Under the pieces are notes generated by a model that worked only from the letters and a program-made list of their open reading frames with translations, was not told the DNA's origin and searched no databases. Positions 1-58,661 of a stretch of DNA of 58,661 bases are shown here, piece after piece (position 1 is the stretch's first letter; each line of letters opens with the position of its first letter). Source of the stretch: an uncultured Christensenella sp. (GTDB lineage: Bacteria > Bacillota > Clostridia > Christensenellales > DTU072); the NCBI GenBank assembly GCA_964368255.1, contig CAYJBW010000002.1, positions 1 through 58,661 on the forward strand, read 5' to 3'. The position numbers were made by a program, and so were the translations under genes.

Positions 1-48
1 TTGTGGCACTTCGCAATCGTAGCTTGCTTGCCATCAAGGTTGCTTTCC

Positions 49-101
49 CGCCTGGCCTATGCGTTGCGAACGCATCGCTCTACCAACTGAGCCATATCCC
101 C
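49..101 (-). tRNA. tRNA-like 5' segment (acceptor 5' strand, D-arm, anticodon arm; anticodon CGC, Ala if functional). No T-loop or 3' acceptor strand is recognisable before the window edge.
   Basis: The reverse complement reads GGGGATA-TG-GCTC-AGTTGGTA-GAGC-G-ATGCG-TTCGCAA-CGCAT-AGGCC-AGGCG, a canonical cloverleaf up to about position 53. It then continues GGAAAGCAACCTTGATGG rather than a TTCGAAT-type loop. No TATCCCC complement occurs in nt 1-48. Confidence 0.45.
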
Positions 102-164
102 AAGGTATAGAGCAATTTTACTCCTATTTTTTGTGGCTGTCAAAGGAAAAATTACAAAACTTGT

Positions 165-767
165 TTAGAACTTTTCAAAGTCTATTGCCCCGTGTTTGCA
201 GATTGGACAAATGAAGTCATCGGGTAAGGTGTCACTGATATGTTCGTAAGCACAGATTTTGCATCGGAAGCCATGAAGAGTAGTGTTTTTTGCTTTTGGC
301 TTGATGTTGCTTTGATAGTAACTGTAAGTAACGGAAGGCGCGTTGCTTAGTACAATGGCATCTATAACTGTTGCTTTGAATAAGGTATGGGTACCCATAT
401 CGTGGGTTTCGGTTACTTCACAAAGGAATATTGAGTTAACATATTCAGTTATACAGTTCACACCGTTATCTGCTTTGGCATAGTTTGGCGATGATGCGAA
501 CTTATCAAAGGTTTTGCCAGTGTTGTATCCAAAATTGTGAAAGACACTAAAGGGAGTATCATTAACTAACACCGACAAATTAAACTTTTTGGTATCCATT
601 ATCATGTCGTGAGTTAGGTTTTGTTTGTTCACTCCGATTACTAGTGAGACTGGGTTGCTACTTATTTGCATAACCGTATTTATGATACAGCCATTTTGTT
701 TGCCCTTGCTTTGCGCAGTTAGCACATAAAGCCCGTACCCAATATTGTATAGCGCTCTGTTGTCCAT
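165..767 (-). CDS. Flavin reductase-like (FMN-binding split-barrel) domain fused to a C-terminal rubredoxin (high-molecular-weight rubredoxin type)
   Basis: 200-aa ORF. The N-terminal region YGLYVLT...NGCIINTVMQISSNP is typical of the flavin reductase family. The C-terminus has two CxxC pairs (CKICAYEH ... CPICKHG), as in rubredoxin. An AGGAGA SD lies 7 nt upstream of the ATG. Confidence 0.8.
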   Translation of the reverse strand: MDNRALYNIGYGLYVLTAQSKGKQNGCIINTVMQISSNPVSLVIGVNKQNLTHDMIMDTKKFNLSVLVNDTPFSVFHNFGYNTGKTFDKFASSPNYAKADNGVNCITEYVNSIFLCEVTETHDMGTHTLFKATVIDAIVLSNAPSVTYSYYQSNIKPKAKNTTLHGFRCKICAYEHISDTLPDDFICPICKHGAIDFEKF

Positions 768-868
768 GTCTGTCTCCTTGCTTTGTATATGAATTTATTA
801 TAAGGTAAAACTGCAATAACTGCAATAGGAAATTTATCTTAGATAGATTTTTTAGTGAGTAAATAGCA

Positions 869-897
869 TTGCATAAATGACTAATTTGATTTATAAT
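869..897 (+). promoter_or_regulatory. Sigma-A type promoter, TTGCAT-17 nt-TATAAT
   Basis: -35 TTGCAT at 869-874, exact 17-nt spacer, -10 TATAAT at 892-897. It sits about 30 nt upstream of the ATG at 929, which has an AAGGAGA SD. Confidence 0.6.
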
Positions 898-928
898 TTA
901 TATAATAAATATACTATAAGGAGAAAAA

Positions 929-1264
929 ATGAAAAAAAATAAGTTAGTTGCGGGCATTCTCGCAATACTAGTTGGCGGAATCGGTATCCATAAATTTTAT
1001 TTAGGAAGAACGGGAGCGGGCATACTTAGCTTGCTATTTTGTTGGACAGGTATTCCTGCCATAATTGCGCTTATTGAAGGAATAATAATTTTGTGTCAGT
1101 CTGATGAAGAATTTTGCAAAAAATACGATGTGGAGCTAGACGATTATCCTAGCTATACCAGTACCAGCAAAGCTGACGAGCTGTTAAAGTGGAAACAACT
1201 ACACGACAGCGGTGATATTTCTACTGAGGAGTACGAACGCATAAGAGAACGAATTTTGCGTTAA
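929..1264 (+). CDS. TM2-domain membrane protein with a C-terminal SHOCT-like short helical domain
   Basis: Two hydrophobic helices with the TM2-type pattern (LAILVGGIGIHKFYLGRTGAGILSLLFCWTGIPAIIALIEG). The tail DELLKWKQLHDSGDISTEEYERIRERIL matches the SHOCT pattern. Confidence 0.75.
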   Translation: MKKNKLVAGILAILVGGIGIHKFYLGRTGAGILSLLFCWTGIPAIIALIEGIIILCQSDEEFCKKYDVELDDYPSYTSTSKADELLKWKQLHDSGDISTEEYERIRERILR

Positions 1265-1274
1265 AGGGGCAAGA

Positions 1275-2453
1275 ATGTACAATAAAGAGATGTATACGCT
1301 TGGAAGCAAGCGGTCAGTAATTAGAGAGCTGTTTGAGTATGGCAAAATATTGAGCGAAAAGGTAGGCAGTGACAAAGTCTATGATTTTTCTTTGGGCAAC
1401 CCCAATGTGCCTGCTCCGCAAGGTGTGAAAGACGCTATTTTGGCGCTAATCAATGAACCAGACAGCACTAAGATACACGGCTATACTTCTGCGCAAGGCG
1501 ATGCAAGCGTAAGGAAGGCAATAGCGGATAATATAAATCAAAGATTTTCTGTAGGTATCACGGCAGATAATATTTATATGACTGCTGGAGCGGCGGCATC
1601 TCTTTGTATTACTTTGCGCGCGCTAAGCGAAGAGCAAGACGAGTTCGTTACATTTGCTCCCTTTTTCCCAGAATATACGGTGTTTGTAAAATCTAGCGGC
1701 GGCACATTAAAAGTTTCCCCTGTCAATGAACAAAACTTCGGCATTGACTTTGATGCGTTTACAGAGTTACTTAACAAAAAAACCAAAGCGGTAATTATTA
1801 ACTCACCAAACAACCCGTCAGGAGTTGTCTACACAGAAAAAGAGATAATAACTTTATGTGACATTTTGGTAGCCAAAAGCGCAGAGTATCGGCACCCAAT
1901 ATACCTTATTTCTGACGAGCCGTATAGAGAAATTGTCTATAAAGATGTCTTTGTGCCGTACATTATGAACTATTATGACAATGCCATTGTCTGCTATTCT
2001 TATAGCAAGGCTTTGTCGCTTCCGGGGGAAAGAATCGGGTACATTGCGGTATCTCCGAAACTTGACAAGGATATTTATTTTGCTATCTGCGGAGCGGGCA
2101 GAGCGTTAGGTTATGTATGTGCACCTAGCCTTTTTCAAATGGTGGTAAAAAAATGCGTGGCAATGACTTCTGACATAAATATATACAAACAAAACCGCGA
2201 CCTTTTATACTCATCCTTGACAGAGTACGGCTATAAGTGCATAAGACCAGACGGCGCCTTTTATCTATTTGTGAAAGCCTTAGAAAGCGATGCTTACGCC
2301 TTTTGCGAGAGAGCGAAAAAACTAGGTTTGCTTCTAGTTCCTGGAGATGACTTCGGGGTAAAAAGATATGTGCGCATAGCCTACTGCGTAAGTTACGATA
2401 TGATACAAAGAAGTTTGCCTTCTTTCAAGGCGCTAGCAGAAAGTTACAAGTAA
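1275..2453 (+). CDS. PLP-dependent aminotransferase, class I/II (Asp/Ala aminotransferase-like)
   Basis: 392 aa. Contains SLGNPNVP, NSPNNPSG and the PLP-lysine motif YSYSKALSLPGERIGY. Confidence 0.85.
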   Translation: MYNKEMYTLGSKRSVIRELFEYGKILSEKVGSDKVYDFSLGNPNVPAPQGVKDAILALINEPDSTKIHGYTSAQGDASVRKAIADNINQRFSVGITADNIYMTAGAAASLCITLRALSEEQDEFVTFAPFFPEYTVFVKSSGGTLKVSPVNEQNFGIDFDAFTELLNKKTKAVIINSPNNPSGVVYTEKEIITLCDILVAKSAEYRHPIYLISDEPYREIVYKDVFVPYIMNYYDNAIVCYSYSKALSLPGERIGYIAVSPKLDKDIYFAICGAGRALGYVCAPSLFQMVVKKCVAMTSDINIYKQNRDLLYSSLTEYGYKCIRPDGAFYLFVKALESDAYAFCERAKKLGLLLVPGDDFGVKRYVRIAYCVSYDMIQRSLPSFKALAESYK

Positions 2454-2484
2454 GCTAAATTACTATGGCAACAATCAACACAAA

Positions 2485-2516
2485 AGCGCCTTTGCTTTAG
2501 CTTGGGCGTTTTTTTA
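2485..2516 (+). terminator. Weak candidate intrinsic terminator after the aminotransferase gene
   Basis: A short GC stem (GCGCC ... GGCGT) is followed by TTTTTTT. The stem is imperfect. Confidence 0.3.
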
Positions 2517-2578
2517 TTGCTTTTTGAATGGGCATATAGTAAAATATAAATATATTTTATATCAAAAAAGAGGTTATT

Positions 2579-3841
2579 ATGTTAGATTTGCGTTTTGTAT
2601 GTGACAATATTGATTTTGTAAAAGAAAAACTTGCTAAAAGAAACAGTCAAGTTGATTTGTCAGAAGTATCTGCTCTTGCTTCAGAGCGAAGGGCTATAAT
2701 TCAAAAGGTGGAAGGGCTAAAGGCCGAAAAAAACCAGTTTAGCGCAAAGATAGCACAGCTTAAGAGAAATAAAGAAAATTGTGACGACCTTATTGCTACC
2801 ATGAAAGGTACGGGTGATGAGATTAAGGCGCTTGACGAAAGACTTGCCGAAATTGAAGCCACTCTACTTGAACTTATGTACAACATCCCAAACAATATTG
2901 ACGATAGCGTGCCATACGGCAAAAGCGATGCGGACAATTTAGAGCTAAGACGCTTTATGGAGCCGACAAAGTTTGATTTTGAGCCCAAAGCGCATTGGGA
3001 CTTAGGTGACAGCCTAAAGATGCTTAACACAGAGCAAGCGGCGAAAATAACGGGCGCAAGGTTTACTGTCTATCACCACTTGGGAGCAAGACTTGAGCGG
3101 TCTGTTTATAACTTTATGCTTGATACTCACACAACTCGGGGATATGAAGAAATTTTCCCACCATTTATGGTAAATAGAGATAGCATGCTAGGGACAGGTC
3201 AACTGCCTAAGTTTGAAGAAGATATGTACGCTGTAAAAAATACCGATTATTACCTAATTCCCACCGCGGAAGTGCCTGTGACGAACTTGCACCGCGGAGA
3301 AATTTTGTCTGCTAAAGATTTGCCCATAAAATATTGTGCCTATACCGCATGTTTCCGCGCCGAAGCAGGAAGCGCAGGTAGAGATACTAGGGGGCTTATT
3401 CGTCAACACCAATTTAACAAGGTGGAACTTGTCAAGTTTGCTCATCCTGACAATAGTTTTGAAGAGCTTGAGAGTCTTACCAAGGACGCCGAACACATTT
3501 TGCAACAACTAAAACTACCTTACCGCGTAGTATGCCTATGTAGTGGAGATGTGGGGTTTAGCTCCTGCAAAACTTACGACATTGAAGTGTGGATGCCTTC
3601 TTACAACAGGTATGTCGAGATATCTTCTTGCAGTAACTTCGTTGACTACCAAGCACGCAGAGCCAACATCAAGTATCGTGACGAAAACGGCAAAGCAAAG
3701 CTAGTCCATACCCTAAACGGTAGTGGTCTTGCCGTGGGCAGAACAGTTGCTGCCATTATGGAAAACTACCAAAACGCTGACGGTACAATAACCGTACCCG
3801 AAGTATTGCGAAAATATATGGGGATAGATGAAATCAGATAA
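2579..3841 (+). CDS. serS: Seryl-tRNA synthetase
   Basis: 420 aa. N-terminal coiled-coil arm. Class II motifs [21 protein letters not shown] and [23 protein letters not shown] upstream. Confidence 0.95.
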
Positions 3842-4568
3842 GAAAAAACAGCCTGAGGGGTGTTTAGCGGGCATATATATGGGCTCGGTGCTACGCTCCA
3901 TTGTAGAATTCTCAGTATTTGTACTGCGTATTCTTACAAAGATACTCATAATCTTTGGGTTGTGGGTGCCTGCAGTTTATGCCATTTTTGGACTGATTAT
4001 GTACCTTGCCTTTGATTTTTCACCCTTTGACTTTTCCACATACAGTACGATTTATCTTTCCGGCGCAGTGGCTTGTGTTGTTTGCAGTTTAATAATATCG
4101 GTAAAAAATATTATTATTAAGCCTGCCAAATCCATTTACAAAGGCTACAAACACCCATTTTGGGAGAAAAAAGAGAAAGAGGAGAAAGAAGGCGAGCCGC
4201 AGAGTTTACAAAACCGTTGGGAAAGCTATAATCAAACGAAGAAGGACGCTTTACTTAATCCACCAGAAATTACTGGAGTTAAGCCAAAAAAGGAATATCC
4301 CGTCCCAGAATACTTGCCAAGCAATGCAGATTTTACGCAAAAAACAAGGAGCGAGAGCGAGCGCGCAAAGATAACTTTACTTCCCAACTGGTTGCCAAAA
4401 AAGACAGCGGAACAAACAACTGTTACTAGCGCGCCAATGATAGAAAAACCGCATATTTATTTTAGCAAACTCGAACCGGGTATTATGGTACACGAATATG
4501 AGGACAGATATGAACTTTATCGTCTAGAAGGAAGCAAAACTGTACCAGTAAGGGTGGAATATAAATAA
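3828..4568 (+). CDS. Hypothetical membrane protein (start uncertain; overlaps the serS end by 14 nt)
   Basis: 246-aa ORF with 2-3 hydrophobic helices near the N-terminus, then a Lys/Glu-rich soluble tail. I recognise no family. An alternative start is MGSVLRS. Confidence 0.5.
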
Positions 4569-4570
4569 AA

Positions 4571-5443
4571 ATGAATAAATTGTCGTTAAAAAAGAATCGT
4601 ATATGGGAACTAGATTTTTTCCGTGGACTAGCAATACTTTTGGTAATTCTCGACCATACCATGTATGATTTCAAATACATTTTTATGGACTGGGCAACTT
4701 CCGGAAGCGCATTCTTACAAAGTCTGAATAAAGCAGGCAACTGGTACTTAGCAAGTGACCTACGCTTTTTTTGGCGACCTGCATTTTTGTTCATCTTTTT
4801 TGCCACTAGCGGTATTTGTACAGCTTTTTCTAAAAACAATTTTGTTAGGGGTATAAGACTTGGTTTAGTTGCAATAGTAGTAACCATAGCAACGCACTTT
4901 GTGGAGCTGTTTTCGGGAGAAAACGCTTTTATTTTGTTTGGTGTGCTACACTGTTTGGCAGTAATAATACTTATTTATAGTCTTTTTAGCGTTATAATTG
5001 AGTATAGCTCTAAGTGTATTAGCTTTCTAGCAAAAAAGAAATATAATGAAAAACTTACAAAGTATATTGCATCATTTATCTATTTGGCGCTTGCTGTAGT
5101 GTTTTTAATTATAAACAACAAATACAATGTTTCGCTCAAGGATGTAAATGCGAATTTTGCCACAGTGCAAACAGATTCCAAAATACTAGGTCTGTTCTTT
5201 TTTGTGGAAAACTGGTGGCATGCTGACTATTTTCCGCTGTTTCCTTTCATATCCTTTTTCTTTTTTGGCGCGGCTATGGCGCAGTTACTTTATCCCAACA
5301 AAAAATCGCTACTGCCTTGTTTAGACGGTAATTGGCACAAATTCTTTACAATTCCAGGCAGATATTCCCTAATAGTGTACCTATCGGGACAGATTGTAAT
5401 GATTACTTTATTTTCTTTAATCGGAGTAATTTTTGGTGGATAG
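4571..5443 (+). CDS. DUF1624 / heparan-alpha-glucosaminide N-acetyltransferase-like polytopic membrane protein
   Basis: 290 aa. The N-terminal RIWELDFFRGLAILLVILDH signature is typical of DUF1624. Multiple TM helices follow. Confidence 0.7.
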   Translation: MNKLSLKKNRIWELDFFRGLAILLVILDHTMYDFKYIFMDWATSGSAFLQSLNKAGNWYLASDLRFFWRPAFLFIFFATSGICTAFSKNNFVRGIRLGLVAIVVTIATHFVELFSGENAFILFGVLHCLAVIILIYSLFSVIIEYSSKCISFLAKKKYNEKLTKYIASFIYLALAVVFLIINNKYNVSLKDVNANFATVQTDSKILGLFFFVENWWHADYFPLFPFISFFFFGAAMAQLLYPNKKSLLPCLDGNWHKFFTIPGRYSLIVYLSGQIVMITLFSLIGVIFGG

Positions 5444-5451
5444 CTAGTAAG

Positions 5452-6027
5452 CTATATAAACATCTCTTTGTTCTTTTTTATTTTGTTTTTTATGCTGTGC
5501 AAAGTGTTATCCACTTTTTTGGGTGTTAAATTCACTATGTTGGCTATTTCTGAGTAGGTATAACCTTCCAAATAATATTTCAAAACATCCAACTGCATGG
5601 GCGCAAAAAGTTTATTTAGCTTGGCGTAAAAGGATTCTACACCTTCTTTTTCTATAAAATTATGTATAGGGTCGATTATATATTCGGGGGGAATGTTATC
5701 GTCAAGGGAAGTTAGACTGACAGCATCGTTGAGCAGTTTATGCTTTGCCCTAGACGATGCGCGGATAGCGTCCTTAATTTGAGAACTAATGCACATGGAT
5801 ATAAAAGCCGTCAAACTTTCGTTCTTTGTCACATCATAAGCTCTTATTGCCTTGAATATGCCCATAAGTCCTTCTTGAAGTAAATCATCATAACCGCCAC
5901 TTACAAGAAAGTATTTACGCGCTTTGCTACGCGCTAACCACATATATTTACAAATGAGGGCTTCCATACTAACGGAATCCCCCTTCTGTGCCATTTGTAC
6001 CAGCAAAAGCTCAGCTTGGTCTATCAT
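5452..6027 (-). CDS. sigH: RNA polymerase sigma factor, SigH-like (sigma-70 family)
   Basis: 191 aa. Collinear by eye with B. subtilis SigH (KGDS..A...LI.KY...ARSKARKYFL...DLLQEGLMGIFKAIR; C-terminal YLEGYTYSEIA). It lies directly downstream of cysE-cysS, as in Bacilli and Clostridia. Confidence 0.85.
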   Translation of the reverse strand: MIDQAELLLVQMAQKGDSVSMEALICKYMWLARSKARKYFLVSGGYDDLLQEGLMGIFKAIRAYDVTKNESLTAFISMCISSQIKDAIRASSRAKHKLLNDAVSLTSLDDNIPPEYIIDPIHNFIEKEGVESFYAKLNKLFAPMQLDVLKYYLEGYTYSEIANIVNLTPKKVDNTLHSIKNKIKKNKEMFI

Positions 6028-6035
6028 TTTTCTCC

Positions 6036-7427
6036 TTAAAGTTTGGTAACTTTTACGCCCTCTCTTGTGTCCAAAATAGAGTAGCCAAGATTAGCTATGT
6101 CCGCTCTAATTTTGTCGGCAAGGGCAAAGTTTTTATCTTTTTTTGCCTGAGTTCTATCTTTAACTAGCTTATCAACTTCGGCAGGGTAGTCTAGCTTTGG
6201 CTCGCTACTTACATTAGTAACTTTATCTAAAGATAAGCCTAGTACCTTGTCAAAATCTAACGCAAGGTTAAAAATATCTTTGGACTTTTCTTCCTTTATC
6301 ATAGAGAAAAGTACTCCAAGCGCAAGTGGGGCATTCAAGTCGTCATTTATTGCCGCAGCAAATTGTGATTTGTAGTCATTAAGTATTTTGCTATCCGTTT
6401 GGTTGTTGCTTATTTTGTGCTGATAAAGATTTTGTTCCAGCCTTTCTCTGCTTACTTTAGCGGCGGTTAAACCTTCAAAGGTAAAATTGAGCTTTTTGCG
6501 GTAGTGTGCATTTAGACAGAAAAAGCGAAAATCAAGAGCAGAGTAGCCTTTTTCTTCCAGCTGTGCAACAGTGTATACATTGCCTAGCGATTTGCTCATT
6601 TTACCACCGTCAACAAGCATAAACTCACCGTGTAACCAGTAGTTTACGGACTTTTCGTCTGTGAGAGCTTCGTTTTGGGCAATTTCGTTTTCGTGGTGAA
6701 TGGGTATGTGGTCTACGCCGCCCGAGTGAATATCAAACTGTTTGCCTAAATATTTTTGGCTCATTGCGCTACATTCTATGTGCCAACCAGGATAACCCAT
6801 TCCCCAGGGACTGGGCCACTGCATAATGTGATTAGGCTCCGCTTTTTTCCATATAGCAAAATCTGCCGGATGGCGCTTTTCGTCATTAACTTCCACACGC
6901 GCTCCAGCTATTTGGTCGTCAAGTTTTGCTCCGCTCAAACTGCCATAACGGGGAAACTTACCTATATCGAAATAAATACCATCCCTTGTTTCGTAACCAA
7001 ATCCGCCTTTTTCCAAGGAGACAACATAGTCAATCATTTCTTGAATGTGGTCGGTTGCTTTGGCAATTATTTCCGGCTTTTCTATGTTTAATTTAGCCAG
7101 GTCGTCAAAAAATATTTTTGTGTAAAAATCCGCTATTTCGGTGGGGGATTTTTGTTGTTCTCTGCTCGCTTTTGCCATTTTATCTTCGCCGTCATCGCTG
7201 TCATAGGTTAGGTGACCTACATCAGTAATATTAAGCACACCCTTGATTTTGTAACCGTTGAACTTCAAGGCGCGGCGGATTAAATCCATAAAAATATAAG
7301 TGCGAAGATTGCCAATATGCGCGTAGCTATAAACCGTAGGACCGCAAGAATACATGCCCACAAACTTTTCGTTTAAGGGGACAAATTCTTCTTTTTTTCG
7401 GGATAGTGAGTTGTACAGTTCTAACAT
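6036..7427 (-). CDS. cysS: Cysteinyl-tRNA synthetase
   Basis: 463 aa. HIGH-type motif YAHIGNLR, the KMSKS motif, and WPSPWGMGYPGWHIEC. Confidence 0.95.
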   Translation of the reverse strand: MLELYNSLSRKKEEFVPLNEKFVGMYSCGPTVYSYAHIGNLRTYIFMDLIRRALKFNGYKIKGVLNITDVGHLTYDSDDGEDKMAKASREQQKSPTEIADFYTKIFFDDLAKLNIEKPEIIAKATDHIQEMIDYVVSLEKGGFGYETRDGIYFDIGKFPRYGSLSGAKLDDQIAGARVEVNDEKRHPADFAIWKKAEPNHIMQWPSPWGMGYPGWHIECSAMSQKYLGKQFDIHSGGVDHIPIHHENEIAQNEALTDEKSVNYWLHGEFMLVDGGKMSKSLGNVYTVAQLEEKGYSALDFRFFCLNAHYRKKLNFTFEGLTAAKVSRERLEQNLYQHKISNNQTDSKILNDYKSQFAAAINDDLNAPLALGVLFSMIKEEKSKDIFNLALDFDKVLGLSLDKVTNVSSEPKLDYPAEVDKLVKDRTQAKKDKNFALADKIRADIANLGYSILDTREGVKVTKL

Positions 7428-7437
7428 AAAAAATCTC

Positions 7438-8106
7438 CTAAGGCTTTTCCTTGGTGTCCACTTCTTGCGTTATTGAGTACTTGCAAGAGCGGATATCCAA
7501 CTTTTCTTCTATAGTTGCCAAGCGCTTTGTAATTCTTTGGAATTCTTCTAGCACTGGATCGGGCAACTTTTGGTCTAAGTCATTGAACTTCTCGCCACGC
7601 ATGCGCACAACTCTGCCAGGTACGCCCACAACGGTACAGCAGGGTGGTACATCTTTAAGAACTACGCTTCCTGCGCCAATTTTGCTCCCCTTGCCTATCC
7701 TAACCGGACCGAGAATTTTTGCTCCGGCACTAACCATAACATCATCTTCTAGCGTGGGGTGGCGCTTGCCTACATCCTTGCCCGTTCCGCCCAGTGTAAC
7801 ACCTTGATACAAGGTGACATTATCGCCGATTTCGGTGGTTTCGCCAATTACTAGCCCTACACCGTGGTCGATAAAAAGTCCCTTGCCAATGGTTGCGCCA
7901 GGGTGGATGTCAATGCCCGTTTTTCTGCGGGCTCTAGCGGCAATTAACTTTGCAATAAAGTTGTGTTTGCGGACAAAAAACCAATGCGCTCTACGATAAG
8001 CGCGCAATGCCTTAAATCCCCCATAAGTAAAATAGACCTCTAGTTTGTTGGTTGCAGCGGGGTCTTTTAATGCCGCATTTAGATCAGCTTTTAATATATC
8101 AAACAT
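7438..8106 (-). CDS. cysE: Serine O-acetyltransferase
   Basis: 222 aa. Left-handed beta-helix hexapeptide repeats (GATIGKGLFIDHGVGLVIGETTEIGDNVTLYQGVTLGG) and the N-terminal SAT helical region. Confidence 0.9.
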   Translation of the reverse strand: MFDILKADLNAALKDPAATNKLEVYFTYGGFKALRAYRRAHWFFVRKHNFIAKLIAARARRKTGIDIHPGATIGKGLFIDHGVGLVIGETTEIGDNVTLYQGVTLGGTGKDVGKRHPTLEDDVMVSAGAKILGPVRIGKGSKIGAGSVVLKDVPPCCTVVGVPGRVVRMRGEKFNDLDQKLPDPVLEEFQRITKRLATIEEKLDIRSCKYSITQEVDTKEKP

Positions 8107-8113
8107 CTTTTCC

Positions 8114-9457
8114 TTATTTTATACTGCGTAGAGTTTCTTCAGAGATAATATATGGGTCGTCATAGGCACTACGCGGTCTGTTGCCTTTAGGCACATATGT
8201 TGGACGCTTTTTGAGCCTGTTGCGCATCAATTTAGGCAAAAGCATCATAATTAGTGAAATAGCCGATGGAATAAAGAATAATATTCCTATTCCTACGGTG
8301 GTGTCGGGGCTTGAAGTGAATTTAGTATAGTTAGTAAGCGACATAAAATAGCTCTTAAAAGCAGGTACAATTTCTGTGCCTTCTATCATAGCGAAAGCAG
8401 GTGCAGCCATACACAGCAAAGAGAATATTAGACTAAGCAAACTTACTATATGTAGCTTTCTGGAAGTATATGTAACTATCCTGATTATGTTGGTTATTAT
8501 GCTAACTATACCTAACAAAAAGGAAATTATTAAGAACAATATAGTGCCATAGGTACCAATGTGACGGATAATAACAGAGGTGTCAAAGTTGCCTTCTTCG
8601 TCCTTTTTTATCACAAGAGAATCGCCTTTGGTGCCCGATAAAAAGCATATATAATAGTAACTTGTGCCCTTAAAAAACTTACTATCCTCCAAAAAATCAA
8701 TTCTTGTCTTTTTTAACATAGGTGTACGGAACCAAGCTTTTACTATGTCGAAGGGCGTAATGTTAATAGTTAACATACCCAAATCGGCATTTAACTTGAC
8801 GGTTTCTGGCGTATTTTTGTAAGCGTCTTGGTAGGGTTTTCCCTGCTCAGGAGCTTTTCCAGAGAAAGTACCAGTAGGCCAATTGCCATCATTGGTTATT
8901 GCAATATCTAGGTTTCCTTCGCCGATACGGTATACAAACAGTGAGTCAAAAGATACACCAGTTTCAGAAATAACATCTTTAACTTTCGTAGGTAAGTATG
9001 GTATAAATGCTCCCATAATAAAGATACCGACAAAAATTATGGATAAAATCAACATAATAATGGGCAAACCAGCCCCGTAATAGCGTTTTTTACGAAATGC
9101 TGTTTCGTAATCAAAATCCATATCGTTATAGGAGTTATTGTATTTCTTCGCGCCAGAAACGGTGCCATACTCAGCAACTTGCGCCGCCTGTGACCCCCTA
9201 AGTGCGGTTGCGGCTCTTAGCTCGCTGAATATTATATCGCCGTTGTATCCCCCGCCTTCCACCTTTCTAAGCATTGACTTGTAATGGTTGCGGTGAGACT
9301 TTATTTTTGCACGCTCATAAGGAGAATCGCTTTCTCTAATGGAGATACTAGCATCCTTTATTTTTTTCTTCAACAAAATGCACAAAGCTGCGTCATCAGC
9401 TTCGCTCCAGCGCTTTGCTTTCCTTATGTTTTCGGTGTTATTTATCCTTACAGCCAT
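8114..9457 (-). CDS. Hypothetical polytopic membrane protein, first gene of the cysE-cysS-sigH transcription unit
   Basis: 447-aa ORF. Basic N-terminal soluble region, one TM helix, a roughly 150-aa loop, then 4-5 C-terminal TM helices. AGGAGG SD upstream. Only a 7-nt gap separates it from cysE. Confidence 0.6.
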   Translation of the reverse strand: MAVRINNTENIRKAKRWSEADDAALCILLKKKIKDASISIRESDSPYERAKIKSHRNHYKSMLRKVEGGGYNGDIIFSELRAATALRGSQAAQVAEYGTVSGAKKYNNSYNDMDFDYETAFRKKRYYGAGLPIIMLILSIIFVGIFIMGAFIPYLPTKVKDVISETGVSFDSLFVYRIGEGNLDIAITNDGNWPTGTFSGKAPEQGKPYQDAYKNTPETVKLNADLGMLTINITPFDIVKAWFRTPMLKKTRIDFLEDSKFFKGTSYYYICFLSGTKGDSLVIKKDEEGNFDTSVIIRHIGTYGTILFLIISFLLGIVSIITNIIRIVTYTSRKLHIVSLLSLIFSLLCMAAPAFAMIEGTEIVPAFKSYFMSLTNYTKFTSSPDTTVGIGILFFIPSAISLIMMLLPKLMRNRLKKRPTYVPKGNRPRSAYDDPYIISEETLRSIK

Positions 9458-9512
9458 TATGCCTCCTGCTTACTTAAGCATATAGAAGAATATTATCTCC
9501 CCATAATATTGT

Positions 9513-9541
9513 ATTATATTATTATATTAGGAAAAATGCAA
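9513..9541 (-). promoter_or_regulatory. Sigma-A type promoter, TTGCAT-17 nt-TATAAT, for the 447-aa/cysE/cysS/sigH unit
   Basis: On the minus strand: TTGCAT (9541-9536), 17-nt spacer, TATAAT (9518-9513). It sits about 55 nt upstream of the ATG at 9457. Confidence 0.55.
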
Positions 9542-9791
9542 GTGTAAATTCTTCCTTTGGGGCATAAACTGCGTAGATTTGCAAATTATTTTTTGATAAC
9601 TGTACACGATGCGACACAAAAGAGTACGATATTTTACTATTGTTAGAAAGGACTCTCATATTTTGGCAAAAACTATAGGCGGTAACAAAAACATAAATAG
9701 TATAAATAAAAACATTCACGAGCAAAAAAACACAACCTGACTTTTGGCGGTAAAAAAATAGTATTTATTTTGTTCAAAATATCAGTCTAGC

Positions 9792-10217
9792 TTATTTTTT
9801 GTATTCGACAATTATGGAATTCCGTTTGCAAGTTGCTAAGCAAACGCCACATTTTATACACCTTTCCTCGACTATTGTAAAGGGTTGTTTGACCACTCCC
9901 GTGATAGCGTGTGCCACGCAACGCCTGCTACAAAGCGAGCAACCATTGCATTTGGTTTCGTCAATACGCACCGATAAAATCACCTTTGTATTTACGTCAG
10001 GAACAATGGCTCCAATGGGACAATGCTCACTGCACATGCCACAACTTGTACACAAGTTGTGGTCAATGGTGTATTCGTTTGTATCGGTATTTACTTTAAT
10101 GGCATCAAACGGACATAAAAACTCACAAAAACCGCAAGAAACACATTTATCCGACTTTACGTAGTAACTCATATGCTCTCCAATAATCCCCTTAGAAATG
10201 TTACCATATTTTTCCAA
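9792..10217 (-). CDS. Polyferredoxin with four 4Fe-4S cluster-binding motifs
   Basis: 141 aa. CVSCGFCEFLCP, CTSCGMCSEHCP, CNGCSLCSRRC and CIKCGVCLATC. Confidence 0.85.
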   Translation of the reverse strand: MEKYGNISKGIIGEHMSYYVKSDKCVSCGFCEFLCPFDAIKVNTDTNEYTIDHNLCTSCGMCSEHCPIGAIVPDVNTKVILSVRIDETKCNGCSLCSRRCVAHAITGVVKQPFTIVEERCIKCGVCLATCKRNSIIVEYKK

Positions 10218-10252
10218 TTATTGCAAAGTAATATTTTACAAAATAGAAAATT

Positions 10253-11278
10253 TTATAAAAATGTTGCGTCGTCTAGCTTTTTTACACTTCCTTTATATAT
10301 TACACCATATTGGCATAATGTGGCAAGCTCAAAAAGTTTATTTTTATCAACAGCTACCAAGTTATGATTTTTAGTAAAAAATTTGTTGGCTTCGTTGTGG
10401 AAAGTGGTATTGGTAATAAAAAGCCCCCTGCTACCTTTTTCCGAACTCATCGCCCCAAAAAATTCTCTCACTTCCTTCACCGTCACTTGGGAAGAAACTC
10501 TGACTTTACACTGTATGTATATCTTTTCCCGGTAGCCAAGGCTGTCTTCGATTTCTATAATACCATCTATACCATTATCGTTAGGTCCACCGGTAAGTTT
10601 GGAGCTCCTAAGTGTATAAAATTTGGTAAAGTATGCTTCCAAAAGCCTAACACAGTATGCTTCAAAGAACTCACCGCCCTTTATATTGAAAGCTTTAATA
10701 AAATATGGGAAAACATCTTCAGCTTCGGAAGCGTCCCGCAAACAATTGCCAATTTCTGTGTTGGGGTAGTTGGTATGTACATTAAGGTTATAATCTCCGC
10801 CGGCTTTCACGATTATTTCTGCCTTGAGTAGCTTAGCTAAAGCGTTACCCGCCAAGCGGTGTACTTCAATAGTGTTATCTATAAGCGGATTTATTTGGAA
10901 CTTCTCGTCTATTTTTTTGAAAATATTTTTTTTTGTAAGGGTTTTGTTTTCTTCTAGCATTTTTAGAATGCTTTGTTCAATTTCGTCTTCCTTGTATATT
11001 TCCTTTATACCTTTGGCAAGATGAATTTTTTTGTCGTTGTCAATTGTTAGGTCTTGATTGTACAAAAGTTGACTAAGTACCTGCCCAATATGGGACTTAC
11101 ACAGTGTTAGGTAGCTGTTGCTGGATGTGTCTTTCATCTCTTCGGGCGTAAGGTTCATTTTTTTTACGCAGTCAGAAATCACCGTTTTACGGGACTTTGG
11201 TGTGTTTTTTATGGATTCTAATATCCATTTTTTTATAGCCACATTGTCTATAGTATTATGTTCTCGGGATGCCATCAA
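10253..11278 (-). CDS. Mrr-family (type IV-like) restriction endonuclease domain protein with an uncharacterised N-terminal region of about 200 aa
   Basis: 341 aa. The C-terminal region FEAYCVRLL...GGPNDNGIDGIIEIEDSLGYREKIYIQCKVR matches the Mrr_cat D-(D/E)xK core pattern. AGGTGA SD. No methyltransferase gene is adjacent. Confidence 0.7.
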   Translation of the reverse strand: MMASREHNTIDNVAIKKWILESIKNTPKSRKTVISDCVKKMNLTPEEMKDTSSNSYLTLCKSHIGQVLSQLLYNQDLTIDNDKKIHLAKGIKEIYKEDEIEQSILKMLEENKTLTKKNIFKKIDEKFQINPLIDNTIEVHRLAGNALAKLLKAEIIVKAGGDYNLNVHTNYPNTEIGNCLRDASEAEDVFPYFIKAFNIKGGEFFEAYCVRLLEAYFTKFYTLRSSKLTGGPNDNGIDGIIEIEDSLGYREKIYIQCKVRVSSQVTVKEVREFFGAMSSEKGSRGLFITNTTFHNEANKFFTKNHNLVAVDKNKLFELATLCQYGVIYKGSVKKLDDATFL

Positions 11279-11282
11279 TCAC

Positions 11283-11816
11283 CTATTTATTCAAATCTAT
11301 CCAATAGATATTTAGCATAGTGTCGTCATCATAAGGTACAACATCGGTTAATTCTCCGCCACATTTAAGAATGGTTTTTATCGAAGCTGTGTTAGTTGTT
11401 GCGCAACTTAGCATAACTTTGTCCAGACCTAGACCAAGTGCGTATTCCTTTGCAAAGTTGAGCATTTGTACGGCAATACCTTTGTTCCTTTCTTCTGGAG
11501 CAACAGAATAGCCTATGTGACCTGCGTAAGAAGAAAGAAAAACATTGTTTAGGTTGTGGCGAATGTCAATTATGCCTACTATTTTTTCGTCGCTCTCTCT
11601 TAATGCAAAAAATGTTGTTGCTGGCACCCAATCGGCGCGGACAGTTGCTTCGCTTCTATTAGCTTCGTTTATTTCCAACCACTCAAAGTATTCCAGGTGG
11701 TCAAAAAGAGCGCTGCCGTTGATAACAAATTCGCCTTCCGTAAAAAAAGAATTTTTGAAAGCGTCTGCTTTTTCTTCCATATCTTTGGTAGGGAGAACCA
11801 TGCATAAATTTTTCAT
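11283..11816 (-). CDS. GNAT-family N-acetyltransferase
   Basis: 177 aa. GHIGYSVAPEERNKGIAVQML matches the acetyl-CoA binding motif A pattern. It ends 4 nt before the Mrr-like gene. Confidence 0.8.
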   Translation of the reverse strand: MKNLCMVLPTKDMEEKADAFKNSFFTEGEFVINGSALFDHLEYFEWLEINEANRSEATVRADWVPATTFFALRESDEKIVGIIDIRHNLNNVFLSSYAGHIGYSVAPEERNKGIAVQMLNFAKEYALGLGLDKVMLSCATTNTASIKTILKCGGELTDVVPYDDDTMLNIYWIDLNK

Positions 11817-11822
11817 AATATT

Positions 11823-11851
11823 AGTATATTATATATTTTTCGATTCGTCAA
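11823..11851 (-). promoter_or_regulatory. Promoter TTGACG-17 nt-TATACT ending 6 nt before the GNAT ATG (candidate leaderless transcript)
   Basis: On the minus strand: TTGACG (11851-11846), 17-nt spacer, TATACT (11828-11823), AATATT, then ATG (11816). There is no SD. Confidence 0.45.
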
Positions 11852-11938
11852 TATTGTTTAGGAACAATTCGTATTCTTACTAATATATATTAGTAGTTAA
11901 TGCCATTTTTATGTATTGAGATTTTGTTTTTTTGTATA

Positions 11939-11967
11939 TTGAATAATTATAAAAAAAATGTTACAAT
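11939..11967 (+). promoter_or_regulatory. Promoter TTGAAT-17 nt-TACAAT for the Flg_new/transglutaminase lipoprotein gene
   Basis: -35 at 11939-11944 and -10 at 11962-11967. The ORF-track ATG at 11958 falls inside the spacer, which argues for the downstream GTG start. Confidence 0.5.
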
Positions 11968-12008
11968 ATAAAATAGCAAATTATTGGCATCATTTACGGG
12001 GAGGACAG

Positions 12009-14738
12009 GTGAAAAACTCAAAAAAAAGTTTAACATTGACGATAATTTTTGTATTATTTCTTTTGGTTTTTGCTTCTTGTAACATAGCTGGAAATGGTGG
12101 CGAAACTTTTACAATAGGGCTTAACCTAAACGGCGGAGAAGGTATAGATGCCAAAGACTTCATTTCTGGCAACAAGCTAATAGAGCCAAGCAAAGTTCCT
12201 ATCAAAAAGGGATGCGAGTTCTTGGGTTGGTATTATGATAGCGACTTCAAGACGGAAATTACTTTTGATGCACAAATAACCAAAAACATTATCATTTTTG
12301 CAAAATGGAGCGATGTTAAATGGGCGGTAACCTTTGTTTATGGTGGAGCAATAGATAGCGAAACTTATTTTGTGGAAGACAAGGGCAAGGCAACGCAGCC
12401 TACAAAACTTCCCTCAGTGCATGGTTACAGTATTTCGGGTTGGTACAAAAACAGCAACTTTTCCACACCTTTTAGCTTCGCAGAAGCCATTCAAGATGAT
12501 ATAAATATTTATGCAAAGTGGGATATTGCTTCCTATCAAATAAATTATAATTTCGATAATGGTTCTCCGCACATAAACACAATTTATTCTTACACAATAG
12601 ACACATCTGTTACCCTTTCTCCCCCGAGTAGAGATGGTTATGACTTTTTAGGGTGGTATGACAATGCAGATTTTGAAGGGGAGCCTATTACTAATATTAC
12701 TAAGGGCAGTTATGGCGATAAGGATTTGTTTGCTAGATACTTGTGTTACAAAAACGATATAGAAAGGACAATGCTTGGGGCAAAAATCACTCAAGACACC
12801 ATTGCCGTAAGCGTAAACTATGCGCAAGAGACACTTGCACTTGATAGTAATAATATAACAGTTAGCGATAGGGCAACTTTTGTTTTGTATGATGCACTAG
12901 ACCAAATTTGCCTTTATAACACCATTGCTTTGCCAGATGCGCCATCAGAAAATTATGTAGAAACAACAGGGAAAATCATTGTCACTTCAGAAAAAGGCAC
13001 AACCAAAGAATATAATTTGACAATAAAAAAATATGCTACAGGGGCAAGTGTTACGGTTGTATTTGACACTGACAAAGCTCCGCCAATAGGTCAGGTGGTA
13101 ATACCTATTTCAACCCAAATAGAAGCGCCAACGCTAAGCGCAGTGGAAGGATATAGCTTTGATGGATGGTGTGAAGACCAAGAATGTACCATTTTGTTTG
13201 ACTTTGACTCGACTATAGGAAGCGACATAACGCTTTATGCCAAGTTCACTCCTATAGCATACAACATAAACTATTACTTAGGAGTGGGCAGTAATGTAAG
13301 TGGCAATGTGGGTACATATACTATAGAAGACACCATAGTTTTTGCTGATGCACAAGGCACCGACCTTTATGACTTTTTTGGGTGGTACATCGATAAGAAT
13401 TTTGTTCAAGCCATTACAAGGATAGAAAATAAGATAGGTGATGTTAGTGTTTTTGCTAAATACGCGCTAAAAGTAGACCAATCCGCTATGACGCTAAAAT
13501 ATACAGGCGACCAAACTTTTAACAACGCGCAAAGTAGTCAGCTAACAAAGTATTTGGAATATGTTGTATATAACAAGTCAAGCACTGCAAGTTTTAACCT
13601 TAATATAGATATTGAAGAAAGTGGGTATGATACTTTTATTCAAAACGCTTGGCGCAATATGGAGATATCAAAAAGTACTTTAAGTTGGACGGCTTCACGC
13701 TCTGGCGGTCAAGTTACTATGACTTTCACTTACAATGACTACCCTTCTTTCAAGTCAAGCGAAACAGACAAGTACACACAATTAGACTATTTTGTGCATG
13801 AAGATTATACGGCAGTTCGGGGACTAACTTATGACGATTTCAAAATAAATTCTGTTGGCGAAAAAGTAGAAGTATCAAGTAGCGATATGTTGTTCTATGT
13901 CCTTTCTATGGGCTACCAACCACTGCCCAAAGCAGGTTCTGACGCTGAGAGAATGTACAATAAGGCAAAAGTTGTGCTAAGGAATATAATTGACGAGAGT
14001 ATGACAGATACTGAGAAGTTACATAGCATATATGACTACCTAATTATGAATGTGGTCTATGACAAGGACTTATTAACATATACCCAAGGCGCTTCCCCAG
14101 AAAACATCCACAGCTACAATGGTTTTTATTTGGAAGGAGTTTTTGACGATTATAGGGCAGTTTGTGACGGCATAAGTAAAGCCTTTGTTGTGCTTGCAAG
14201 AATGGAAGGAATAGAGTGTTATCAAGTAATTTATTCGCCAGCAGAAGGCGTTGGACACGCTTGGAACAAGGTCAAGATTGACGGAGAGTTCTATATAATT
14301 GACGCTACTTCCGGGGGGACAATAATAGACAATAGCGAAGCATTGACGCATAAGTACTTTATGATTAGCGAAGATAAATATAAGAATTTGACCGCCCATG
14401 ACGAGTTTGCTGGGTACATAGGAACGACACATACTGACAAAGTAGCAGAAAGTGACGATTATAATGTTTATGAAAGTATTACTGTAATGTACGGGGCAAC
14501 GGTCTTTGATATGGTAATAACAACTCAAGACGAACTAAACGCATTGGTAGTGATTGCTAAAGAGTATAGCGAAAACCCAGAATATGAAGGTAGAAACTTT
14601 ACTTTAGATGCTCTAGTCACCTTTGATTATGGTGAAGATTTAGCTGATGAGTGGCAAACGGCTGCTAACCTAAATACTACATTCCGCTATGCCTTTGACA
14701 AAGGATACATAATAATAATTGTAATGAATGAAGAATAA
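12009..14738 (+). CDS. Surface lipoprotein with several Listeria-Bacteroides (Flg_new) repeats and a C-terminal transglutaminase-like cysteine protease core
   Basis: The ORF is open from 11958. The likely start is GTG 12009, 4 nt after a GGAGG, which gives VKNSKKSLTLTIIFVLFLLVFASC (signal peptide plus lipobox Cys). It has repeated G(Y/C)xFxGWY...F.F...I..(D/N)I.(L/I)YAKW units. The C-terminal region shows C...H...D (AVCDGISKAF, GHAWNKV, YIIDAT). Confidence 0.8.
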   Translation: MKNSKKSLTLTIIFVLFLLVFASCNIAGNGGETFTIGLNLNGGEGIDAKDFISGNKLIEPSKVPIKKGCEFLGWYYDSDFKTEITFDAQITKNIIIFAKWSDVKWAVTFVYGGAIDSETYFVEDKGKATQPTKLPSVHGYSISGWYKNSNFSTPFSFAEAIQDDINIYAKWDIASYQINYNFDNGSPHINTIYSYTIDTSVTLSPPSRDGYDFLGWYDNADFEGEPITNITKGSYGDKDLFARYLCYKNDIERTMLGAKITQDTIAVSVNYAQETLALDSNNITVSDRATFVLYDALDQICLYNTIALPDAPSENYVETTGKIIVTSEKGTTKEYNLTIKKYATGASVTVVFDTDKAPPIGQVVIPISTQIEAPTLSAVEGYSFDGWCEDQECTILFDFDSTIGSDITLYAKFTPIAYNINYYLGVGSNVSGNVGTYTIEDTIVFADAQGTDLYDFFGWYIDKNFVQAITRIENKIGDVSVFAKYALKVDQSAMTLKYTGDQTFNNAQSSQLTKYLEYVVYNKSSTASFNLNIDIEESGYDTFIQNAWRNMEISKSTLSWTASRSGGQVTMTFTYNDYPSFKSSETDKYTQLDYFVHEDYTAVRGLTYDDFKINSVGEKVEVSSSDMLFYVLSMGYQPLPKAGSDAERMYNKAKVVLRNIIDESMTDTEKLHSIYDYLIMNVVYDKDLLTYTQGASPENIHSYNGFYLEGVFDDYRAVCDGISKAFVVLARMEGIECYQVIYSPAEGVGHAWNKVKIDGEFYIIDATSGGTIIDNSEALTHKYFMISEDKYKNLTAHDEFAGYIGTTHTDKVAESDDYNVYESITVMYGATVFDMVITTQDELNALVVIAKEYSENPEYEGRNFTLDALVTFDYGEDLADEWQTAANLNTTFRYAFDKGYIIIIVMNEE

Positions 14739-14768
14739 ATATTTTTATAAGTAATAAGGAGGGGTACT

Positions 14769-16472
14769 ATGACAAACGAACTATTGAACGATAGCACAAG
14801 ATGGGAGAAGGTGGAGATTAAGCCAGGTTATGGTGTTACAAGGTGGGAGAAAGCCGACCGCATTAACGAAAGACTAGACAATTTGCGAGCCAATCCAATT
14901 TATGACCTAAAGCCAGAAGCCTTGAAAGCAGTACTGAAGCATTTTGAAACAAAATGCGGAGAGTCTAAAAAAATAACTAGCGAAGCCAAAACCTTTATTC
15001 CGGGCGGAGTTCAACACAATCTTGCGTTCAACTACCCATTCCCGATATGTATAACCAAAGCAGAGGGAGCGTTTTTGTATGACATAGACGGCAATAAGTA
15101 TTATGACTTTTTACAGGCAGGCGGACCAACAATACTGGGTAGTAACTATGAGCCTGTTAGGAAGAAGGTTATGGACTTGTTACAAACTTGTGGTCCTGTT
15201 ACTGGTCTTTTTCACGAATCGGAGCTACTTATTGCTAAAGAAATAAATAAGCACATGCCTAATGTGGAGAAGTTCCGCATGCTAGGAAGCGGTACAGAAA
15301 GTGTAATGGCGGCTTTGCGTGTGGCGCGGTGCGCTACTGGCAAAAAGAGAATTGTTAAGGTGGGCGGTGCTTATCACGGTTGGTCTGACCAAATGGTTTA
15401 TGGCTTAAAGGTGCCAGGCACCAGACAATATTTAGAGAGTCACGGCATACCTAACAATATTTTTAGTCTTATAGACGAAGTTCAACCCAATAATCTTGAC
15501 ATGCTAGAAACTTGCCTAAAGAGAAACACAAGGAAGGGTGGCACAGCGGCGGTAATTGTGGAGCCAGTTGGACCAGAAAGTGGCACTCGGCCAGTGGACT
15601 TTTTGTACAACAACGCAGTAAGGGCGCTATGTGACAAATACGGTTGCTTGTTTATTTTTGACGAAGTAGTGTCGGGATTCCGTATTGGACTTGGCGGAGC
15701 GCAAGGACTATTTGATGTGGTGCCAGACCTTACTATTTTTGGCAAAGTGGTGGCGGGTGGATACCCGGCAGCTGGCGGAGTAGGTGGCAAAAAAGAGTAT
15801 GTTGACTGTATGGCGGCAGGAGTTGCCACGGGTATGAAAAGGGCATATGTTGGCGGTACGCTGGCAGCTAATCCACTTTCGGCATTCGCTGGATACTGTG
15901 CCATTCAAGAGATAGAAAGAACCAATGCCTGTGAGGTGGCAGGCAGAGCAGGAGACCGCCTTGCTGACGGGTTGCAAGTACTTGTTGACAAATATAACCT
16001 ACCATATGTTGTGTACAATCAAGGCAGTATAGTGCATCTAGAATGCGCAGGCGCAATGAGCTATGACTTCTCATCTTTCAATATAGTAAAGAGTCTACTT
16101 GGTGTGCTAAAGAAAAAGCCCGAAGTAATGCTACGCAAAGTTGCTATGGAGCATATGGGAGCTGCCTATATGGCAAACGGCATAGTTACTCTTGCAGGAA
16201 GTCGCTTGTATACTTCGCTTGCCGACACTGACGAAGTAATTGACGGCGCCCTTAACAGATTTGAAGACGTGTTCAAACTTGTTGCCGCTGGGGAAAGCGT
16301 AGAAAGCATGATTAAGCGTGACGAAGAGATAAACAAAGCCAAGAAAGCCGAGAAAAAAGTTGCTAAAAAGGCGAATAAATCCCGTTGGGCAGCGGAAGAT
16401 AAACAAAAGGCAGAGAATGGTGATACACAGTACCAACTTATTAGAAGCAAAATTGACGAATTAAGAAAATAG
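14769..16472 (+). CDS. Class-III PLP aminotransferase, glutamate-1-semialdehyde 2,1-aminomutase-like, with an N-terminal extension of about 70 aa and a Lys-rich C-terminal tail
   Basis: 567 aa. HemL-like blocks are AEGAFLYDIDGNKYYDF, GSGTESVMAALRVAR, FDEVVSGFR, and FGKVVAGGYP (PLP Lys). The tail is KAKKAEKKVAKKANKSRW. AAGGAGG SD. Confidence 0.8.
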   Translation: MTNELLNDSTRWEKVEIKPGYGVTRWEKADRINERLDNLRANPIYDLKPEALKAVLKHFETKCGESKKITSEAKTFIPGGVQHNLAFNYPFPICITKAEGAFLYDIDGNKYYDFLQAGGPTILGSNYEPVRKKVMDLLQTCGPVTGLFHESELLIAKEINKHMPNVEKFRMLGSGTESVMAALRVARCATGKKRIVKVGGAYHGWSDQMVYGLKVPGTRQYLESHGIPNNIFSLIDEVQPNNLDMLETCLKRNTRKGGTAAVIVEPVGPESGTRPVDFLYNNAVRALCDKYGCLFIFDEVVSGFRIGLGGAQGLFDVVPDLTIFGKVVAGGYPAAGGVGGKKEYVDCMAAGVATGMKRAYVGGTLAANPLSAFAGYCAIQEIERTNACEVAGRAGDRLADGLQVLVDKYNLPYVVYNQGSIVHLECAGAMSYDFSSFNIVKSLLGVLKKKPEVMLRKVAMEHMGAAYMANGIVTLAGSRLYTSLADTDEVIDGALNRFEDVFKLVAAGESVESMIKRDEEINKAKKAEKKVAKKANKSRWAAEDKQKAENGDTQYQLIRSKIDELRK

Positions 16473-16481
16473 GAGCGTGTA

Positions 16482-17081
16482 ATGAAGAAAAAAGTTATAG
16501 TAGATTACGCAAAAAAGCTGTATGACAACAAACTAAGCGGTGAGGGCGGTTTTATCGCATACAGGATTGACGAAAGTACAGCATTTCTGTGGGAAGGAGA
16601 TTTTGACAAAGCTAACGAAGAAGGCATAGTGACTATTGATTATAGTAGCGAAGATTCTTTGGCGGCAAAAATACTTAAGAGCAAGCGTGGCATAAATGTT
16701 GTGCTTAGTATATCGCCGAAAAAAGTAAAGCTAATTGCTAAAGCAAGGGTAGATATCCCAGCTATGCTTGACGATATGGCGCAAATAGTGGGCAGAAAGG
16801 TAAAAGTGTGCAAAAACGATGACAATAAAGTTCTTAAAACCATAAAAAAAGCCAACTCTGTCATAATAGAAGACCTTGGTGCTGTGGTAACCGCGCGGAC
16901 ACTTAACGAAGCGTTTACTTGCTGTATGGTGCTAGAAAAGTGCGCTTTTGTCTATGTGAACTCACTTGCGCTAGGCGGATGCAAAAAGATAGACTACATT
17001 TCTGCAAAACTTATGCAACTGTTTTATAGGCTAAAATATAGCAAAAAGAACCAAGAAATAATGATGTCGGAGGAAAAATAA
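16482..17081 (+). CDS. Class-II aldolase/adducin-fold protein, apparently degenerate (metal-binding His residues absent)
   Basis: 199 aa, collinear with the next gene. It has SISPKKV where the paralog has HTHPTY, and EDLGAVV where the paralog has ANHGVM. Confidence 0.6.
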   Translation: MKKKVIVDYAKKLYDNKLSGEGGFIAYRIDESTAFLWEGDFDKANEEGIVTIDYSSEDSLAAKILKSKRGINVVLSISPKKVKLIAKARVDIPAMLDDMAQIVGRKVKVCKNDDNKVLKTIKKANSVIIEDLGAVVTARTLNEAFTCCMVLEKCAFVYVNSLALGGCKKIDYISAKLMQLFYRLKYSKKNQEIMMSEEK

Positions 17082-17714
17082 ATGGATAAACTTAGAAAAA
17101 TACTGATAGACTCCGGACTGAGATTATTAGAAAATAACCTTGTGCAAGGTACTTGGGGCAACAGTTCTTACAGAATAGACGAAAATACTATGCTAATATC
17201 CCCATCTGGACTGGACTACACTTGTCTAACAGAAGAAGATATGGTTGTGGTGGATATCAACACCATGGAATGGACGGGCAAACACAAACCGTCCAGCGAA
17301 AAAGGCGTTCATGCGGGTGTGTATAGAGACCGCAAGGATATCAATGCAATTATTCACACTCATCCCACTTATTGTAGCGTTTTTGCGGCAACCAGAACGG
17401 TTTTACCTTGCTTAAATGACCAAATGAAAGAACTTATTCTAGGTGATGTAAAGGTAGCCGATTATGGTCTTCCTAGCACAAACACTTTGACAAAGAACAC
17501 AATCAAGGGCATGGAAGGGCGCAATGCTTGCTTTATGGCAAATCACGGTGTAATGTGCGCTGGCACAGATATGGAGCATGCCTTCCAAATTATTAAATTC
17601 TTAGAGCAAACTTGCAAGGAATATATCGAAGCAAAAACATTAGAGCTTACCGGCGAAAAGGTGTTTAGTGATGAACTAATAGAAAGATATTTTTTAGAAA
17701 ATAAGTGCAAGTAA
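17082..17714 (+). CDS. Class-II aldolase/adducin family protein (FucA/AraD/MtnB-like) with catalytic residues present
   Basis: 210 aa. GTWGNSS, PSSE, IIHTHPTY and ANHGVMCAG correspond to the FucA substrate and Zn-binding positions. Its start abuts the previous stop. Confidence 0.8.
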   Translation: MDKLRKILIDSGLRLLENNLVQGTWGNSSYRIDENTMLISPSGLDYTCLTEEDMVVVDINTMEWTGKHKPSSEKGVHAGVYRDRKDINAIIHTHPTYCSVFAATRTVLPCLNDQMKELILGDVKVADYGLPSTNTLTKNTIKGMEGRNACFMANHGVMCAGTDMEHAFQIIKFLEQTCKEYIEAKTLELTGEKVFSDELIERYFLENKCK

Positions 17715-17731
17715 AAGCAAATTTTTACAGT

Positions 17732-17768
17732 AAAAAAGCCCGAAAGCGTATACGCTTTCGGGCTTTTA
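17732..17768. terminator. Bidirectional intrinsic terminator between convergent genes
   Basis: AAAAA-AGCCCGAAAGCG-TATA-CGCTTTCGGGCT-TTTT. A perfect 12-bp stem is flanked by A and T tracts. Confidence 0.9.
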
Positions 17769-17784
17769 CATTTAAGTCAACATT

Positions 17785-19014
17785 TTACAGATTGTCTATG
17801 GGAGAAACCAGTGCAAATCTGTATACGCTGTCTGCGTTGTTGCATGCAGTTTTATGAGTGGAATAATTAGGTCCTATATACTCCATAAGTGAATTATTGT
17901 TTTTATTACGGAGTACAAACTTGTATCGTCCGGACTTGTCTGGATCGATATAGAAATCGCCTTCCTTGACGGTTTTTATAAAGGTACCTACACCGTTTTT
18001 ACAACTGCTATAACTGGCATAATCTCTTGACTCATAAAGTAATTGTCCATTATTTGCGTAGAGAAGGAAAACAAAGGTGGGCTTTTCGTCTTCATCATAT
18101 TTTTCTATTGCCCACTTTCCTACAGCGCTGTTAGGTGTTTCTACCAGTTCTTTAATAGCTTTGGGAATGGTGTATGCTTTGCTTAGGGCAACAAAGTCTG
18201 CTTCAGTCATGTCAACAATGGCGCTATTTGATGCGAACCTTTTGACACTTTCTATGTTGCTTAAACATGCAGCATTTGTGGCAAATGACTCGCCCACATA
18301 AATAAGGTTGTTGCTTGTTGGAGACTTTAGTATGAACTTATAACGCTTGAACTTGTCAGCCTTGACGGAAAATTCGCCTATATTTACCGCATTTATGAAC
18401 TTATCGATAGCATCTATACAAGAACGCTCCGTCTTGTAGTCGCGAGATTCATAAAGTAGCTGTCCATTGTTGGCCTTTAGTATGTAACGGAATCCGCCAA
18501 TATCGCTGTTGCAAATTTCTATTTTCCCGTTAACTTTGTTATTATCGCTTAACTTACTTGTTTCTTCTACCTTGCTTGGTTTGTCTTCTTCTACCTTGCT
18601 TGGTTTGTCTTCTTCTACCCCTTCAATAACTGTTGCAACGACTTCTTCCCCGTGAGTTGCGGGAACTTCTTGCACTGCTTCAACATTTTGCTTGTCGTCT
18701 GTAACTTCAGTTGCCATAGTTTCACTTATCGGGACGGTAGCTTCTTTTGGTTCCGCTATAGCTTCGCTGGCATCTGCGAGAACTTCATTATTATTGCCTT
18801 CGTCATCGTTCTCGTTGTCAAAAAAGGGAATAACATCGGTGGTATCGGTAAAGGTCTTTTTATTCTTTTCCTTTTTATGATTACAAGCTGCGCTGATTAT
18901 CACGATAACAAGCAGTAACACTACAAAAAACAGTACGATGAAAAGCCAAGTAGGCACATCAATAGTGTCCGTGATAGGTGTTTTTGAGATTAAAAAGTCC
19001 TTGATTTTTTCCAT
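17785..19014 (-). CDS. Membrane-anchored protein with an acidic linker and four YegP/DUF1508-like domains
   Basis: 409 aa. One N-terminal TM helix is followed by HKKEKNKK. An E/D/V-rich linker contains EEDKPSKV twice. Four units follow, of the types FRYILKANNGQLLYESRDY, RYKFILKSPTSNNLIYVGESF, FVFLLYANNGQLLYESRDY and RYKFVLRNKNNNSLMEYIGPNY. Confidence 0.75.
   Translation of the reverse strand: MEKIKDFLISKTPITDTIDVPTWLFIVLFFVVLLLVIVIISAACNHKKEKNKKTFTDTTDVIPFFDNENDDEGNNNEVLADASEAIAEPKEATVPISETMATEVTDDKQNVEAVQEVPATHGEEVVATVIEGVEEDKPSKVEEDKPSKVEETSKLSDNNKVNGKIEICNSDIGGFRYILKANNGQLLYESRDYKTERSCIDAIDKFINAVNIGEFSVKADKFKRYKFILKSPTSNNLIYVGESFATNAACLSNIESVKRFASNSAIVDMTEADFVALSKAYTIPKAIKELVETPNSAVGKWAIEKYDEDEKPTFVFLLYANNGQLLYESRDYASYSSCKNGVGTFIKTVKEGDFYIDPDKSGRYKFVLRNKNNNSLMEYIGPNYSTHKTACNNADSVYRFALVSPIDNL
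18561..18618. repeat. 24-nt tandem repeat (about 2.4 copies) inside the DUF1508 gene linker
   Basis: cttgcttggtttgtcttcttctac occurs at 18571-18594 and 18595-18618, with a partial copy before it. It encodes the EEDKPSKV duplication on the minus strand. Confidence 0.9.
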
Positions 19015-19165
19015 AAATATTGCTCCTTTTATGCAAGCTTTAATTGTACATTAAAGATTATATGTACTAAAGATTATATTAGTACAATAATTGCCAAATG
19101 TCAACTTGTTTGCTTCTTTGATGTTTTTCTATAATAATACACCCAAATTGTAGGATACTAGCCTT

Positions 19166-20359
19166 ATGAAAAGACATACTCTTATTTTTACTATATTGCT
19201 TGTAATAATCATTGCAACTTTTTGCAGTGGATTTTCTTATACAAAAAACATAGGTAATGTACGCCTTTTGCACCAGGACGAAGAGATACTTAATCAAGAA
19301 TTTGCTATAGCAACAAGCAAATACTTGGAGATAAGACTATTTCATAACGGTAGTCTTAGAAGCCACTACAAAAAAGTTGGTAAAGACAACCCAATAGGCT
19401 ATTTAAGTAGCCTAAACCCACAGTTTATGAGCAAAATAGACGAATTGGCAGCAGGCATAAATAAGGAAAAAGAAGAGCCATATTATAAGTACAAAGGGGA
19501 TGGCAAGTTCGATTATTTTGAAGGCAAACAAGGTCAGGCGGTAGATGTTAATGCTCTAGCAATGCTAATAATAAATAGCCTGTCAAAAAATACCGTTTTA
19601 TCTTTGCCGATACGATATTTAGAGACCGAAACAAGCTATGCCGACCTTGTTTCGCGTACCCAAAAAATTGCGAATTTTGCCACTTATTACAAAACATCTT
19701 CTGCGGGTAGGAAAAATAATATAAAGGTTGCTGCAAGCAGGCTAAACGGCGCATGCATACTTCCCCAAGAAACATTAAGTTTTAACGAGACAGTGGGCAA
19801 CAGGACGCTAGAAAATGGATTTTTGCGCGCAAAAATAATACAAAACGGCGAGTTCATCGATGGAATCGGGGGCGGAGTATGTCAAGTTTCTACCACACTT
19901 TTTAATGTGTGTTTGCTGGCAGGATTGGAGATAGAAAAAAGCTCCACGCACTCTCTGCCAGTTAGCTATGTACCCCCATCGCTTGATGCAATGGTAAGTT
20001 CTTCCACCGATCTTGTAATAAAAAATACATCTCCTTACAATGTCTATATCAATAGTTTTTGTGACGGGGAAAAGTTAAGTATGGAAGTATTTGGCTATAA
20101 CTGTGGTTACAAAATCAATTTGCGGTCTGTTGTGCTTAAAAGATTGCCTTGTAGTGAGTACGAAATAATTGCGCTTGACCCCATTGTTGATGGTGTGCAG
20201 ACAGAGCTTGTGGAAGGCAAAAGACCAATTGACGGACTCGTAAGCGAAAGTTACAGGGATTATTTTAGCGAAAAAGGACTGTTTTTTACGGAAAGACTGC
20301 GCCGTTCCGTGTATGCTCCGCAAAAGGGAATAATGTACAAAAAAATGATAGCTGACTGA
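19166..20359 (+). CDS. VanW-family protein
   Basis: 397 aa with an N-terminal TM/signal. The core FNETVGNRT..NGF..A..I.NGEF..GIGGGVCQVSTTLFN is typical of the VanW domain. The stop codon is TGA. Confidence 0.8.
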   Translation: MKRHTLIFTILLVIIIATFCSGFSYTKNIGNVRLLHQDEEILNQEFAIATSKYLEIRLFHNGSLRSHYKKVGKDNPIGYLSSLNPQFMSKIDELAAGINKEKEEPYYKYKGDGKFDYFEGKQGQAVDVNALAMLIINSLSKNTVLSLPIRYLETETSYADLVSRTQKIANFATYYKTSSAGRKNNIKVAASRLNGACILPQETLSFNETVGNRTLENGFLRAKIIQNGEFIDGIGGGVCQVSTTLFNVCLLAGLEIEKSSTHSLPVSYVPPSLDAMVSSSTDLVIKNTSPYNVYINSFCDGEKLSMEVFGYNCGYKINLRSVVLKRLPCSEYEIIALDPIVDGVQTELVEGKRPIDGLVSESYRDYFSEKGLFFTERLRRSVYAPQKGIMYKKMIAD

Positions 20360-20454
20360 ACTTTTGCAATTAGTAAAAATTACCTAGATATTTTACGGAT
20401 AACTTTCTAATGTAATCACACAATAATAATGAGCGAAAAGCTTTTAGGAGGATT

Positions 20455-20544
20455 ATGAAAAAGAACAAGACAAAGCAGTCAAATAAGGCAAGTCATTCTT
20501 GCGCTAATTGTGCAAACAAGGTAAATTTAGAGGAAGAAAACTAA
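20455..20544 (+). CDS. Candidate small ORF (29 aa): MKKNKTKQSNKASHSCANCANKVNLEEEN
   Basis: AGGAGG sits 5 nt upstream of the ATG. A strong terminator lies about 60 nt downstream. No family recognised. Confidence 0.35.
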   Translation: MKKNKTKQSNKASHSCANCANKVNLEEEN

Positions 20545-20606
20545 TAAATGTTATCGAAGTTAGGCAATTAGTTAGTTCAAAAAGAACTGTTAAAAGCTAA
20601 AAAATG

Positions 20607-20638
20607 TACCGCTACCTATCGAGTAGCGGTATATTTTT
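20607..20638 (+). terminator. Intrinsic terminator
   Basis: TACCGCTAC-CTATCGA-GTAGCGGTA is a perfect 9-bp stem, followed by TATTTTT. Confidence 0.8.
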
Positions 20639-20681
20639 GCTAAAAACGCCATTATTTGCGTCTATTTACACGCGATTGGTA

Positions 20682-20710
20682 TTGACTTATGAATTTTATT
20701 AATATATAAT
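20682..20710 (+). promoter_or_regulatory. Near-consensus sigma-A promoter TTGACT-17 nt-TATAAT upstream of rny
   Basis: -35 at 20682-20687, exact 17-nt spacer, -10 at 20705-20710. It sits 75 nt upstream of the rny ATG. Confidence 0.65.
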
Positions 20711-20784
20711 AAATTAAGTCGTTGGGCAAAGCGAACGGTTCAATGACACATGAAATTTTGAAACTTAATAAATAGGAGGTAAAA

Positions 20785-22383
20785 ATGTTAAGCAACTTAC
20801 TTTCCGCCTTTATAACTACTGGTGGGTTGGTTGCCTTAATAATAGCGATACCTGTTGGACTTGTAATCGGTGCTTTTGTAGCAGTATTTGTATACAAAGT
20901 GTCTGTAGAAAAGAAAATAGGTGACTCAAAGAATGAGGCAAGTAGGATACTTGAAGACGCTAGAATAGAGGCAAAGACCTTACGAAAGGAAGCATTATTA
21001 GAGGCCAAGGAAGAACAATTAAGGTTGCGTAACGAGTTTGAAAAAGAGACGAAACAAAGACGGAGTGAGATCCAAAAACAAGAGAACCGCATAAACCAGA
21101 AAGAAGATATTTTGGACAAGAAAGACCAAATTCTTGAAAACAAACTGGAAGCATTAGAAGCTAGTAAACAAACGCTTATAGAAAGAGAGTTAAAGCTCCA
21201 AGAAACTGAGGCAGAACTTGGCTCTCAGCACGAAAAAATGCTAGTTGAGTTGGAAAAGGTTGCAAACCTGACCATAAACGAAGCAAAAGACATGCTAATT
21301 GCAGAAATAAGTGAAGATGCAAAAAGAGATGCGGCGGTAATTGTTAAAGAAATCGAAGCCAAAGCAAAAGAAGAAGGAGAAAAGAAAGCCAAAAATATTG
21401 TTGGACTAGCCATTCAAAGATGCGCAGTTGACCACTCGGCAGAAACAACGGTTAGCGTTGTGGAGCTGCCTAGCGAGGAGATGAAGGGTAGAATAATCGG
21501 CAGAATGGGTAGGAATATTAAGGCATTAGAATCGGTTACAGGCGTTGACATTATTATTGATGATACGCCCGATGTCATTACACTAACGGGATTTGACCCG
21601 GTTAGGAGAGAAATTGCTAGACTTACCATGCAAAAGCTAGTAAGTGACGGAAGGATACATCCAGGAAGAATAGAAGAAGTCGCCGACAGAGTAAGGAAGG
21701 ATATTGACACACAAATAAAGGAAGCAGGAGAAAACGCAGTTTTCGATGTGGGCTTGTTTAATGTGCATCCAGAACTAGTAAAGCTACTAGGACGGATGAA
21801 GTATCGTACAAGTTATGGACAAAATGTGCTTAATCACTCATTAGAAGTGGCGTACTTGTCGGGTTTGATGGCTCAGGAACTAGGCGCCGATGTAAAAACG
21901 GCAAAGAGAGCCGGACTACTGCACGATATTGGCAAAGCTGTTGACCACGAATATGAAGGTACTCACATACAAATAGGTGTGGAGCTTGCCCGTAAGTATA
22001 AAGAAAAAGAAAGTGTGGTTCACGCAATTGCTGCTCACCATGGAGATGTAGAAGCACAAACTTTGGAAGCAATAATCGTTCAAGCGGCCGATGCAATAAG
22101 CGGAGCAAGGCCAGGTGCTAGGAGAGAATCCCTAGAAAACTATGTAAAACGCTTAGAAAAATTAGAAAGTCTCGCAAACTCGTTCGCAGGAGTAGAGCAA
22201 TCATTCGCCATTCAGGCAGGCAGGGAAATACGCGTAATCGTAAAACCTGAACAAGTAGATGATGCAACAACAGTTTTCTTAGCTAAAGAAATAGCGAAAA
22301 AATTGGAGTCAGAATTAGAATATCCCGGTCAGATAAAAGTAAATGTCATAAGGGAACTAAGAAGTATCGAATACGCAAAATAA
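20785..22383 (+). CDS. rny: Ribonuclease Y
   Basis: 532 aa. N-terminal TM helix, charged coiled-coil, KH domain ([15 protein letters not shown]) and HD domain ([12 protein letters not shown]). TAGGAGG SD. Confidence 0.95.
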
Positions 22384-22390
22384 AAAATGA

Positions 22391-22421
22391 AAGCTGGCAG
22401 AATAATCTGTCAGCTTTTTTT
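22391..22421 (+). terminator. Intrinsic terminator of rny
   Basis: AGCTGGCAG-AATAAT-CTGTCAGCT (9-bp stem with one G-U pair), followed by TTTTTTT. Confidence 0.8.
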
Positions 22422-22451
22422 ATTATCGGCAATGCCGATGCAATATTTTGT

Positions 22452-22482
22452 CCTTTAGCAAAGAATTGTTCTTTGCTAAAGG
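22452..22482. repeat. Perfect 14-bp inverted repeat (CCTTTAGCAAAGAA-TTG-TTCTTTGCTAAAGG) in the rny/truA convergent spacer
   Basis: Read directly from the sequence. No U-tract follows on either strand, so it is not a classical terminator. Confidence 0.7.
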
Positions 22483-22589
22483 TAATAAGCAACAGGTATA
22501 ACAATATACCAGTTGCTACGGTTACATTATATTATGACTGTTGTTAAGTAAAATAAACAATTATATCGAAAATTATCTAAAAAATAATA

Positions 22590-23336
22590 TTAAAAATCGT
22601 ATTCGACACTTTGCAAGTAAAGACCTTGCGGTGGATAAGTTTTGCCCGCCTTTTTTCTTATACCCGTCTCTAAAACATCACTTATGGCGCTTTCTGGTAA
22701 TCTGCCTATGCCTATATATGCCAAAGTACCTGCAATAATTCTGACCATGTTATAAAGAAAACCACTGCCACAAATTGTCAGTGTTATTTCTTCACCAACC
22801 ATGGTAATATCTGCGGAAAAAATTGTGCGCACGGTGTTTTCTATTCCGCTGCCGCTGGAAGAAAATCCAACAAAGTCATGCTCACCAACTAAATCTTTGC
22901 ACGCTCTTTCCATTTTGGAGAAGTCTAAATAATTTAGGTCATAGGGTATTTGTCCGAAAGTATCATTTTTTAGGGGGCGAAGTGTGCGACTAACATAATA
23001 TTTGTAAACATAGGTCTTTCTCTTAGCGTCATACTGCGCGTGAAAGTTGTCACTAGCAACCACAGCATCGAGCACCCTAATGTCACTAGGCAAAAGAGAA
23101 TTAACCGCTACACTTAATTTTTTTATAGGGAAGGTACCGTCGTAAACAAAATGCGCCCTTTGACCAAGCGCATGTACTCCGCTGTCCGTTCTGCCACTGC
23201 CCCAAATTTTGATAGGTGTACTCAGCGTTTCGCTTAGTTTGTCTTCTAATACTTCTTGCACACTAAGTGCATTTTTTTGGCGTTGCCAACCGGCATAGTT
23301 TTTGCCAAAATATTCTATTGTCAATAAAATTTTCAT
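22590..23336 (-). CDS. truA: tRNA pseudouridine(38-40) synthase
   Basis: 248 aa. GSGRTDSGVHALGQ contains the catalytic Asp motif. ATGA overlap with the ecfT stop. Confidence 0.95.
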   Translation of the reverse strand: MKILLTIEYFGKNYAGWQRQKNALSVQEVLEDKLSETLSTPIKIWGSGRTDSGVHALGQRAHFVYDGTFPIKKLSVAVNSLLPSDIRVLDAVVASDNFHAQYDAKRKTYVYKYYVSRTLRPLKNDTFGQIPYDLNYLDFSKMERACKDLVGEHDFVGFSSSGSGIENTVRTIFSADITMVGEEITLTICGSGFLYNMVRIIAGTLAYIGIGRLPESAISDVLETGIRKKAGKTYPPQGLYLQSVEYDF

Positions 23337-24148
23337 ATTAAACTAGGGAGAAGCACTCTCAGCGCGATTATTCCACCCATAAAGAGCGCCACCAAAAGCA
23401 AGCTAAAAGCATCTTTTGCGGTGAACTTCAGCACTTTCATTTTTGTGCGATTGGGGGTGGCATTGTAGCAACGGGAGTCTAGCGCAAGCGCAAGCTCATC
23501 TGCTCTGCGGAATGTGGACACAAACAAGGGTATTAGTATAGGAACGAGTGCTCTTGCTCTTTTTATAAGTCCTCCACTATCAAAGGACGCTCCGCGCGCC
23601 TTTTGCGCCATCATAATTTTGTCAATCTCTTCCATAAGGGTGGGGATAAATCTAAGCGCAATACTCATTATTATTGCCACATCGTGTACGGGGAAGCCAA
23701 TTTTTTTTAGTGGCTTGAACAAACTTTCTAGTCCGTCCGTTAAATTCATAGGTGTAGTAGTTAGTGTAATTAGCGATGTGCCCGTTACCAAAAAGACAAG
23801 GCGCATAGCCATTTTTGATGCAAATATCAACCCTTGGTCGGTTATAGTTATTACCCACCATGAAGCAAGTACTTTGCCTTCTTCATAAAAAAAGACATTT
23901 ATAAGCACGGTAATTACTATTACGAAAACTATGGCTTTAATGGACTTGAGTACACTAGAAACAGGGATTTTGGATACCCAAACACAAGCCATTAAAAAAA
24001 AGAAACAAGCTAAATAACTGTAATAACTTTTGCATATAAACATTGTCGCGATAAAAATTACCGAAGCTATTAGTTTGGTTCTTGGGTCTAGCCTATGGAC
24101 AAAGCTGTCAGCAGGGTAATATTGACCAAAAGTTATGTCCCTAGTCAT
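23333..24148 (-). CDS. ecfT: ECF transporter transmembrane (T) component
   Basis: 271 aa, polytopic. The conserved ARGA.......R motif is present (MAQKARGASFDSGGLIKRA). It sits in the canonical position after two ecfA genes. Confidence 0.9.
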   Translation of the reverse strand: MTRDITFGQYYPADSFVHRLDPRTKLIASVIFIATMFICKSYYSYLACFFFLMACVWVSKIPVSSVLKSIKAIVFVIVITVLINVFFYEEGKVLASWWVITITDQGLIFASKMAMRLVFLVTGTSLITLTTTPMNLTDGLESLFKPLKKIGFPVHDVAIIMSIALRFIPTLMEEIDKIMMAQKARGASFDSGGLIKRARALVPILIPLFVSTFRRADELALALDSRCYNATPNRTKMKVLKFTAKDAFSLLLVALFMGGIIALRVLLPSLI

Positions 24149-24998
24149 GTTTGCCCCCGAGATGCAGGTTTAGCGCGCTAACAAGTTGATTGGTTGTCAA
24201 AATATTCTTTGGCAAAGAGATGCCTTTATTATCTAATAGTTTTACTATATTTACCACATGGGGCAAGGTAAGGTTTAGCTCAGTAATGTTTTTGTTATAA
24301 AACAAGTCTTGTGGTGTGGTGTCATAAAGGATATTACCTTCTTTAAGGACAAGCACTCTTTCGGTATATTCCGCAATCTCGTCCATATTGTGACTGACAA
24401 CAATTATAGTTTTTATGGCTCCGTGGCGCAAGGATGATATAAGAGTAAGGATTTCCTTTTTTCCTTTGGGGTCAAGTCCTGCCGTCGGTTCGTCAAGTAT
24501 TAGCATTTTTGGGCGATAGGCAAGAACGCCTGCTATAGCAACTCTTCTTTTTTCTCCGCCACTAATTTCCAGGGGGGACCTGTCCTTTATTTCTTCAAAA
24601 TTTAGTCCAACAAGCGTTATTGCTTCTTTAGCGCACTCGTAGGCTTCTTCCTTTTTCATCCCAAAATTAAGGGGTCCGAACATAACATCAGAAAGTACAC
24701 TTTCTGCAAATAGTTGGTACTCTGGGTACTGGAAGAGCATGCCTATACCTTGTCTAAGTAAGTTATAATTGACTTTTTTGGCGTTCAAATCTATGTCAAA
24801 AACAGTAATTTTGCCACTTTGGAGCTTTATAAGTCCGTTTAGGTGTTGTATTAGAGTAGACTTGCCACTACCAGTGCAACCTACTATACCTACGCATTCG
24901 CCTTCGTTAATAGAAAAACTTACATCGTGTAATGCGTGCATTTCGTAAGGGGTTTTGCTCCCGTAGGTAAAGCTAAGATTGTCTACTATAATTGGCAT
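24141..24998 (-). CDS. ecfA2: ECF transporter ATPase component A2
   Basis: 285 aa. Walker A GCTGSGKST, signature ISGGEKRR, Walker B LILDEPT. Confidence 0.9.
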   Translation of the reverse strand: MPIIVDNLSFTYGSKTPYEMHALHDVSFSINEGECVGIVGCTGSGKSTLIQHLNGLIKLQSGKITVFDIDLNAKKVNYNLLRQGIGMLFQYPEYQLFAESVLSDVMFGPLNFGMKKEEAYECAKEAITLVGLNFEEIKDRSPLEISGGEKRRVAIAGVLAYRPKMLILDEPTAGLDPKGKKEILTLISSLRHGAIKTIIVVSHNMDEIAEYTERVLVLKEGNILYDTTPQDLFYNKNITELNLTLPHVVNIVKLLDNKGISLPKNILTTNQLVSALNLHLGGKHD

Positions 24999-25819
24999 AT
25001 CGCCTCCACTAGTAGCTCATCTGTCAAACTTTGCGATATATTATAGCCTTTTTCTTGCAGTCTGCGCCCAACCTCTGCTGATACGGGTAGTTCTAAATTG
25101 CTGCTATTAACTACAGTATATTGGCTAAAAATCTGCTCTGGTACTCCAGTAGCTACTAGCCTTCCACCTTTCATTATGCAAACTCTGTCCGCTTCAATGG
25201 CTTCGTCCATATAGTGAGAAATCAAAATAACCGTCATATGGTGTTCTTTATTTAGCTTTTTTATTGTTTCCATAACTTCTTTGCGCCCTAAGGGGTCTAG
25301 CATAGAAGTGCTTTCGTCTAGAATTAGCACCTTTGGGAGCATTGCAAGTATTGCGGCTATAGCAATACGCTGCTTTTGCCCACCGCTTAGCTTAAAAGGT
25401 GTGTGTGTGCGGTATTGCTCCATATTTACGGTTTTTAGCGCCCAAGCAACACGAGAAATTATTTCTTCACGCGGAACACCCAAGTTTTCTGGGCCAAAGG
25501 CAATATCGTCTTCAATAATGGACGCTACCATTTGGTTGTCGGGGTTTTGGAAGACCATTCCTACCGCGCTTCTTATCTCATAAATCTTATCTTCTTCGGT
25601 GGTTTTGATGCCGTTGACTGCTACTTCTCCGCTGTCAGGTAGTAAAAATCCGTTAAAAAGTTTGGCAAGAGTGGACTTACCACTACCGTTGTGTCCGAGT
25701 AGCACAACGAACTCTCCCTCAAAAATATCTAAGGAAACATCTTCTATTCCTAATATTTGGTCCTCTTCTCCCTTGTAGGAGTAACTCGCATTTTTGATAG
25801 AAATGATGGTTTTTGTCAT
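24986..25819 (-). CDS. ecfA1: ECF transporter ATPase component A1
   Basis: 277 aa. Walker A GHNGSGKST, signature LSGGQKQR, Walker B LILDEST. Confidence 0.9.
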   Translation of the reverse strand: MTKTIISIKNASYSYKGEEDQILGIEDVSLDIFEGEFVVLLGHNGSGKSTLAKLFNGFLLPDSGEVAVNGIKTTEEDKIYEIRSAVGMVFQNPDNQMVASIIEDDIAFGPENLGVPREEIISRVAWALKTVNMEQYRTHTPFKLSGGQKQRIAIAAILAMLPKVLILDESTSMLDPLGRKEVMETIKKLNKEHHMTVILISHYMDEAIEADRVCIMKGGRLVATGVPEQIFSQYTVVNSSNLELPVSAEVGRRLQEKGYNISQSLTDELLVEAICQL

Positions 25820-25825
25820 AGCCGT

Positions 25826-25854
25826 ATAATATCATAGTCTACCAATTATTGCAA
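25826..25854 (-). promoter_or_regulatory. Promoter TTGCAA-17 nt-TATTAT ending 6 nt before the ecfA1 ATG (candidate leaderless transcript)
   Basis: On the minus strand: TTGCAA (25854-25849), 17-nt spacer, TATTAT (25831-25826), ACGGCT, then ATG (25819). There is no SD. Confidence 0.45.
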
Positions 25855-25915
25855 ATAATTATAATGAAATATCGGGCATAAATGGTCGCGCATACTTTTA
25901 ATTTGCTTTAGCATA

Positions 25916-25924
25916 TGATATAAT
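25916..25924 (+). promoter_or_regulatory. Extended -10 element TGATATAAT, 7 nt upstream of the ATG at 25932 (candidate leaderless transcript)
   Basis: TG-A-TATAAT at 25916-25924, then ACCTTGT, then ATG. There is no SD. Confidence 0.4.
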
Positions 25925-25931
25925 ACCTTGT

Positions 25932-26156
25932 ATGGAATGGAAAATCATTGTAATAATAGTTTTGATATGTCAGTTCCCGATATCCGTACTCTCACTTTGG
26001 CACCTTTTTAAGCTTCGTGCAAAAATGAGCGTAACGATAATTTGGAATGTGATAATAATGGCGATACCTATCGTGGGCGCGCTCGTTTTCTGGTCTGTTC
26101 TCGGAATAAAAGCCTTGGCAAAAAAGAGAAAAAGTTATGAAAAAGTCGATAGTTAG
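25932..26156 (+). CDS. Small two-TM membrane protein, PLDc_N (cardiolipin synthase N-terminal)-like
   Basis: 74 aa with two hydrophobic helices. IIWNVIIMAIPIVGALVFWSVLG resembles the PLDc_N pattern. It overlaps the next ORF by 20 nt. Confidence 0.55.
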   Translation: MEWKIIVIIVLICQFPISVLSLWHLFKLRAKMSVTIIWNVIIMAIPIVGALVFWSVLGIKALAKKRKSYEKVDS

Positions 26157-28410
26157 TGTTTTTTGCATACTATTGTTTGTGGCAATGTGCTTTTCCTTGC
26201 AAAGTTGTATTCCAACTGGTCAAGACGGTGGGGGAAACAATGGCAAAATTGACAATAATAACGGTGACACAAAGAACGAAAGCGATACATTTTTTGACAT
26301 AAATAATCTAAACTATAGCGTAGGTAGTGCCTTAGACACAACGGAAGCAAAAGGCTTTTTACTTTATGACGATGTTGATTTTAACAGCGTAGGCTTTGAT
26401 AGCAATGTTATTGACGAAAGCACAATATATTTTGAAGTGTGGTTTGGGGGAGAAAAGCAAAAAACTCTTTACAAATCATTTCGGTATGGTTTTGAACAGT
26501 ACCGGGTTAGTCAAAAAGGAGAATACACCGTCAAAGTTTTTGCCGAAAAAGTTAAAGGCGAAAAGGTTAATGACATTTTCAAATTAAATGTTATTTCTAA
26601 GGGGCGACCCGATAGTGTAGAGTTTGAAATAAAGAATAGCAAGGGCGTAATTGTAGATAATGTAAAAGGGGGCGACAGTTATACCTTTACTGCCAAAATT
26701 TACTCTGACGGCGAAGAAATCATACTAAAAAACGAAGATTTTTATTGGGAAAAACCAGCCAATGCAGGAATAAAAGAGTACCAATATACGGTGGGCAATG
26801 TTACCTGTCAAAGCCAAAAAAAGTTTGACTTTTATTGTTTTGCAACCAACAATACGGGCGCAAAAATAAATATAGTAAATAGTACATTTAATGAAGTTGA
26901 TAATCTAGTAAAAACTTCAGCATTCCCCGAAGGTATTTATTTTAGCTATGGTGTGGATACAACTAAAAAAGTGACATTAGATGTCAATGCAAACTCATCC
27001 TATTTCTATGACGGCATTACCGCCCAGTACCGCTTTGACAACGGCGAAACAAAGGAAGTACCAATATCCAACAAACACGAAGAAGGCAAGTTTAGTATGT
27101 TTGTTAGCTATGGTGAAGATACACCTGGTGTTTATTCGCTGTCAAACTATGACTACAGCACCGATTCGGCGGGGAACAAAATAACGAACTACTTTGATAA
27201 TGGTGTAAAATACCAGTTTGACCCCACCAAAGATAATGCCAAGGTTTATTTAGCTGTGTGGCAAAGACGAGTATCAGAAGTATCATATACTCTATTCCCG
27301 TCAAAGATAGAAAGTTCAATGTTAGATATAGATTTAATTAGGCACGCACCTGATGCATTCGAGATAAAGTCGCTTTCTGGTAGCCACAAAAACGATACTA
27401 CGCTTTATTCTAAAAGTTGTAAAAGCTTTACCAAAAACATTACTAACGGCAGTGTGGATTTATATGTAGTTTGTGACATGGACGGAGATGGCAGTATTGT
27501 TGACGAATACTATGGCAAAACGCTAAGCGATATTGAGCAATATTTTATGTTAAATGTGGACTCAAACACTGGCAGTTTGTGGGATTATACAATGGAAGTA
27601 ACTTACGACGGAGTCAGTCGCCCGATATCTTTCCAAAAGTACGAAAACTCCGCTTTGGGTATCTTTGATAGGTATTTTGTATCACCAAACCTAGGCTCTG
27701 CACAAATTACTGTTAGGTCAAAATTCACTGACAAAGTAAGCACTGTTACCGTCAACATCATTGACAAAGTTTTTGATAGCGCAAGGCAAATTGACGGGGA
27801 TAGTTTAAGCGATTATTTTGTATTCTCCATCGTAGATTTTAGCCAAAAAGTAAAGATAAAAGAATACCGCCTAAGTAGTTACAGCAACGACAATTATTAT
27901 CTTAGAAGTTTAAGAGTGGACGAAAATTTGGAGTATTTGAGAAGTGGCAAAGTTACAAGTCCTAATAGTTTTGCTTATGCCGACAACGGAGAGCGGGGAC
28001 AGACAATAACTATCAGAATTGCAGGAACAAGCATAACAAGGGATGTAACCAAGGTGTATATAATACCTAAGTTTGCATTTTTTATAAACGGCAACCACTA
28101 TGAGATAGGAGATATATCAACCACAGAATATTATGTGGAGAAAATAGATTCCGAAGTAAGTCCACATCCGAGTAAAGATTTTTACGGCAACACCTTAGCA
28201 TTGGAGTACATCAAGGGTCAAGAAACGGTCAATTTACTTTCCTTTGTTTTTGACGAAGAATATGCGGACTTAGAAGGGACAGCAACTAGTTTTTCTTACC
28301 AGTTTTTTGACAAAGAAAATAAGTTTGAAGTAAGGCACAGGTTTGACTACTTTCTTGCAGGGACTACAAATACTTACGATGTGAAAATACTAAAAATTTA
28401 TGTTAAATAA
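26137..28410 (+). CDS. Large secreted lipoprotein of unknown function, beta-rich
   Basis: 757 aa. MKKSIVSVFCILLFVAMCFSLQSC gives a signal peptide plus lipobox Cys, followed by a G/N-rich linker. It is Y/N/S/T/K-rich with no motif I recognise. Confidence 0.75.
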   Translation: MKKSIVSVFCILLFVAMCFSLQSCIPTGQDGGGNNGKIDNNNGDTKNESDTFFDINNLNYSVGSALDTTEAKGFLLYDDVDFNSVGFDSNVIDESTIYFEVWFGGEKQKTLYKSFRYGFEQYRVSQKGEYTVKVFAEKVKGEKVNDIFKLNVISKGRPDSVEFEIKNSKGVIVDNVKGGDSYTFTAKIYSDGEEIILKNEDFYWEKPANAGIKEYQYTVGNVTCQSQKKFDFYCFATNNTGAKINIVNSTFNEVDNLVKTSAFPEGIYFSYGVDTTKKVTLDVNANSSYFYDGITAQYRFDNGETKEVPISNKHEEGKFSMFVSYGEDTPGVYSLSNYDYSTDSAGNKITNYFDNGVKYQFDPTKDNAKVYLAVWQRRVSEVSYTLFPSKIESSMLDIDLIRHAPDAFEIKSLSGSHKNDTTLYSKSCKSFTKNITNGSVDLYVVCDMDGDGSIVDEYYGKTLSDIEQYFMLNVDSNTGSLWDYTMEVTYDGVSRPISFQKYENSALGIFDRYFVSPNLGSAQITVRSKFTDKVSTVTVNIIDKVFDSARQIDGDSLSDYFVFSIVDFSQKVKIKEYRLSSYSNDNYYLRSLRVDENLEYLRSGKVTSPNSFAYADNGERGQTITIRIAGTSITRDVTKVYIIPKFAFFINGNHYEIGDISTTEYYVEKIDSEVSPHPSKDFYGNTLALEYIKGQETVNLLSFVFDEEYADLEGTATSFSYQFFDKENKFEVRHRFDYFLAGTTNTYDVKILKIYVK

Positions 28411-28482
28411 TGTAAAAATTATTTGTGTTGATAATTAGGCATGGATTAGGCAATACTCCACTACACATTAGTGGAGATTTTT

Positions 28483-28602
28483 ATGAAAAAAGCAAAGAAA
28501 CCCTTCCAAAGTGAGCATTTTGACCCAAACGGGAGCTATACTGGCAACTATAAAGGTGACAAAGAGTACGAAGCGCCCGTTCAAGACGCAGATGATTTGT
28601 AA
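28483..28602 (+). CDS. Candidate small ORF (39 aa): MKKAKKPFQSEHFDPNGSYTGNYKGDKEYEAPVQDADDL
   Basis: GGAG lies 7 nt upstream of the ATG. It sits between the 757-aa lipoprotein gene and the giant-gene promoter. No family named. Confidence 0.35.
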   Translation: MKKAKKPFQSEHFDPNGSYTGNYKGDKEYEAPVQDADDL

Positions 28603-28644
28603 GGATTTAACGGCATATTAGCCGCCCACTTCCCAAAATAAGTA

Positions 28645-28673
28645 TTGACTTTTGCACGCGCAGGCATTATAAT
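28645..28673 (+). promoter_or_regulatory. Near-consensus sigma-A promoter TTGACT-17 nt-TATAAT driving the giant-gene pair
   Basis: -35 at 28645-28650, exact 17-nt spacer, -10 at 28668-28673. It sits about 70 nt upstream of the ATG at 28742. The hexamers are the same as in the rny promoter. Confidence 0.65.
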
Positions 28674-28741
28674 TCTTATATATATAAATATATATAGGGT
28701 AAGTAGCGTAATGTGTGCGCGCTGTGGAGGTTGCTACTAAT

Positions 28742-31700
28742 ATGAAAAAGACCTGGGTCAAGATTGTAATTCTTAGCATGATGCTAGTGTTCGCACTGGC
28801 TTTAACGGCATGCGAGCTACAGGACCCGTCTACTAGTGTGCTTTATTTTATCAATGACAACGCAGCCAATCAGTTTAACAAAGACAGAAACACCAAAGAC
28901 AACGCTATCGACAAAGTTACCGACTCAATCACCAACCTAAGAAGCTATCTAGACAATGAAGCTATTGCGACAACTGGTTACTACATGGGTGTGGAGTTCA
29001 ACATTGACACGCAAGACCCTATTACTTTGGAAGGTGGCAACTTCCGCTTAAAAGTACAGGCTCACCTTTATACATACCGTTACTTACAACAAGACGATAA
29101 AGGGAATGTGCTTAAAGACGAATTTGGCAATGAAATTCATATTTTCAAGTATTATGACAAAAAAGATGGCAAGTATTACGACACCAACAACCAAGAAGGG
29201 ACAAGAGTACTTACCGACGCCGAGGATATACATAACGAAGTAATCAAGAAGAGCAACATACTTATCGAGTGGTACAACGGCACCACTAACCAAATGCTGA
29301 TTGGTATGTATTTTGATGGCATCAACAACAATGCTGATGACCCGGGTAATGTGCTTTATCTTAACATTCAAAACTCAAAAAGAAGTTTCCCGGAATTTGG
29401 CGATACGGTTTTGTATCAACAGTTAATTAGACTACTTATGTCGCTTTCTGTAGAAAGTTTGTTAACAGCAGGTAATATACAGGGCGATGCTGGAGTATCT
29501 ACCTTGCGAGCACTGTTCGGTGTTGCCGTAAATGACAACTACAAAGTAGTGCTAAATTCCCCCATAACAAGCGTGCTATTCTATAGCATTGCAGCGGATG
29601 CTATTGCTTCCAATTTAACTGGCTTCATTCAAGGGCTTTTTTCACCATTTGAAGACAAAATCGACCCACTTACCTTGAAGTATCTGGGTTTTGACTTCTC
29701 CGTTGTGGGAAGTGCCGTAATTAACAGTGTAAACAGCGATATGCAATTCTTTACCGAGCCCGACCCAAATAATGTAAAAGAAATTATGACGGGCGCTTAC
29801 CTAACCTTTGCCGGAGCATCACTAAGCAGGGGTAGCATTTACAACTATGTGTCAGATGTCACCTTTGAATATGGTCCCTATCCGCCCGAAGAAATGGCTC
29901 TAGATAGGCTTTATTACACTGAGTATGACTACGGTAACTATGAGTTCGTTGGTAACCTTTATGTTCCTATGCTTAATGCCAATTTTGATGCGCTAATCAG
30001 AACGGATATCCAACAATATGACAATAGTATAAACAATGTGTTTATGGAGTTTTCTGACATATCGAATGGCGAACTAATGATTGGCGCCTACTACAAGAAC
30101 GAAAGAACATACATAGATATTTCTGGACTAGAGTATTTGTACGGCTGGATAGACCTAAACCAATTAGGCTTCCCCAAAGTTTATGACGAAAGTATAAATC
30201 TTGCAGAACAGCTGGGCAAAATGTTCAAGTTTTTGAACAACAGCATTGTCAGTATTGTCGATGCTATACTTAGCCCCGACAAAAACGACAAAGAAAACAA
30301 ATTGTTAGAATACATTATGGAAAAAACTGTTTCTACCAAGAAGACGCCTGATGATATTTTTAGTAAAAACACAGTAACCCTTACTGTGGACATGTATTTA
30401 ATAAAACACGCCTTAGAAGAAACGGGACAAGGTACATACACAACTAGGCAAATTATCAATATTTTGGATTCATTGATGCCCTACACTATGGACCAAATAG
30501 CCATTATGCTTGGTGTTTCTAGCGCAGAAGTAATGCTTGATAATACATATTTTACCTTTACGCTAAATGTAGATACCAACGAAATCACTGTAAAAATGTT
30601 CACCAATGTGGGCATAAAACCCGGTGAGCCGTCTACGCTTATATTCCAGTTGGATGTAATCCCAACCGTAGTTGGTGAATATGTAGAGATTGCCGAAGTT
30701 AAGTTTGACAACTTTAAGCCGTTAGAACAAATATATACCTATTCTGCAACAATGAACGGAAACTTTGTTTTCAGCACTGCGGAAACTGTGGATATGAGCC
30801 GACTTTTGTCGGCAACTATAGGGGAGAACTCTGGAAAAAACACCCCATACATACTACCACAGAAAGCAGGTGTTACCTTTAGACTTATCTATGACCAATT
30901 TGTCACCGACCAAATTGTAGACGGAGTGTTAAAAAAGGCAGGACGAAGCGCATTTGAACTTACCGTTTGGCTTACAGGCAGTGACGAAACACAAATAATT
31001 ATTAGGCTAGCTTCTGACGATGTGGCATTTAATAACGAAGTGTACCAAAATCAGCCCGAACGAGCGGCGGAACTTGGCTATGTGTGGGTAAGTATTGAGT
31101 GCGTGAAGCTAGGTGACGGCGTCAGTCAAAAGATTCCTAAGGTAAAAATCCGTGAAGATGTCTTTATGACATCAATGCAAGCATATATGAACGGCACTTC
31201 CATAAGTGATGACGCGAGCGAACTAGAAGGCACTGATGTTAATTTGTCAATAACAAGTATTCTTTTTGCGCTAGTTGAAGACAGCTATGTCGTGGCGCAA
31301 CCAAAACAGTTGGAAATAACTACTTCTAACGAAACAGTGCAGAGCATTTTCCGTGTTAAGGGACTAATTGGCAATATAAGAGTGAATGCTGGATTTACTT
31401 ACCGTGTCAAAGGACTAGAGAATGTAAAGTACAGCTACGGCATGTACAAAGTAGGACAGTTCGAGAACTTAGAAGGCAACAGCCCATACGATACCGAACT
31501 TCATGACGACATACCAGTGTACTTCTACGAAGATTATCATTATGATTATGACGACCTGGAGTATGACTTGCGAGTGGATAGACAAACGGGAGTTATTCAA
31601 GTATATGAGAAGGGCGGAAAGAAGCTAATCAATCGTGAGCCAATAAACTATGCCAGTGATTCTTTCTTTAACAACGAAGGACCGAACAACCAAGATATAA

Positions 31701-34700
31701 GTCTAATTAGGTTCAATTATAACAACATTAGCGCGCTAGTTTTGCGCGAAGAAGATATTTATTACTACCTTACCTATGCAGGCGAAAGGGTAGATATTGA
31801 AGAGCAATATGTAAGACTAGAAAGCGGTCAAGTCTATATTTATTACCTTGGTATAATGGATAGAGTACACCACGAAGGTGGAAGTGAGTTTTATTATTAC
31901 GAAAGAGACATGGCGCTAACGGATAGCGATGGATATTATATTTACTATTACCCACAAACCACATTAGGCTTTATGTTCAACTACGACTTGCCGTCAATAG
32001 AAATTACTGAAGCCGCCAAAACGCAGTATGCTCCAAGAATAGACGGTAGCTTTATGGGTACGCTTCGCCATTATGTTTTGGTAATGACAAGTGTGCTAGC
32101 AGTTGAGCGTGGCAAGCTCTTTGAACTAGAGAGCAAAGAGTATTATTCCCTAGAAGACGAAAACAACATTATTGAAGAGTTTGATGAAGATGGTGTGAAG
32201 ATAAAGGAAACGCTTAGCCCTATCGTGCTGTATGTTTTTGAGCCCTTCCTGCCCGTGCCAAAATCCACTGCGGTAAATATTAAAGTTGGTAAAAATACCG
32301 AAATATACACTTTGGTAGCGGACTTCCAAATAGACAAAGAACAGCTATACATAAAAGGCCACATGGAAGTAACGGAAGTAATTATTGCTAAAGGCATGAT
32401 GGGCGAAGCCACCTATCCTGTGCGTATAATTGTTACCAATAGAGAAATTCTTACTGCAGAGTATGTGAATATATATACAACAAATAACGACCAAGTGACA
32501 AATTATGTACCCGTTGTGGATAATATAGAAATTGACCCCTATGACTACATGATTGCAAAGTACGAGTTCTTTAGCAACATTGACAACTTTAACCCCGACC
32601 AATATTCACTAGACAGTAATTCTGCAGATTATTATTTGACACAGTATGAGCTAAAGGAAAAACAGTTCGCAAATGAGTATTTTAGCCAGTATATTTTTTC
32701 CATTAACTTTAATTATTTGGAGAGTGTGCTTTATGCTGAAGAAGTAAAACCAGAGTACATAGCGACAACCTATACCAATCTAAATAACAATGTGTTAGAA
32801 AAATATAACTGGAACTTTGATGTATTTAAGGCAGGGAACAATAGAGAACAAAACATTACTGCGGCGGAAGGTAACATAATAAATCTGCATACCTATTTCC
32901 AAGGACAACTTATTGCGCTTAGAGTTAATGTGGGCAAACGGATATTCTCACATCTAAAGTTTTATGAGAATGACGATTTTAACCCGACAGAAGCCAATGC
33001 CGGCATAGAAAATAACAATCAGTACATTTATGGACATTATGTTGCCAACTATTTTGACGAAGGTAGCTACAAAGTGCCGACAACACCTGTTTTTGTGTTT
33101 AATAACGGTAGCGGTAGAGAGTACGAGAAAGTGTTCGACTTGCGCTACATTAGTGGGCTTAATCAGGACGGCAACTATATTTTCTCGAATATGTACGAGA
33201 TAATGTGGGCTGACCCAAAAATTACTAATATTGGTAGCTTAGGTTCTTACTATTTGTTAGAAGGTGAGCTTGTCAATAGACCTTTCTATGTGAGTCATGT
33301 AGTAAAGGACGAAAACGGAGTTATTATCAGCGAAGGTACGCCAACTCCAGGAGAGAGTGGGAATGACAGCGCCATTGATACATCAAGCTTGAATATGTTC
33401 TGGCTACTAAAAATATTTAAGCCAATCAGAAATGCGATTGGAGGTTATGAAGGGCAGTACAAAGAAATAAGTATGGTTTCTGGCACAAGTACAGATAGTG
33501 GCTTCCCCACCATTGTTTTGCGTATAACGGTAGAGTGCCCCAAACTAAATGTAGCTCCAGCAAGAACAGAAAGTGGCGCGATTATTAAAGAAGCAGACGA
33601 ACTGGACACCACTGGCGCAGGCGGTAGCCCCGTTGTATTTAATCCTAGTGCAATAAAGATAGGTAACAACAGTGTAGGATATTATTTAATTGACCCACTA
33701 AATGCGTCAACTAATATAATACCTAGAGATATAACGCTTTATTTCGTGGATCCAAATGACGAAAGTGGCAGGCTAAGTAGTCACAAATTTAAGAATGTGG
33801 AGTGGTATTCTTATATTCCCACAACCACAGTGGACGGTAACATTACTTTCCAAGCCGGTAGTTATACTAACGCCTCCGGTTACGAAATAATAAAGGAAGA
33901 AAACGGCGTTTATACATTCAACCAACCTACAGATAAGCCAATTGTAACAAGAATTATGGCAAAAATCGGTAGTGACTTGTCAGGATATCAACTAATTGTG
34001 CTTTGCATAAAGGTGCTTAGCAAAGACCCGCAGAATGTGGAATTCTATTTTGGCACAAAGGGCGAAACTACGAAGTACATTTCTGGCATAGAGAAGGTTA
34101 ATCTATCGGTAAACGATGACAAAGGAACAAAAGCAGAAGAATATGCAATTTACACATATTATGTCAATACCTTTGCTAACTTTAATATGCCTACTTGGAT
34201 AAAAGCCTATTTTGGAGTGGCAAGCGAGAGAAGTGAGCTTTATGATGTAACTTGGCAACAGGTAAGTAATAGTAGCTTGCCAGTGTATCAGCCAAACAGC
34301 GTGGTAAATCTAATGGCGATAATAGGTAGCGGAGATGTAAAAATACGCATTTATTTGGTAGTTGTCGTGGCTAATTATTCTATTAGCAACATTGAACTTG
34401 TTAGTGATTATAATTCACTCTTAGTAAAGGTAGGTAGTCATAATAATTATGTACAAGTTAGTGATTTGTTGCAGAAAGATTTTGTCAACAACAAAATGGG
34501 ACTTTACCAAGTAGACGGATATCTGAACAACTACTTATTACTCAGTACCGGTAGCGAGCAAGACGGCTTAGTAGAAATTGGAAAGTTGGGATGCTATAGA
34601 TTTATTGAAGGAGTATATGTCTTACAGGCCCAGATGTATCCTTATGAGTTCCTTAATTCAATTTATAGCAGAATGAATATTTTCTTTAACAACAGTCAAC

Positions 34701-37700
34701 TCGTAGACTATGCTAATGTTAGTAATTACTATACAAGAGTGTATTCTTCGGAGTCAAATCAGACTTTGTCGGTCAAACTTAATGATGCAATTGAATTTAG
34801 CTATAGTTTTGATGCAGGCACACAACAAAACAAACTAAATGTGACATATAGATACCTTGCGGGTGACGGTTATTATTATTATCTAAATCTTGACGAAAAC
34901 GATATGGTTAGAGTGTATCTTAATTCTGATATGGTGGAACAAACAAGCATTAGTTTGGAAGTACATGAGCTTACATCATTACTCACCCACGAAAGAAGCG
35001 CCGAAGATATCAGAAGCTTTGTAGTGGACACTGTTACCTTGCAAAATGGCACAATAGATGGTGGTGGCAAACCATTATCTGCTATTTATACCTTCCTAAG
35101 CGGTAACCTAACTTATTATTCTCCACAAGACATTACCGAAAGAATGAGCTTTATTAGCATAACTTTCACCAACGGCAGAGTAATGACAGTGGAAGAATTG
35201 AATTATAGGCTACTTTACCTAGAGCGCAACAGAAGACAGAACACTATTGTTACCCCTATTAGGAACAAAGTAACATCAATAAACAACTTCAGTGGTATTT
35301 TTAGTATTAACGATATCGTCAGAGAGTCCATAGACCCTTACAGCTTCCAAGAGAGTCCGAACTTTATAGTAAGTTTGGGTACGGGAAGAAACGCTTACGA
35401 TATGACACTAAGAATAATATTTGACGGTGGTTTGCGTGTGAGTGTAGACAGTATGGCAAGTCAAACTATTGATATTGAACCATACAGCGGTAACGGAACG
35501 GCGAACTATGGCAACAATGGATATTCTTTAGCGGTTAATGTATCCGCCGAAATAAAGGTTGTTAAGCAGGACAATACAGGCTCGATTATTAGATATTATT
35601 ATGGTGACCAGTATGGTATAAGCACACAAAAACTAACATCTTGGTATGTTAGTCAAAGTAGCTACGAGAGTGTTCCCGTTGGTTCTGTCATCACCACTAT
35701 TGAACAGAGTTTGATTTATTCTTCGGAGGGCGGTAGCCTAACTATTACCACCCTAACTGCGGAAGGATTCCGACTTACTAGAGTGCTTAATTTTACAGGT
35801 GTGCCAGAAACTATCGACCACTACAACAGTACTCTTGCCACTGGTTTACTCATAAGGAATGGCAGAATAACTGTTGAAGACATTTATAATTATATGCCAA
35901 TTACTACCTATTTTGGTGGTACAGCATATTTACCGAAAGAAATAAATGCCACGCTTAGTGGTAAGAGCATTACTGTTAGCAATGTAAACTGGGAAATATC
36001 CCCCAACTGGCGTCAGAATGTATTAGCACAACTTTCTTACTACGGCACCAACGATTTGCAAAGAGTAATAGCTACCGCAGAAATACTTGGTTGGGAGAGC
36101 TACGAAGGTGGCAAGCAGGTGTATCACGATAGAATTACGATAACTCTTTATATAGTAATAAACAGTGCGGAAGTGGCGCAACTTCCTTGGCTCACTACTT
36201 CTCTAAGACTAAACACTTTGCCAATAATTGAAGATGTGGGCGGAGTGCAAACAAAGATACAGGCTGTTGATGTGGATGCTTTCAACGATATGAACAGCGG
36301 AGCAATAAGTAATGCAACATTTATTTTGCCACAAAACATAATAGTGCAGTATGTAGGGGGAGCAAAGCATACCTTCTACGGTGTAACTTATAAGTTTAGG
36401 AATGTAGATGTAGCTTACATACCATATAACATTCAAGGTATAGATGTTGATGCAATGAGTGACCAATTAAGCCTAAATGTCAATATGTTCGAGACAGACC
36501 ACATTGATTTGCAGGTAAGCTTGGGACTTATGCAGACTCTCATTATTAGGTTCCGTTTCTATGACAAAACCGTTGTAAATGTTGTGCCGGATTTGTCGCT
36601 GACAAACACTGGTATCAGGAACCAAATAAATGATGCTTTGGGCACACTAGATGATGAGTTAAGCGATAGAATACAAAAGGATATGAACCTTATAAGGATA
36701 CAAGCCAACATAGAAAAACTTATAGAAACAGCAAGACTTATAAGAAATAATGTAGCTATGCCACTAACACAGAACATTTTGGGAATGACATCTCTAGCTC
36801 CCATTAGGGCAGAGCTAGTAAAGGGTTGGATAGGCTTTGATATTATTTCTAATCCCCAAGTTAACCCACCAGGACAACCGTTATCGGCGGAGCAATGCTA
36901 CAATTATGCACTGCCTAGACTAAGAACGGAGGCAGAAAGCTATGCAGACAGCTATGCAAGGAACATACTTGATATTATCAACACATCATCACTTGCATTG
37001 CGCGCAGCGGCTATCAAAAAGCAAGTGGATGACTATGTAAGGGTAGCGTATAACAGAAGCTATGACATTATTATTAGCGACTATATCAAAGAAGAGTTGT
37101 CTGTAGCCTTTGTTAAAGAAATGCAAGCAATGGACAGCTATGCTCTAAGTTATGCGTTATATTACAAGAACTATATGGAAGCAAGCCTTAATATAGAGTC
37201 AATAATTAGCGGCATTTACAGAATAAGAGAACAAATAAATTGCGGAATTTATGATATGTTTGCAGATGCAAACTTGCTTAATACTCTTTACAAAAACATC
37301 ATTATTGCTGCGGTGCAAAATGCAATGACTGTCGCCAAAGCTAAGGTAAATAATGAAGCAATCAGCGCAATAATTGACAATATTGTTTGGATGCGACTGG
37401 GGGTCAATTCCGCTTCCGGCAGTCAGTACCAACCGCTCACGAAGGACATCAATTATATAGTAGCTAGCGATCTTTACAAAAGCAAAGTGGAACTCCGCGC
37501 GATATTTAAGGAAATGATAAGCAGCGCTATGGACTTTAGTATTAAGGCAGGGGACATTGATATTATTTCTTCGGAACTGCACGAACTTATACCCCTTATG
37601 GTACAGGCCAATGTGGACAGCATATCTGGACTTAGCACAAGTATAAGCGCAGTAAGAAGAAACTTGATTTCTGACATAGACATAGGAAGTTTGATAAACA

Positions 37701-40177
37701 ACATATTTGAAAGGGGTATTGACTGGTTTGTGAGAGAAATATATATGGAATCTCAAATAGTAAGTGCAATTAAGAGAGTACAGCTTATCAATACATCAAG
37801 CGACGGCTATTACTACATAGACCCGTACTATGACTATACCATTTTGCCAAGCACTTTCATTGCAGATTTTGCCGAAGCAAATGGTGGTTTCAGTTATTAC
37901 TTCAGCACGGTTTGGGATAATGACAATATCTCTAGCAATATTACTTACAAAGGCAATGCCAAGAACAATTTGTACGGATATTTGTACAGTTGGTACACTT
38001 ATTATAACAATCACAGTCAGAATCCGTTCTTGAACACTGTGCTAAGCGACATTGTTGCCCTTGTTGAAGGTAAGACTTGGCAACAGATAAAGAATGACAA
38101 TATGTCAATAGCCAATACCTTAGCAATCATTGACACCCTTGTTTATAGCTTTTATCCGGACACAAATCCTAGCAATGAAGATGCAAGAAAGATAGAATTG
38201 TTTATTTATTATAGGGCAGGGGATAGGCTACTTAGCTACGGTCAAAGTTATTTAGCAGGGCAATCAATTGACAAAACAGAAGTGTTAAAGCTTTTTGACA
38301 GCAACAAGTATGATTTGGTAACAAGTACGCTGTTTAATAGCAGAACAGGGGAAAGTCAGGTAATCAACCTAGTAGTAATTGTTAACAACCGTACTTTGGA
38401 CAGCGGAGATTTGGTAGTTATTGACAAAGATGGCACAGAACAAAACAAGGTAATAATAAGTGACCCATTCTTAAGTAATATCGATAGTATACCAAGCTAT
38501 ATTGATGTAAATGGCGAAATAATGAAAATTATTTGGGACGGTGTTACCGTTGATGTTAAGGGCAACCTTGATAAAGCTAGTCAAAGAATATACGGATATA
38601 TAAAAGATAGCAGAATAGGTCAAAGAGTATCTATAGAACTATATGTTAACAAGTGGAGTTATAACGGTATTTATTACAATGTGCTACAAGGTAATGAAGA
38701 AGTGAGAGTACTTCTTAACCCTATTGATTTTTACTTTAATAACTATATACAGAACTCTGCAATGGACAAATACGAAATTATGTTTAGTATACAGGAACCC
38801 ACATTTGACCAGTATGGCGATGTAAAGAAAGATTTGAACAACAAAATAATTACTAAAACCACTGTAAAATATCAAGTGTTCTACCCAGAAGACTCTATAA
38901 TGCTAGAGAACACTACCTTTGATAGTGACATGCAAGAGATTTTTGTAAGGAACAAGTATGTAATGTATTGGGATACCGTAGCAAAAGCTGCTGTGCTAAA
39001 CCCAGACAAAAATGTAACCAAAGTAGCCGCAGTAGTTGAGATAGGCAACGAAAGCATAGGAAGAATTTCTGTTAGGGATATAAAACTACCTACTTCATCG
39101 GCGGAAACTGTAGCAAATTATAATTTTGACGATATGAGTATCGAGTTGATAAAGGTTGTAGATGTAGAAAGCAGTTATGAATTATACCCGCAAATGGAAA
39201 GTAAGTTGCTTGTTAAGAGCGGGGTTGCTGCGGTAGTAATGAGTGTAGATAGTGTTTATCCAGTAACGGGCAACCTAACATTGCACTCAAATAATATTTA
39301 TTACGACCCTAATAACCTGACAATTAGGTTCTTGTGGAACAAAAAGTATGCAGAAGCTATCAAAGAGTTAGAAAAGTTCATAGCGGACAGCTACCCGGAA
39401 GTGGAAGCAATGGCAAGGAATGAATACGCTATCAATATACTTATGAACTTTGCATCAAGGACAACTACAGAAAATGAAGAATTATTCCTGCTTGCTTGCA
39501 AGTATCAAGCCAAGATTTTCTACAGCTGGCCGGACAACCAAACGGATTTGTCTTACGCGACAAAGAATACAGCTGGAGAATATGTAAGCTTCTCTGACCG
39601 TTGCCAAAGGAATGCTAATGCATTGCTTATGATAGATGAGAAATATGATTTTACTAAGGAGCCAGCTCGGCTTAAGGGCGGTGTCAACGGAAACAAGAGT
39701 ATGACCGTGCTAATAAGAGTGGGAAGCAGCAACATAATTTATACCCAAGAAGTAACGGTAAAAGTTATCTTTAGTGACTACAAACCGATAGCTTACTATT
39801 CTAGGAACGCCTACAATGTATACACGCAAATAGGTTTTGCAAATCCCGATAGCTTGCCAAGCGAATTGTTTATGGCAGTAAGGACAGATTATTGGGATAC
39901 CGCACAAAACCAAAACATCTATGTGACCAATGGCGAAGGCAATGCCTATGATAATATTGACAATTTCAGTTATATGCTACTTCATTATTCCAACAAAGAT
40001 ATTGAAGGGTATAAGATAAACAACGAAGTAATAAATGGAATAAACTATAATTTGAGATTGAAGCATATTACCGATATAGTGTACGGAGCGCCAGTAGGGA
40101 ACACTGTTACATCTACAAGCTTCAAAATTGATGGGATACTTTATTATTCCAACTTGATACAGTTAAGAGTGTCCTAA
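28742..40177 (+). CDS. Giant surface lipoprotein 1 (about 3,811 aa), unknown function
   Basis: The frame is open from 28715 (GTG). The likely start is ATG 28742, 11 nt after a GGAGG, which gives MKKTWVKIVILSMMLVFALALTAC (signal peptide plus lipobox). The 11.4-kb frame is uninterrupted in AT-rich DNA. It has an N-terminal region homologous to giant 2, many DPY/LP..V...W beta modules, and a helical segment of about 390 aa. Confidence 0.9.
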   Translation: MKKTWVKIVILSMMLVFALALTACELQDPSTSVLYFINDNAANQFNKDRNTKDNAIDKVTDSITNLRSYLDNEAIATTGYYMGVEFNIDTQDPITLEGGNFRLKVQAHLYTYRYLQQDDKGNVLKDEFGNEIHIFKYYDKKDGKYYDTNNQEGTRVLTDAEDIHNEVIKKSNILIEWYNGTTNQMLIGMYFDGINNNADDPGNVLYLNIQNSKRSFPEFGDTVLYQQLIRLLMSLSVESLLTAGNIQGDAGVSTLRALFGVAVNDNYKVVLNSPITSVLFYSIAADAIASNLTGFIQGLFSPFEDKIDPLTLKYLGFDFSVVGSAVINSVNSDMQFFTEPDPNNVKEIMTGAYLTFAGASLSRGSIYNYVSDVTFEYGPYPPEEMALDRLYYTEYDYGNYEFVGNLYVPMLNANFDALIRTDIQQYDNSINNVFMEFSDISNGELMIGAYYKNERTYIDISGLEYLYGWIDLNQLGFPKVYDESINLAEQLGKMFKFLNNSIVSIVDAILSPDKNDKENKLLEYIMEKTVSTKKTPDDIFSKNTVTLTVDMYLIKHALEETGQGTYTTRQIINILDSLMPYTMDQIAIMLGVSSAEVMLDNTYFTFTLNVDTNEITVKMFTNVGIKPGEPSTLIFQLDVIPTVVGEYVEIAEVKFDNFKPLEQIYTYSATMNGNFVFSTAETVDMSRLLSATIGENSGKNTPYILPQKAGVTFRLIYDQFVTDQIVDGVLKKAGRSAFELTVWLTGSDETQIIIRLASDDVAFNNEVYQNQPERAAELGYVWVSIECVKLGDGVSQKIPKVKIREDVFMTSMQAYMNGTSISDDASELEGTDVNLSITSILFALVEDSYVVAQPKQLEITTSNETVQSIFRVKGLIGNIRVNAGFTYRVKGLENVKYSYGMYKVGQFENLEGNSPYDTELHDDIPVYFYEDYHYDYDDLEYDLRVDRQTGVIQVYEKGGKKLINREPINYASDSFFNNEGPNNQDISLIRFNYNNISALVLREEDIYYYLTYAGERVDIEEQYVRLESGQVYIYYLGIMDRVHHEGGSEFYYYERDMALTDSDGYYIYYYPQTTLGFMFNYDLPSIEITEAAKTQYAPRIDGSFMGTLRHYVLVMTSVLAVERGKLFELESKEYYSLEDENNIIEEFDEDGVKIKETLSPIVLYVFEPFLPVPKSTAVNIKVGKNTEIYTLVADFQIDKEQLYIKGHMEVTEVIIAKGMMGEATYPVRIIVTNREILTAEYVNIYTTNNDQVTNYVPVVDNIEIDPYDYMIAKYEFFSNIDNFNPDQYSLDSNSADYYLTQYELKEKQFANEYFSQYIFSINFNYLESVLYAEEVKPEYIATTYTNLNNNVLEKYNWNFDVFKAGNNREQNITAAEGNIINLHTYFQGQLIALRVNVGKRIFSHLKFYENDDFNPTEANAGIENNNQYIYGHYVANYFDEGSYKVPTTPVFVFNNGSGREYEKVFDLRYISGLNQDGNYIFSNMYEIMWADPKITNIGSLGSYYLLEGELVNRPFYVSHVVKDENGVIISEGTPTPGESGNDSAIDTSSLNMFWLLKIFKPIRNAIGGYEGQYKEISMVSGTSTDSGFPTIVLRITVECPKLNVAPARTESGAIIKEADELDTTGAGGSPVVFNPSAIKIGNNSVGYYLIDPLNASTNIIPRDITLYFVDPNDESGRLSSHKFKNVEWYSYIPTTTVDGNITFQAGSYTNASGYEIIKEENGVYTFNQPTDKPIVTRIMAKIGSDLSGYQLIVLCIKVLSKDPQNVEFYFGTKGETTKYISGIEKVNLSVNDDKGTKAEEYAIYTYYVNTFANFNMPTWIKAYFGVASERSELYDVTWQQVSNSSLPVYQPNSVVNLMAIIGSGDVKIRIYLVVVVANYSISNIELVSDYNSLLVKVGSHNNYVQVSDLLQKDFVNNKMGLYQVDGYLNNYLLLSTGSEQDGLVEIGKLGCYRFIEGVYVLQAQMYPYEFLNSIYSRMNIFFNNSQLVDYANVSNYYTRVYSSESNQTLSVKLNDAIEFSYSFDAGTQQNKLNVTYRYLAGDGYYYYLNLDENDMVRVYLNSDMVEQTSISLEVHELTSLLTHERSAEDIRSFVVDTVTLQNGTIDGGGKPLSAIYTFLSGNLTYYSPQDITERMSFISITFTNGRVMTVEELNYRLLYLERNRRQNTIVTPIRNKVTSINNFSGIFSINDIVRESIDPYSFQESPNFIVSLGTGRNAYDMTLRIIFDGGLRVSVDSMASQTIDIEPYSGNGTANYGNNGYSLAVNVSAEIKVVKQDNTGSIIRYYYGDQYGISTQKLTSWYVSQSSYESVPVGSVITTIEQSLIYSSEGGSLTITTLTAEGFRLTRVLNFTGVPETIDHYNSTLATGLLIRNGRITVEDIYNYMPITTYFGGTAYLPKEINATLSGKSITVSNVNWEISPNWRQNVLAQLSYYGTNDLQRVIATAEILGWESYEGGKQVYHDRITITLYIVINSAEVAQLPWLTTSLRLNTLPIIEDVGGVQTKIQAVDVDAFNDMNSGAISNATFILPQNIIVQYVGGAKHTFYGVTYKFRNVDVAYIPYNIQGIDVDAMSDQLSLNVNMFETDHIDLQVSLGLMQTLIIRFRFYDKTVVNVVPDLSLTNTGIRNQINDALGTLDDELSDRIQKDMNLIRIQANIEKLIETARLIRNNVAMPLTQNILGMTSLAPIRAELVKGWIGFDIISNPQVNPPGQPLSAEQCYNYALPRLRTEAESYADSYARNILDIINTSSLALRAAAIKKQVDDYVRVAYNRSYDIIISDYIKEELSVAFVKEMQAMDSYALSYALYYKNYMEASLNIESIISGIYRIREQINCGIYDMFADANLLNTLYKNIIIAAVQNAMTVAKAKVNNEAISAIIDNIVWMRLGVNSASGSQYQPLTKDINYIVASDLYKSKVELRAIFKEMISSAMDFSIKAGDIDIISSELHELIPLMVQANVDSISGLSTSISAVRRNLISDIDIGSLINNIFERGIDWFVREIYMESQIVSAIKRVQLINTSSDGYYYIDPYYDYTILPSTFIADFAEANGGFSYYFSTVWDNDNISSNITYKGNAKNNLYGYLYSWYTYYNNHSQNPFLNTVLSDIVALVEGKTWQQIKNDNMSIANTLAIIDTLVYSFYPDTNPSNEDARKIELFIYYRAGDRLLSYGQSYLAGQSIDKTEVLKLFDSNKYDLVTSTLFNSRTGESQVINLVVIVNNRTLDSGDLVVIDKDGTEQNKVIISDPFLSNIDSIPSYIDVNGEIMKIIWDGVTVDVKGNLDKASQRIYGYIKDSRIGQRVSIELYVNKWSYNGIYYNVLQGNEEVRVLLNPIDFYFNNYIQNSAMDKYEIMFSIQEPTFDQYGDVKKDLNNKIITKTTVKYQVFYPEDSIMLENTTFDSDMQEIFVRNKYVMYWDTVAKAAVLNPDKNVTKVAAVVEIGNESIGRISVRDIKLPTSSAETVANYNFDDMSIELIKVVDVESSYELYPQMESKLLVKSGVAAVVMSVDSVYPVTGNLTLHSNNIYYDPNNLTIRFLWNKKYAEAIKELEKFIADSYPEVEAMARNEYAINILMNFASRTTTENEELFLLACKYQAKIFYSWPDNQTDLSYATKNTAGEYVSFSDRCQRNANALLMIDEKYDFTKEPARLKGGVNGNKSMTVLIRVGSSNIIYTQEVTVKVIFSDYKPIAYYSRNAYNVYTQIGFANPDSLPSELFMAVRTDYWDTAQNQNIYVTNGEGNAYDNIDNFSYMLLHYSNKDIEGYKINNEVINGINYNLRLKHITDIVYGAPVGNTVTSTSFKIDGILYYSNLIQLRVS

Positions 40178-40195
40178 ACGGAGGAAGTAATATAA

Positions 40196-43100
40196 ATGTT
40201 TAAGAGCAAGAGCAAGTTATTTTTATTGTTAGTTCTAATAATCGTCATGATGACGACAGTTCTTGCTGCCTGTAGTACTGCTGTTGTTGACGACCCCGAT
40301 GATGACGATAACAAAAAGCCAGCAGCAACAATAACGGTAAACAGTGCCTTAGACATGATTTATAGCGGTTTGGTGGAAGGTGGCAAAGCCCTAGAAAAAG
40401 CGCCATCAAAGTATGTTGAAACAATTTATACTATATATACTAGCGAAATAAACTACACCATAACATACAAAGCATACTATGCGGCGAATATACCGGATAG
40501 CTTGTTTTATGTCAAGGTGTTTGATAATGAAGAGTTCGTGGATAGAGCGATTTTTTATTATGACAGCAGAGACCTTTATATATCTTCGGGGAATAGTAAA
40601 AAGGTATTAAGCGACTTTAGTTCTACTATGATGTTTGATGTCTTTTATACCGCAATAAAAAGTCTTGATATGACGGAAAATTTTTATGGCGGTGAAGTAG
40701 CTAGCTTATTTAACCGCAATAATGAAAAAGTGAACTTAAGTTTGCTTATGAGTGTCAACAACATAGGTTATGTTAAGGTTGCAGAAAACAGAGACAGTTT
40801 GGAGATTAAGGATGTCGACCTTAGTATTATTACCGATGTAATTGGCGCAAGTATGGACTTGTATCTTAATGATATAGGCGATAAGTTCGATATATTGACA
40901 CAAAAGTATCTTGACTTCCGTTTGAGCCGCTTGTTAGAAAGCCGTTTTAGATACATATTTGCCGACAAAATAAATGTACAACTAGAAGACAATGTGGCAA
41001 AAACTACAAGTTGGAAGGCTAGCGGAACAATGCGTGACGCGAGCAAATATTTTGTGACGGCAGACATGACTTATGACTTTGAAACCAACACAATTACGGA
41101 AGGCAGTAAGTTTGTCAAGAGCAAATTTACCGAAGCTAGTTTGGGCAAAAATGAGTTTGAAGGTACGATTTTTATTCCTGCAATCAGCGACCAACTTTTT
41201 GATATGGAAGTTGTAACCGACCTAAATAGTGTCAATAATAAAACAAACCAAATGACTATTAGGATATTGGATGCCCAAAAGGAAGAATTTATGGGCGCGT
41301 ATTATCGTGACGAAATTATGTATTTAGACATAAGCGGACTATATTCTTGGGTGGGTGGCACGGTGGATCTTGCAGCATTACGCTTCCCGAAGGTGTATTT
41401 TGAGAATATTAACCTAACTAATTTAATGGTGGCAGGCTACAACGATTTGCTCAAAGCAGTACTTGTCTTATTGGATAAAGATATAGGGAATATTGAGTTT
41501 GAGAATGAAGAACTTTATAGCATTATTATGGAGAACTTCACTTCTGACGACAAAAATAATATTTACTATACAATAACGGAAGAACTAATCCAAAAGATTA
41601 GGCAAGACGATAAGTCAGTAATGACTATGATTAGTGAACTACTTGATGTCGACCAAACAAAACTAGAATCATACCTAGGGGAAGATTTCTTCACAGATGC
41701 TAGATTGGTTATTTCTTACAACCTTGACACAGGCAAGATAGGTCTAACTTTCTATAAAGGCGATGAGCTAATTGTACAGTGTTATTTAGTAAGAAAAGAT
41801 TTCACCACAATAATGTTCCCTGCCGATACCACTATGCAAAGTGACGCTTATTCCAAACTATTGTTGCCAGATGTTACAACATTAGAGTTTGAAGGGGAAC
41901 TAAGAGTGGGTAATGCCAAGTCAGAAACAGACCTTAGTAAGTTCCTTGGCACCCTTGTTGGAGATGTATCAGGGACGAACACCCCCCAAAAGCTCAAGAG
42001 TAACGAGCGACTAAGGATAAGCGGAGCAATAAGCGAAAGCATAACCACTAACTCACTGGGGGAATCTGTTGTCAACAACACCATAAAAGTGAGTGTTACC
42101 AAGATAACATACGGTATTGGCGAACCTGTAATAAAGAATGTGTTTAATATTTATACCAACATAGCTAACCCGAATATTTTGCTTATAGAATATTTCTTAC
42201 CAGTAGGAGAGTACGCCAATCAAAGTCCAGGCGGACTTAAATATAGGATAAGTAAAGAAGTGCTAAAGTCAGCTTTCGATGAGCTGCTTGGAGAAAACAA
42301 CATTTTCGGGGAGTCTAGCGCATTTGGCATACTAGAAATGCTACTAAGCACCAAGAACAGTTATTCTACGGTATCCAAGGACAATGGGTACATCAACTTT
42401 AGTATAATGGTTGACAGCAAAAGTGACCCGCTGTTTGACCTAATCGGTGTAAAAGACACCACAGCAACAATTAAGGCGAGAATACGCTTTGTTAGCATTG
42501 ACCTAAGCTCAATAGTTGCCGCTAACTACAGCACACCAAACGCAATGCCACTAAATAATGTAACTGTGGAGAGTATTTATAGTGAGAACTCGAAGTGGAA
42601 AGACAAAGTAGATGTATATTTTGATGGTATCAAAGTTGTAATGAAGCCTAACTATAGTGAAGAAAGTACACAAATAGTTACTGGCAAAACAACATATAAC
42701 CCACTTGCGCGCTTGTTTGGCGCAGAGATAACTTACAGGGTAGAAATTGTTAACGAAAACGGAACATACAAAATAGAAACCATACTAAGCAACAAAATTG
42801 TTGTCGACCCAACTTTTAACAAGAATTTGCCCATACAAGTTGCTGTACTGTATGATAACGGCAAAACGGGTGTACTAAAGTGTAGTATAACAGACTTTAA
42901 TGTAAGCAACATAACCAATGCCGGCTACAACTTGTCGGGCTTTGCGGATGTGTTTACTCCAAATATGATTTCTAAGCTAAAAATTGGACAGAACAGTATT
43001 ATGGAAAAGAGCTTTGAAGTCTATGTTTTGGTAAACAATAGAAGTATCATTGCAGAGAAGTCATATAAAGAAACGCCTATTGTGGGAGCTATACAAATTG

Positions 43101-46100
43101 ACCCTTACTCATACGCTCTCAAAAAACAATTAAACAGCAATTACAACCCAATTATTGACGGGATACAAACTAACGGCATAGAAATAAAGTTCAATAATGT
43201 TTACGGCGAAGAAACATACATAGATGGCGAAGAAGAGAAAGTTAGGGATTTGACCTATGATATAGAAGGAGTAAACAAATTCTTCTTGTCGAACCTGTCT
43301 TTGCAGTGGAGCTATGACGAATCACTCATTACTTGGCGGGGTAGCAAAGGTTATGCTTATGCCTACTTTGGCGACAGAGAAAAGGGAAATGCGCTTAAGA
43401 TTGCTATAGAAGTTAGTGTGCTAGCCCAAGAAATTGACTATGTGCAAATTGACAATGAAGAAGCAGGTAAGTATACAATAGACTATTTAATAGAATCATC
43501 TTATACGCTACCCACTCAAACTAGCGAAATACACAGCGTGAAGGTGTATTTTAAGGGAGAAACAGGAAGATTTAGAATTGTAAGCAACAGACCTATGGGC
43601 ATAAGTGACGATGTTTATTACAACAACTATTTACCCGTACAACTGATGTGGGAAGGGGCGGAAAGTATAAGGACAAAGATTGATGTAAATGGTACCGCAA
43701 CACTGTTTGGCACATCTAATAGAACGAAAGCTATTTTTGGCATTATTGCATCCGTTGGGTACCAAAATGTACCGTTGCAGGTTGTAGTGCCAGAAAGATA
43801 TATGAGCGACTCCGAAGAAGTGACCAAACTTGTCAATCTAGTGACTAGTTACACGGTGGACCAATTCGGCAGCATTACTTCGTCAATGGCAAGTATAAGG
43901 ATATCGCAGGCAAAATTTGGCGAGGCGGACGAAGCATACAAGTCATTTGCTATCAATCCTTATGATTCTTCTGCGCATCTTCCTTCCAGCATTTATCTGT
44001 GGGTTAATAAGTCCTATGACTCCAAATCACAAAGAATAGTAAAGAATTATCCCGTACGGTGGAAGACTACCAACAAAGACGGTGTAGAACTAAACATTAT
44101 TAAAGAAAAAGGTGGTAACTTCTATTTAGCCAACCCAGTAACAGAGCAAAGGAACCTGGTTGTATATGGCACAGTGGGCGATGGTAATGGCGAAATATGG
44201 GTGGTTATGCACATTACCAACCTAGCGTCAGAATTACAATCTGTGACATATTACACCGATTATAACTATGATACATATAGCCCTGATAACGGATTGCCAG
44301 TAGAATTATTTAGAGAAAATACTTACTATATAAACAACCAAATTACTAAGATTAAGACAAAATATGATGTTGCTTGGACAACCACCAATATGAAAGGTGA
44401 TGAGCTAGGTATTATCAGCCTAGGGCAGGATAATAAGTACTTTATCAATGTGGGAGCTGTACTTAAGAATGTCGACCTAGTCGTTTATGGAAAGGCAAGT
44501 AATAAGCTTGGTGAAAGTTTTTGGGTGATGATGAACATATTAGTGTCCGAACTAAATGTACAAACCATCACTTATATGGGCTTAGAAGTGAGTACAACGG
44601 AAATTGTTGTTGATCCCTACAAGCCATATTATCTGCCCACAGGCTTTGTTGCGGTACTAGAAAGCGGAGAAGAAATTACCGTCCGCAACATAATGTGGCA
44701 TATAAATAATGGCATTGATGATGAGTGGTATCCAGCCATTTATAGTGGCACAAACCGTAGTATGTACGGCAATGATAACAAGTACATTTTTAGTCGTCAC
44801 GGCGGTATTTACTATGCGCGCTATATAATAGAAGCCGGGGATGGAATTATTTCGCAAGAGCTTGTTTTGGAGATAAATGTGCTAAAACGCACCATTGTCC
44901 CAGGCTTGATAGAAATATACAATTTGGAAGAATATAATGGCATCAAGAATAAGCCCGTTACAGGATATATTGATATAGACTATTATTCTGCGGAAAGCAC
45001 AAGATTACTCGACAAACTAAATTCAATAAAAGCAGGCAGTCCGTATAACTATGCAGGGGTATATTTTGACGAAGCAAAGAGCGAAGGTATTTTTGACCGC
45101 TTCACTTTGACAGTTGATTGGAACAAATCAAAAGTTGGTTACGCTGGGTACGAAAACAGTATAAATAGACTGATTTATATGCTTAATCATCCTACACCGG
45201 GCTTTGAAATGACACTTATTGGCACGATAGCAACGGGCACAATAAATGAGCAAGCGCTTGCAATAGACTTTGCATTTAGCAGTCTTGAGATAGAAAACAT
45301 TAGCTTTAACAGGGTAAGAAGAATGGCAGAAGGCAGTTCTCCTGTGCTTGAGCTTGCGCAGCAAAATAGTTACTACCAAATTGATTTTGAAGAAATGTAT
45401 AGCGCTTTTGAAGGCGCAAATATGTTGTATATCAACATTCATAAGGTATTTGCTCTTACCGTTCCCAACAAGAACAACGCAGAAAAATACGCATCTCCTT
45501 ATGATTACATAAACTATTTGCTTGGTAGCGTTGTGCTTTATTATAAGAATGGTAATATGAATAACGCTGTGCCTAGTATCAACTACTTAGGCATAACGGA
45601 AAGCGACTTTAATGCAAGAGTACTTGGCTTGACACAGCAAACAGGCACAATTTCCCTAACAGAAATAAAGCTAAACAAATTATCACAAGGTTCTGCAATA
45701 GATGAAGTAAATGTTGTTATTACCGCTAAAGTTGACGACAGAATAACTAACGACATTGCATTAACGGCGGAATTGTATAATGAAGACAGCACAGAAAGGT
45801 ATGGACAAGACTATCCATTGCCCACCTTTATTGATGTAGAATATCTATATTCTGGTGTGGTGCGTTATGATGTTCGTATGTGGACAGTGGGAGCGACAAG
45901 CAGAAGTATCCTAGCAACGGATATAGCGTCTAGGATACCCGTTAAGTATATTGACACCTTGAGATCTTCTGGCACCAGTGAGGGAAGTTATTACAACTTC
46001 TACTACAATCTGCCCACCGAAAAAGAAGATTTGTTCTTGCAAGTATACATTCCCAAAAAGAACATTAACAAGACTTTCTACAACGCAGACGGAGAAACAA

Positions 46101-49100
46101 CCCTATACAATATAGATAACGGAGTAATCAACATTACTAATCCTTATCAATACTATGTGGCAGGCAGTGAATACGGCTTAGATGTAAGCCTAATTCCTAC
46201 CACAATTTCTGCAATTATTACGGCGCAAAATTATTCTTCTACGGAAATAAATACGCACTATGTTGACTGGGTATTTAAGAAAGATGTGTTTACCGAGAGC
46301 ATATTTAGAACGGGCATAAATAGAGCGCTTTTTGCCACCGCAACGCTAAAATGCTACTACGATATTACTAAGAGAACTGAGCTTGAGCAGATAGGACAGA
46401 CACAGGCTATCGAACTGTATATAACCGTTCAGCCTATGGACTTTTATGGAATAAGCTACCAACAAATGCCCGTAATTGAAGGCATGGATGACGACAGCAA
46501 TATAAAACTTAACACCATAACCTTAGACCCATACAACGATGTAATGCATTATAACGGCAACTTGACATTGCCGAATAAGGGACTAAATGTGTTCTTTAAT
46601 AATTTAGGGGAAAGCTATACCTTTAGCGATGTGACATTTAGGTTAGTAGACGACACAAATAGACCAAGAGATATAGTTTCTGCCATTACCTATGACCAAT
46701 ACGGACATACTCTTGCCAGTTATGCGTATTTGACCGATCCAGGCAGGATAAAACTTAGGATGTATCTGCCAGGATATTCCTATGAAGAAGACAATTACCA
46801 GTCAGGCATAGTAATTTATGTTGTAATATATCGTAGAGTTGTGGAAGATGTAACGCTACCTAACCTTGCAACTAATGAAAGCGGCGCAGTTAGTCAAATT
46901 GCCCTGCCTTCACTATACTTTATTGATCCATATAATAGCGCAACATATCCACTTCCTGTTGTAGCGGATGTAAAGTTTGAAGAAAGCACAGAGTTTAGTA
47001 CACAAAGAATTGTTAAGTGGGAATTTTTTGACGGTAGTGACTGGAAGAACCTTAATGATACAGAGTTGTTCTACTTGCAAGCTAGCACCGCATATCAGAA
47101 TATTCAATATGGATATTTCCGCAACACAGCAAGCGCATACCAAGGTGGCAACTACCTACTTCGCGGATTTATACGGGTGGGAGAAGGGGCTACAGGCATT
47201 GTGGGTGAACAGTCCTTTGAAGTGCAAGTAATTGTACTAAACAGGAAGCTAGAAGCAACCTACAAAACAACTCATGCGTTTAACGACCCATTAGGCGGAA
47301 TTTTGGGTGATGTACCCAATACACTTGCCCAAATAATGTTTGTAGATTATGACAAATATTATATTGGTGTTATTGACGAGCAGTACTACTATAGCAACTG
47401 GAGCACACCTGTTTTGCCAGAGATTAGCTGGACGAGATATATTACTGATGACGAGATTGCTTCAATTGGTGGCTTTGATAGAGATATTACTGGCTATATT
47501 TCCAATACCAACGCCAATACAAAGTATCTATATAATTTATATAATCAACAGGTAAAAGCAGAATATGACTTGCTAATAAAAGCGTTAATGTGGGACAACT
47601 ACTTTAACAGTGACGGCAATCCTATTGTTAGCTATTCAACGCAAGCTGCTGCTGAGCTTGTAGCGATGAATGAGGAGTTAGAAAACGATGTAATTTTTGC
47701 AACCTATAATTTGCTTAAAAACAAGCTAAACAACAGCACAGAAGAAGAAGAAAGGGCGAATGGCTTATACCTTGTCAATGGGCTAATCATTCTAATGAGC
47801 GAAAAAACAGGCTTTAATCCAAGTGATTATTTAGATAGGTTAAGCGTCGCTTTATATGAAGAGCTTGCAAATGAGTATGCTAGTTGGGTAGCGAGTGGCA
47901 AGAAGGAAAATGAGAAAAATAGAAACATTGATATATACATTGAGTGGGAAAATATCTATTCACAATTTAAGGGAAAAGATGCGGTAAATAGCGCAGAACT
48001 CAGTGAATACCAAAAGCTAAAAGTTCTTAAATATAACAAGCTAAACGATCCGGGCAGTAACAAATTTTCTAGCAGTGATAGAGAATACAATGCCAAATTA
48101 AAGACAAAGATATCTAATGATTTGTTAATATATATAAACAAAGAAGTATATTTGCGACTGTATGATAGGGTGACGGATGCAGAAAGAGCGCGTATGCGTA
48201 GCATTCTGGGCATGACTACAGAAAGAGCGGATTTAATAAGCAATGCTTTGCAAACATATATCAGCTATGACTGGAAAAATCTAAGTTCTTATGGTGAGAT
48301 AGCTCTTGCAAACATTTCTGCGCCGGCAATGGATTTTGAAGATATATACGAAATTGACGATGTGATGATGACTCAAGCTATTACTGAGTTCTTATTCAAC
48401 ATATACGACAGCAATGCGCTAGACGAAACAGTGCTTGCTAAGTTTATTATTTCATATTCCGATTATTATCGTCCTTATATAGAACAGGCACTTTCTACCG
48501 CTTGGGAAAACTATAGAGAAACAGTAAAAGACAAATCAATAACTGAGTATGTCAACAGAGTTATTAGAGAAACTATCAATACTATAGTACCTACCTATGT
48601 TGACGGAAACGGCACTATTCAAAAAGTTGTGGACTTTGATTATATTAGTTACCAACCTACTAGCGCAACCAATGTTTTGTATTGGGATGAGATTTACGCT
48701 TACAAAAGAGATAATGCAACTTCTCACATAGATGTGCTTGTAGGGACAGAAGAAGAAAAGTGGCTTATGATTTATAACGCTCATTTAATAAACGGCGACA
48801 CAGAAATGGCAGCTGTTATGGACGGGATTTTGGCAGAAATCCCAGGAAGCGTTTCCGATAAATACTCAGCAGCTATAATTGTTTATAAAAAATACTTGGT
48901 AGAACTTGCAACCGAAGATATGGACTATGTCTATGGCAAAGCAGATCAGGCGACGAATTCCCTCGTGGTAGACGCTATTTCTGACAATTCCGCTCAGTAC
49001 TCAGGTTTGGACTTCTCAGCAAGTAGAAGCTTTTCTAGCATGTACGATACTTTGGCAGATAAAGCCTTTGATTTGTTCCTAAACAGTTACGCAGAAGGTA

Positions 49101-52100
49101 GCGACAATTATAATGAAATAAATAATAAGTACCTAAACCCAAGTGACGGATTCAATGGCGATAAGCGTTTCACACTCCACTATTATCTGTATGACCCAAA
49201 TCCGCTTATGTCAATGGCTATAAGAAAGAGAGCCCAAGAAATATTCTTCTATGTACTGCAAGGCAGTGCCGCTTATGACCTAATGTATGCAAACGCAGAC
49301 AAGGTCGGGCTAACCAAGGCAAGAATAGATAGCTACATAAATGTTATGAATGTAGATATTATAACCACATATAACAATGTGTTTACCGCAGAAGAATTTG
49401 CAACATTTATTAAAGCAAAATACTTCCTGCAAATGATGAAAAACTTTAGTGGCGGAGAAAATTATGTCAAATATATGCAACAGTGGTATAAGGAAAGTTT
49501 ACTAGGAGTAAAAGACAATGCCTACAAGGCACTAGTTACAGCGTATACTAACTACGACTTAGTTAACGGACGAACCAATGTAGCGCAACTAAACAGCAAA
49601 AAACTTGCCGCCAATAATATTACACTTATCGCATTTAACTTGCTCGTAGAAATGTACCGTGAAAGGGCAACGCAAAAGACATCCTTTATGCAGGAGAAAA
49701 AACAGTATCTTGACAATAATATTTATTCCTTTGCCAGAGTTATTTATGAAGAACTTATGGTAAGTGAGACATTTGGCTATAAGAATTATTTGACAATGGA
49801 TGATACTCTTACTGCACTTCGCAAGGCAGACGCGGTAATATATTATTATGATAATGTAGCTAGCAATGAAGAAAAGCAAATAATAGACTATGAGCTTGCA
49901 TTCAACCAACACAATCACAGTATCGTATATGATATTTTGCTTAATCGCTATGATGTTAGCGAAAGTTTTGGCGAAGGACTAATAAATAGCTATTTTTATA
50001 GCATTCTTATGACCATGCTTTCTAGCGTGGAGCTAGATGTTATTACAAACACAAATGTGTCAGGTGCCGAACCGCAATATGTGTATTATTCCAACCTAAT
50101 AAATAATATGATACTTGCTGGTTGCGAAGATAGAACATCGGGGAGTTTGACAGGTATAGACAGACCGAACTTGTTATCAATTTATACCAAAGAAGACTAT
50201 TTGGCTTATGTTTATCAGGAAGCAATAACAGCTTATACCCAGAAAATAAATGCAAGCGAAATTATCCTTACCAAAACCTATTATTACGACATATACAATC
50301 TATTATATTCAGCAAATAAAGAGCAGTTTGATGATATCCTAACTCAGATTTATGCTTCTTATGTACAAAGTGGCAATATGGGCGACAGTGAAGGCATTAA
50401 GTACAACGCGTTCGATATACTAAGTGATAATATGGTTGCTAAAGAACTACATAATTTGTTTGTAGCCATTGAAGAAATCAAAGAAGAATTGTCGAGAGCA
50501 ACCTATTATGACGAGTTAAGTTTGTTCACAATAGGTAGCGATTATGAGGATATGCGCAACGCTATTTATGATGCTTTTAGCAATGGATACTCTAGTGTGT
50601 ATGAAACGGCCAGTGAAGAACAACAAGCAATTATTGATAATGTAATCAATAAGAACTTGTTTGGACAAATAAGCGACATTGAAGAGAATTTGTTAGAAAT
50701 AGTAAATATATATAACGATATAAAACTAATTAGTAATGAAGAAATTCAGAGCTTTATTGACGCTATAATATTAAACTGGGAGAGCGTATCAATAGCAGAT
50801 TATGGTAGCAATAAAGACAAAGAAATAATTAGCGCCATTGTTTTGGAAATAAAGCAAAATCTCTATGAAATGTATGATTCTATTGACCAAGGCAGAACAA
50901 ACTTTTTTGCAATAATGGCTCTAATCTCCATTGTCGGAGAGTACAAATTAGAGTTAGAAAAGCTCGATAAAAACCTATTTGAGCGCGAATATCTAACAAG
51001 TGGCGACTTGAGCGGACTACAAAGCGCGTTAAAGAGCAAATCTGTTATTGCTCTAGAAAAGGTGCTAGAATTAAACGAACTATATATTGCCAAAGCATTG
51101 GTTGATACGAGAATTGCGGAGCATAGCTACGACTTTGTAATAAGCAATAACGACGCATCACCCACTTACGAGGAGTATGAAGCAAAAATAATAGATAGAT
51201 TGTTAAAAACCAGTTCTGCAAGTTTGCTTGAGAGCATTCAAAGCGGTGGCAATCTAACCCTTTATTCTTACTATAATTATGTTTATAACAGTGTTGTTGT
51301 AGGGGGCGCACCTAATCCTAATGTTATTGGCAAACTTCCACTTTCATATTACTTAACATTTATTGACGGAACTAACTCTTATTCGGATGTATCTTATCAA
51401 AAAGCCTTTGATGCAATGTCCAATGAGAGAGAAGTTAGTTTGGTGCTTTTTGTAAGCGACAATATAGAAAGAGCTACTAGCACTACGCCACTAGAAGACA
51501 GGAATAGGCATGTGCTGAAACTTGACAAAACCAAGCTAGAAAATAGCCAAGAGTCTTCTCAGATTGATTCTGTATATGTATCTAATAGCAGCAAAGTTCA
51601 AAATAACAACAACTTCAAAAAAGACGGCGTAGTTTATAAGTTCGTCCAAATGAACATTACCTATGTGGACTATTTTAATAACAGTGAAGAAAGCACTATA
51701 GAAGACTACACTGAGAAAAACAAAATAATTATTGACCCACTCTATCCAGTACTTCCCACCAAGGTAAAAGCATACGCTACCATTACGGAAAATAACGAAA
51801 TTAGAGATGTGGGCATGGTAAATGTTTCTTACAGTTTGGAGTTCTACGAAAACATTTATGAAGGCGGCACAGGACAGTTTGAAATAACCCTGTCGGACAG
51901 CAGAGGTAATACCAACACCTTGATTATTGCTGTTGTTTATTTGGACAGGAAGATAGACAAAGTGTTCACAACCGATGCGTTCTATGGTGGAGATAGAGTT
52001 CTTCCTACCGATGTTTCCAATGCGACATTTATTGGATACTTCAATCAATTTAGCACTTTGGAAAACACAAACATTTTGTCTATAAATCCCATCAATGACA

Positions 52101-55100
52101 ATATATTAGACACTTACAACAAGAAGTTTATACTGCCAAACACACTGGGCGTGCGCTTCTCTAATGGCGATGTTGCGCTATATAATAATGTTGTTTGGGA
52201 CACGGGGGCACTATCTTATAGCCTAGCGGAACAGAATGTTTCGGTAAGAATAAAGTCTTATGATGTAGAAGATGCAATTAACGGACTAATAAATGCAGTA
52301 GAGTTTAACTATTCTGGTGGCGGAAGTGTAAAAATATCTATGCTTAACGCAAGTAGAGAAGTAATTTCCACTAAAATATACGAAAATGCACCGTCTTTAG
52401 CCAATTGGAATATCAAAGTAAAGACGATAAATCAAAGTATTACTACGCTGGACTATTATGACGAAGACTCATTAAAGAGCTTAGGCGCGATGGAAGGTAA
52501 TTATATCAATGTTGCTAGCACAACAATGATGCTTAATCCTTATGATTTAGAATATCCAAAAACTGTAGCCATAAATTTCTGGGACGGGACTACGATAGAA
52601 GTTAACCCAGCATGGCGTTTGCAGCCTGGCGCAGCAGGAGAGTACAAACTCAAAGATATACTTCTTGGCACTGCTCAAGATAGGATGATAATGGCTCAGT
52701 TTAGTTATCTAGGGCATGTAATTAGTGTGCGATTTGTCACAGAAGACATAGAAATTGAGAATGTAAATATCGAACTCGGCGGGTATATTGACGGTGGCAC
52801 CTTGTATTTAGTTGTTGGCGCAGGAAGCGCATATAATCAGCTACAAAAGAACTACGCTTACATGTACTACAACTTCTCCAAAGTGGAGAATGAACAGAAC
52901 TGGCAAAAAGTACCGTTGTCATTTATGGATGTGGAACTAAGCCGTATTGTTACAACCAGCCCGCATATTTATGAAGGCGAAAATGCCATTGTCGGTGTGC
53001 TTGGTTGGGATAAAGTAAACTATCCTGATATAAACTTTTCACCCAACATAAAGTTCGATGTAATAGTAATTGAGCCCAAGCTTTATAGTTACTTTGGTGG
53101 AGATAGCCTAAATACTTATGTAATACACGACTACTTTAGCACTCCTTATGATAACAACTACCAGAAGAAAAAGGATGTCAACGAACCTAATACTATAGGG
53201 AACTATTTTGTTCAACTAGGAGCAAACAGAGAGCTTGACACTTACTTTAACATTATAGCGGAACAGACCATTTACAAAGTAGTGGACAAGAAGATAAACT
53301 TCAAGGTAGCTTACGAGATGGATTCTACCAGCGATAAGCTAGCATTCTTACCTGCTGGCGGTAAGACAATAAGCTTTGAAATTACACTTAATTTGACACC
53401 TTACTTATACACCGCTGTAAGCAATATAGAGTTTTTGCAGACAAAAACTGAAGGTCAAACTGGCTACTTTACTTGGACGAAAGTTCCGCCAAGTTCATCT
53501 AGTTATGTGCCTGCTATCCACTGGCCGTTAGGCGTGACACTAAGGTCTAGCGAAATGCCCAAAGCAAGAGATGTGCTAAGCGGAGAAATAATATCTTTGA
53601 TGTGGGACCTTAATGATGTCAATATCAACTTAGCTACAAGCGAAGGGTACAAGGTGCGCGGATGGTACTATGATGCTTCTTCTACATGGAAGTACTTAGA
53701 TTTGACAATATTCGTGGACAAAGTTGACAAAAAAACCAATATACTTAACAACCTAGGTGGCAACTATGCGCTCCATAATTTCTACAATGGCAGATACTAC
53801 AAGTTACCCATAAACATAACTGATAACACCCTAAGGTTCCTAAGAAGTGACGGCACTTTTGATTATTTGCCAAGTTCTAGTTACCTAATTGAGTACAAGC
53901 TAGTCAGTCAAGACCAAGAGGAATTTAGCGCAACTGCTTATCCGCTTAATGCAGGAGAATACGAAATAAAGGTGAGAATTGACGACTACAACATGTTCGG
54001 AGAAATAATCTTTACGCTCAAAATATCTGCTGTCACAATAAGCGGTGAACTGATTGTGTTCGAAGGTGACAGTGAGACGGGCAACACAATAACTCGTGTA
54101 TACAATGGCAAAGAGCATCCTTTGTTGGTGAAGGAAGGTTTGCCAAGAGTGTCTGTTGACAAATGGTTCTCTAGCTATAACGAAAAAGACGCATTAGTAA
54201 GTGCTTATAGCAAGCAAGGTTATAGCGATACAGCAGCCAAGACTAGGGCTTATAATGATTTGTACGAAGGAGTTACTATTGCAACCAAAAGGTATCTTGA
54301 CAACGAAATAGCAAACATTAGAAGGGAAACTGATATTACTGACTCAGCCTTGCTTAATGCTACGCTGTTTGACCGCCTAGTACCCAATTTGCAAATTTCT
54401 GAAGTTGTTTATACTATTACTTACCGTAATAGCCAAGACGAAGTATTATCTGTAGCGCCTAGCGATGTGGGGCAATACACAGTACTGTTCGAAATTATTA
54501 CAAGCAATAACAGTGGAAACTATATATTCGACACAGACAGGTTGTCAAGAATTATACTAATTACTAAGCCTGACATAACCTATAGCGTTTTGTCGGATAA
54601 GATAGTGTACAGCGGACGGCGACAAAACCCGCTAATCAACAATTTGCACGATGCAGACGGCAATTTGCCTAGTGGCGTAGTTGTTACATACAATTATAGT
54701 TATATAGAAGGTGGAGAAACCAAATATGTGACTAACGGAGTAATAAATGTTGGTAGTTATCGTTGCGACATATTGATTGACGGTGGCAATAACTATCCGT
54801 CTATGAATATAGAAGATAAACTTATCACCGTTCAAGCAAAGGAAATGCATGTAGATATAGATAAGATTAGTGTGCAGTACCTAAGCGATGTAGCAAACAT
54901 AGAAGAGAGCGTTGTATTTAGCGGACTTGTAGGTACAGACCGTCCCAGAGATTTTGGCAAGATTATTACGGAAACGGAAGTAAAGAGCTATTATACATTA
55001 GGATTATATCAAGCAGGAATACTTGGATTTAAGCTTAATGCAGAAAGTGAGCATATCTATACAACTTTTGATATGGGACAAATTTTTGAAGCAGACGGCA

Positions 55101-55960
55101 AAACTTATTATAGGTTGACACTAAAGAATGCCAGTCTTGACGGTAGTTTGTATAAGGAGCTTGACGAAGAAAACAACTATGTTTATGCTGACCTTATAAA
55201 TGCATTCCACAACTATGCTATCTATATTACCACAGCAGGCGAGTATGAGATATTAGCAGAAGATGATGCGGTAGTAATTGAAAGTGATGAGCAACTACAA
55301 ACAGCTATAAATAACATCAGTGAGAATGATAGCCTAAAATTGTACCTATCCGCTGGAGATTATTCTGCCATTACGCTTAATGTCAATGCTGCAGTAACAA
55401 TAGTCGGTTGTTATGACAATGATAGAAATATACTTACTAAAATAGGCGGCATAACCGTTAACGCAGGCGCGCTCACCGTCAAGATAATTAAGTTTGAAGC
55501 AACTTCAGCGGGTAGTGTTGGTCTAATGATAAATAACAATGCCAATTCTATAGGTATCTATGATTGCGAATTTGACGGGAATAAAAACGAATATGCGGTG
55601 GCGATAAAGACAGGCACTCATTATACGGGCAAAATATATATGGTAGATACCAATATATATTACTATCATAGGGGAGTGGAGCTTGTCAACGGCAATCTAG
55701 AAATGGACAACAGCATTTTTAGCAGCAACTGGGTTGGCGTTTCTATACAGTCAGGTCAAAGCGATTTGCGTATTACTGGTACCAACTTTTCCGATCATAA
55801 TATAGCGATACTTAGCAGTAACACAAATACTACCATACTGTATAACTATTTTGAACTCAATGTTGTAGGAATAAGAATACCTTCAAGTGGCGCCGATGTG
55901 GAAATACTAGCCAACAATACATTCTCTAGTACAAATGCAACCAACATTGACCACAAATAA
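40196..55960 (+). CDS. Giant surface lipoprotein 2 (5,254 aa), unknown function; C-terminal MBG-like modules and parallel beta-helix repeats
   Basis: ACGGAGGAAG SD; the ATG is 18 nt after the giant-1 stop. MFKSKSKLFLLLVLIIVMMTTVLAAC gives a signal peptide plus lipobox, followed by the DDPDDDDNKK linker. The frame is 15.8 kb and uninterrupted. The C-terminal 230 aa show PbH1-like repeats. Confidence 0.9.
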   Translation: MFKSKSKLFLLLVLIIVMMTTVLAACSTAVVDDPDDDDNKKPAATITVNSALDMIYSGLVEGGKALEKAPSKYVETIYTIYTSEINYTITYKAYYAANIPDSLFYVKVFDNEEFVDRAIFYYDSRDLYISSGNSKKVLSDFSSTMMFDVFYTAIKSLDMTENFYGGEVASLFNRNNEKVNLSLLMSVNNIGYVKVAENRDSLEIKDVDLSIITDVIGASMDLYLNDIGDKFDILTQKYLDFRLSRLLESRFRYIFADKINVQLEDNVAKTTSWKASGTMRDASKYFVTADMTYDFETNTITEGSKFVKSKFTEASLGKNEFEGTIFIPAISDQLFDMEVVTDLNSVNNKTNQMTIRILDAQKEEFMGAYYRDEIMYLDISGLYSWVGGTVDLAALRFPKVYFENINLTNLMVAGYNDLLKAVLVLLDKDIGNIEFENEELYSIIMENFTSDDKNNIYYTITEELIQKIRQDDKSVMTMISELLDVDQTKLESYLGEDFFTDARLVISYNLDTGKIGLTFYKGDELIVQCYLVRKDFTTIMFPADTTMQSDAYSKLLLPDVTTLEFEGELRVGNAKSETDLSKFLGTLVGDVSGTNTPQKLKSNERLRISGAISESITTNSLGESVVNNTIKVSVTKITYGIGEPVIKNVFNIYTNIANPNILLIEYFLPVGEYANQSPGGLKYRISKEVLKSAFDELLGENNIFGESSAFGILEMLLSTKNSYSTVSKDNGYINFSIMVDSKSDPLFDLIGVKDTTATIKARIRFVSIDLSSIVAANYSTPNAMPLNNVTVESIYSENSKWKDKVDVYFDGIKVVMKPNYSEESTQIVTGKTTYNPLARLFGAEITYRVEIVNENGTYKIETILSNKIVVDPTFNKNLPIQVAVLYDNGKTGVLKCSITDFNVSNITNAGYNLSGFADVFTPNMISKLKIGQNSIMEKSFEVYVLVNNRSIIAEKSYKETPIVGAIQIDPYSYALKKQLNSNYNPIIDGIQTNGIEIKFNNVYGEETYIDGEEEKVRDLTYDIEGVNKFFLSNLSLQWSYDESLITWRGSKGYAYAYFGDREKGNALKIAIEVSVLAQEIDYVQIDNEEAGKYTIDYLIESSYTLPTQTSEIHSVKVYFKGETGRFRIVSNRPMGISDDVYYNNYLPVQLMWEGAESIRTKIDVNGTATLFGTSNRTKAIFGIIASVGYQNVPLQVVVPERYMSDSEEVTKLVNLVTSYTVDQFGSITSSMASIRISQAKFGEADEAYKSFAINPYDSSAHLPSSIYLWVNKSYDSKSQRIVKNYPVRWKTTNKDGVELNIIKEKGGNFYLANPVTEQRNLVVYGTVGDGNGEIWVVMHITNLASELQSVTYYTDYNYDTYSPDNGLPVELFRENTYYINNQITKIKTKYDVAWTTTNMKGDELGIISLGQDNKYFINVGAVLKNVDLVVYGKASNKLGESFWVMMNILVSELNVQTITYMGLEVSTTEIVVDPYKPYYLPTGFVAVLESGEEITVRNIMWHINNGIDDEWYPAIYSGTNRSMYGNDNKYIFSRHGGIYYARYIIEAGDGIISQELVLEINVLKRTIVPGLIEIYNLEEYNGIKNKPVTGYIDIDYYSAESTRLLDKLNSIKAGSPYNYAGVYFDEAKSEGIFDRFTLTVDWNKSKVGYAGYENSINRLIYMLNHPTPGFEMTLIGTIATGTINEQALAIDFAFSSLEIENISFNRVRRMAEGSSPVLELAQQNSYYQIDFEEMYSAFEGANMLYINIHKVFALTVPNKNNAEKYASPYDYINYLLGSVVLYYKNGNMNNAVPSINYLGITESDFNARVLGLTQQTGTISLTEIKLNKLSQGSAIDEVNVVITAKVDDRITNDIALTAELYNEDSTERYGQDYPLPTFIDVEYLYSGVVRYDVRMWTVGATSRSILATDIASRIPVKYIDTLRSSGTSEGSYYNFYYNLPTEKEDLFLQVYIPKKNINKTFYNADGETTLYNIDNGVINITNPYQYYVAGSEYGLDVSLIPTTISAIITAQNYSSTEINTHYVDWVFKKDVFTESIFRTGINRALFATATLKCYYDITKRTELEQIGQTQAIELYITVQPMDFYGISYQQMPVIEGMDDDSNIKLNTITLDPYNDVMHYNGNLTLPNKGLNVFFNNLGESYTFSDVTFRLVDDTNRPRDIVSAITYDQYGHTLASYAYLTDPGRIKLRMYLPGYSYEEDNYQSGIVIYVVIYRRVVEDVTLPNLATNESGAVSQIALPSLYFIDPYNSATYPLPVVADVKFEESTEFSTQRIVKWEFFDGSDWKNLNDTELFYLQASTAYQNIQYGYFRNTASAYQGGNYLLRGFIRVGEGATGIVGEQSFEVQVIVLNRKLEATYKTTHAFNDPLGGILGDVPNTLAQIMFVDYDKYYIGVIDEQYYYSNWSTPVLPEISWTRYITDDEIASIGGFDRDITGYISNTNANTKYLYNLYNQQVKAEYDLLIKALMWDNYFNSDGNPIVSYSTQAAAELVAMNEELENDVIFATYNLLKNKLNNSTEEEERANGLYLVNGLIILMSEKTGFNPSDYLDRLSVALYEELANEYASWVASGKKENEKNRNIDIYIEWENIYSQFKGKDAVNSAELSEYQKLKVLKYNKLNDPGSNKFSSSDREYNAKLKTKISNDLLIYINKEVYLRLYDRVTDAERARMRSILGMTTERADLISNALQTYISYDWKNLSSYGEIALANISAPAMDFEDIYEIDDVMMTQAITEFLFNIYDSNALDETVLAKFIISYSDYYRPYIEQALSTAWENYRETVKDKSITEYVNRVIRETINTIVPTYVDGNGTIQKVVDFDYISYQPTSATNVLYWDEIYAYKRDNATSHIDVLVGTEEEKWLMIYNAHLINGDTEMAAVMDGILAEIPGSVSDKYSAAIIVYKKYLVELATEDMDYVYGKADQATNSLVVDAISDNSAQYSGLDFSASRSFSSMYDTLADKAFDLFLNSYAEGSDNYNEINNKYLNPSDGFNGDKRFTLHYYLYDPNPLMSMAIRKRAQEIFFYVLQGSAAYDLMYANADKVGLTKARIDSYINVMNVDIITTYNNVFTAEEFATFIKAKYFLQMMKNFSGGENYVKYMQQWYKESLLGVKDNAYKALVTAYTNYDLVNGRTNVAQLNSKKLAANNITLIAFNLLVEMYRERATQKTSFMQEKKQYLDNNIYSFARVIYEELMVSETFGYKNYLTMDDTLTALRKADAVIYYYDNVASNEEKQIIDYELAFNQHNHSIVYDILLNRYDVSESFGEGLINSYFYSILMTMLSSVELDVITNTNVSGAEPQYVYYSNLINNMILAGCEDRTSGSLTGIDRPNLLSIYTKEDYLAYVYQEAITAYTQKINASEIILTKTYYYDIYNLLYSANKEQFDDILTQIYASYVQSGNMGDSEGIKYNAFDILSDNMVAKELHNLFVAIEEIKEELSRATYYDELSLFTIGSDYEDMRNAIYDAFSNGYSSVYETASEEQQAIIDNVINKNLFGQISDIEENLLEIVNIYNDIKLISNEEIQSFIDAIILNWESVSIADYGSNKDKEIISAIVLEIKQNLYEMYDSIDQGRTNFFAIMALISIVGEYKLELEKLDKNLFEREYLTSGDLSGLQSALKSKSVIALEKVLELNELYIAKALVDTRIAEHSYDFVISNNDASPTYEEYEAKIIDRLLKTSSASLLESIQSGGNLTLYSYYNYVYNSVVVGGAPNPNVIGKLPLSYYLTFIDGTNSYSDVSYQKAFDAMSNEREVSLVLFVSDNIERATSTTPLEDRNRHVLKLDKTKLENSQESSQIDSVYVSNSSKVQNNNNFKKDGVVYKFVQMNITYVDYFNNSEESTIEDYTEKNKIIIDPLYPVLPTKVKAYATITENNEIRDVGMVNVSYSLEFYENIYEGGTGQFEITLSDSRGNTNTLIIAVVYLDRKIDKVFTTDAFYGGDRVLPTDVSNATFIGYFNQFSTLENTNILSINPINDNILDTYNKKFILPNTLGVRFSNGDVALYNNVVWDTGALSYSLAEQNVSVRIKSYDVEDAINGLINAVEFNYSGGGSVKISMLNASREVISTKIYENAPSLANWNIKVKTINQSITTLDYYDEDSLKSLGAMEGNYINVASTTMMLNPYDLEYPKTVAINFWDGTTIEVNPAWRLQPGAAGEYKLKDILLGTAQDRMIMAQFSYLGHVISVRFVTEDIEIENVNIELGGYIDGGTLYLVVGAGSAYNQLQKNYAYMYYNFSKVENEQNWQKVPLSFMDVELSRIVTTSPHIYEGENAIVGVLGWDKVNYPDINFSPNIKFDVIVIEPKLYSYFGGDSLNTYVIHDYFSTPYDNNYQKKKDVNEPNTIGNYFVQLGANRELDTYFNIIAEQTIYKVVDKKINFKVAYEMDSTSDKLAFLPAGGKTISFEITLNLTPYLYTAVSNIEFLQTKTEGQTGYFTWTKVPPSSSSYVPAIHWPLGVTLRSSEMPKARDVLSGEIISLMWDLNDVNINLATSEGYKVRGWYYDASSTWKYLDLTIFVDKVDKKTNILNNLGGNYALHNFYNGRYYKLPINITDNTLRFLRSDGTFDYLPSSSYLIEYKLVSQDQEEFSATAYPLNAGEYEIKVRIDDYNMFGEIIFTLKISAVTISGELIVFEGDSETGNTITRVYNGKEHPLLVKEGLPRVSVDKWFSSYNEKDALVSAYSKQGYSDTAAKTRAYNDLYEGVTIATKRYLDNEIANIRRETDITDSALLNATLFDRLVPNLQISEVVYTITYRNSQDEVLSVAPSDVGQYTVLFEIITSNNSGNYIFDTDRLSRIILITKPDITYSVLSDKIVYSGRRQNPLINNLHDADGNLPSGVVVTYNYSYIEGGETKYVTNGVINVGSYRCDILIDGGNNYPSMNIEDKLITVQAKEMHVDIDKISVQYLSDVANIEESVVFSGLVGTDRPRDFGKIITETEVKSYYTLGLYQAGILGFKLNAESEHIYTTFDMGQIFEADGKTYYRLTLKNASLDGSLYKELDEENNYVYADLINAFHNYAIYITTAGEYEILAEDDAVVIESDEQLQTAINNISENDSLKLYLSAGDYSAITLNVNAAVTIVGCYDNDRNILTKIGGITVNAGALTVKIIKFEATSAGSVGLMINNNANSIGIYDCEFDGNKNEYAVAIKTGTHYTGKIYMVDTNIYYYHRGVELVNGNLEMDNSIFSSNWVGVSIQSGQSDLRITGTNFSDHNIAILSSNTNTTILYNYFELNVVGIRIPSSGADVEILANNTFSSTNATNIDHK

Positions 55961-56004
55961 AGGTATAGATGCTTTCCTTACTTGCATTAAGCACTTGAGT
56001 ATAA

Positions 56005-57054
56005 ATGGGTGAAGCAATGAGCCATATTGATGAGATACTACAAAAGATTGAAAGTTACTGCGCAAGGTACGAAACTTTAGCGAAGCTAATTACCGCACCA
56101 GAAATTATTGCGCACAATAGTTATTGGCGAAAACTAGTCAAGGAGCAAAAAAGCCTAGCAGGTATTTATAGCAAAAGGCAAGAGCTAGCTAATAAGATAA
56201 AAGAAAAGCAACTTTGTATTGATATCCTAAAAGGTAGCGCTGAAAGTGAATATGAAGAACTAATAAAGAAAGAAATTGCCTTTATTGAGCAGGATATACA
56301 AAATATTTATCAAGATATTTTGACGCTCATTGCCAAAGAAAAAATTGTTTATAGCGATGGCGCGCTTATTAACTTCAAGGCGAAAGGCGAAGGCGCATAC
56401 AAGTTTTGCAAGATTATTTTTGAAATGTACAAAAGGTTTTGCACGGCAAAAGGTTTTGATTGCCAAGAAAGCATAGTAAATTATCTAGGCGGAATTAAGG
56501 AAGGTGAGCTAAGGATAGTGGGTCAGGATGCATACCACCTGCTTGGTACGGAAAGCGCAATGCATAGGAAAGTGGATACTTTAGCGAAAAAGCAAGCTAA
56601 TGTGCTTGTGGTAGTAGTTCCCTTGCAGATAAAAGAAAGCCCAGAAATCAGCGATAACGACCTAAAAATTGATGTTTTCCACGCCAGTGGAGCAGGCGGA
56701 CAAAATGTTAACAAGGTAGAAACTGCGGTAAGAATAAGGCACCTTCCCACCAATATTGTTGTGACATGTCAGGACGAACGCTCACAATTAAAAAATAAAG
56801 AAAGAGCCTTGCAGATGTTAAGAGACAAGGTACAAGAAAGTTTCCTTGTAGAAGAGGAGAAGCAAAAAGCTACCGCAAGGAAAAATGTAGAAAAAGGAAT
56901 AAAAGTAAACAATATAAGTAGAATATATGACTTTATAAGCAATACATTAACGGACAGCAGGGTATCTTACAGCAAAAAATTGGAAGATGCGCTAAACGGG
57001 AGCCTTGATGACTTAATAAACAATATCAAGATTTTTGCCAGTGAAAAGGATTAG
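56005..57054 (+). CDS. Class-I peptide chain release factor homolog (RF1-like length and GGQ domain) with a degenerate codon-recognition region
   Basis: 349 aa; the alternative start ATG 56017 has a better GGTGA SD. The segment HASGAGGQNVNKVETAVRIRHLPTNIVVTCQDERSQLKNKERA is RF-1 domain-like. HRKVDTLAKKQANVLVVVVP replaces the HRVQRVPxTE..GRIHTS block. NFKAKGEGAYK replaces EIRAGTGGDEA. Confidence 0.8.
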   Translation: MGEAMSHIDEILQKIESYCARYETLAKLITAPEIIAHNSYWRKLVKEQKSLAGIYSKRQELANKIKEKQLCIDILKGSAESEYEELIKKEIAFIEQDIQNIYQDILTLIAKEKIVYSDGALINFKAKGEGAYKFCKIIFEMYKRFCTAKGFDCQESIVNYLGGIKEGELRIVGQDAYHLLGTESAMHRKVDTLAKKQANVLVVVVPLQIKESPEISDNDLKIDVFHASGAGGQNVNKVETAVRIRHLPTNIVVTCQDERSQLKNKERALQMLRDKVQESFLVEEEKQKATARKNVEKGIKVNNISRIYDFISNTLTDSRVSYSKKLEDALNGSLDDLINNIKIFASEKD

Positions 57055-57061
57055 TCAAACT

Positions 57062-58661
57062 ATGGAGTACTTTGTCAGCATAAAAAAAATTGTGCTATCA
57101 AGTGAGTGGATGATTGTAAAAACGGAAAGGTTTGTAAAAGAAACTTCCCGCTTTGATGGTGTTGACAAAGTTATTAGCGCACTGGTAGGGAACTTATGCC
57201 TATCTAACGACAACTTTGCAAAAAGTGTGTTTAAGGTATCCGAAAACATAATTAAAGATACCTATAGAATAGCTATAAACAAAGAGCATTATTTTTATTT
57301 TTGTGTAACTTTGCCCAAAGGCGAGAATTTTAATAAGCAAATAATTTTTTACCGTTACGAAGGTGACGACAAGATTAAGCGCGTCAATGACCAAAGTTTG
57401 ATTGCGCATTTTTTGAAAGACAAAGCGGTTGTATCGGTAGAAAAGGTTAGTGACATAATTTTTGAGAAAGATTTTTTGAAGCTATATAAGCTATCTAATA
57501 ACACCGTGAATTTTCCGCTACTTAGCAGGGAGCAGAAAGATTTAGTTACCATAGAAGACCAAAATGTACTTGTTCAAGGGGTGGCAGGAAGTGGCAAGAC
57601 AAATATTTGTATTGATAAGATTGTCTATGCCGCATGCCGTGGATACACGGGCAAAGTACTTTATACAACCTTTTCCAGGGGACTACTAGTTGACACCAAA
57701 GAAAAAGTAGATGTCTTTATTGACAACCTAAAAAAGTTTTTAACGGACTTTGAGCAAGGAAATATTATTTTTGGGGACAAGCATCACAAAAAAGCTATAG
57801 AAAACTATATCGGTATAAATTTGCCAGTGACAGACGAGAATATTGGTAGCTTAGTGCAAGCCGTAATAGATTATTTAGAAAACAAAGTTGACTATTATTT
57901 GATAGAAGACATTTACAAAAACTATATAAAAAGTGATATAAAAATAGCGGACGAAGGATATTTTACCAAGATTTATATTAACAATATAAAAAATCATCAG
58001 TTGGTAAGTCGTTTGCCAAAGATTCGGCATTTGTCCAGTGAAATTATTTATAAAGAGATTTTTGGACTTATTTATGGCACTGCTACTGATACTGGCATGC
58101 TAGATAAAAATGACTACTTGAGCCTGAGAAAGGGTAGTTTTAGTTACCAAGAAGGGGAAATAATCTATCAGCTCGCCAAAGATTATGGCGATTTTTTGGT
58201 AAGGAAAGGGCTAGTTGATAACAATCTTATGAGCAAACAAATGCTTAGCAGGATTGATAAGATAGATAAATATTCGTTAGCGATTTTGGACGAAGTGCAG
58301 GATTTGACGGAAATAAACCTTCAGTTTTTTAAGGCGGTAACCATAAAGCTGTTCTGCGTTGGCGATGCTTTGCAGATGATTAACCCTTCATATTTTAGCT
58401 TTGCCTCCCTAAAAAGAATACTCTATGTCAAAGATATTGTATCGGTAGCAACACTAAAGCATAACTACCGCAACACAGAAAAAATAGCAAAAATAATTGA
58501 CAAATTGGGAGAAATAAACATTAAACAGTTCGGCACCCATAGTTTTGTGTTAAAAACAGAGTGCGTTGATAGCGAAGTGGCGACATCTGCTGTTTATGTG
58601 AAGGGTAAAGAATTTATCGACGCGCTAAAGGGCGTTGGATACGAAAATTGCACAATAATTG
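57062..58661 (+). CDS. SF1 (UvrD/Rep-like) helicase/ATPase with an unknown N-terminal domain of about 170 aa; 3' end lies beyond the window
   Basis: My own translation. MEYFVSIKKIV...; Walker A VQGVAGSGKTN; Walker B/motif II LAILDEVQDL; motif III-like VGDALQMINP; motif IV-like LKHNYRNT. The frame is open to nt 58661. The ATG is 7 nt after the RF-like stop. Confidence 0.75.
   Translation, partial: MEYFVSIKKIVLSSEWMIVKTERFVKETSRFDGVDKVISALVGNLCLSNDNFAKSVFKVSENIIKDTYRIAINKEHYFYFCVTLPKGENFNKQIIFYRYEGDDKIKRVNDQSLIAHFLKDKAVVSVEKVSDIIFEKDFLKLYKLSNNTVNFPLLSREQKDLVTIEDQNVLVQGVAGSGKTNICIDKIVYAACRGYTGKVLYTTFSRGLLVDTKEKVDVFIDNLKKFLTDFEQGNIIFGDKHHKKAIENYIGINLPVTDENIGSLVQAVIDYLENKVDYYLIEDIYKNYIKSDIKIADEGYFTKIYINNIKNHQLVSRLPKIRHLSSEIIYKEIFGLIYGTATDTGMLDKNDYLSLRKGSFSYQEGEIIYQLAKDYGDFLVRKGLVDNNLMSKQMLSRIDKIDKYSLAILDEVQDLTEINLQFFKAVTIKLFCVGDALQMINPSYFSFASLKRILYVKDIVSVATLKHNYRNTEKIAKIIDKLGEINIKQFGTHSFVLKTECVDSEVATSAVYVKGKEFIDALKGVGYENCTII

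Follow-up and report, generated by a model that had tools for sequence, protein, structure and literature searches.

Tandem genes for two giant, paralogous, predicted surface lipoproteins with a shared N-terminal module in uncultured Clostridia

Two adjacent genes, A and B, in a 58,661-nt stretch of DNA from an uncultured Christensenella sp. (contig CAYJBW010000002.1, hereafter the window) probably encode co-transcribed, paralogous giant surface lipoproteins that are anchored by an N-terminal lipid and resemble fibrillar adhesins. We put the probability of this reading at about 55%. Judged by their sequences, both products appear to be giant multidomain surface proteins which combine a new signature module of about 900 residues (the N-module) with an unusual anchor and topology. 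The features of the region are listed in Table 1.

Table 1. Features of the A-B region. Positions refer to the window.
Feature	Position	Strand	Description and basis
Sigma-70-type promoter of the A-B unit, TTGACT-17-TATAAT	28645..28673	+	11/12 positions match
RBS of gene A, GGAGG	28726..28730	+	11 nt 5' of ATG 28742
Gene A	28742..40177	+	predicted 3,811-aa lipoprotein, 432.0 kDa; ORF list and sequence; L001 orthologue
A, predicted type II signal peptide	28742..28813	+	lipobox LALTA-C24; C24 invariant in alignments A1, A4, A5 and A6
A, N-module	28814..31531	+	aa 25 to ~930; family-defining, alpha/beta; most conserved part
A, beta-rich body with five Big_4-like repeats	33005..36583	+	aa 1422-1507, 1637-1768, 1797-1885, 2376-2477, 2499-2614
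A, poorly conserved middle	36584..37756	+	aa 2615-3005; helix-like by sequence inspection (helicity putative)
A, sixth Big_4-like repeat	37787..38002	+	aa 3016-3087; repeat HMM E 2.9e-10
RBS of gene B, GGAGG	40180..40184	+	inside the 18-nt A-B gap
Gene B	40196..55960	+	predicted 5,254-aa lipoprotein, 594.5 kDa; paralogue of A; ORF list and sequence; orthologue P0035
B, predicted type II signal peptide	40196..40273	+	lipobox VLAA-C26; L001 orthologue: LVAC
B, N-module	40328..42745	+	~aa 45-850; homologous to that of A; sequence and profile alignment
B, body with eight Big_4-like repeats	42764..47263	+	aa 857-952, 1078-1204, 1243-1352, 1468-1567, 1585-1704, 1861-1961, 2099-2221, 2240-2356; repeat HMM; hhalign tile pairs up to Prob 96
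B, variable insert	47513..51505	+	~aa 2440-3770; at least its start helix-like by sequence inspection; skipped by 3.5-3.9-kaa relatives
B, three further Big_4-like repeats	51689..52771	+	aa 3832-3925, 3956-4061, 4111-4192; repeat HMM and hhalign
B, MBG-like domains	53948..55165	+	motifs at aa 4585, 4757, 4851, possibly 4935
B, C-terminal right-handed beta-helix (putative)	55208..55957	+	aa 5005-5254; transitive homology via relatives

A first-pass annotation of the window had described two neighboring, co-oriented giant open reading frames separated by 18 nt, with products of about 430 and 600 kDa and a TTGACT-17-TATAAT promoter in front of the first. The ORF table and the sequence confirmed this arrangement, the computed masses agreed with the estimates, and the promoter was recovered. 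The frame of A is open from position 28715, with a likely start at ATG 28742 and a TAA stop at 40175-40177, while B starts with ATG 40196 and its stop lies at 55960. According to the ORF list the two genes together occupy 46% of the window. By our own arithmetic about one in 15 codons would be a stop at 38% GC, so frames of this size are not chance occurrences. The GC content of the A/B region (36-39%) equals that of the flanks. Both predicted proteins are acidic, with a computed pI of 4.6, and contain 9 (A) and 8 (B) cysteines.

Promoter sites of the type TTGAC[AT]-17/18-TAnAAT were located 86-113 nt 5' of the A-type gene in 8 out of 8 loci. Over 66 nt, promoter and early leader share 89% identity with those of locus L001, the metagenome-assembled genome 'Bacillota bacterium OH_SFB_23', one genome in the GTDB-representative set with a matching neighborhood; the adjacent small ORF shares 66%. 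This conservation of a near-consensus promoter and its leader suggests that A and B are strongly and constitutively expressed. Hairpins in the leader recur in all eight loci; statistically they were unconvincing (z -0.5 to -3.0). Since a terminator-like hairpin at 28456-28476 follows the upstream gene U, A and B probably form a transcription unit of their own. Between B and the release-factor gene located 44 nt downstream no terminator-like site was found. Co-transcription of A and B is the best-supported reading of this arrangement.

Gene order in L001 is VanW, RNase Y, truA, ecfT, ecfA, ecfA, a 744-aa lipoprotein, A and B, and the neighborhood in the window is alike. Giant open frames were also present in six metagenome loci (L002-L007). 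Among the related loci, four (L001, L005, L006 and L007) extend to the end of A, and in each of them B follows A. Their A-type N-termini share 46-87% identity with that of the window's A. Directly upstream of the pair, L005 and L006 carry a lipoprotein of ~700 aa which represents a short N-module paralogue (hhalign against the B family, Prob 93, E 2.5e-7). The gene upstream of A in the window, U, likewise encodes a predicted lipoprotein. U was considered as a further relative of the N-module, and no relationship was found past the signal peptide. For the exact sequences of A and U there is no database record.

The N-termini of A and B read MKKTWVKIVILSMMLVFALALTAC and MFKSKSKLFLLLVLIIVMMTTVLAAC, respectively. 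A lipobox at each of them had been proposed, and A, B and U all satisfy a rule modeled on PROSITE PS51257, i.e. a basic n-region, a hydrophobic h-region and [LVI][ASTVI][GAS]-C within the first ~35 residues. The same holds for 63 out of 72 family members with a length of 1.5 kaa or more. The remaining 9 start past the usual basic n-region, as expected of N-truncated gene calls, and several of them keep the lipobox cysteine. No second hydrophobic segment of transmembrane length was detected in A or B, apart from isolated windows at the cut-off of 1.6. Sequence scans and Pfam also agree with the earlier statement that LPXTG, SLH and choline-binding anchors and a C-terminal transmembrane helix are absent. 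Neither protein ends in an LPXTG motif with hydrophobic segment and basic tail or matches Gram_pos_anchor in Pfam, and wall-binding modules of the SLH, CWB2, choline-binding and LysM types gave no match in Pfam or NCBIfam. Lipidation of both proteins is thus predicted from the signal peptides, and the combination of signal peptide, lipobox and absence of further transmembrane segments points to exposure at the cell surface. It had been remarked that no dedicated secretion gene lies nearby. Such a gene is not to be expected, because lipoproteins are exported and processed via the general Sec/Lgt/LspA route; lgt and lspA are located outside the window.

In A hardly any sequence separates the N-module from the lipobox, and in B an acidic linker of ~20 aa lies between them. 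Over aa 200-800 of A it is ~90% identical to its counterpart in L001, compared with 87% for RNase Y. An AlphaFold run on A with an alignment of only four sequences gave a pLDDT of 41 and was discarded. With a 26-sequence alignment built from hits of the exhaustive search described below, the AF2 model of A 1-1200 reached a pLDDT of 77.9 and a pTM of 0.63. In this model residues 25-930 comprise 26% helix and 35% strand, arranged in three successive runs of ~8 long antiparallel strands with helices after each run. The fairly high pTM suggests that the module forms one coherent body and not beads on a string. Foldseek searches of PDB and BFVD with the model yielded nothing at E<=1e-3. The weak top matches were TbpB, vitellogenin, the ApoB barrel, AttH and LolA (prob <=0.60, TM ~0.3), and these barrel-type similarities are regarded as a lead only. 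Proteins of the AsmA/TamB/YhdP type were not matched in Pfam and do not occur in the list of Foldseek PDB matches obtained with residues 1-1200. Judged by sequence and predicted fold, the N-module is a signature without relatives and genuinely new.

Alignment of the family profiles identified A and B as paralogues (A 1-2615 versus B 3-2220, Prob 100, E 3.9e-78). The pair described in the first-pass annotation is therefore not one of unrelated giants. In phmmer comparisons the A-type relatives are colinear with A end to end, the shorter ones measuring 2.6-3.2 kaa and the longer ones up to 6.4 kaa. The B-type relatives are likewise colinear with B, and forms of 3.5-3.9 kaa lack approximately B 2440-3770. 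This insert shows the lowest identity of B to its orthologue (46-49%). In the middle part of A, alignments to relatives break at ~2665-2770 and the A4 consensus is weak.

Plain BLASTP detected no internal repeats in A or B. Off-diagonal hhalign comparisons and the consensus of relatives revealed a recurring motif, approximately 'YYIDPY...LP..v.v.F..g....v.W'. A profile HMM was seeded with this motif (a few of the seeds perhaps originating from the window) and rebuilt in four rounds with hits from relatives only. At a domain E<=0.01 it recognized 7 copies in A and 11 in B, and none in 40 shuffles; the five repeats of the A body scored between E 1e-5 and 7e-17. Furthermore, hhalign paired A 1637-1688 with A 3015-3058 at Prob 77. 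For the Big_4-like and MBG-like motifs simple regular expressions proved overly strict, with near-zero matches, so that profile HMMs were needed; propensity profiles of the Chou-Fasman type were uninformative. Tile-wise hhalign confirmed the Big_4-like repeats: no other element recurs in A, and in B they predominate among the recurring elements. These Ig-like repeats account for ~20-25% of each chain, whereas ~75-80% is without detectable repeat.

The relation of these repeats to Pfam Big_4 (PF07532) is indirect. Their consensus scored 17.1 bits (E 0.004) and did not reach the gathering threshold of 22.1 bits. Three of 16 repeat instances matched Big_4, with E values of at least 3.6e-4, and no other family recurred. 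Big_4 was detected in 2 of the 13 A-type sequences scanned, and relatives reached E values down to 2e-8, whereas A and B of the window gave no match to it at E<=0.1. Similarly, the MBG-like domains of the window's B (Pfam MBG, PF18887/PF18676) lie below Pfam detection and Beta_helix (PF13229) had no direct match in it at E<=0.1. In 13 short B-type relatives, Pfam identified Beta_helix in seven, MBG_3 in four and MBG_2 in one. Residues 3104-3173 of the relative P0066 match MBG_3 at E 9.5e-6 and map to approximately B 4630-4790 by phmmer. The beta-helix assignment is transitive via P0062 and P0081, which both match Pfam. B 5005-5243 aligns with P0062 3474-3717 at E 2e-19, and the Beta_helix match of the latter (3580-3703) maps to approximately B 5110-5230 (phmmer). 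Hence, relatives of A and B match all three Pfam models, whereas the copies in the window stay below the reporting thresholds and the domains make up a minority of each protein.

When 1.84 billion representative proteins were searched exhaustively with HMMER, using a profile built on the first 900 residues, exactly 100 relatives were recovered. All of them derive from metagenome assemblies. Their length is 2.5-6.8 kaa in nearly all cases, and in a large majority the ~900-aa module is located at the very N-terminus just past the lipobox. Word-index searches had returned 2, 0 and 1 relatives. These low counts do not indicate rarity because the index misses most giant proteins, and the exhaustive search gives the real number. 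Within 90% clusters the lengths are nearly constant (3,147-3,156 aa and 3,730-3,735 aa). The few named sources are Clostridia, Clostridiales, Christensenellales and Firmicutes/Bacillota, and one entry also names Candidatus Stercoripulliclostridium pullicola. On this evidence the family is an uncharacterised and narrow one from uncultured Clostridia.

Searches for characterised relatives gave little. At E<=0.1, Pfam yielded nothing for the window's A and B besides a GLTP match (E 0.078) that was dismissed as chance, and NCBIfam gave no match. Sequence and profile searches of PDB returned nothing for A, for the first 5,000 aa of B, for the N-module profile or for the repeat profile, and a sequence search with the last 354 aa of B was equally negative. 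A match to AP-3 mu among PDB sequences (E 0.11) was also attributed to chance. The initial impression that no named family is recognizable outside the far C-terminus of B holds at standard thresholds and needs qualification beyond them, as profiles of relatives show Big_4-like, MBG-like and beta-helix domains. The related description of the pair as an undescribed cell-surface system is fair; newness in a categorical sense is not shown. The family is uncharacterised, and each named relative is a 'hypothetical protein' except for one automatic label, 'right-handed parallel beta-helix repeat-containing protein'.

In the reading that we prefer, that of a lipid-anchored pair of adhesin-like fibers, each precursor would be exported by Sec and lipid-modified at the lipobox cysteine via the Lgt/LspA route, and its N-terminus would tether it to the outer surface of the cytoplasmic membrane. 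The N-module, directly after the lipid anchor, would constitute a membrane-proximal base. The other 2,900 (A) or 4,400 (B) residues would form a long and mostly non-repetitive chain with diverged Big_4-like Ig domains, which probably crosses the wall and projects outward. The likeliest ligand-binding part would be the tip of B with its MBG-like domains and right-handed beta-helix, the ligand probably being a glycan. The best reading of these sequences is a topology reversed with respect to classical Gram-positive adhesins, with an N-terminal anchor and a C-terminal tip. An extended shape of the chains, binding of a ligand and cooperation of A with B may be supposed.

Fibrillar adhesins are defined as extracellular proteins with a stalk rod of tandem repeats, an adhesive region distal to the anchor, and a surface anchor (PMC8286594). 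A and B share with them the very long single chain, Ig-like domains of the stalk type, a predicted extracellular location and an anchor of a known kind, here the lipobox and not LPXTG, and B also a putative distinct terminal region of MBG-like domains and beta-helix. In Firmicutes this anchor normally is a C-terminal LPXTG motif, in contrast to the N-terminal lipobox of A and B, and the word 'lipoprotein' was not found in the survey of fibrillar adhesins by Monzon et al. 2021 (PMC8286594). A and B further differ in their putative C-terminal tip, the mostly non-repetitive chain, the conserved paralogous pairing and the conserved 900-aa base module without known relatives. As an analogue, the nearest described system appears to be Giant1-5 of Apilactobacillus kunkeei. 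These proteins have a Sec/SPI signal, long imperfect repeats and a C-terminal DUF5776, and Giant1-4 an N-terminal beta-solenoid (PMC12863079). The likeness lies in consecutive Bacillota genes which encode extracellular proteins of 3,000-8,000 aa, fill much of their locus and contribute a domain of beta-solenoid or beta-helix type. Compared with Giant1-5, A and B carry an SPII lipobox and few repeats, the putative beta-helix of B is C-terminal, and DUF5776 had no Pfam match in A or B.

Several observations speak against an adhesin fiber. Most of the chain is without detectable repeat, unlike typical stalks. No adhesive domain comparable to the MBG/beta-helix region of B was identified, let alone demonstrated, in A, and in B itself this assignment is transitive. 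The structure model covers only residues 1-1200 of A. Furthermore, near-invariant lengths within clusters and synteny beside housekeeping genes fit a core structural component better than a variable adhesin.

The last point leads to the strongest competitor, which we consider unlikely. A and B, together with the short paralogue in some genomes, might join via their N-modules into an envelope scaffold or outer protein layer and act as struts or a sheath of fixed length instead of adhesins. Conserved synteny next to ecfA-ecfA-ecfT-truA and RNase Y, the near-consensus promoter in 8/8 loci with its highly conserved leader, and a chain that is largely free of repeats and conserved throughout its length are in line with such a role. 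So are the conservation of the N-module at the level of RNase Y (87-90%) and the short lipoprotein paralogues consisting only of the N-module which adjoin the pair in L005 and L006. Also in favor of it, Christensenella minuta, a cultured member of the wider group, is reported to stain Gram-negative in spite of lacking genes for an LPS outer membrane (PMC11448272), so that its envelope is not fully explained. Against this, A and B are without SLH, CWB2 or any other wall-binding or S-layer domain, self-assembly is putative, and the content of Big_4, MBG and beta-helix domains is typical of adhesins and glycan-binding proteins. Moreover, several relatives from Christensenellales, Clostridia and Clostridiales are shorter, so that a 'ruler' length does not extend to the whole family. 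In its most specific form the proposal is more doubtful still: the N-module would represent a new fold and form a heteromeric base of A, B and in some genomes the short paralogue, from which the giants rise as envelope struts or an outer layer. If true, this would represent an unrecognised envelope architecture of Bacillota in a Christensenellales-like clade and could help to explain Gram-negative staining without an outer membrane.

Two functional alternatives are weaker than the scaffold. Pectate lyases and various other enzymes that degrade polysaccharides are right-handed beta-helices, and Big_4, by its Pfam description, occurs in glycoside hydrolases. Hence, B might be part of a giant surface-tethered enzyme acting on polysaccharides, with the beta-helix as lyase or glycosidase and the Ig-like domains as spacers or carbohydrate-binding units. 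The beta-helix is conserved in every B-type relative, short forms included. Yet no catalytic family was matched in Pfam or NCBIfam, nor in PDB with the last 354 aa of B, no catalytic residues were identified, and A is without any beta-helix. We therefore regard this as improbable.

Also improbable is an N-module acting as an array of barrels for lipids or other hydrophobic ligands, similar to LolA, TbpB or vitellogenin, in a system at the membrane surface by which a hydrophobic or host ligand is captured or handed on. The idea arises from the best Foldseek matches, which are weak and nearly all open or closed beta-barrels binding lipids or ligands, among them LolA from several species (prob 0.57-0.60, TMt ~0.3), and from the three eight-stranded antiparallel runs plus helices of the model. 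With TbpB/LbpB and LolA-like half-barrels the predicted architecture would share an N-terminal lipid anchor followed by barrel-like beta-meander lobes. This similarity to the N-module is not significant (E >= 0.006, all TM-scores <0.35), AsmA, TamB and LolA had no Pfam match, and the known proteins are of 20-80 kDa and occur in diderm bacteria. In addition, the other 3,000-4,400 residues would be left unexplained.

That the two genes are artefacts, whether by misassembly, a chimeric contig or decaying pseudogenes, is effectively excluded by full-length, colinear orthologues with few indels in independent assemblies, strong purifying selection and the unchanged GC content. The A orthologue in L001 has 3,803 aa with 70% identity and 48 gap columns, the B orthologue (P0035) 5,249 aa with 62% identity and 45 gap columns. 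Between the A genes dN is 0.22 overall; it starts at 0.09 over the first 1,000 codons and climbs to 0.35 at the C-terminus, and dS is saturated. A and B are thus under strong purifying selection. Many database matches are short fragments, which could be taken as a sign of decay. P0042, the only fragment inspected, comes from a contig of 2x coverage where even feoB is in pieces, so that the fragments do not argue for decay; the contig was too error-ridden to be used as evidence itself. In both A and B conservation against the orthologues is highest at the N-terminus and lowest in distal parts, a gradient which fits an anchored base and an exposed tip.

The family comprises ~100 sequence clusters without a database name. 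In the window, A and B together amount to a predicted surface protein of ~1 MDa that is conserved and apparently strongly promoted in uncultured Clostridia of gut and digester. The alignments obtained in the present analysis make modeling of the full structures feasible. If A and B are adhesins, they would be the main candidates for attachment of these bacteria to particles, glycans or partner cells, and the concept of fibrillar adhesins would extend to lipid-anchored, mostly non-repetitive chains with reversed N-to-C orientation. If they are envelope scaffolds, they would bear on how 'atypical Gram-negative' Bacillota build their envelopes.

The 39-aa open reading frame between the upstream lipoprotein gene U and the promoter of the giant lipoprotein gene A probably encodes a genuine small protein, because the MAG OH_SFB_23 (L001), which shares this neighbourhood, has an ORF of equal length in the matching position with 22 of 39 residues identical. 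DPxGSYTGN...PVQDxDDL is common to both sequences. The window ORF had no Pfam match. Its ribosome-binding site and the terminator-like hairpin of U overlap.

Features of the window outside the two giant genes A and B
Feature	Position	Strand	Characteristics
Mrr-type restriction endonuclease domain protein	10253-11278	-	Mrr_cat, E 2e-22
926-aa protein	11958-14738	+	four Listeria-Bacteroides repeats (Flg_new), transglutaminase-like core
408-aa protein	17785-19014	-	three DUF1508 repeats
U, third lipoprotein, 757 aa	26137-28410	+	lipobox FSLQSC
39-aa ORF MKKAKKPFQSEHFDPNGSYTGNYKGDKEYEAPVQDADDL	28483-28602	+	between U and A promoter; own GGAG ribosome-binding site
AT-rich palindrome TATATATAAATATATATA	within leader 28674-28741		just past -10 box of A promoter
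Peptide chain release factor gene, 349 aa	56005-57054	+	PCRF and RF-1 domains

U itself likewise lacks a Pfam match and has an orthologue of 39% identity in L001. A relation to the N-terminal module that defines the family of A and its paralogue B was not detectable. In this respect U differs from the gene found at the equivalent position in the metagenome loci L005 and L006, which is a short paralogue of this module.

The palindrome in the 5' leader of A is kept in L001, and all eight loci compared (the window and L001-L007) allow a hairpin to be drawn in the leader of the A-type gene. With leader sequences that vary between loci and weak z-scores (-0.5 to -3.0), this hairpin may be an mRNA-stabilising element, a regulatory element, or nothing. 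At the other end of the unit, 44 nt (55961-56004) separate the stop codon of B from the start of the release-factor gene. No terminator-like site was found in this gap and, therefore, transcription of the giant operon may continue into the release-factor gene.

Among the remaining genes, the 926-aa protein is likely another surface protein. The 408-aa protein is partially conserved in L001 and shows a weak N-terminal match to a YxzE-like bacteriocin (E 0.006). The neighbours of the Mrr-type gene are housekeeping genes.

L008 (ERZ2647865 NODE_226), a contig covered about 2x, carries an A-type gene that is broken into many small called genes, as is feoB on the same contig. It follows that many of the short "family members" in protein databases arise from frameshifts in assemblies of low coverage and are not small paralogues. 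The least conserved stretches of both giants are their middle segments, aa 2615-3005 of A (36584-37756) and aa 2440-3770 of B (about 47513-51505), which look helix-like. As the block in B is wholly missing in the relatives of 3.5-3.9 kaa, it represents either an insertion or a lineage-specific expansion.
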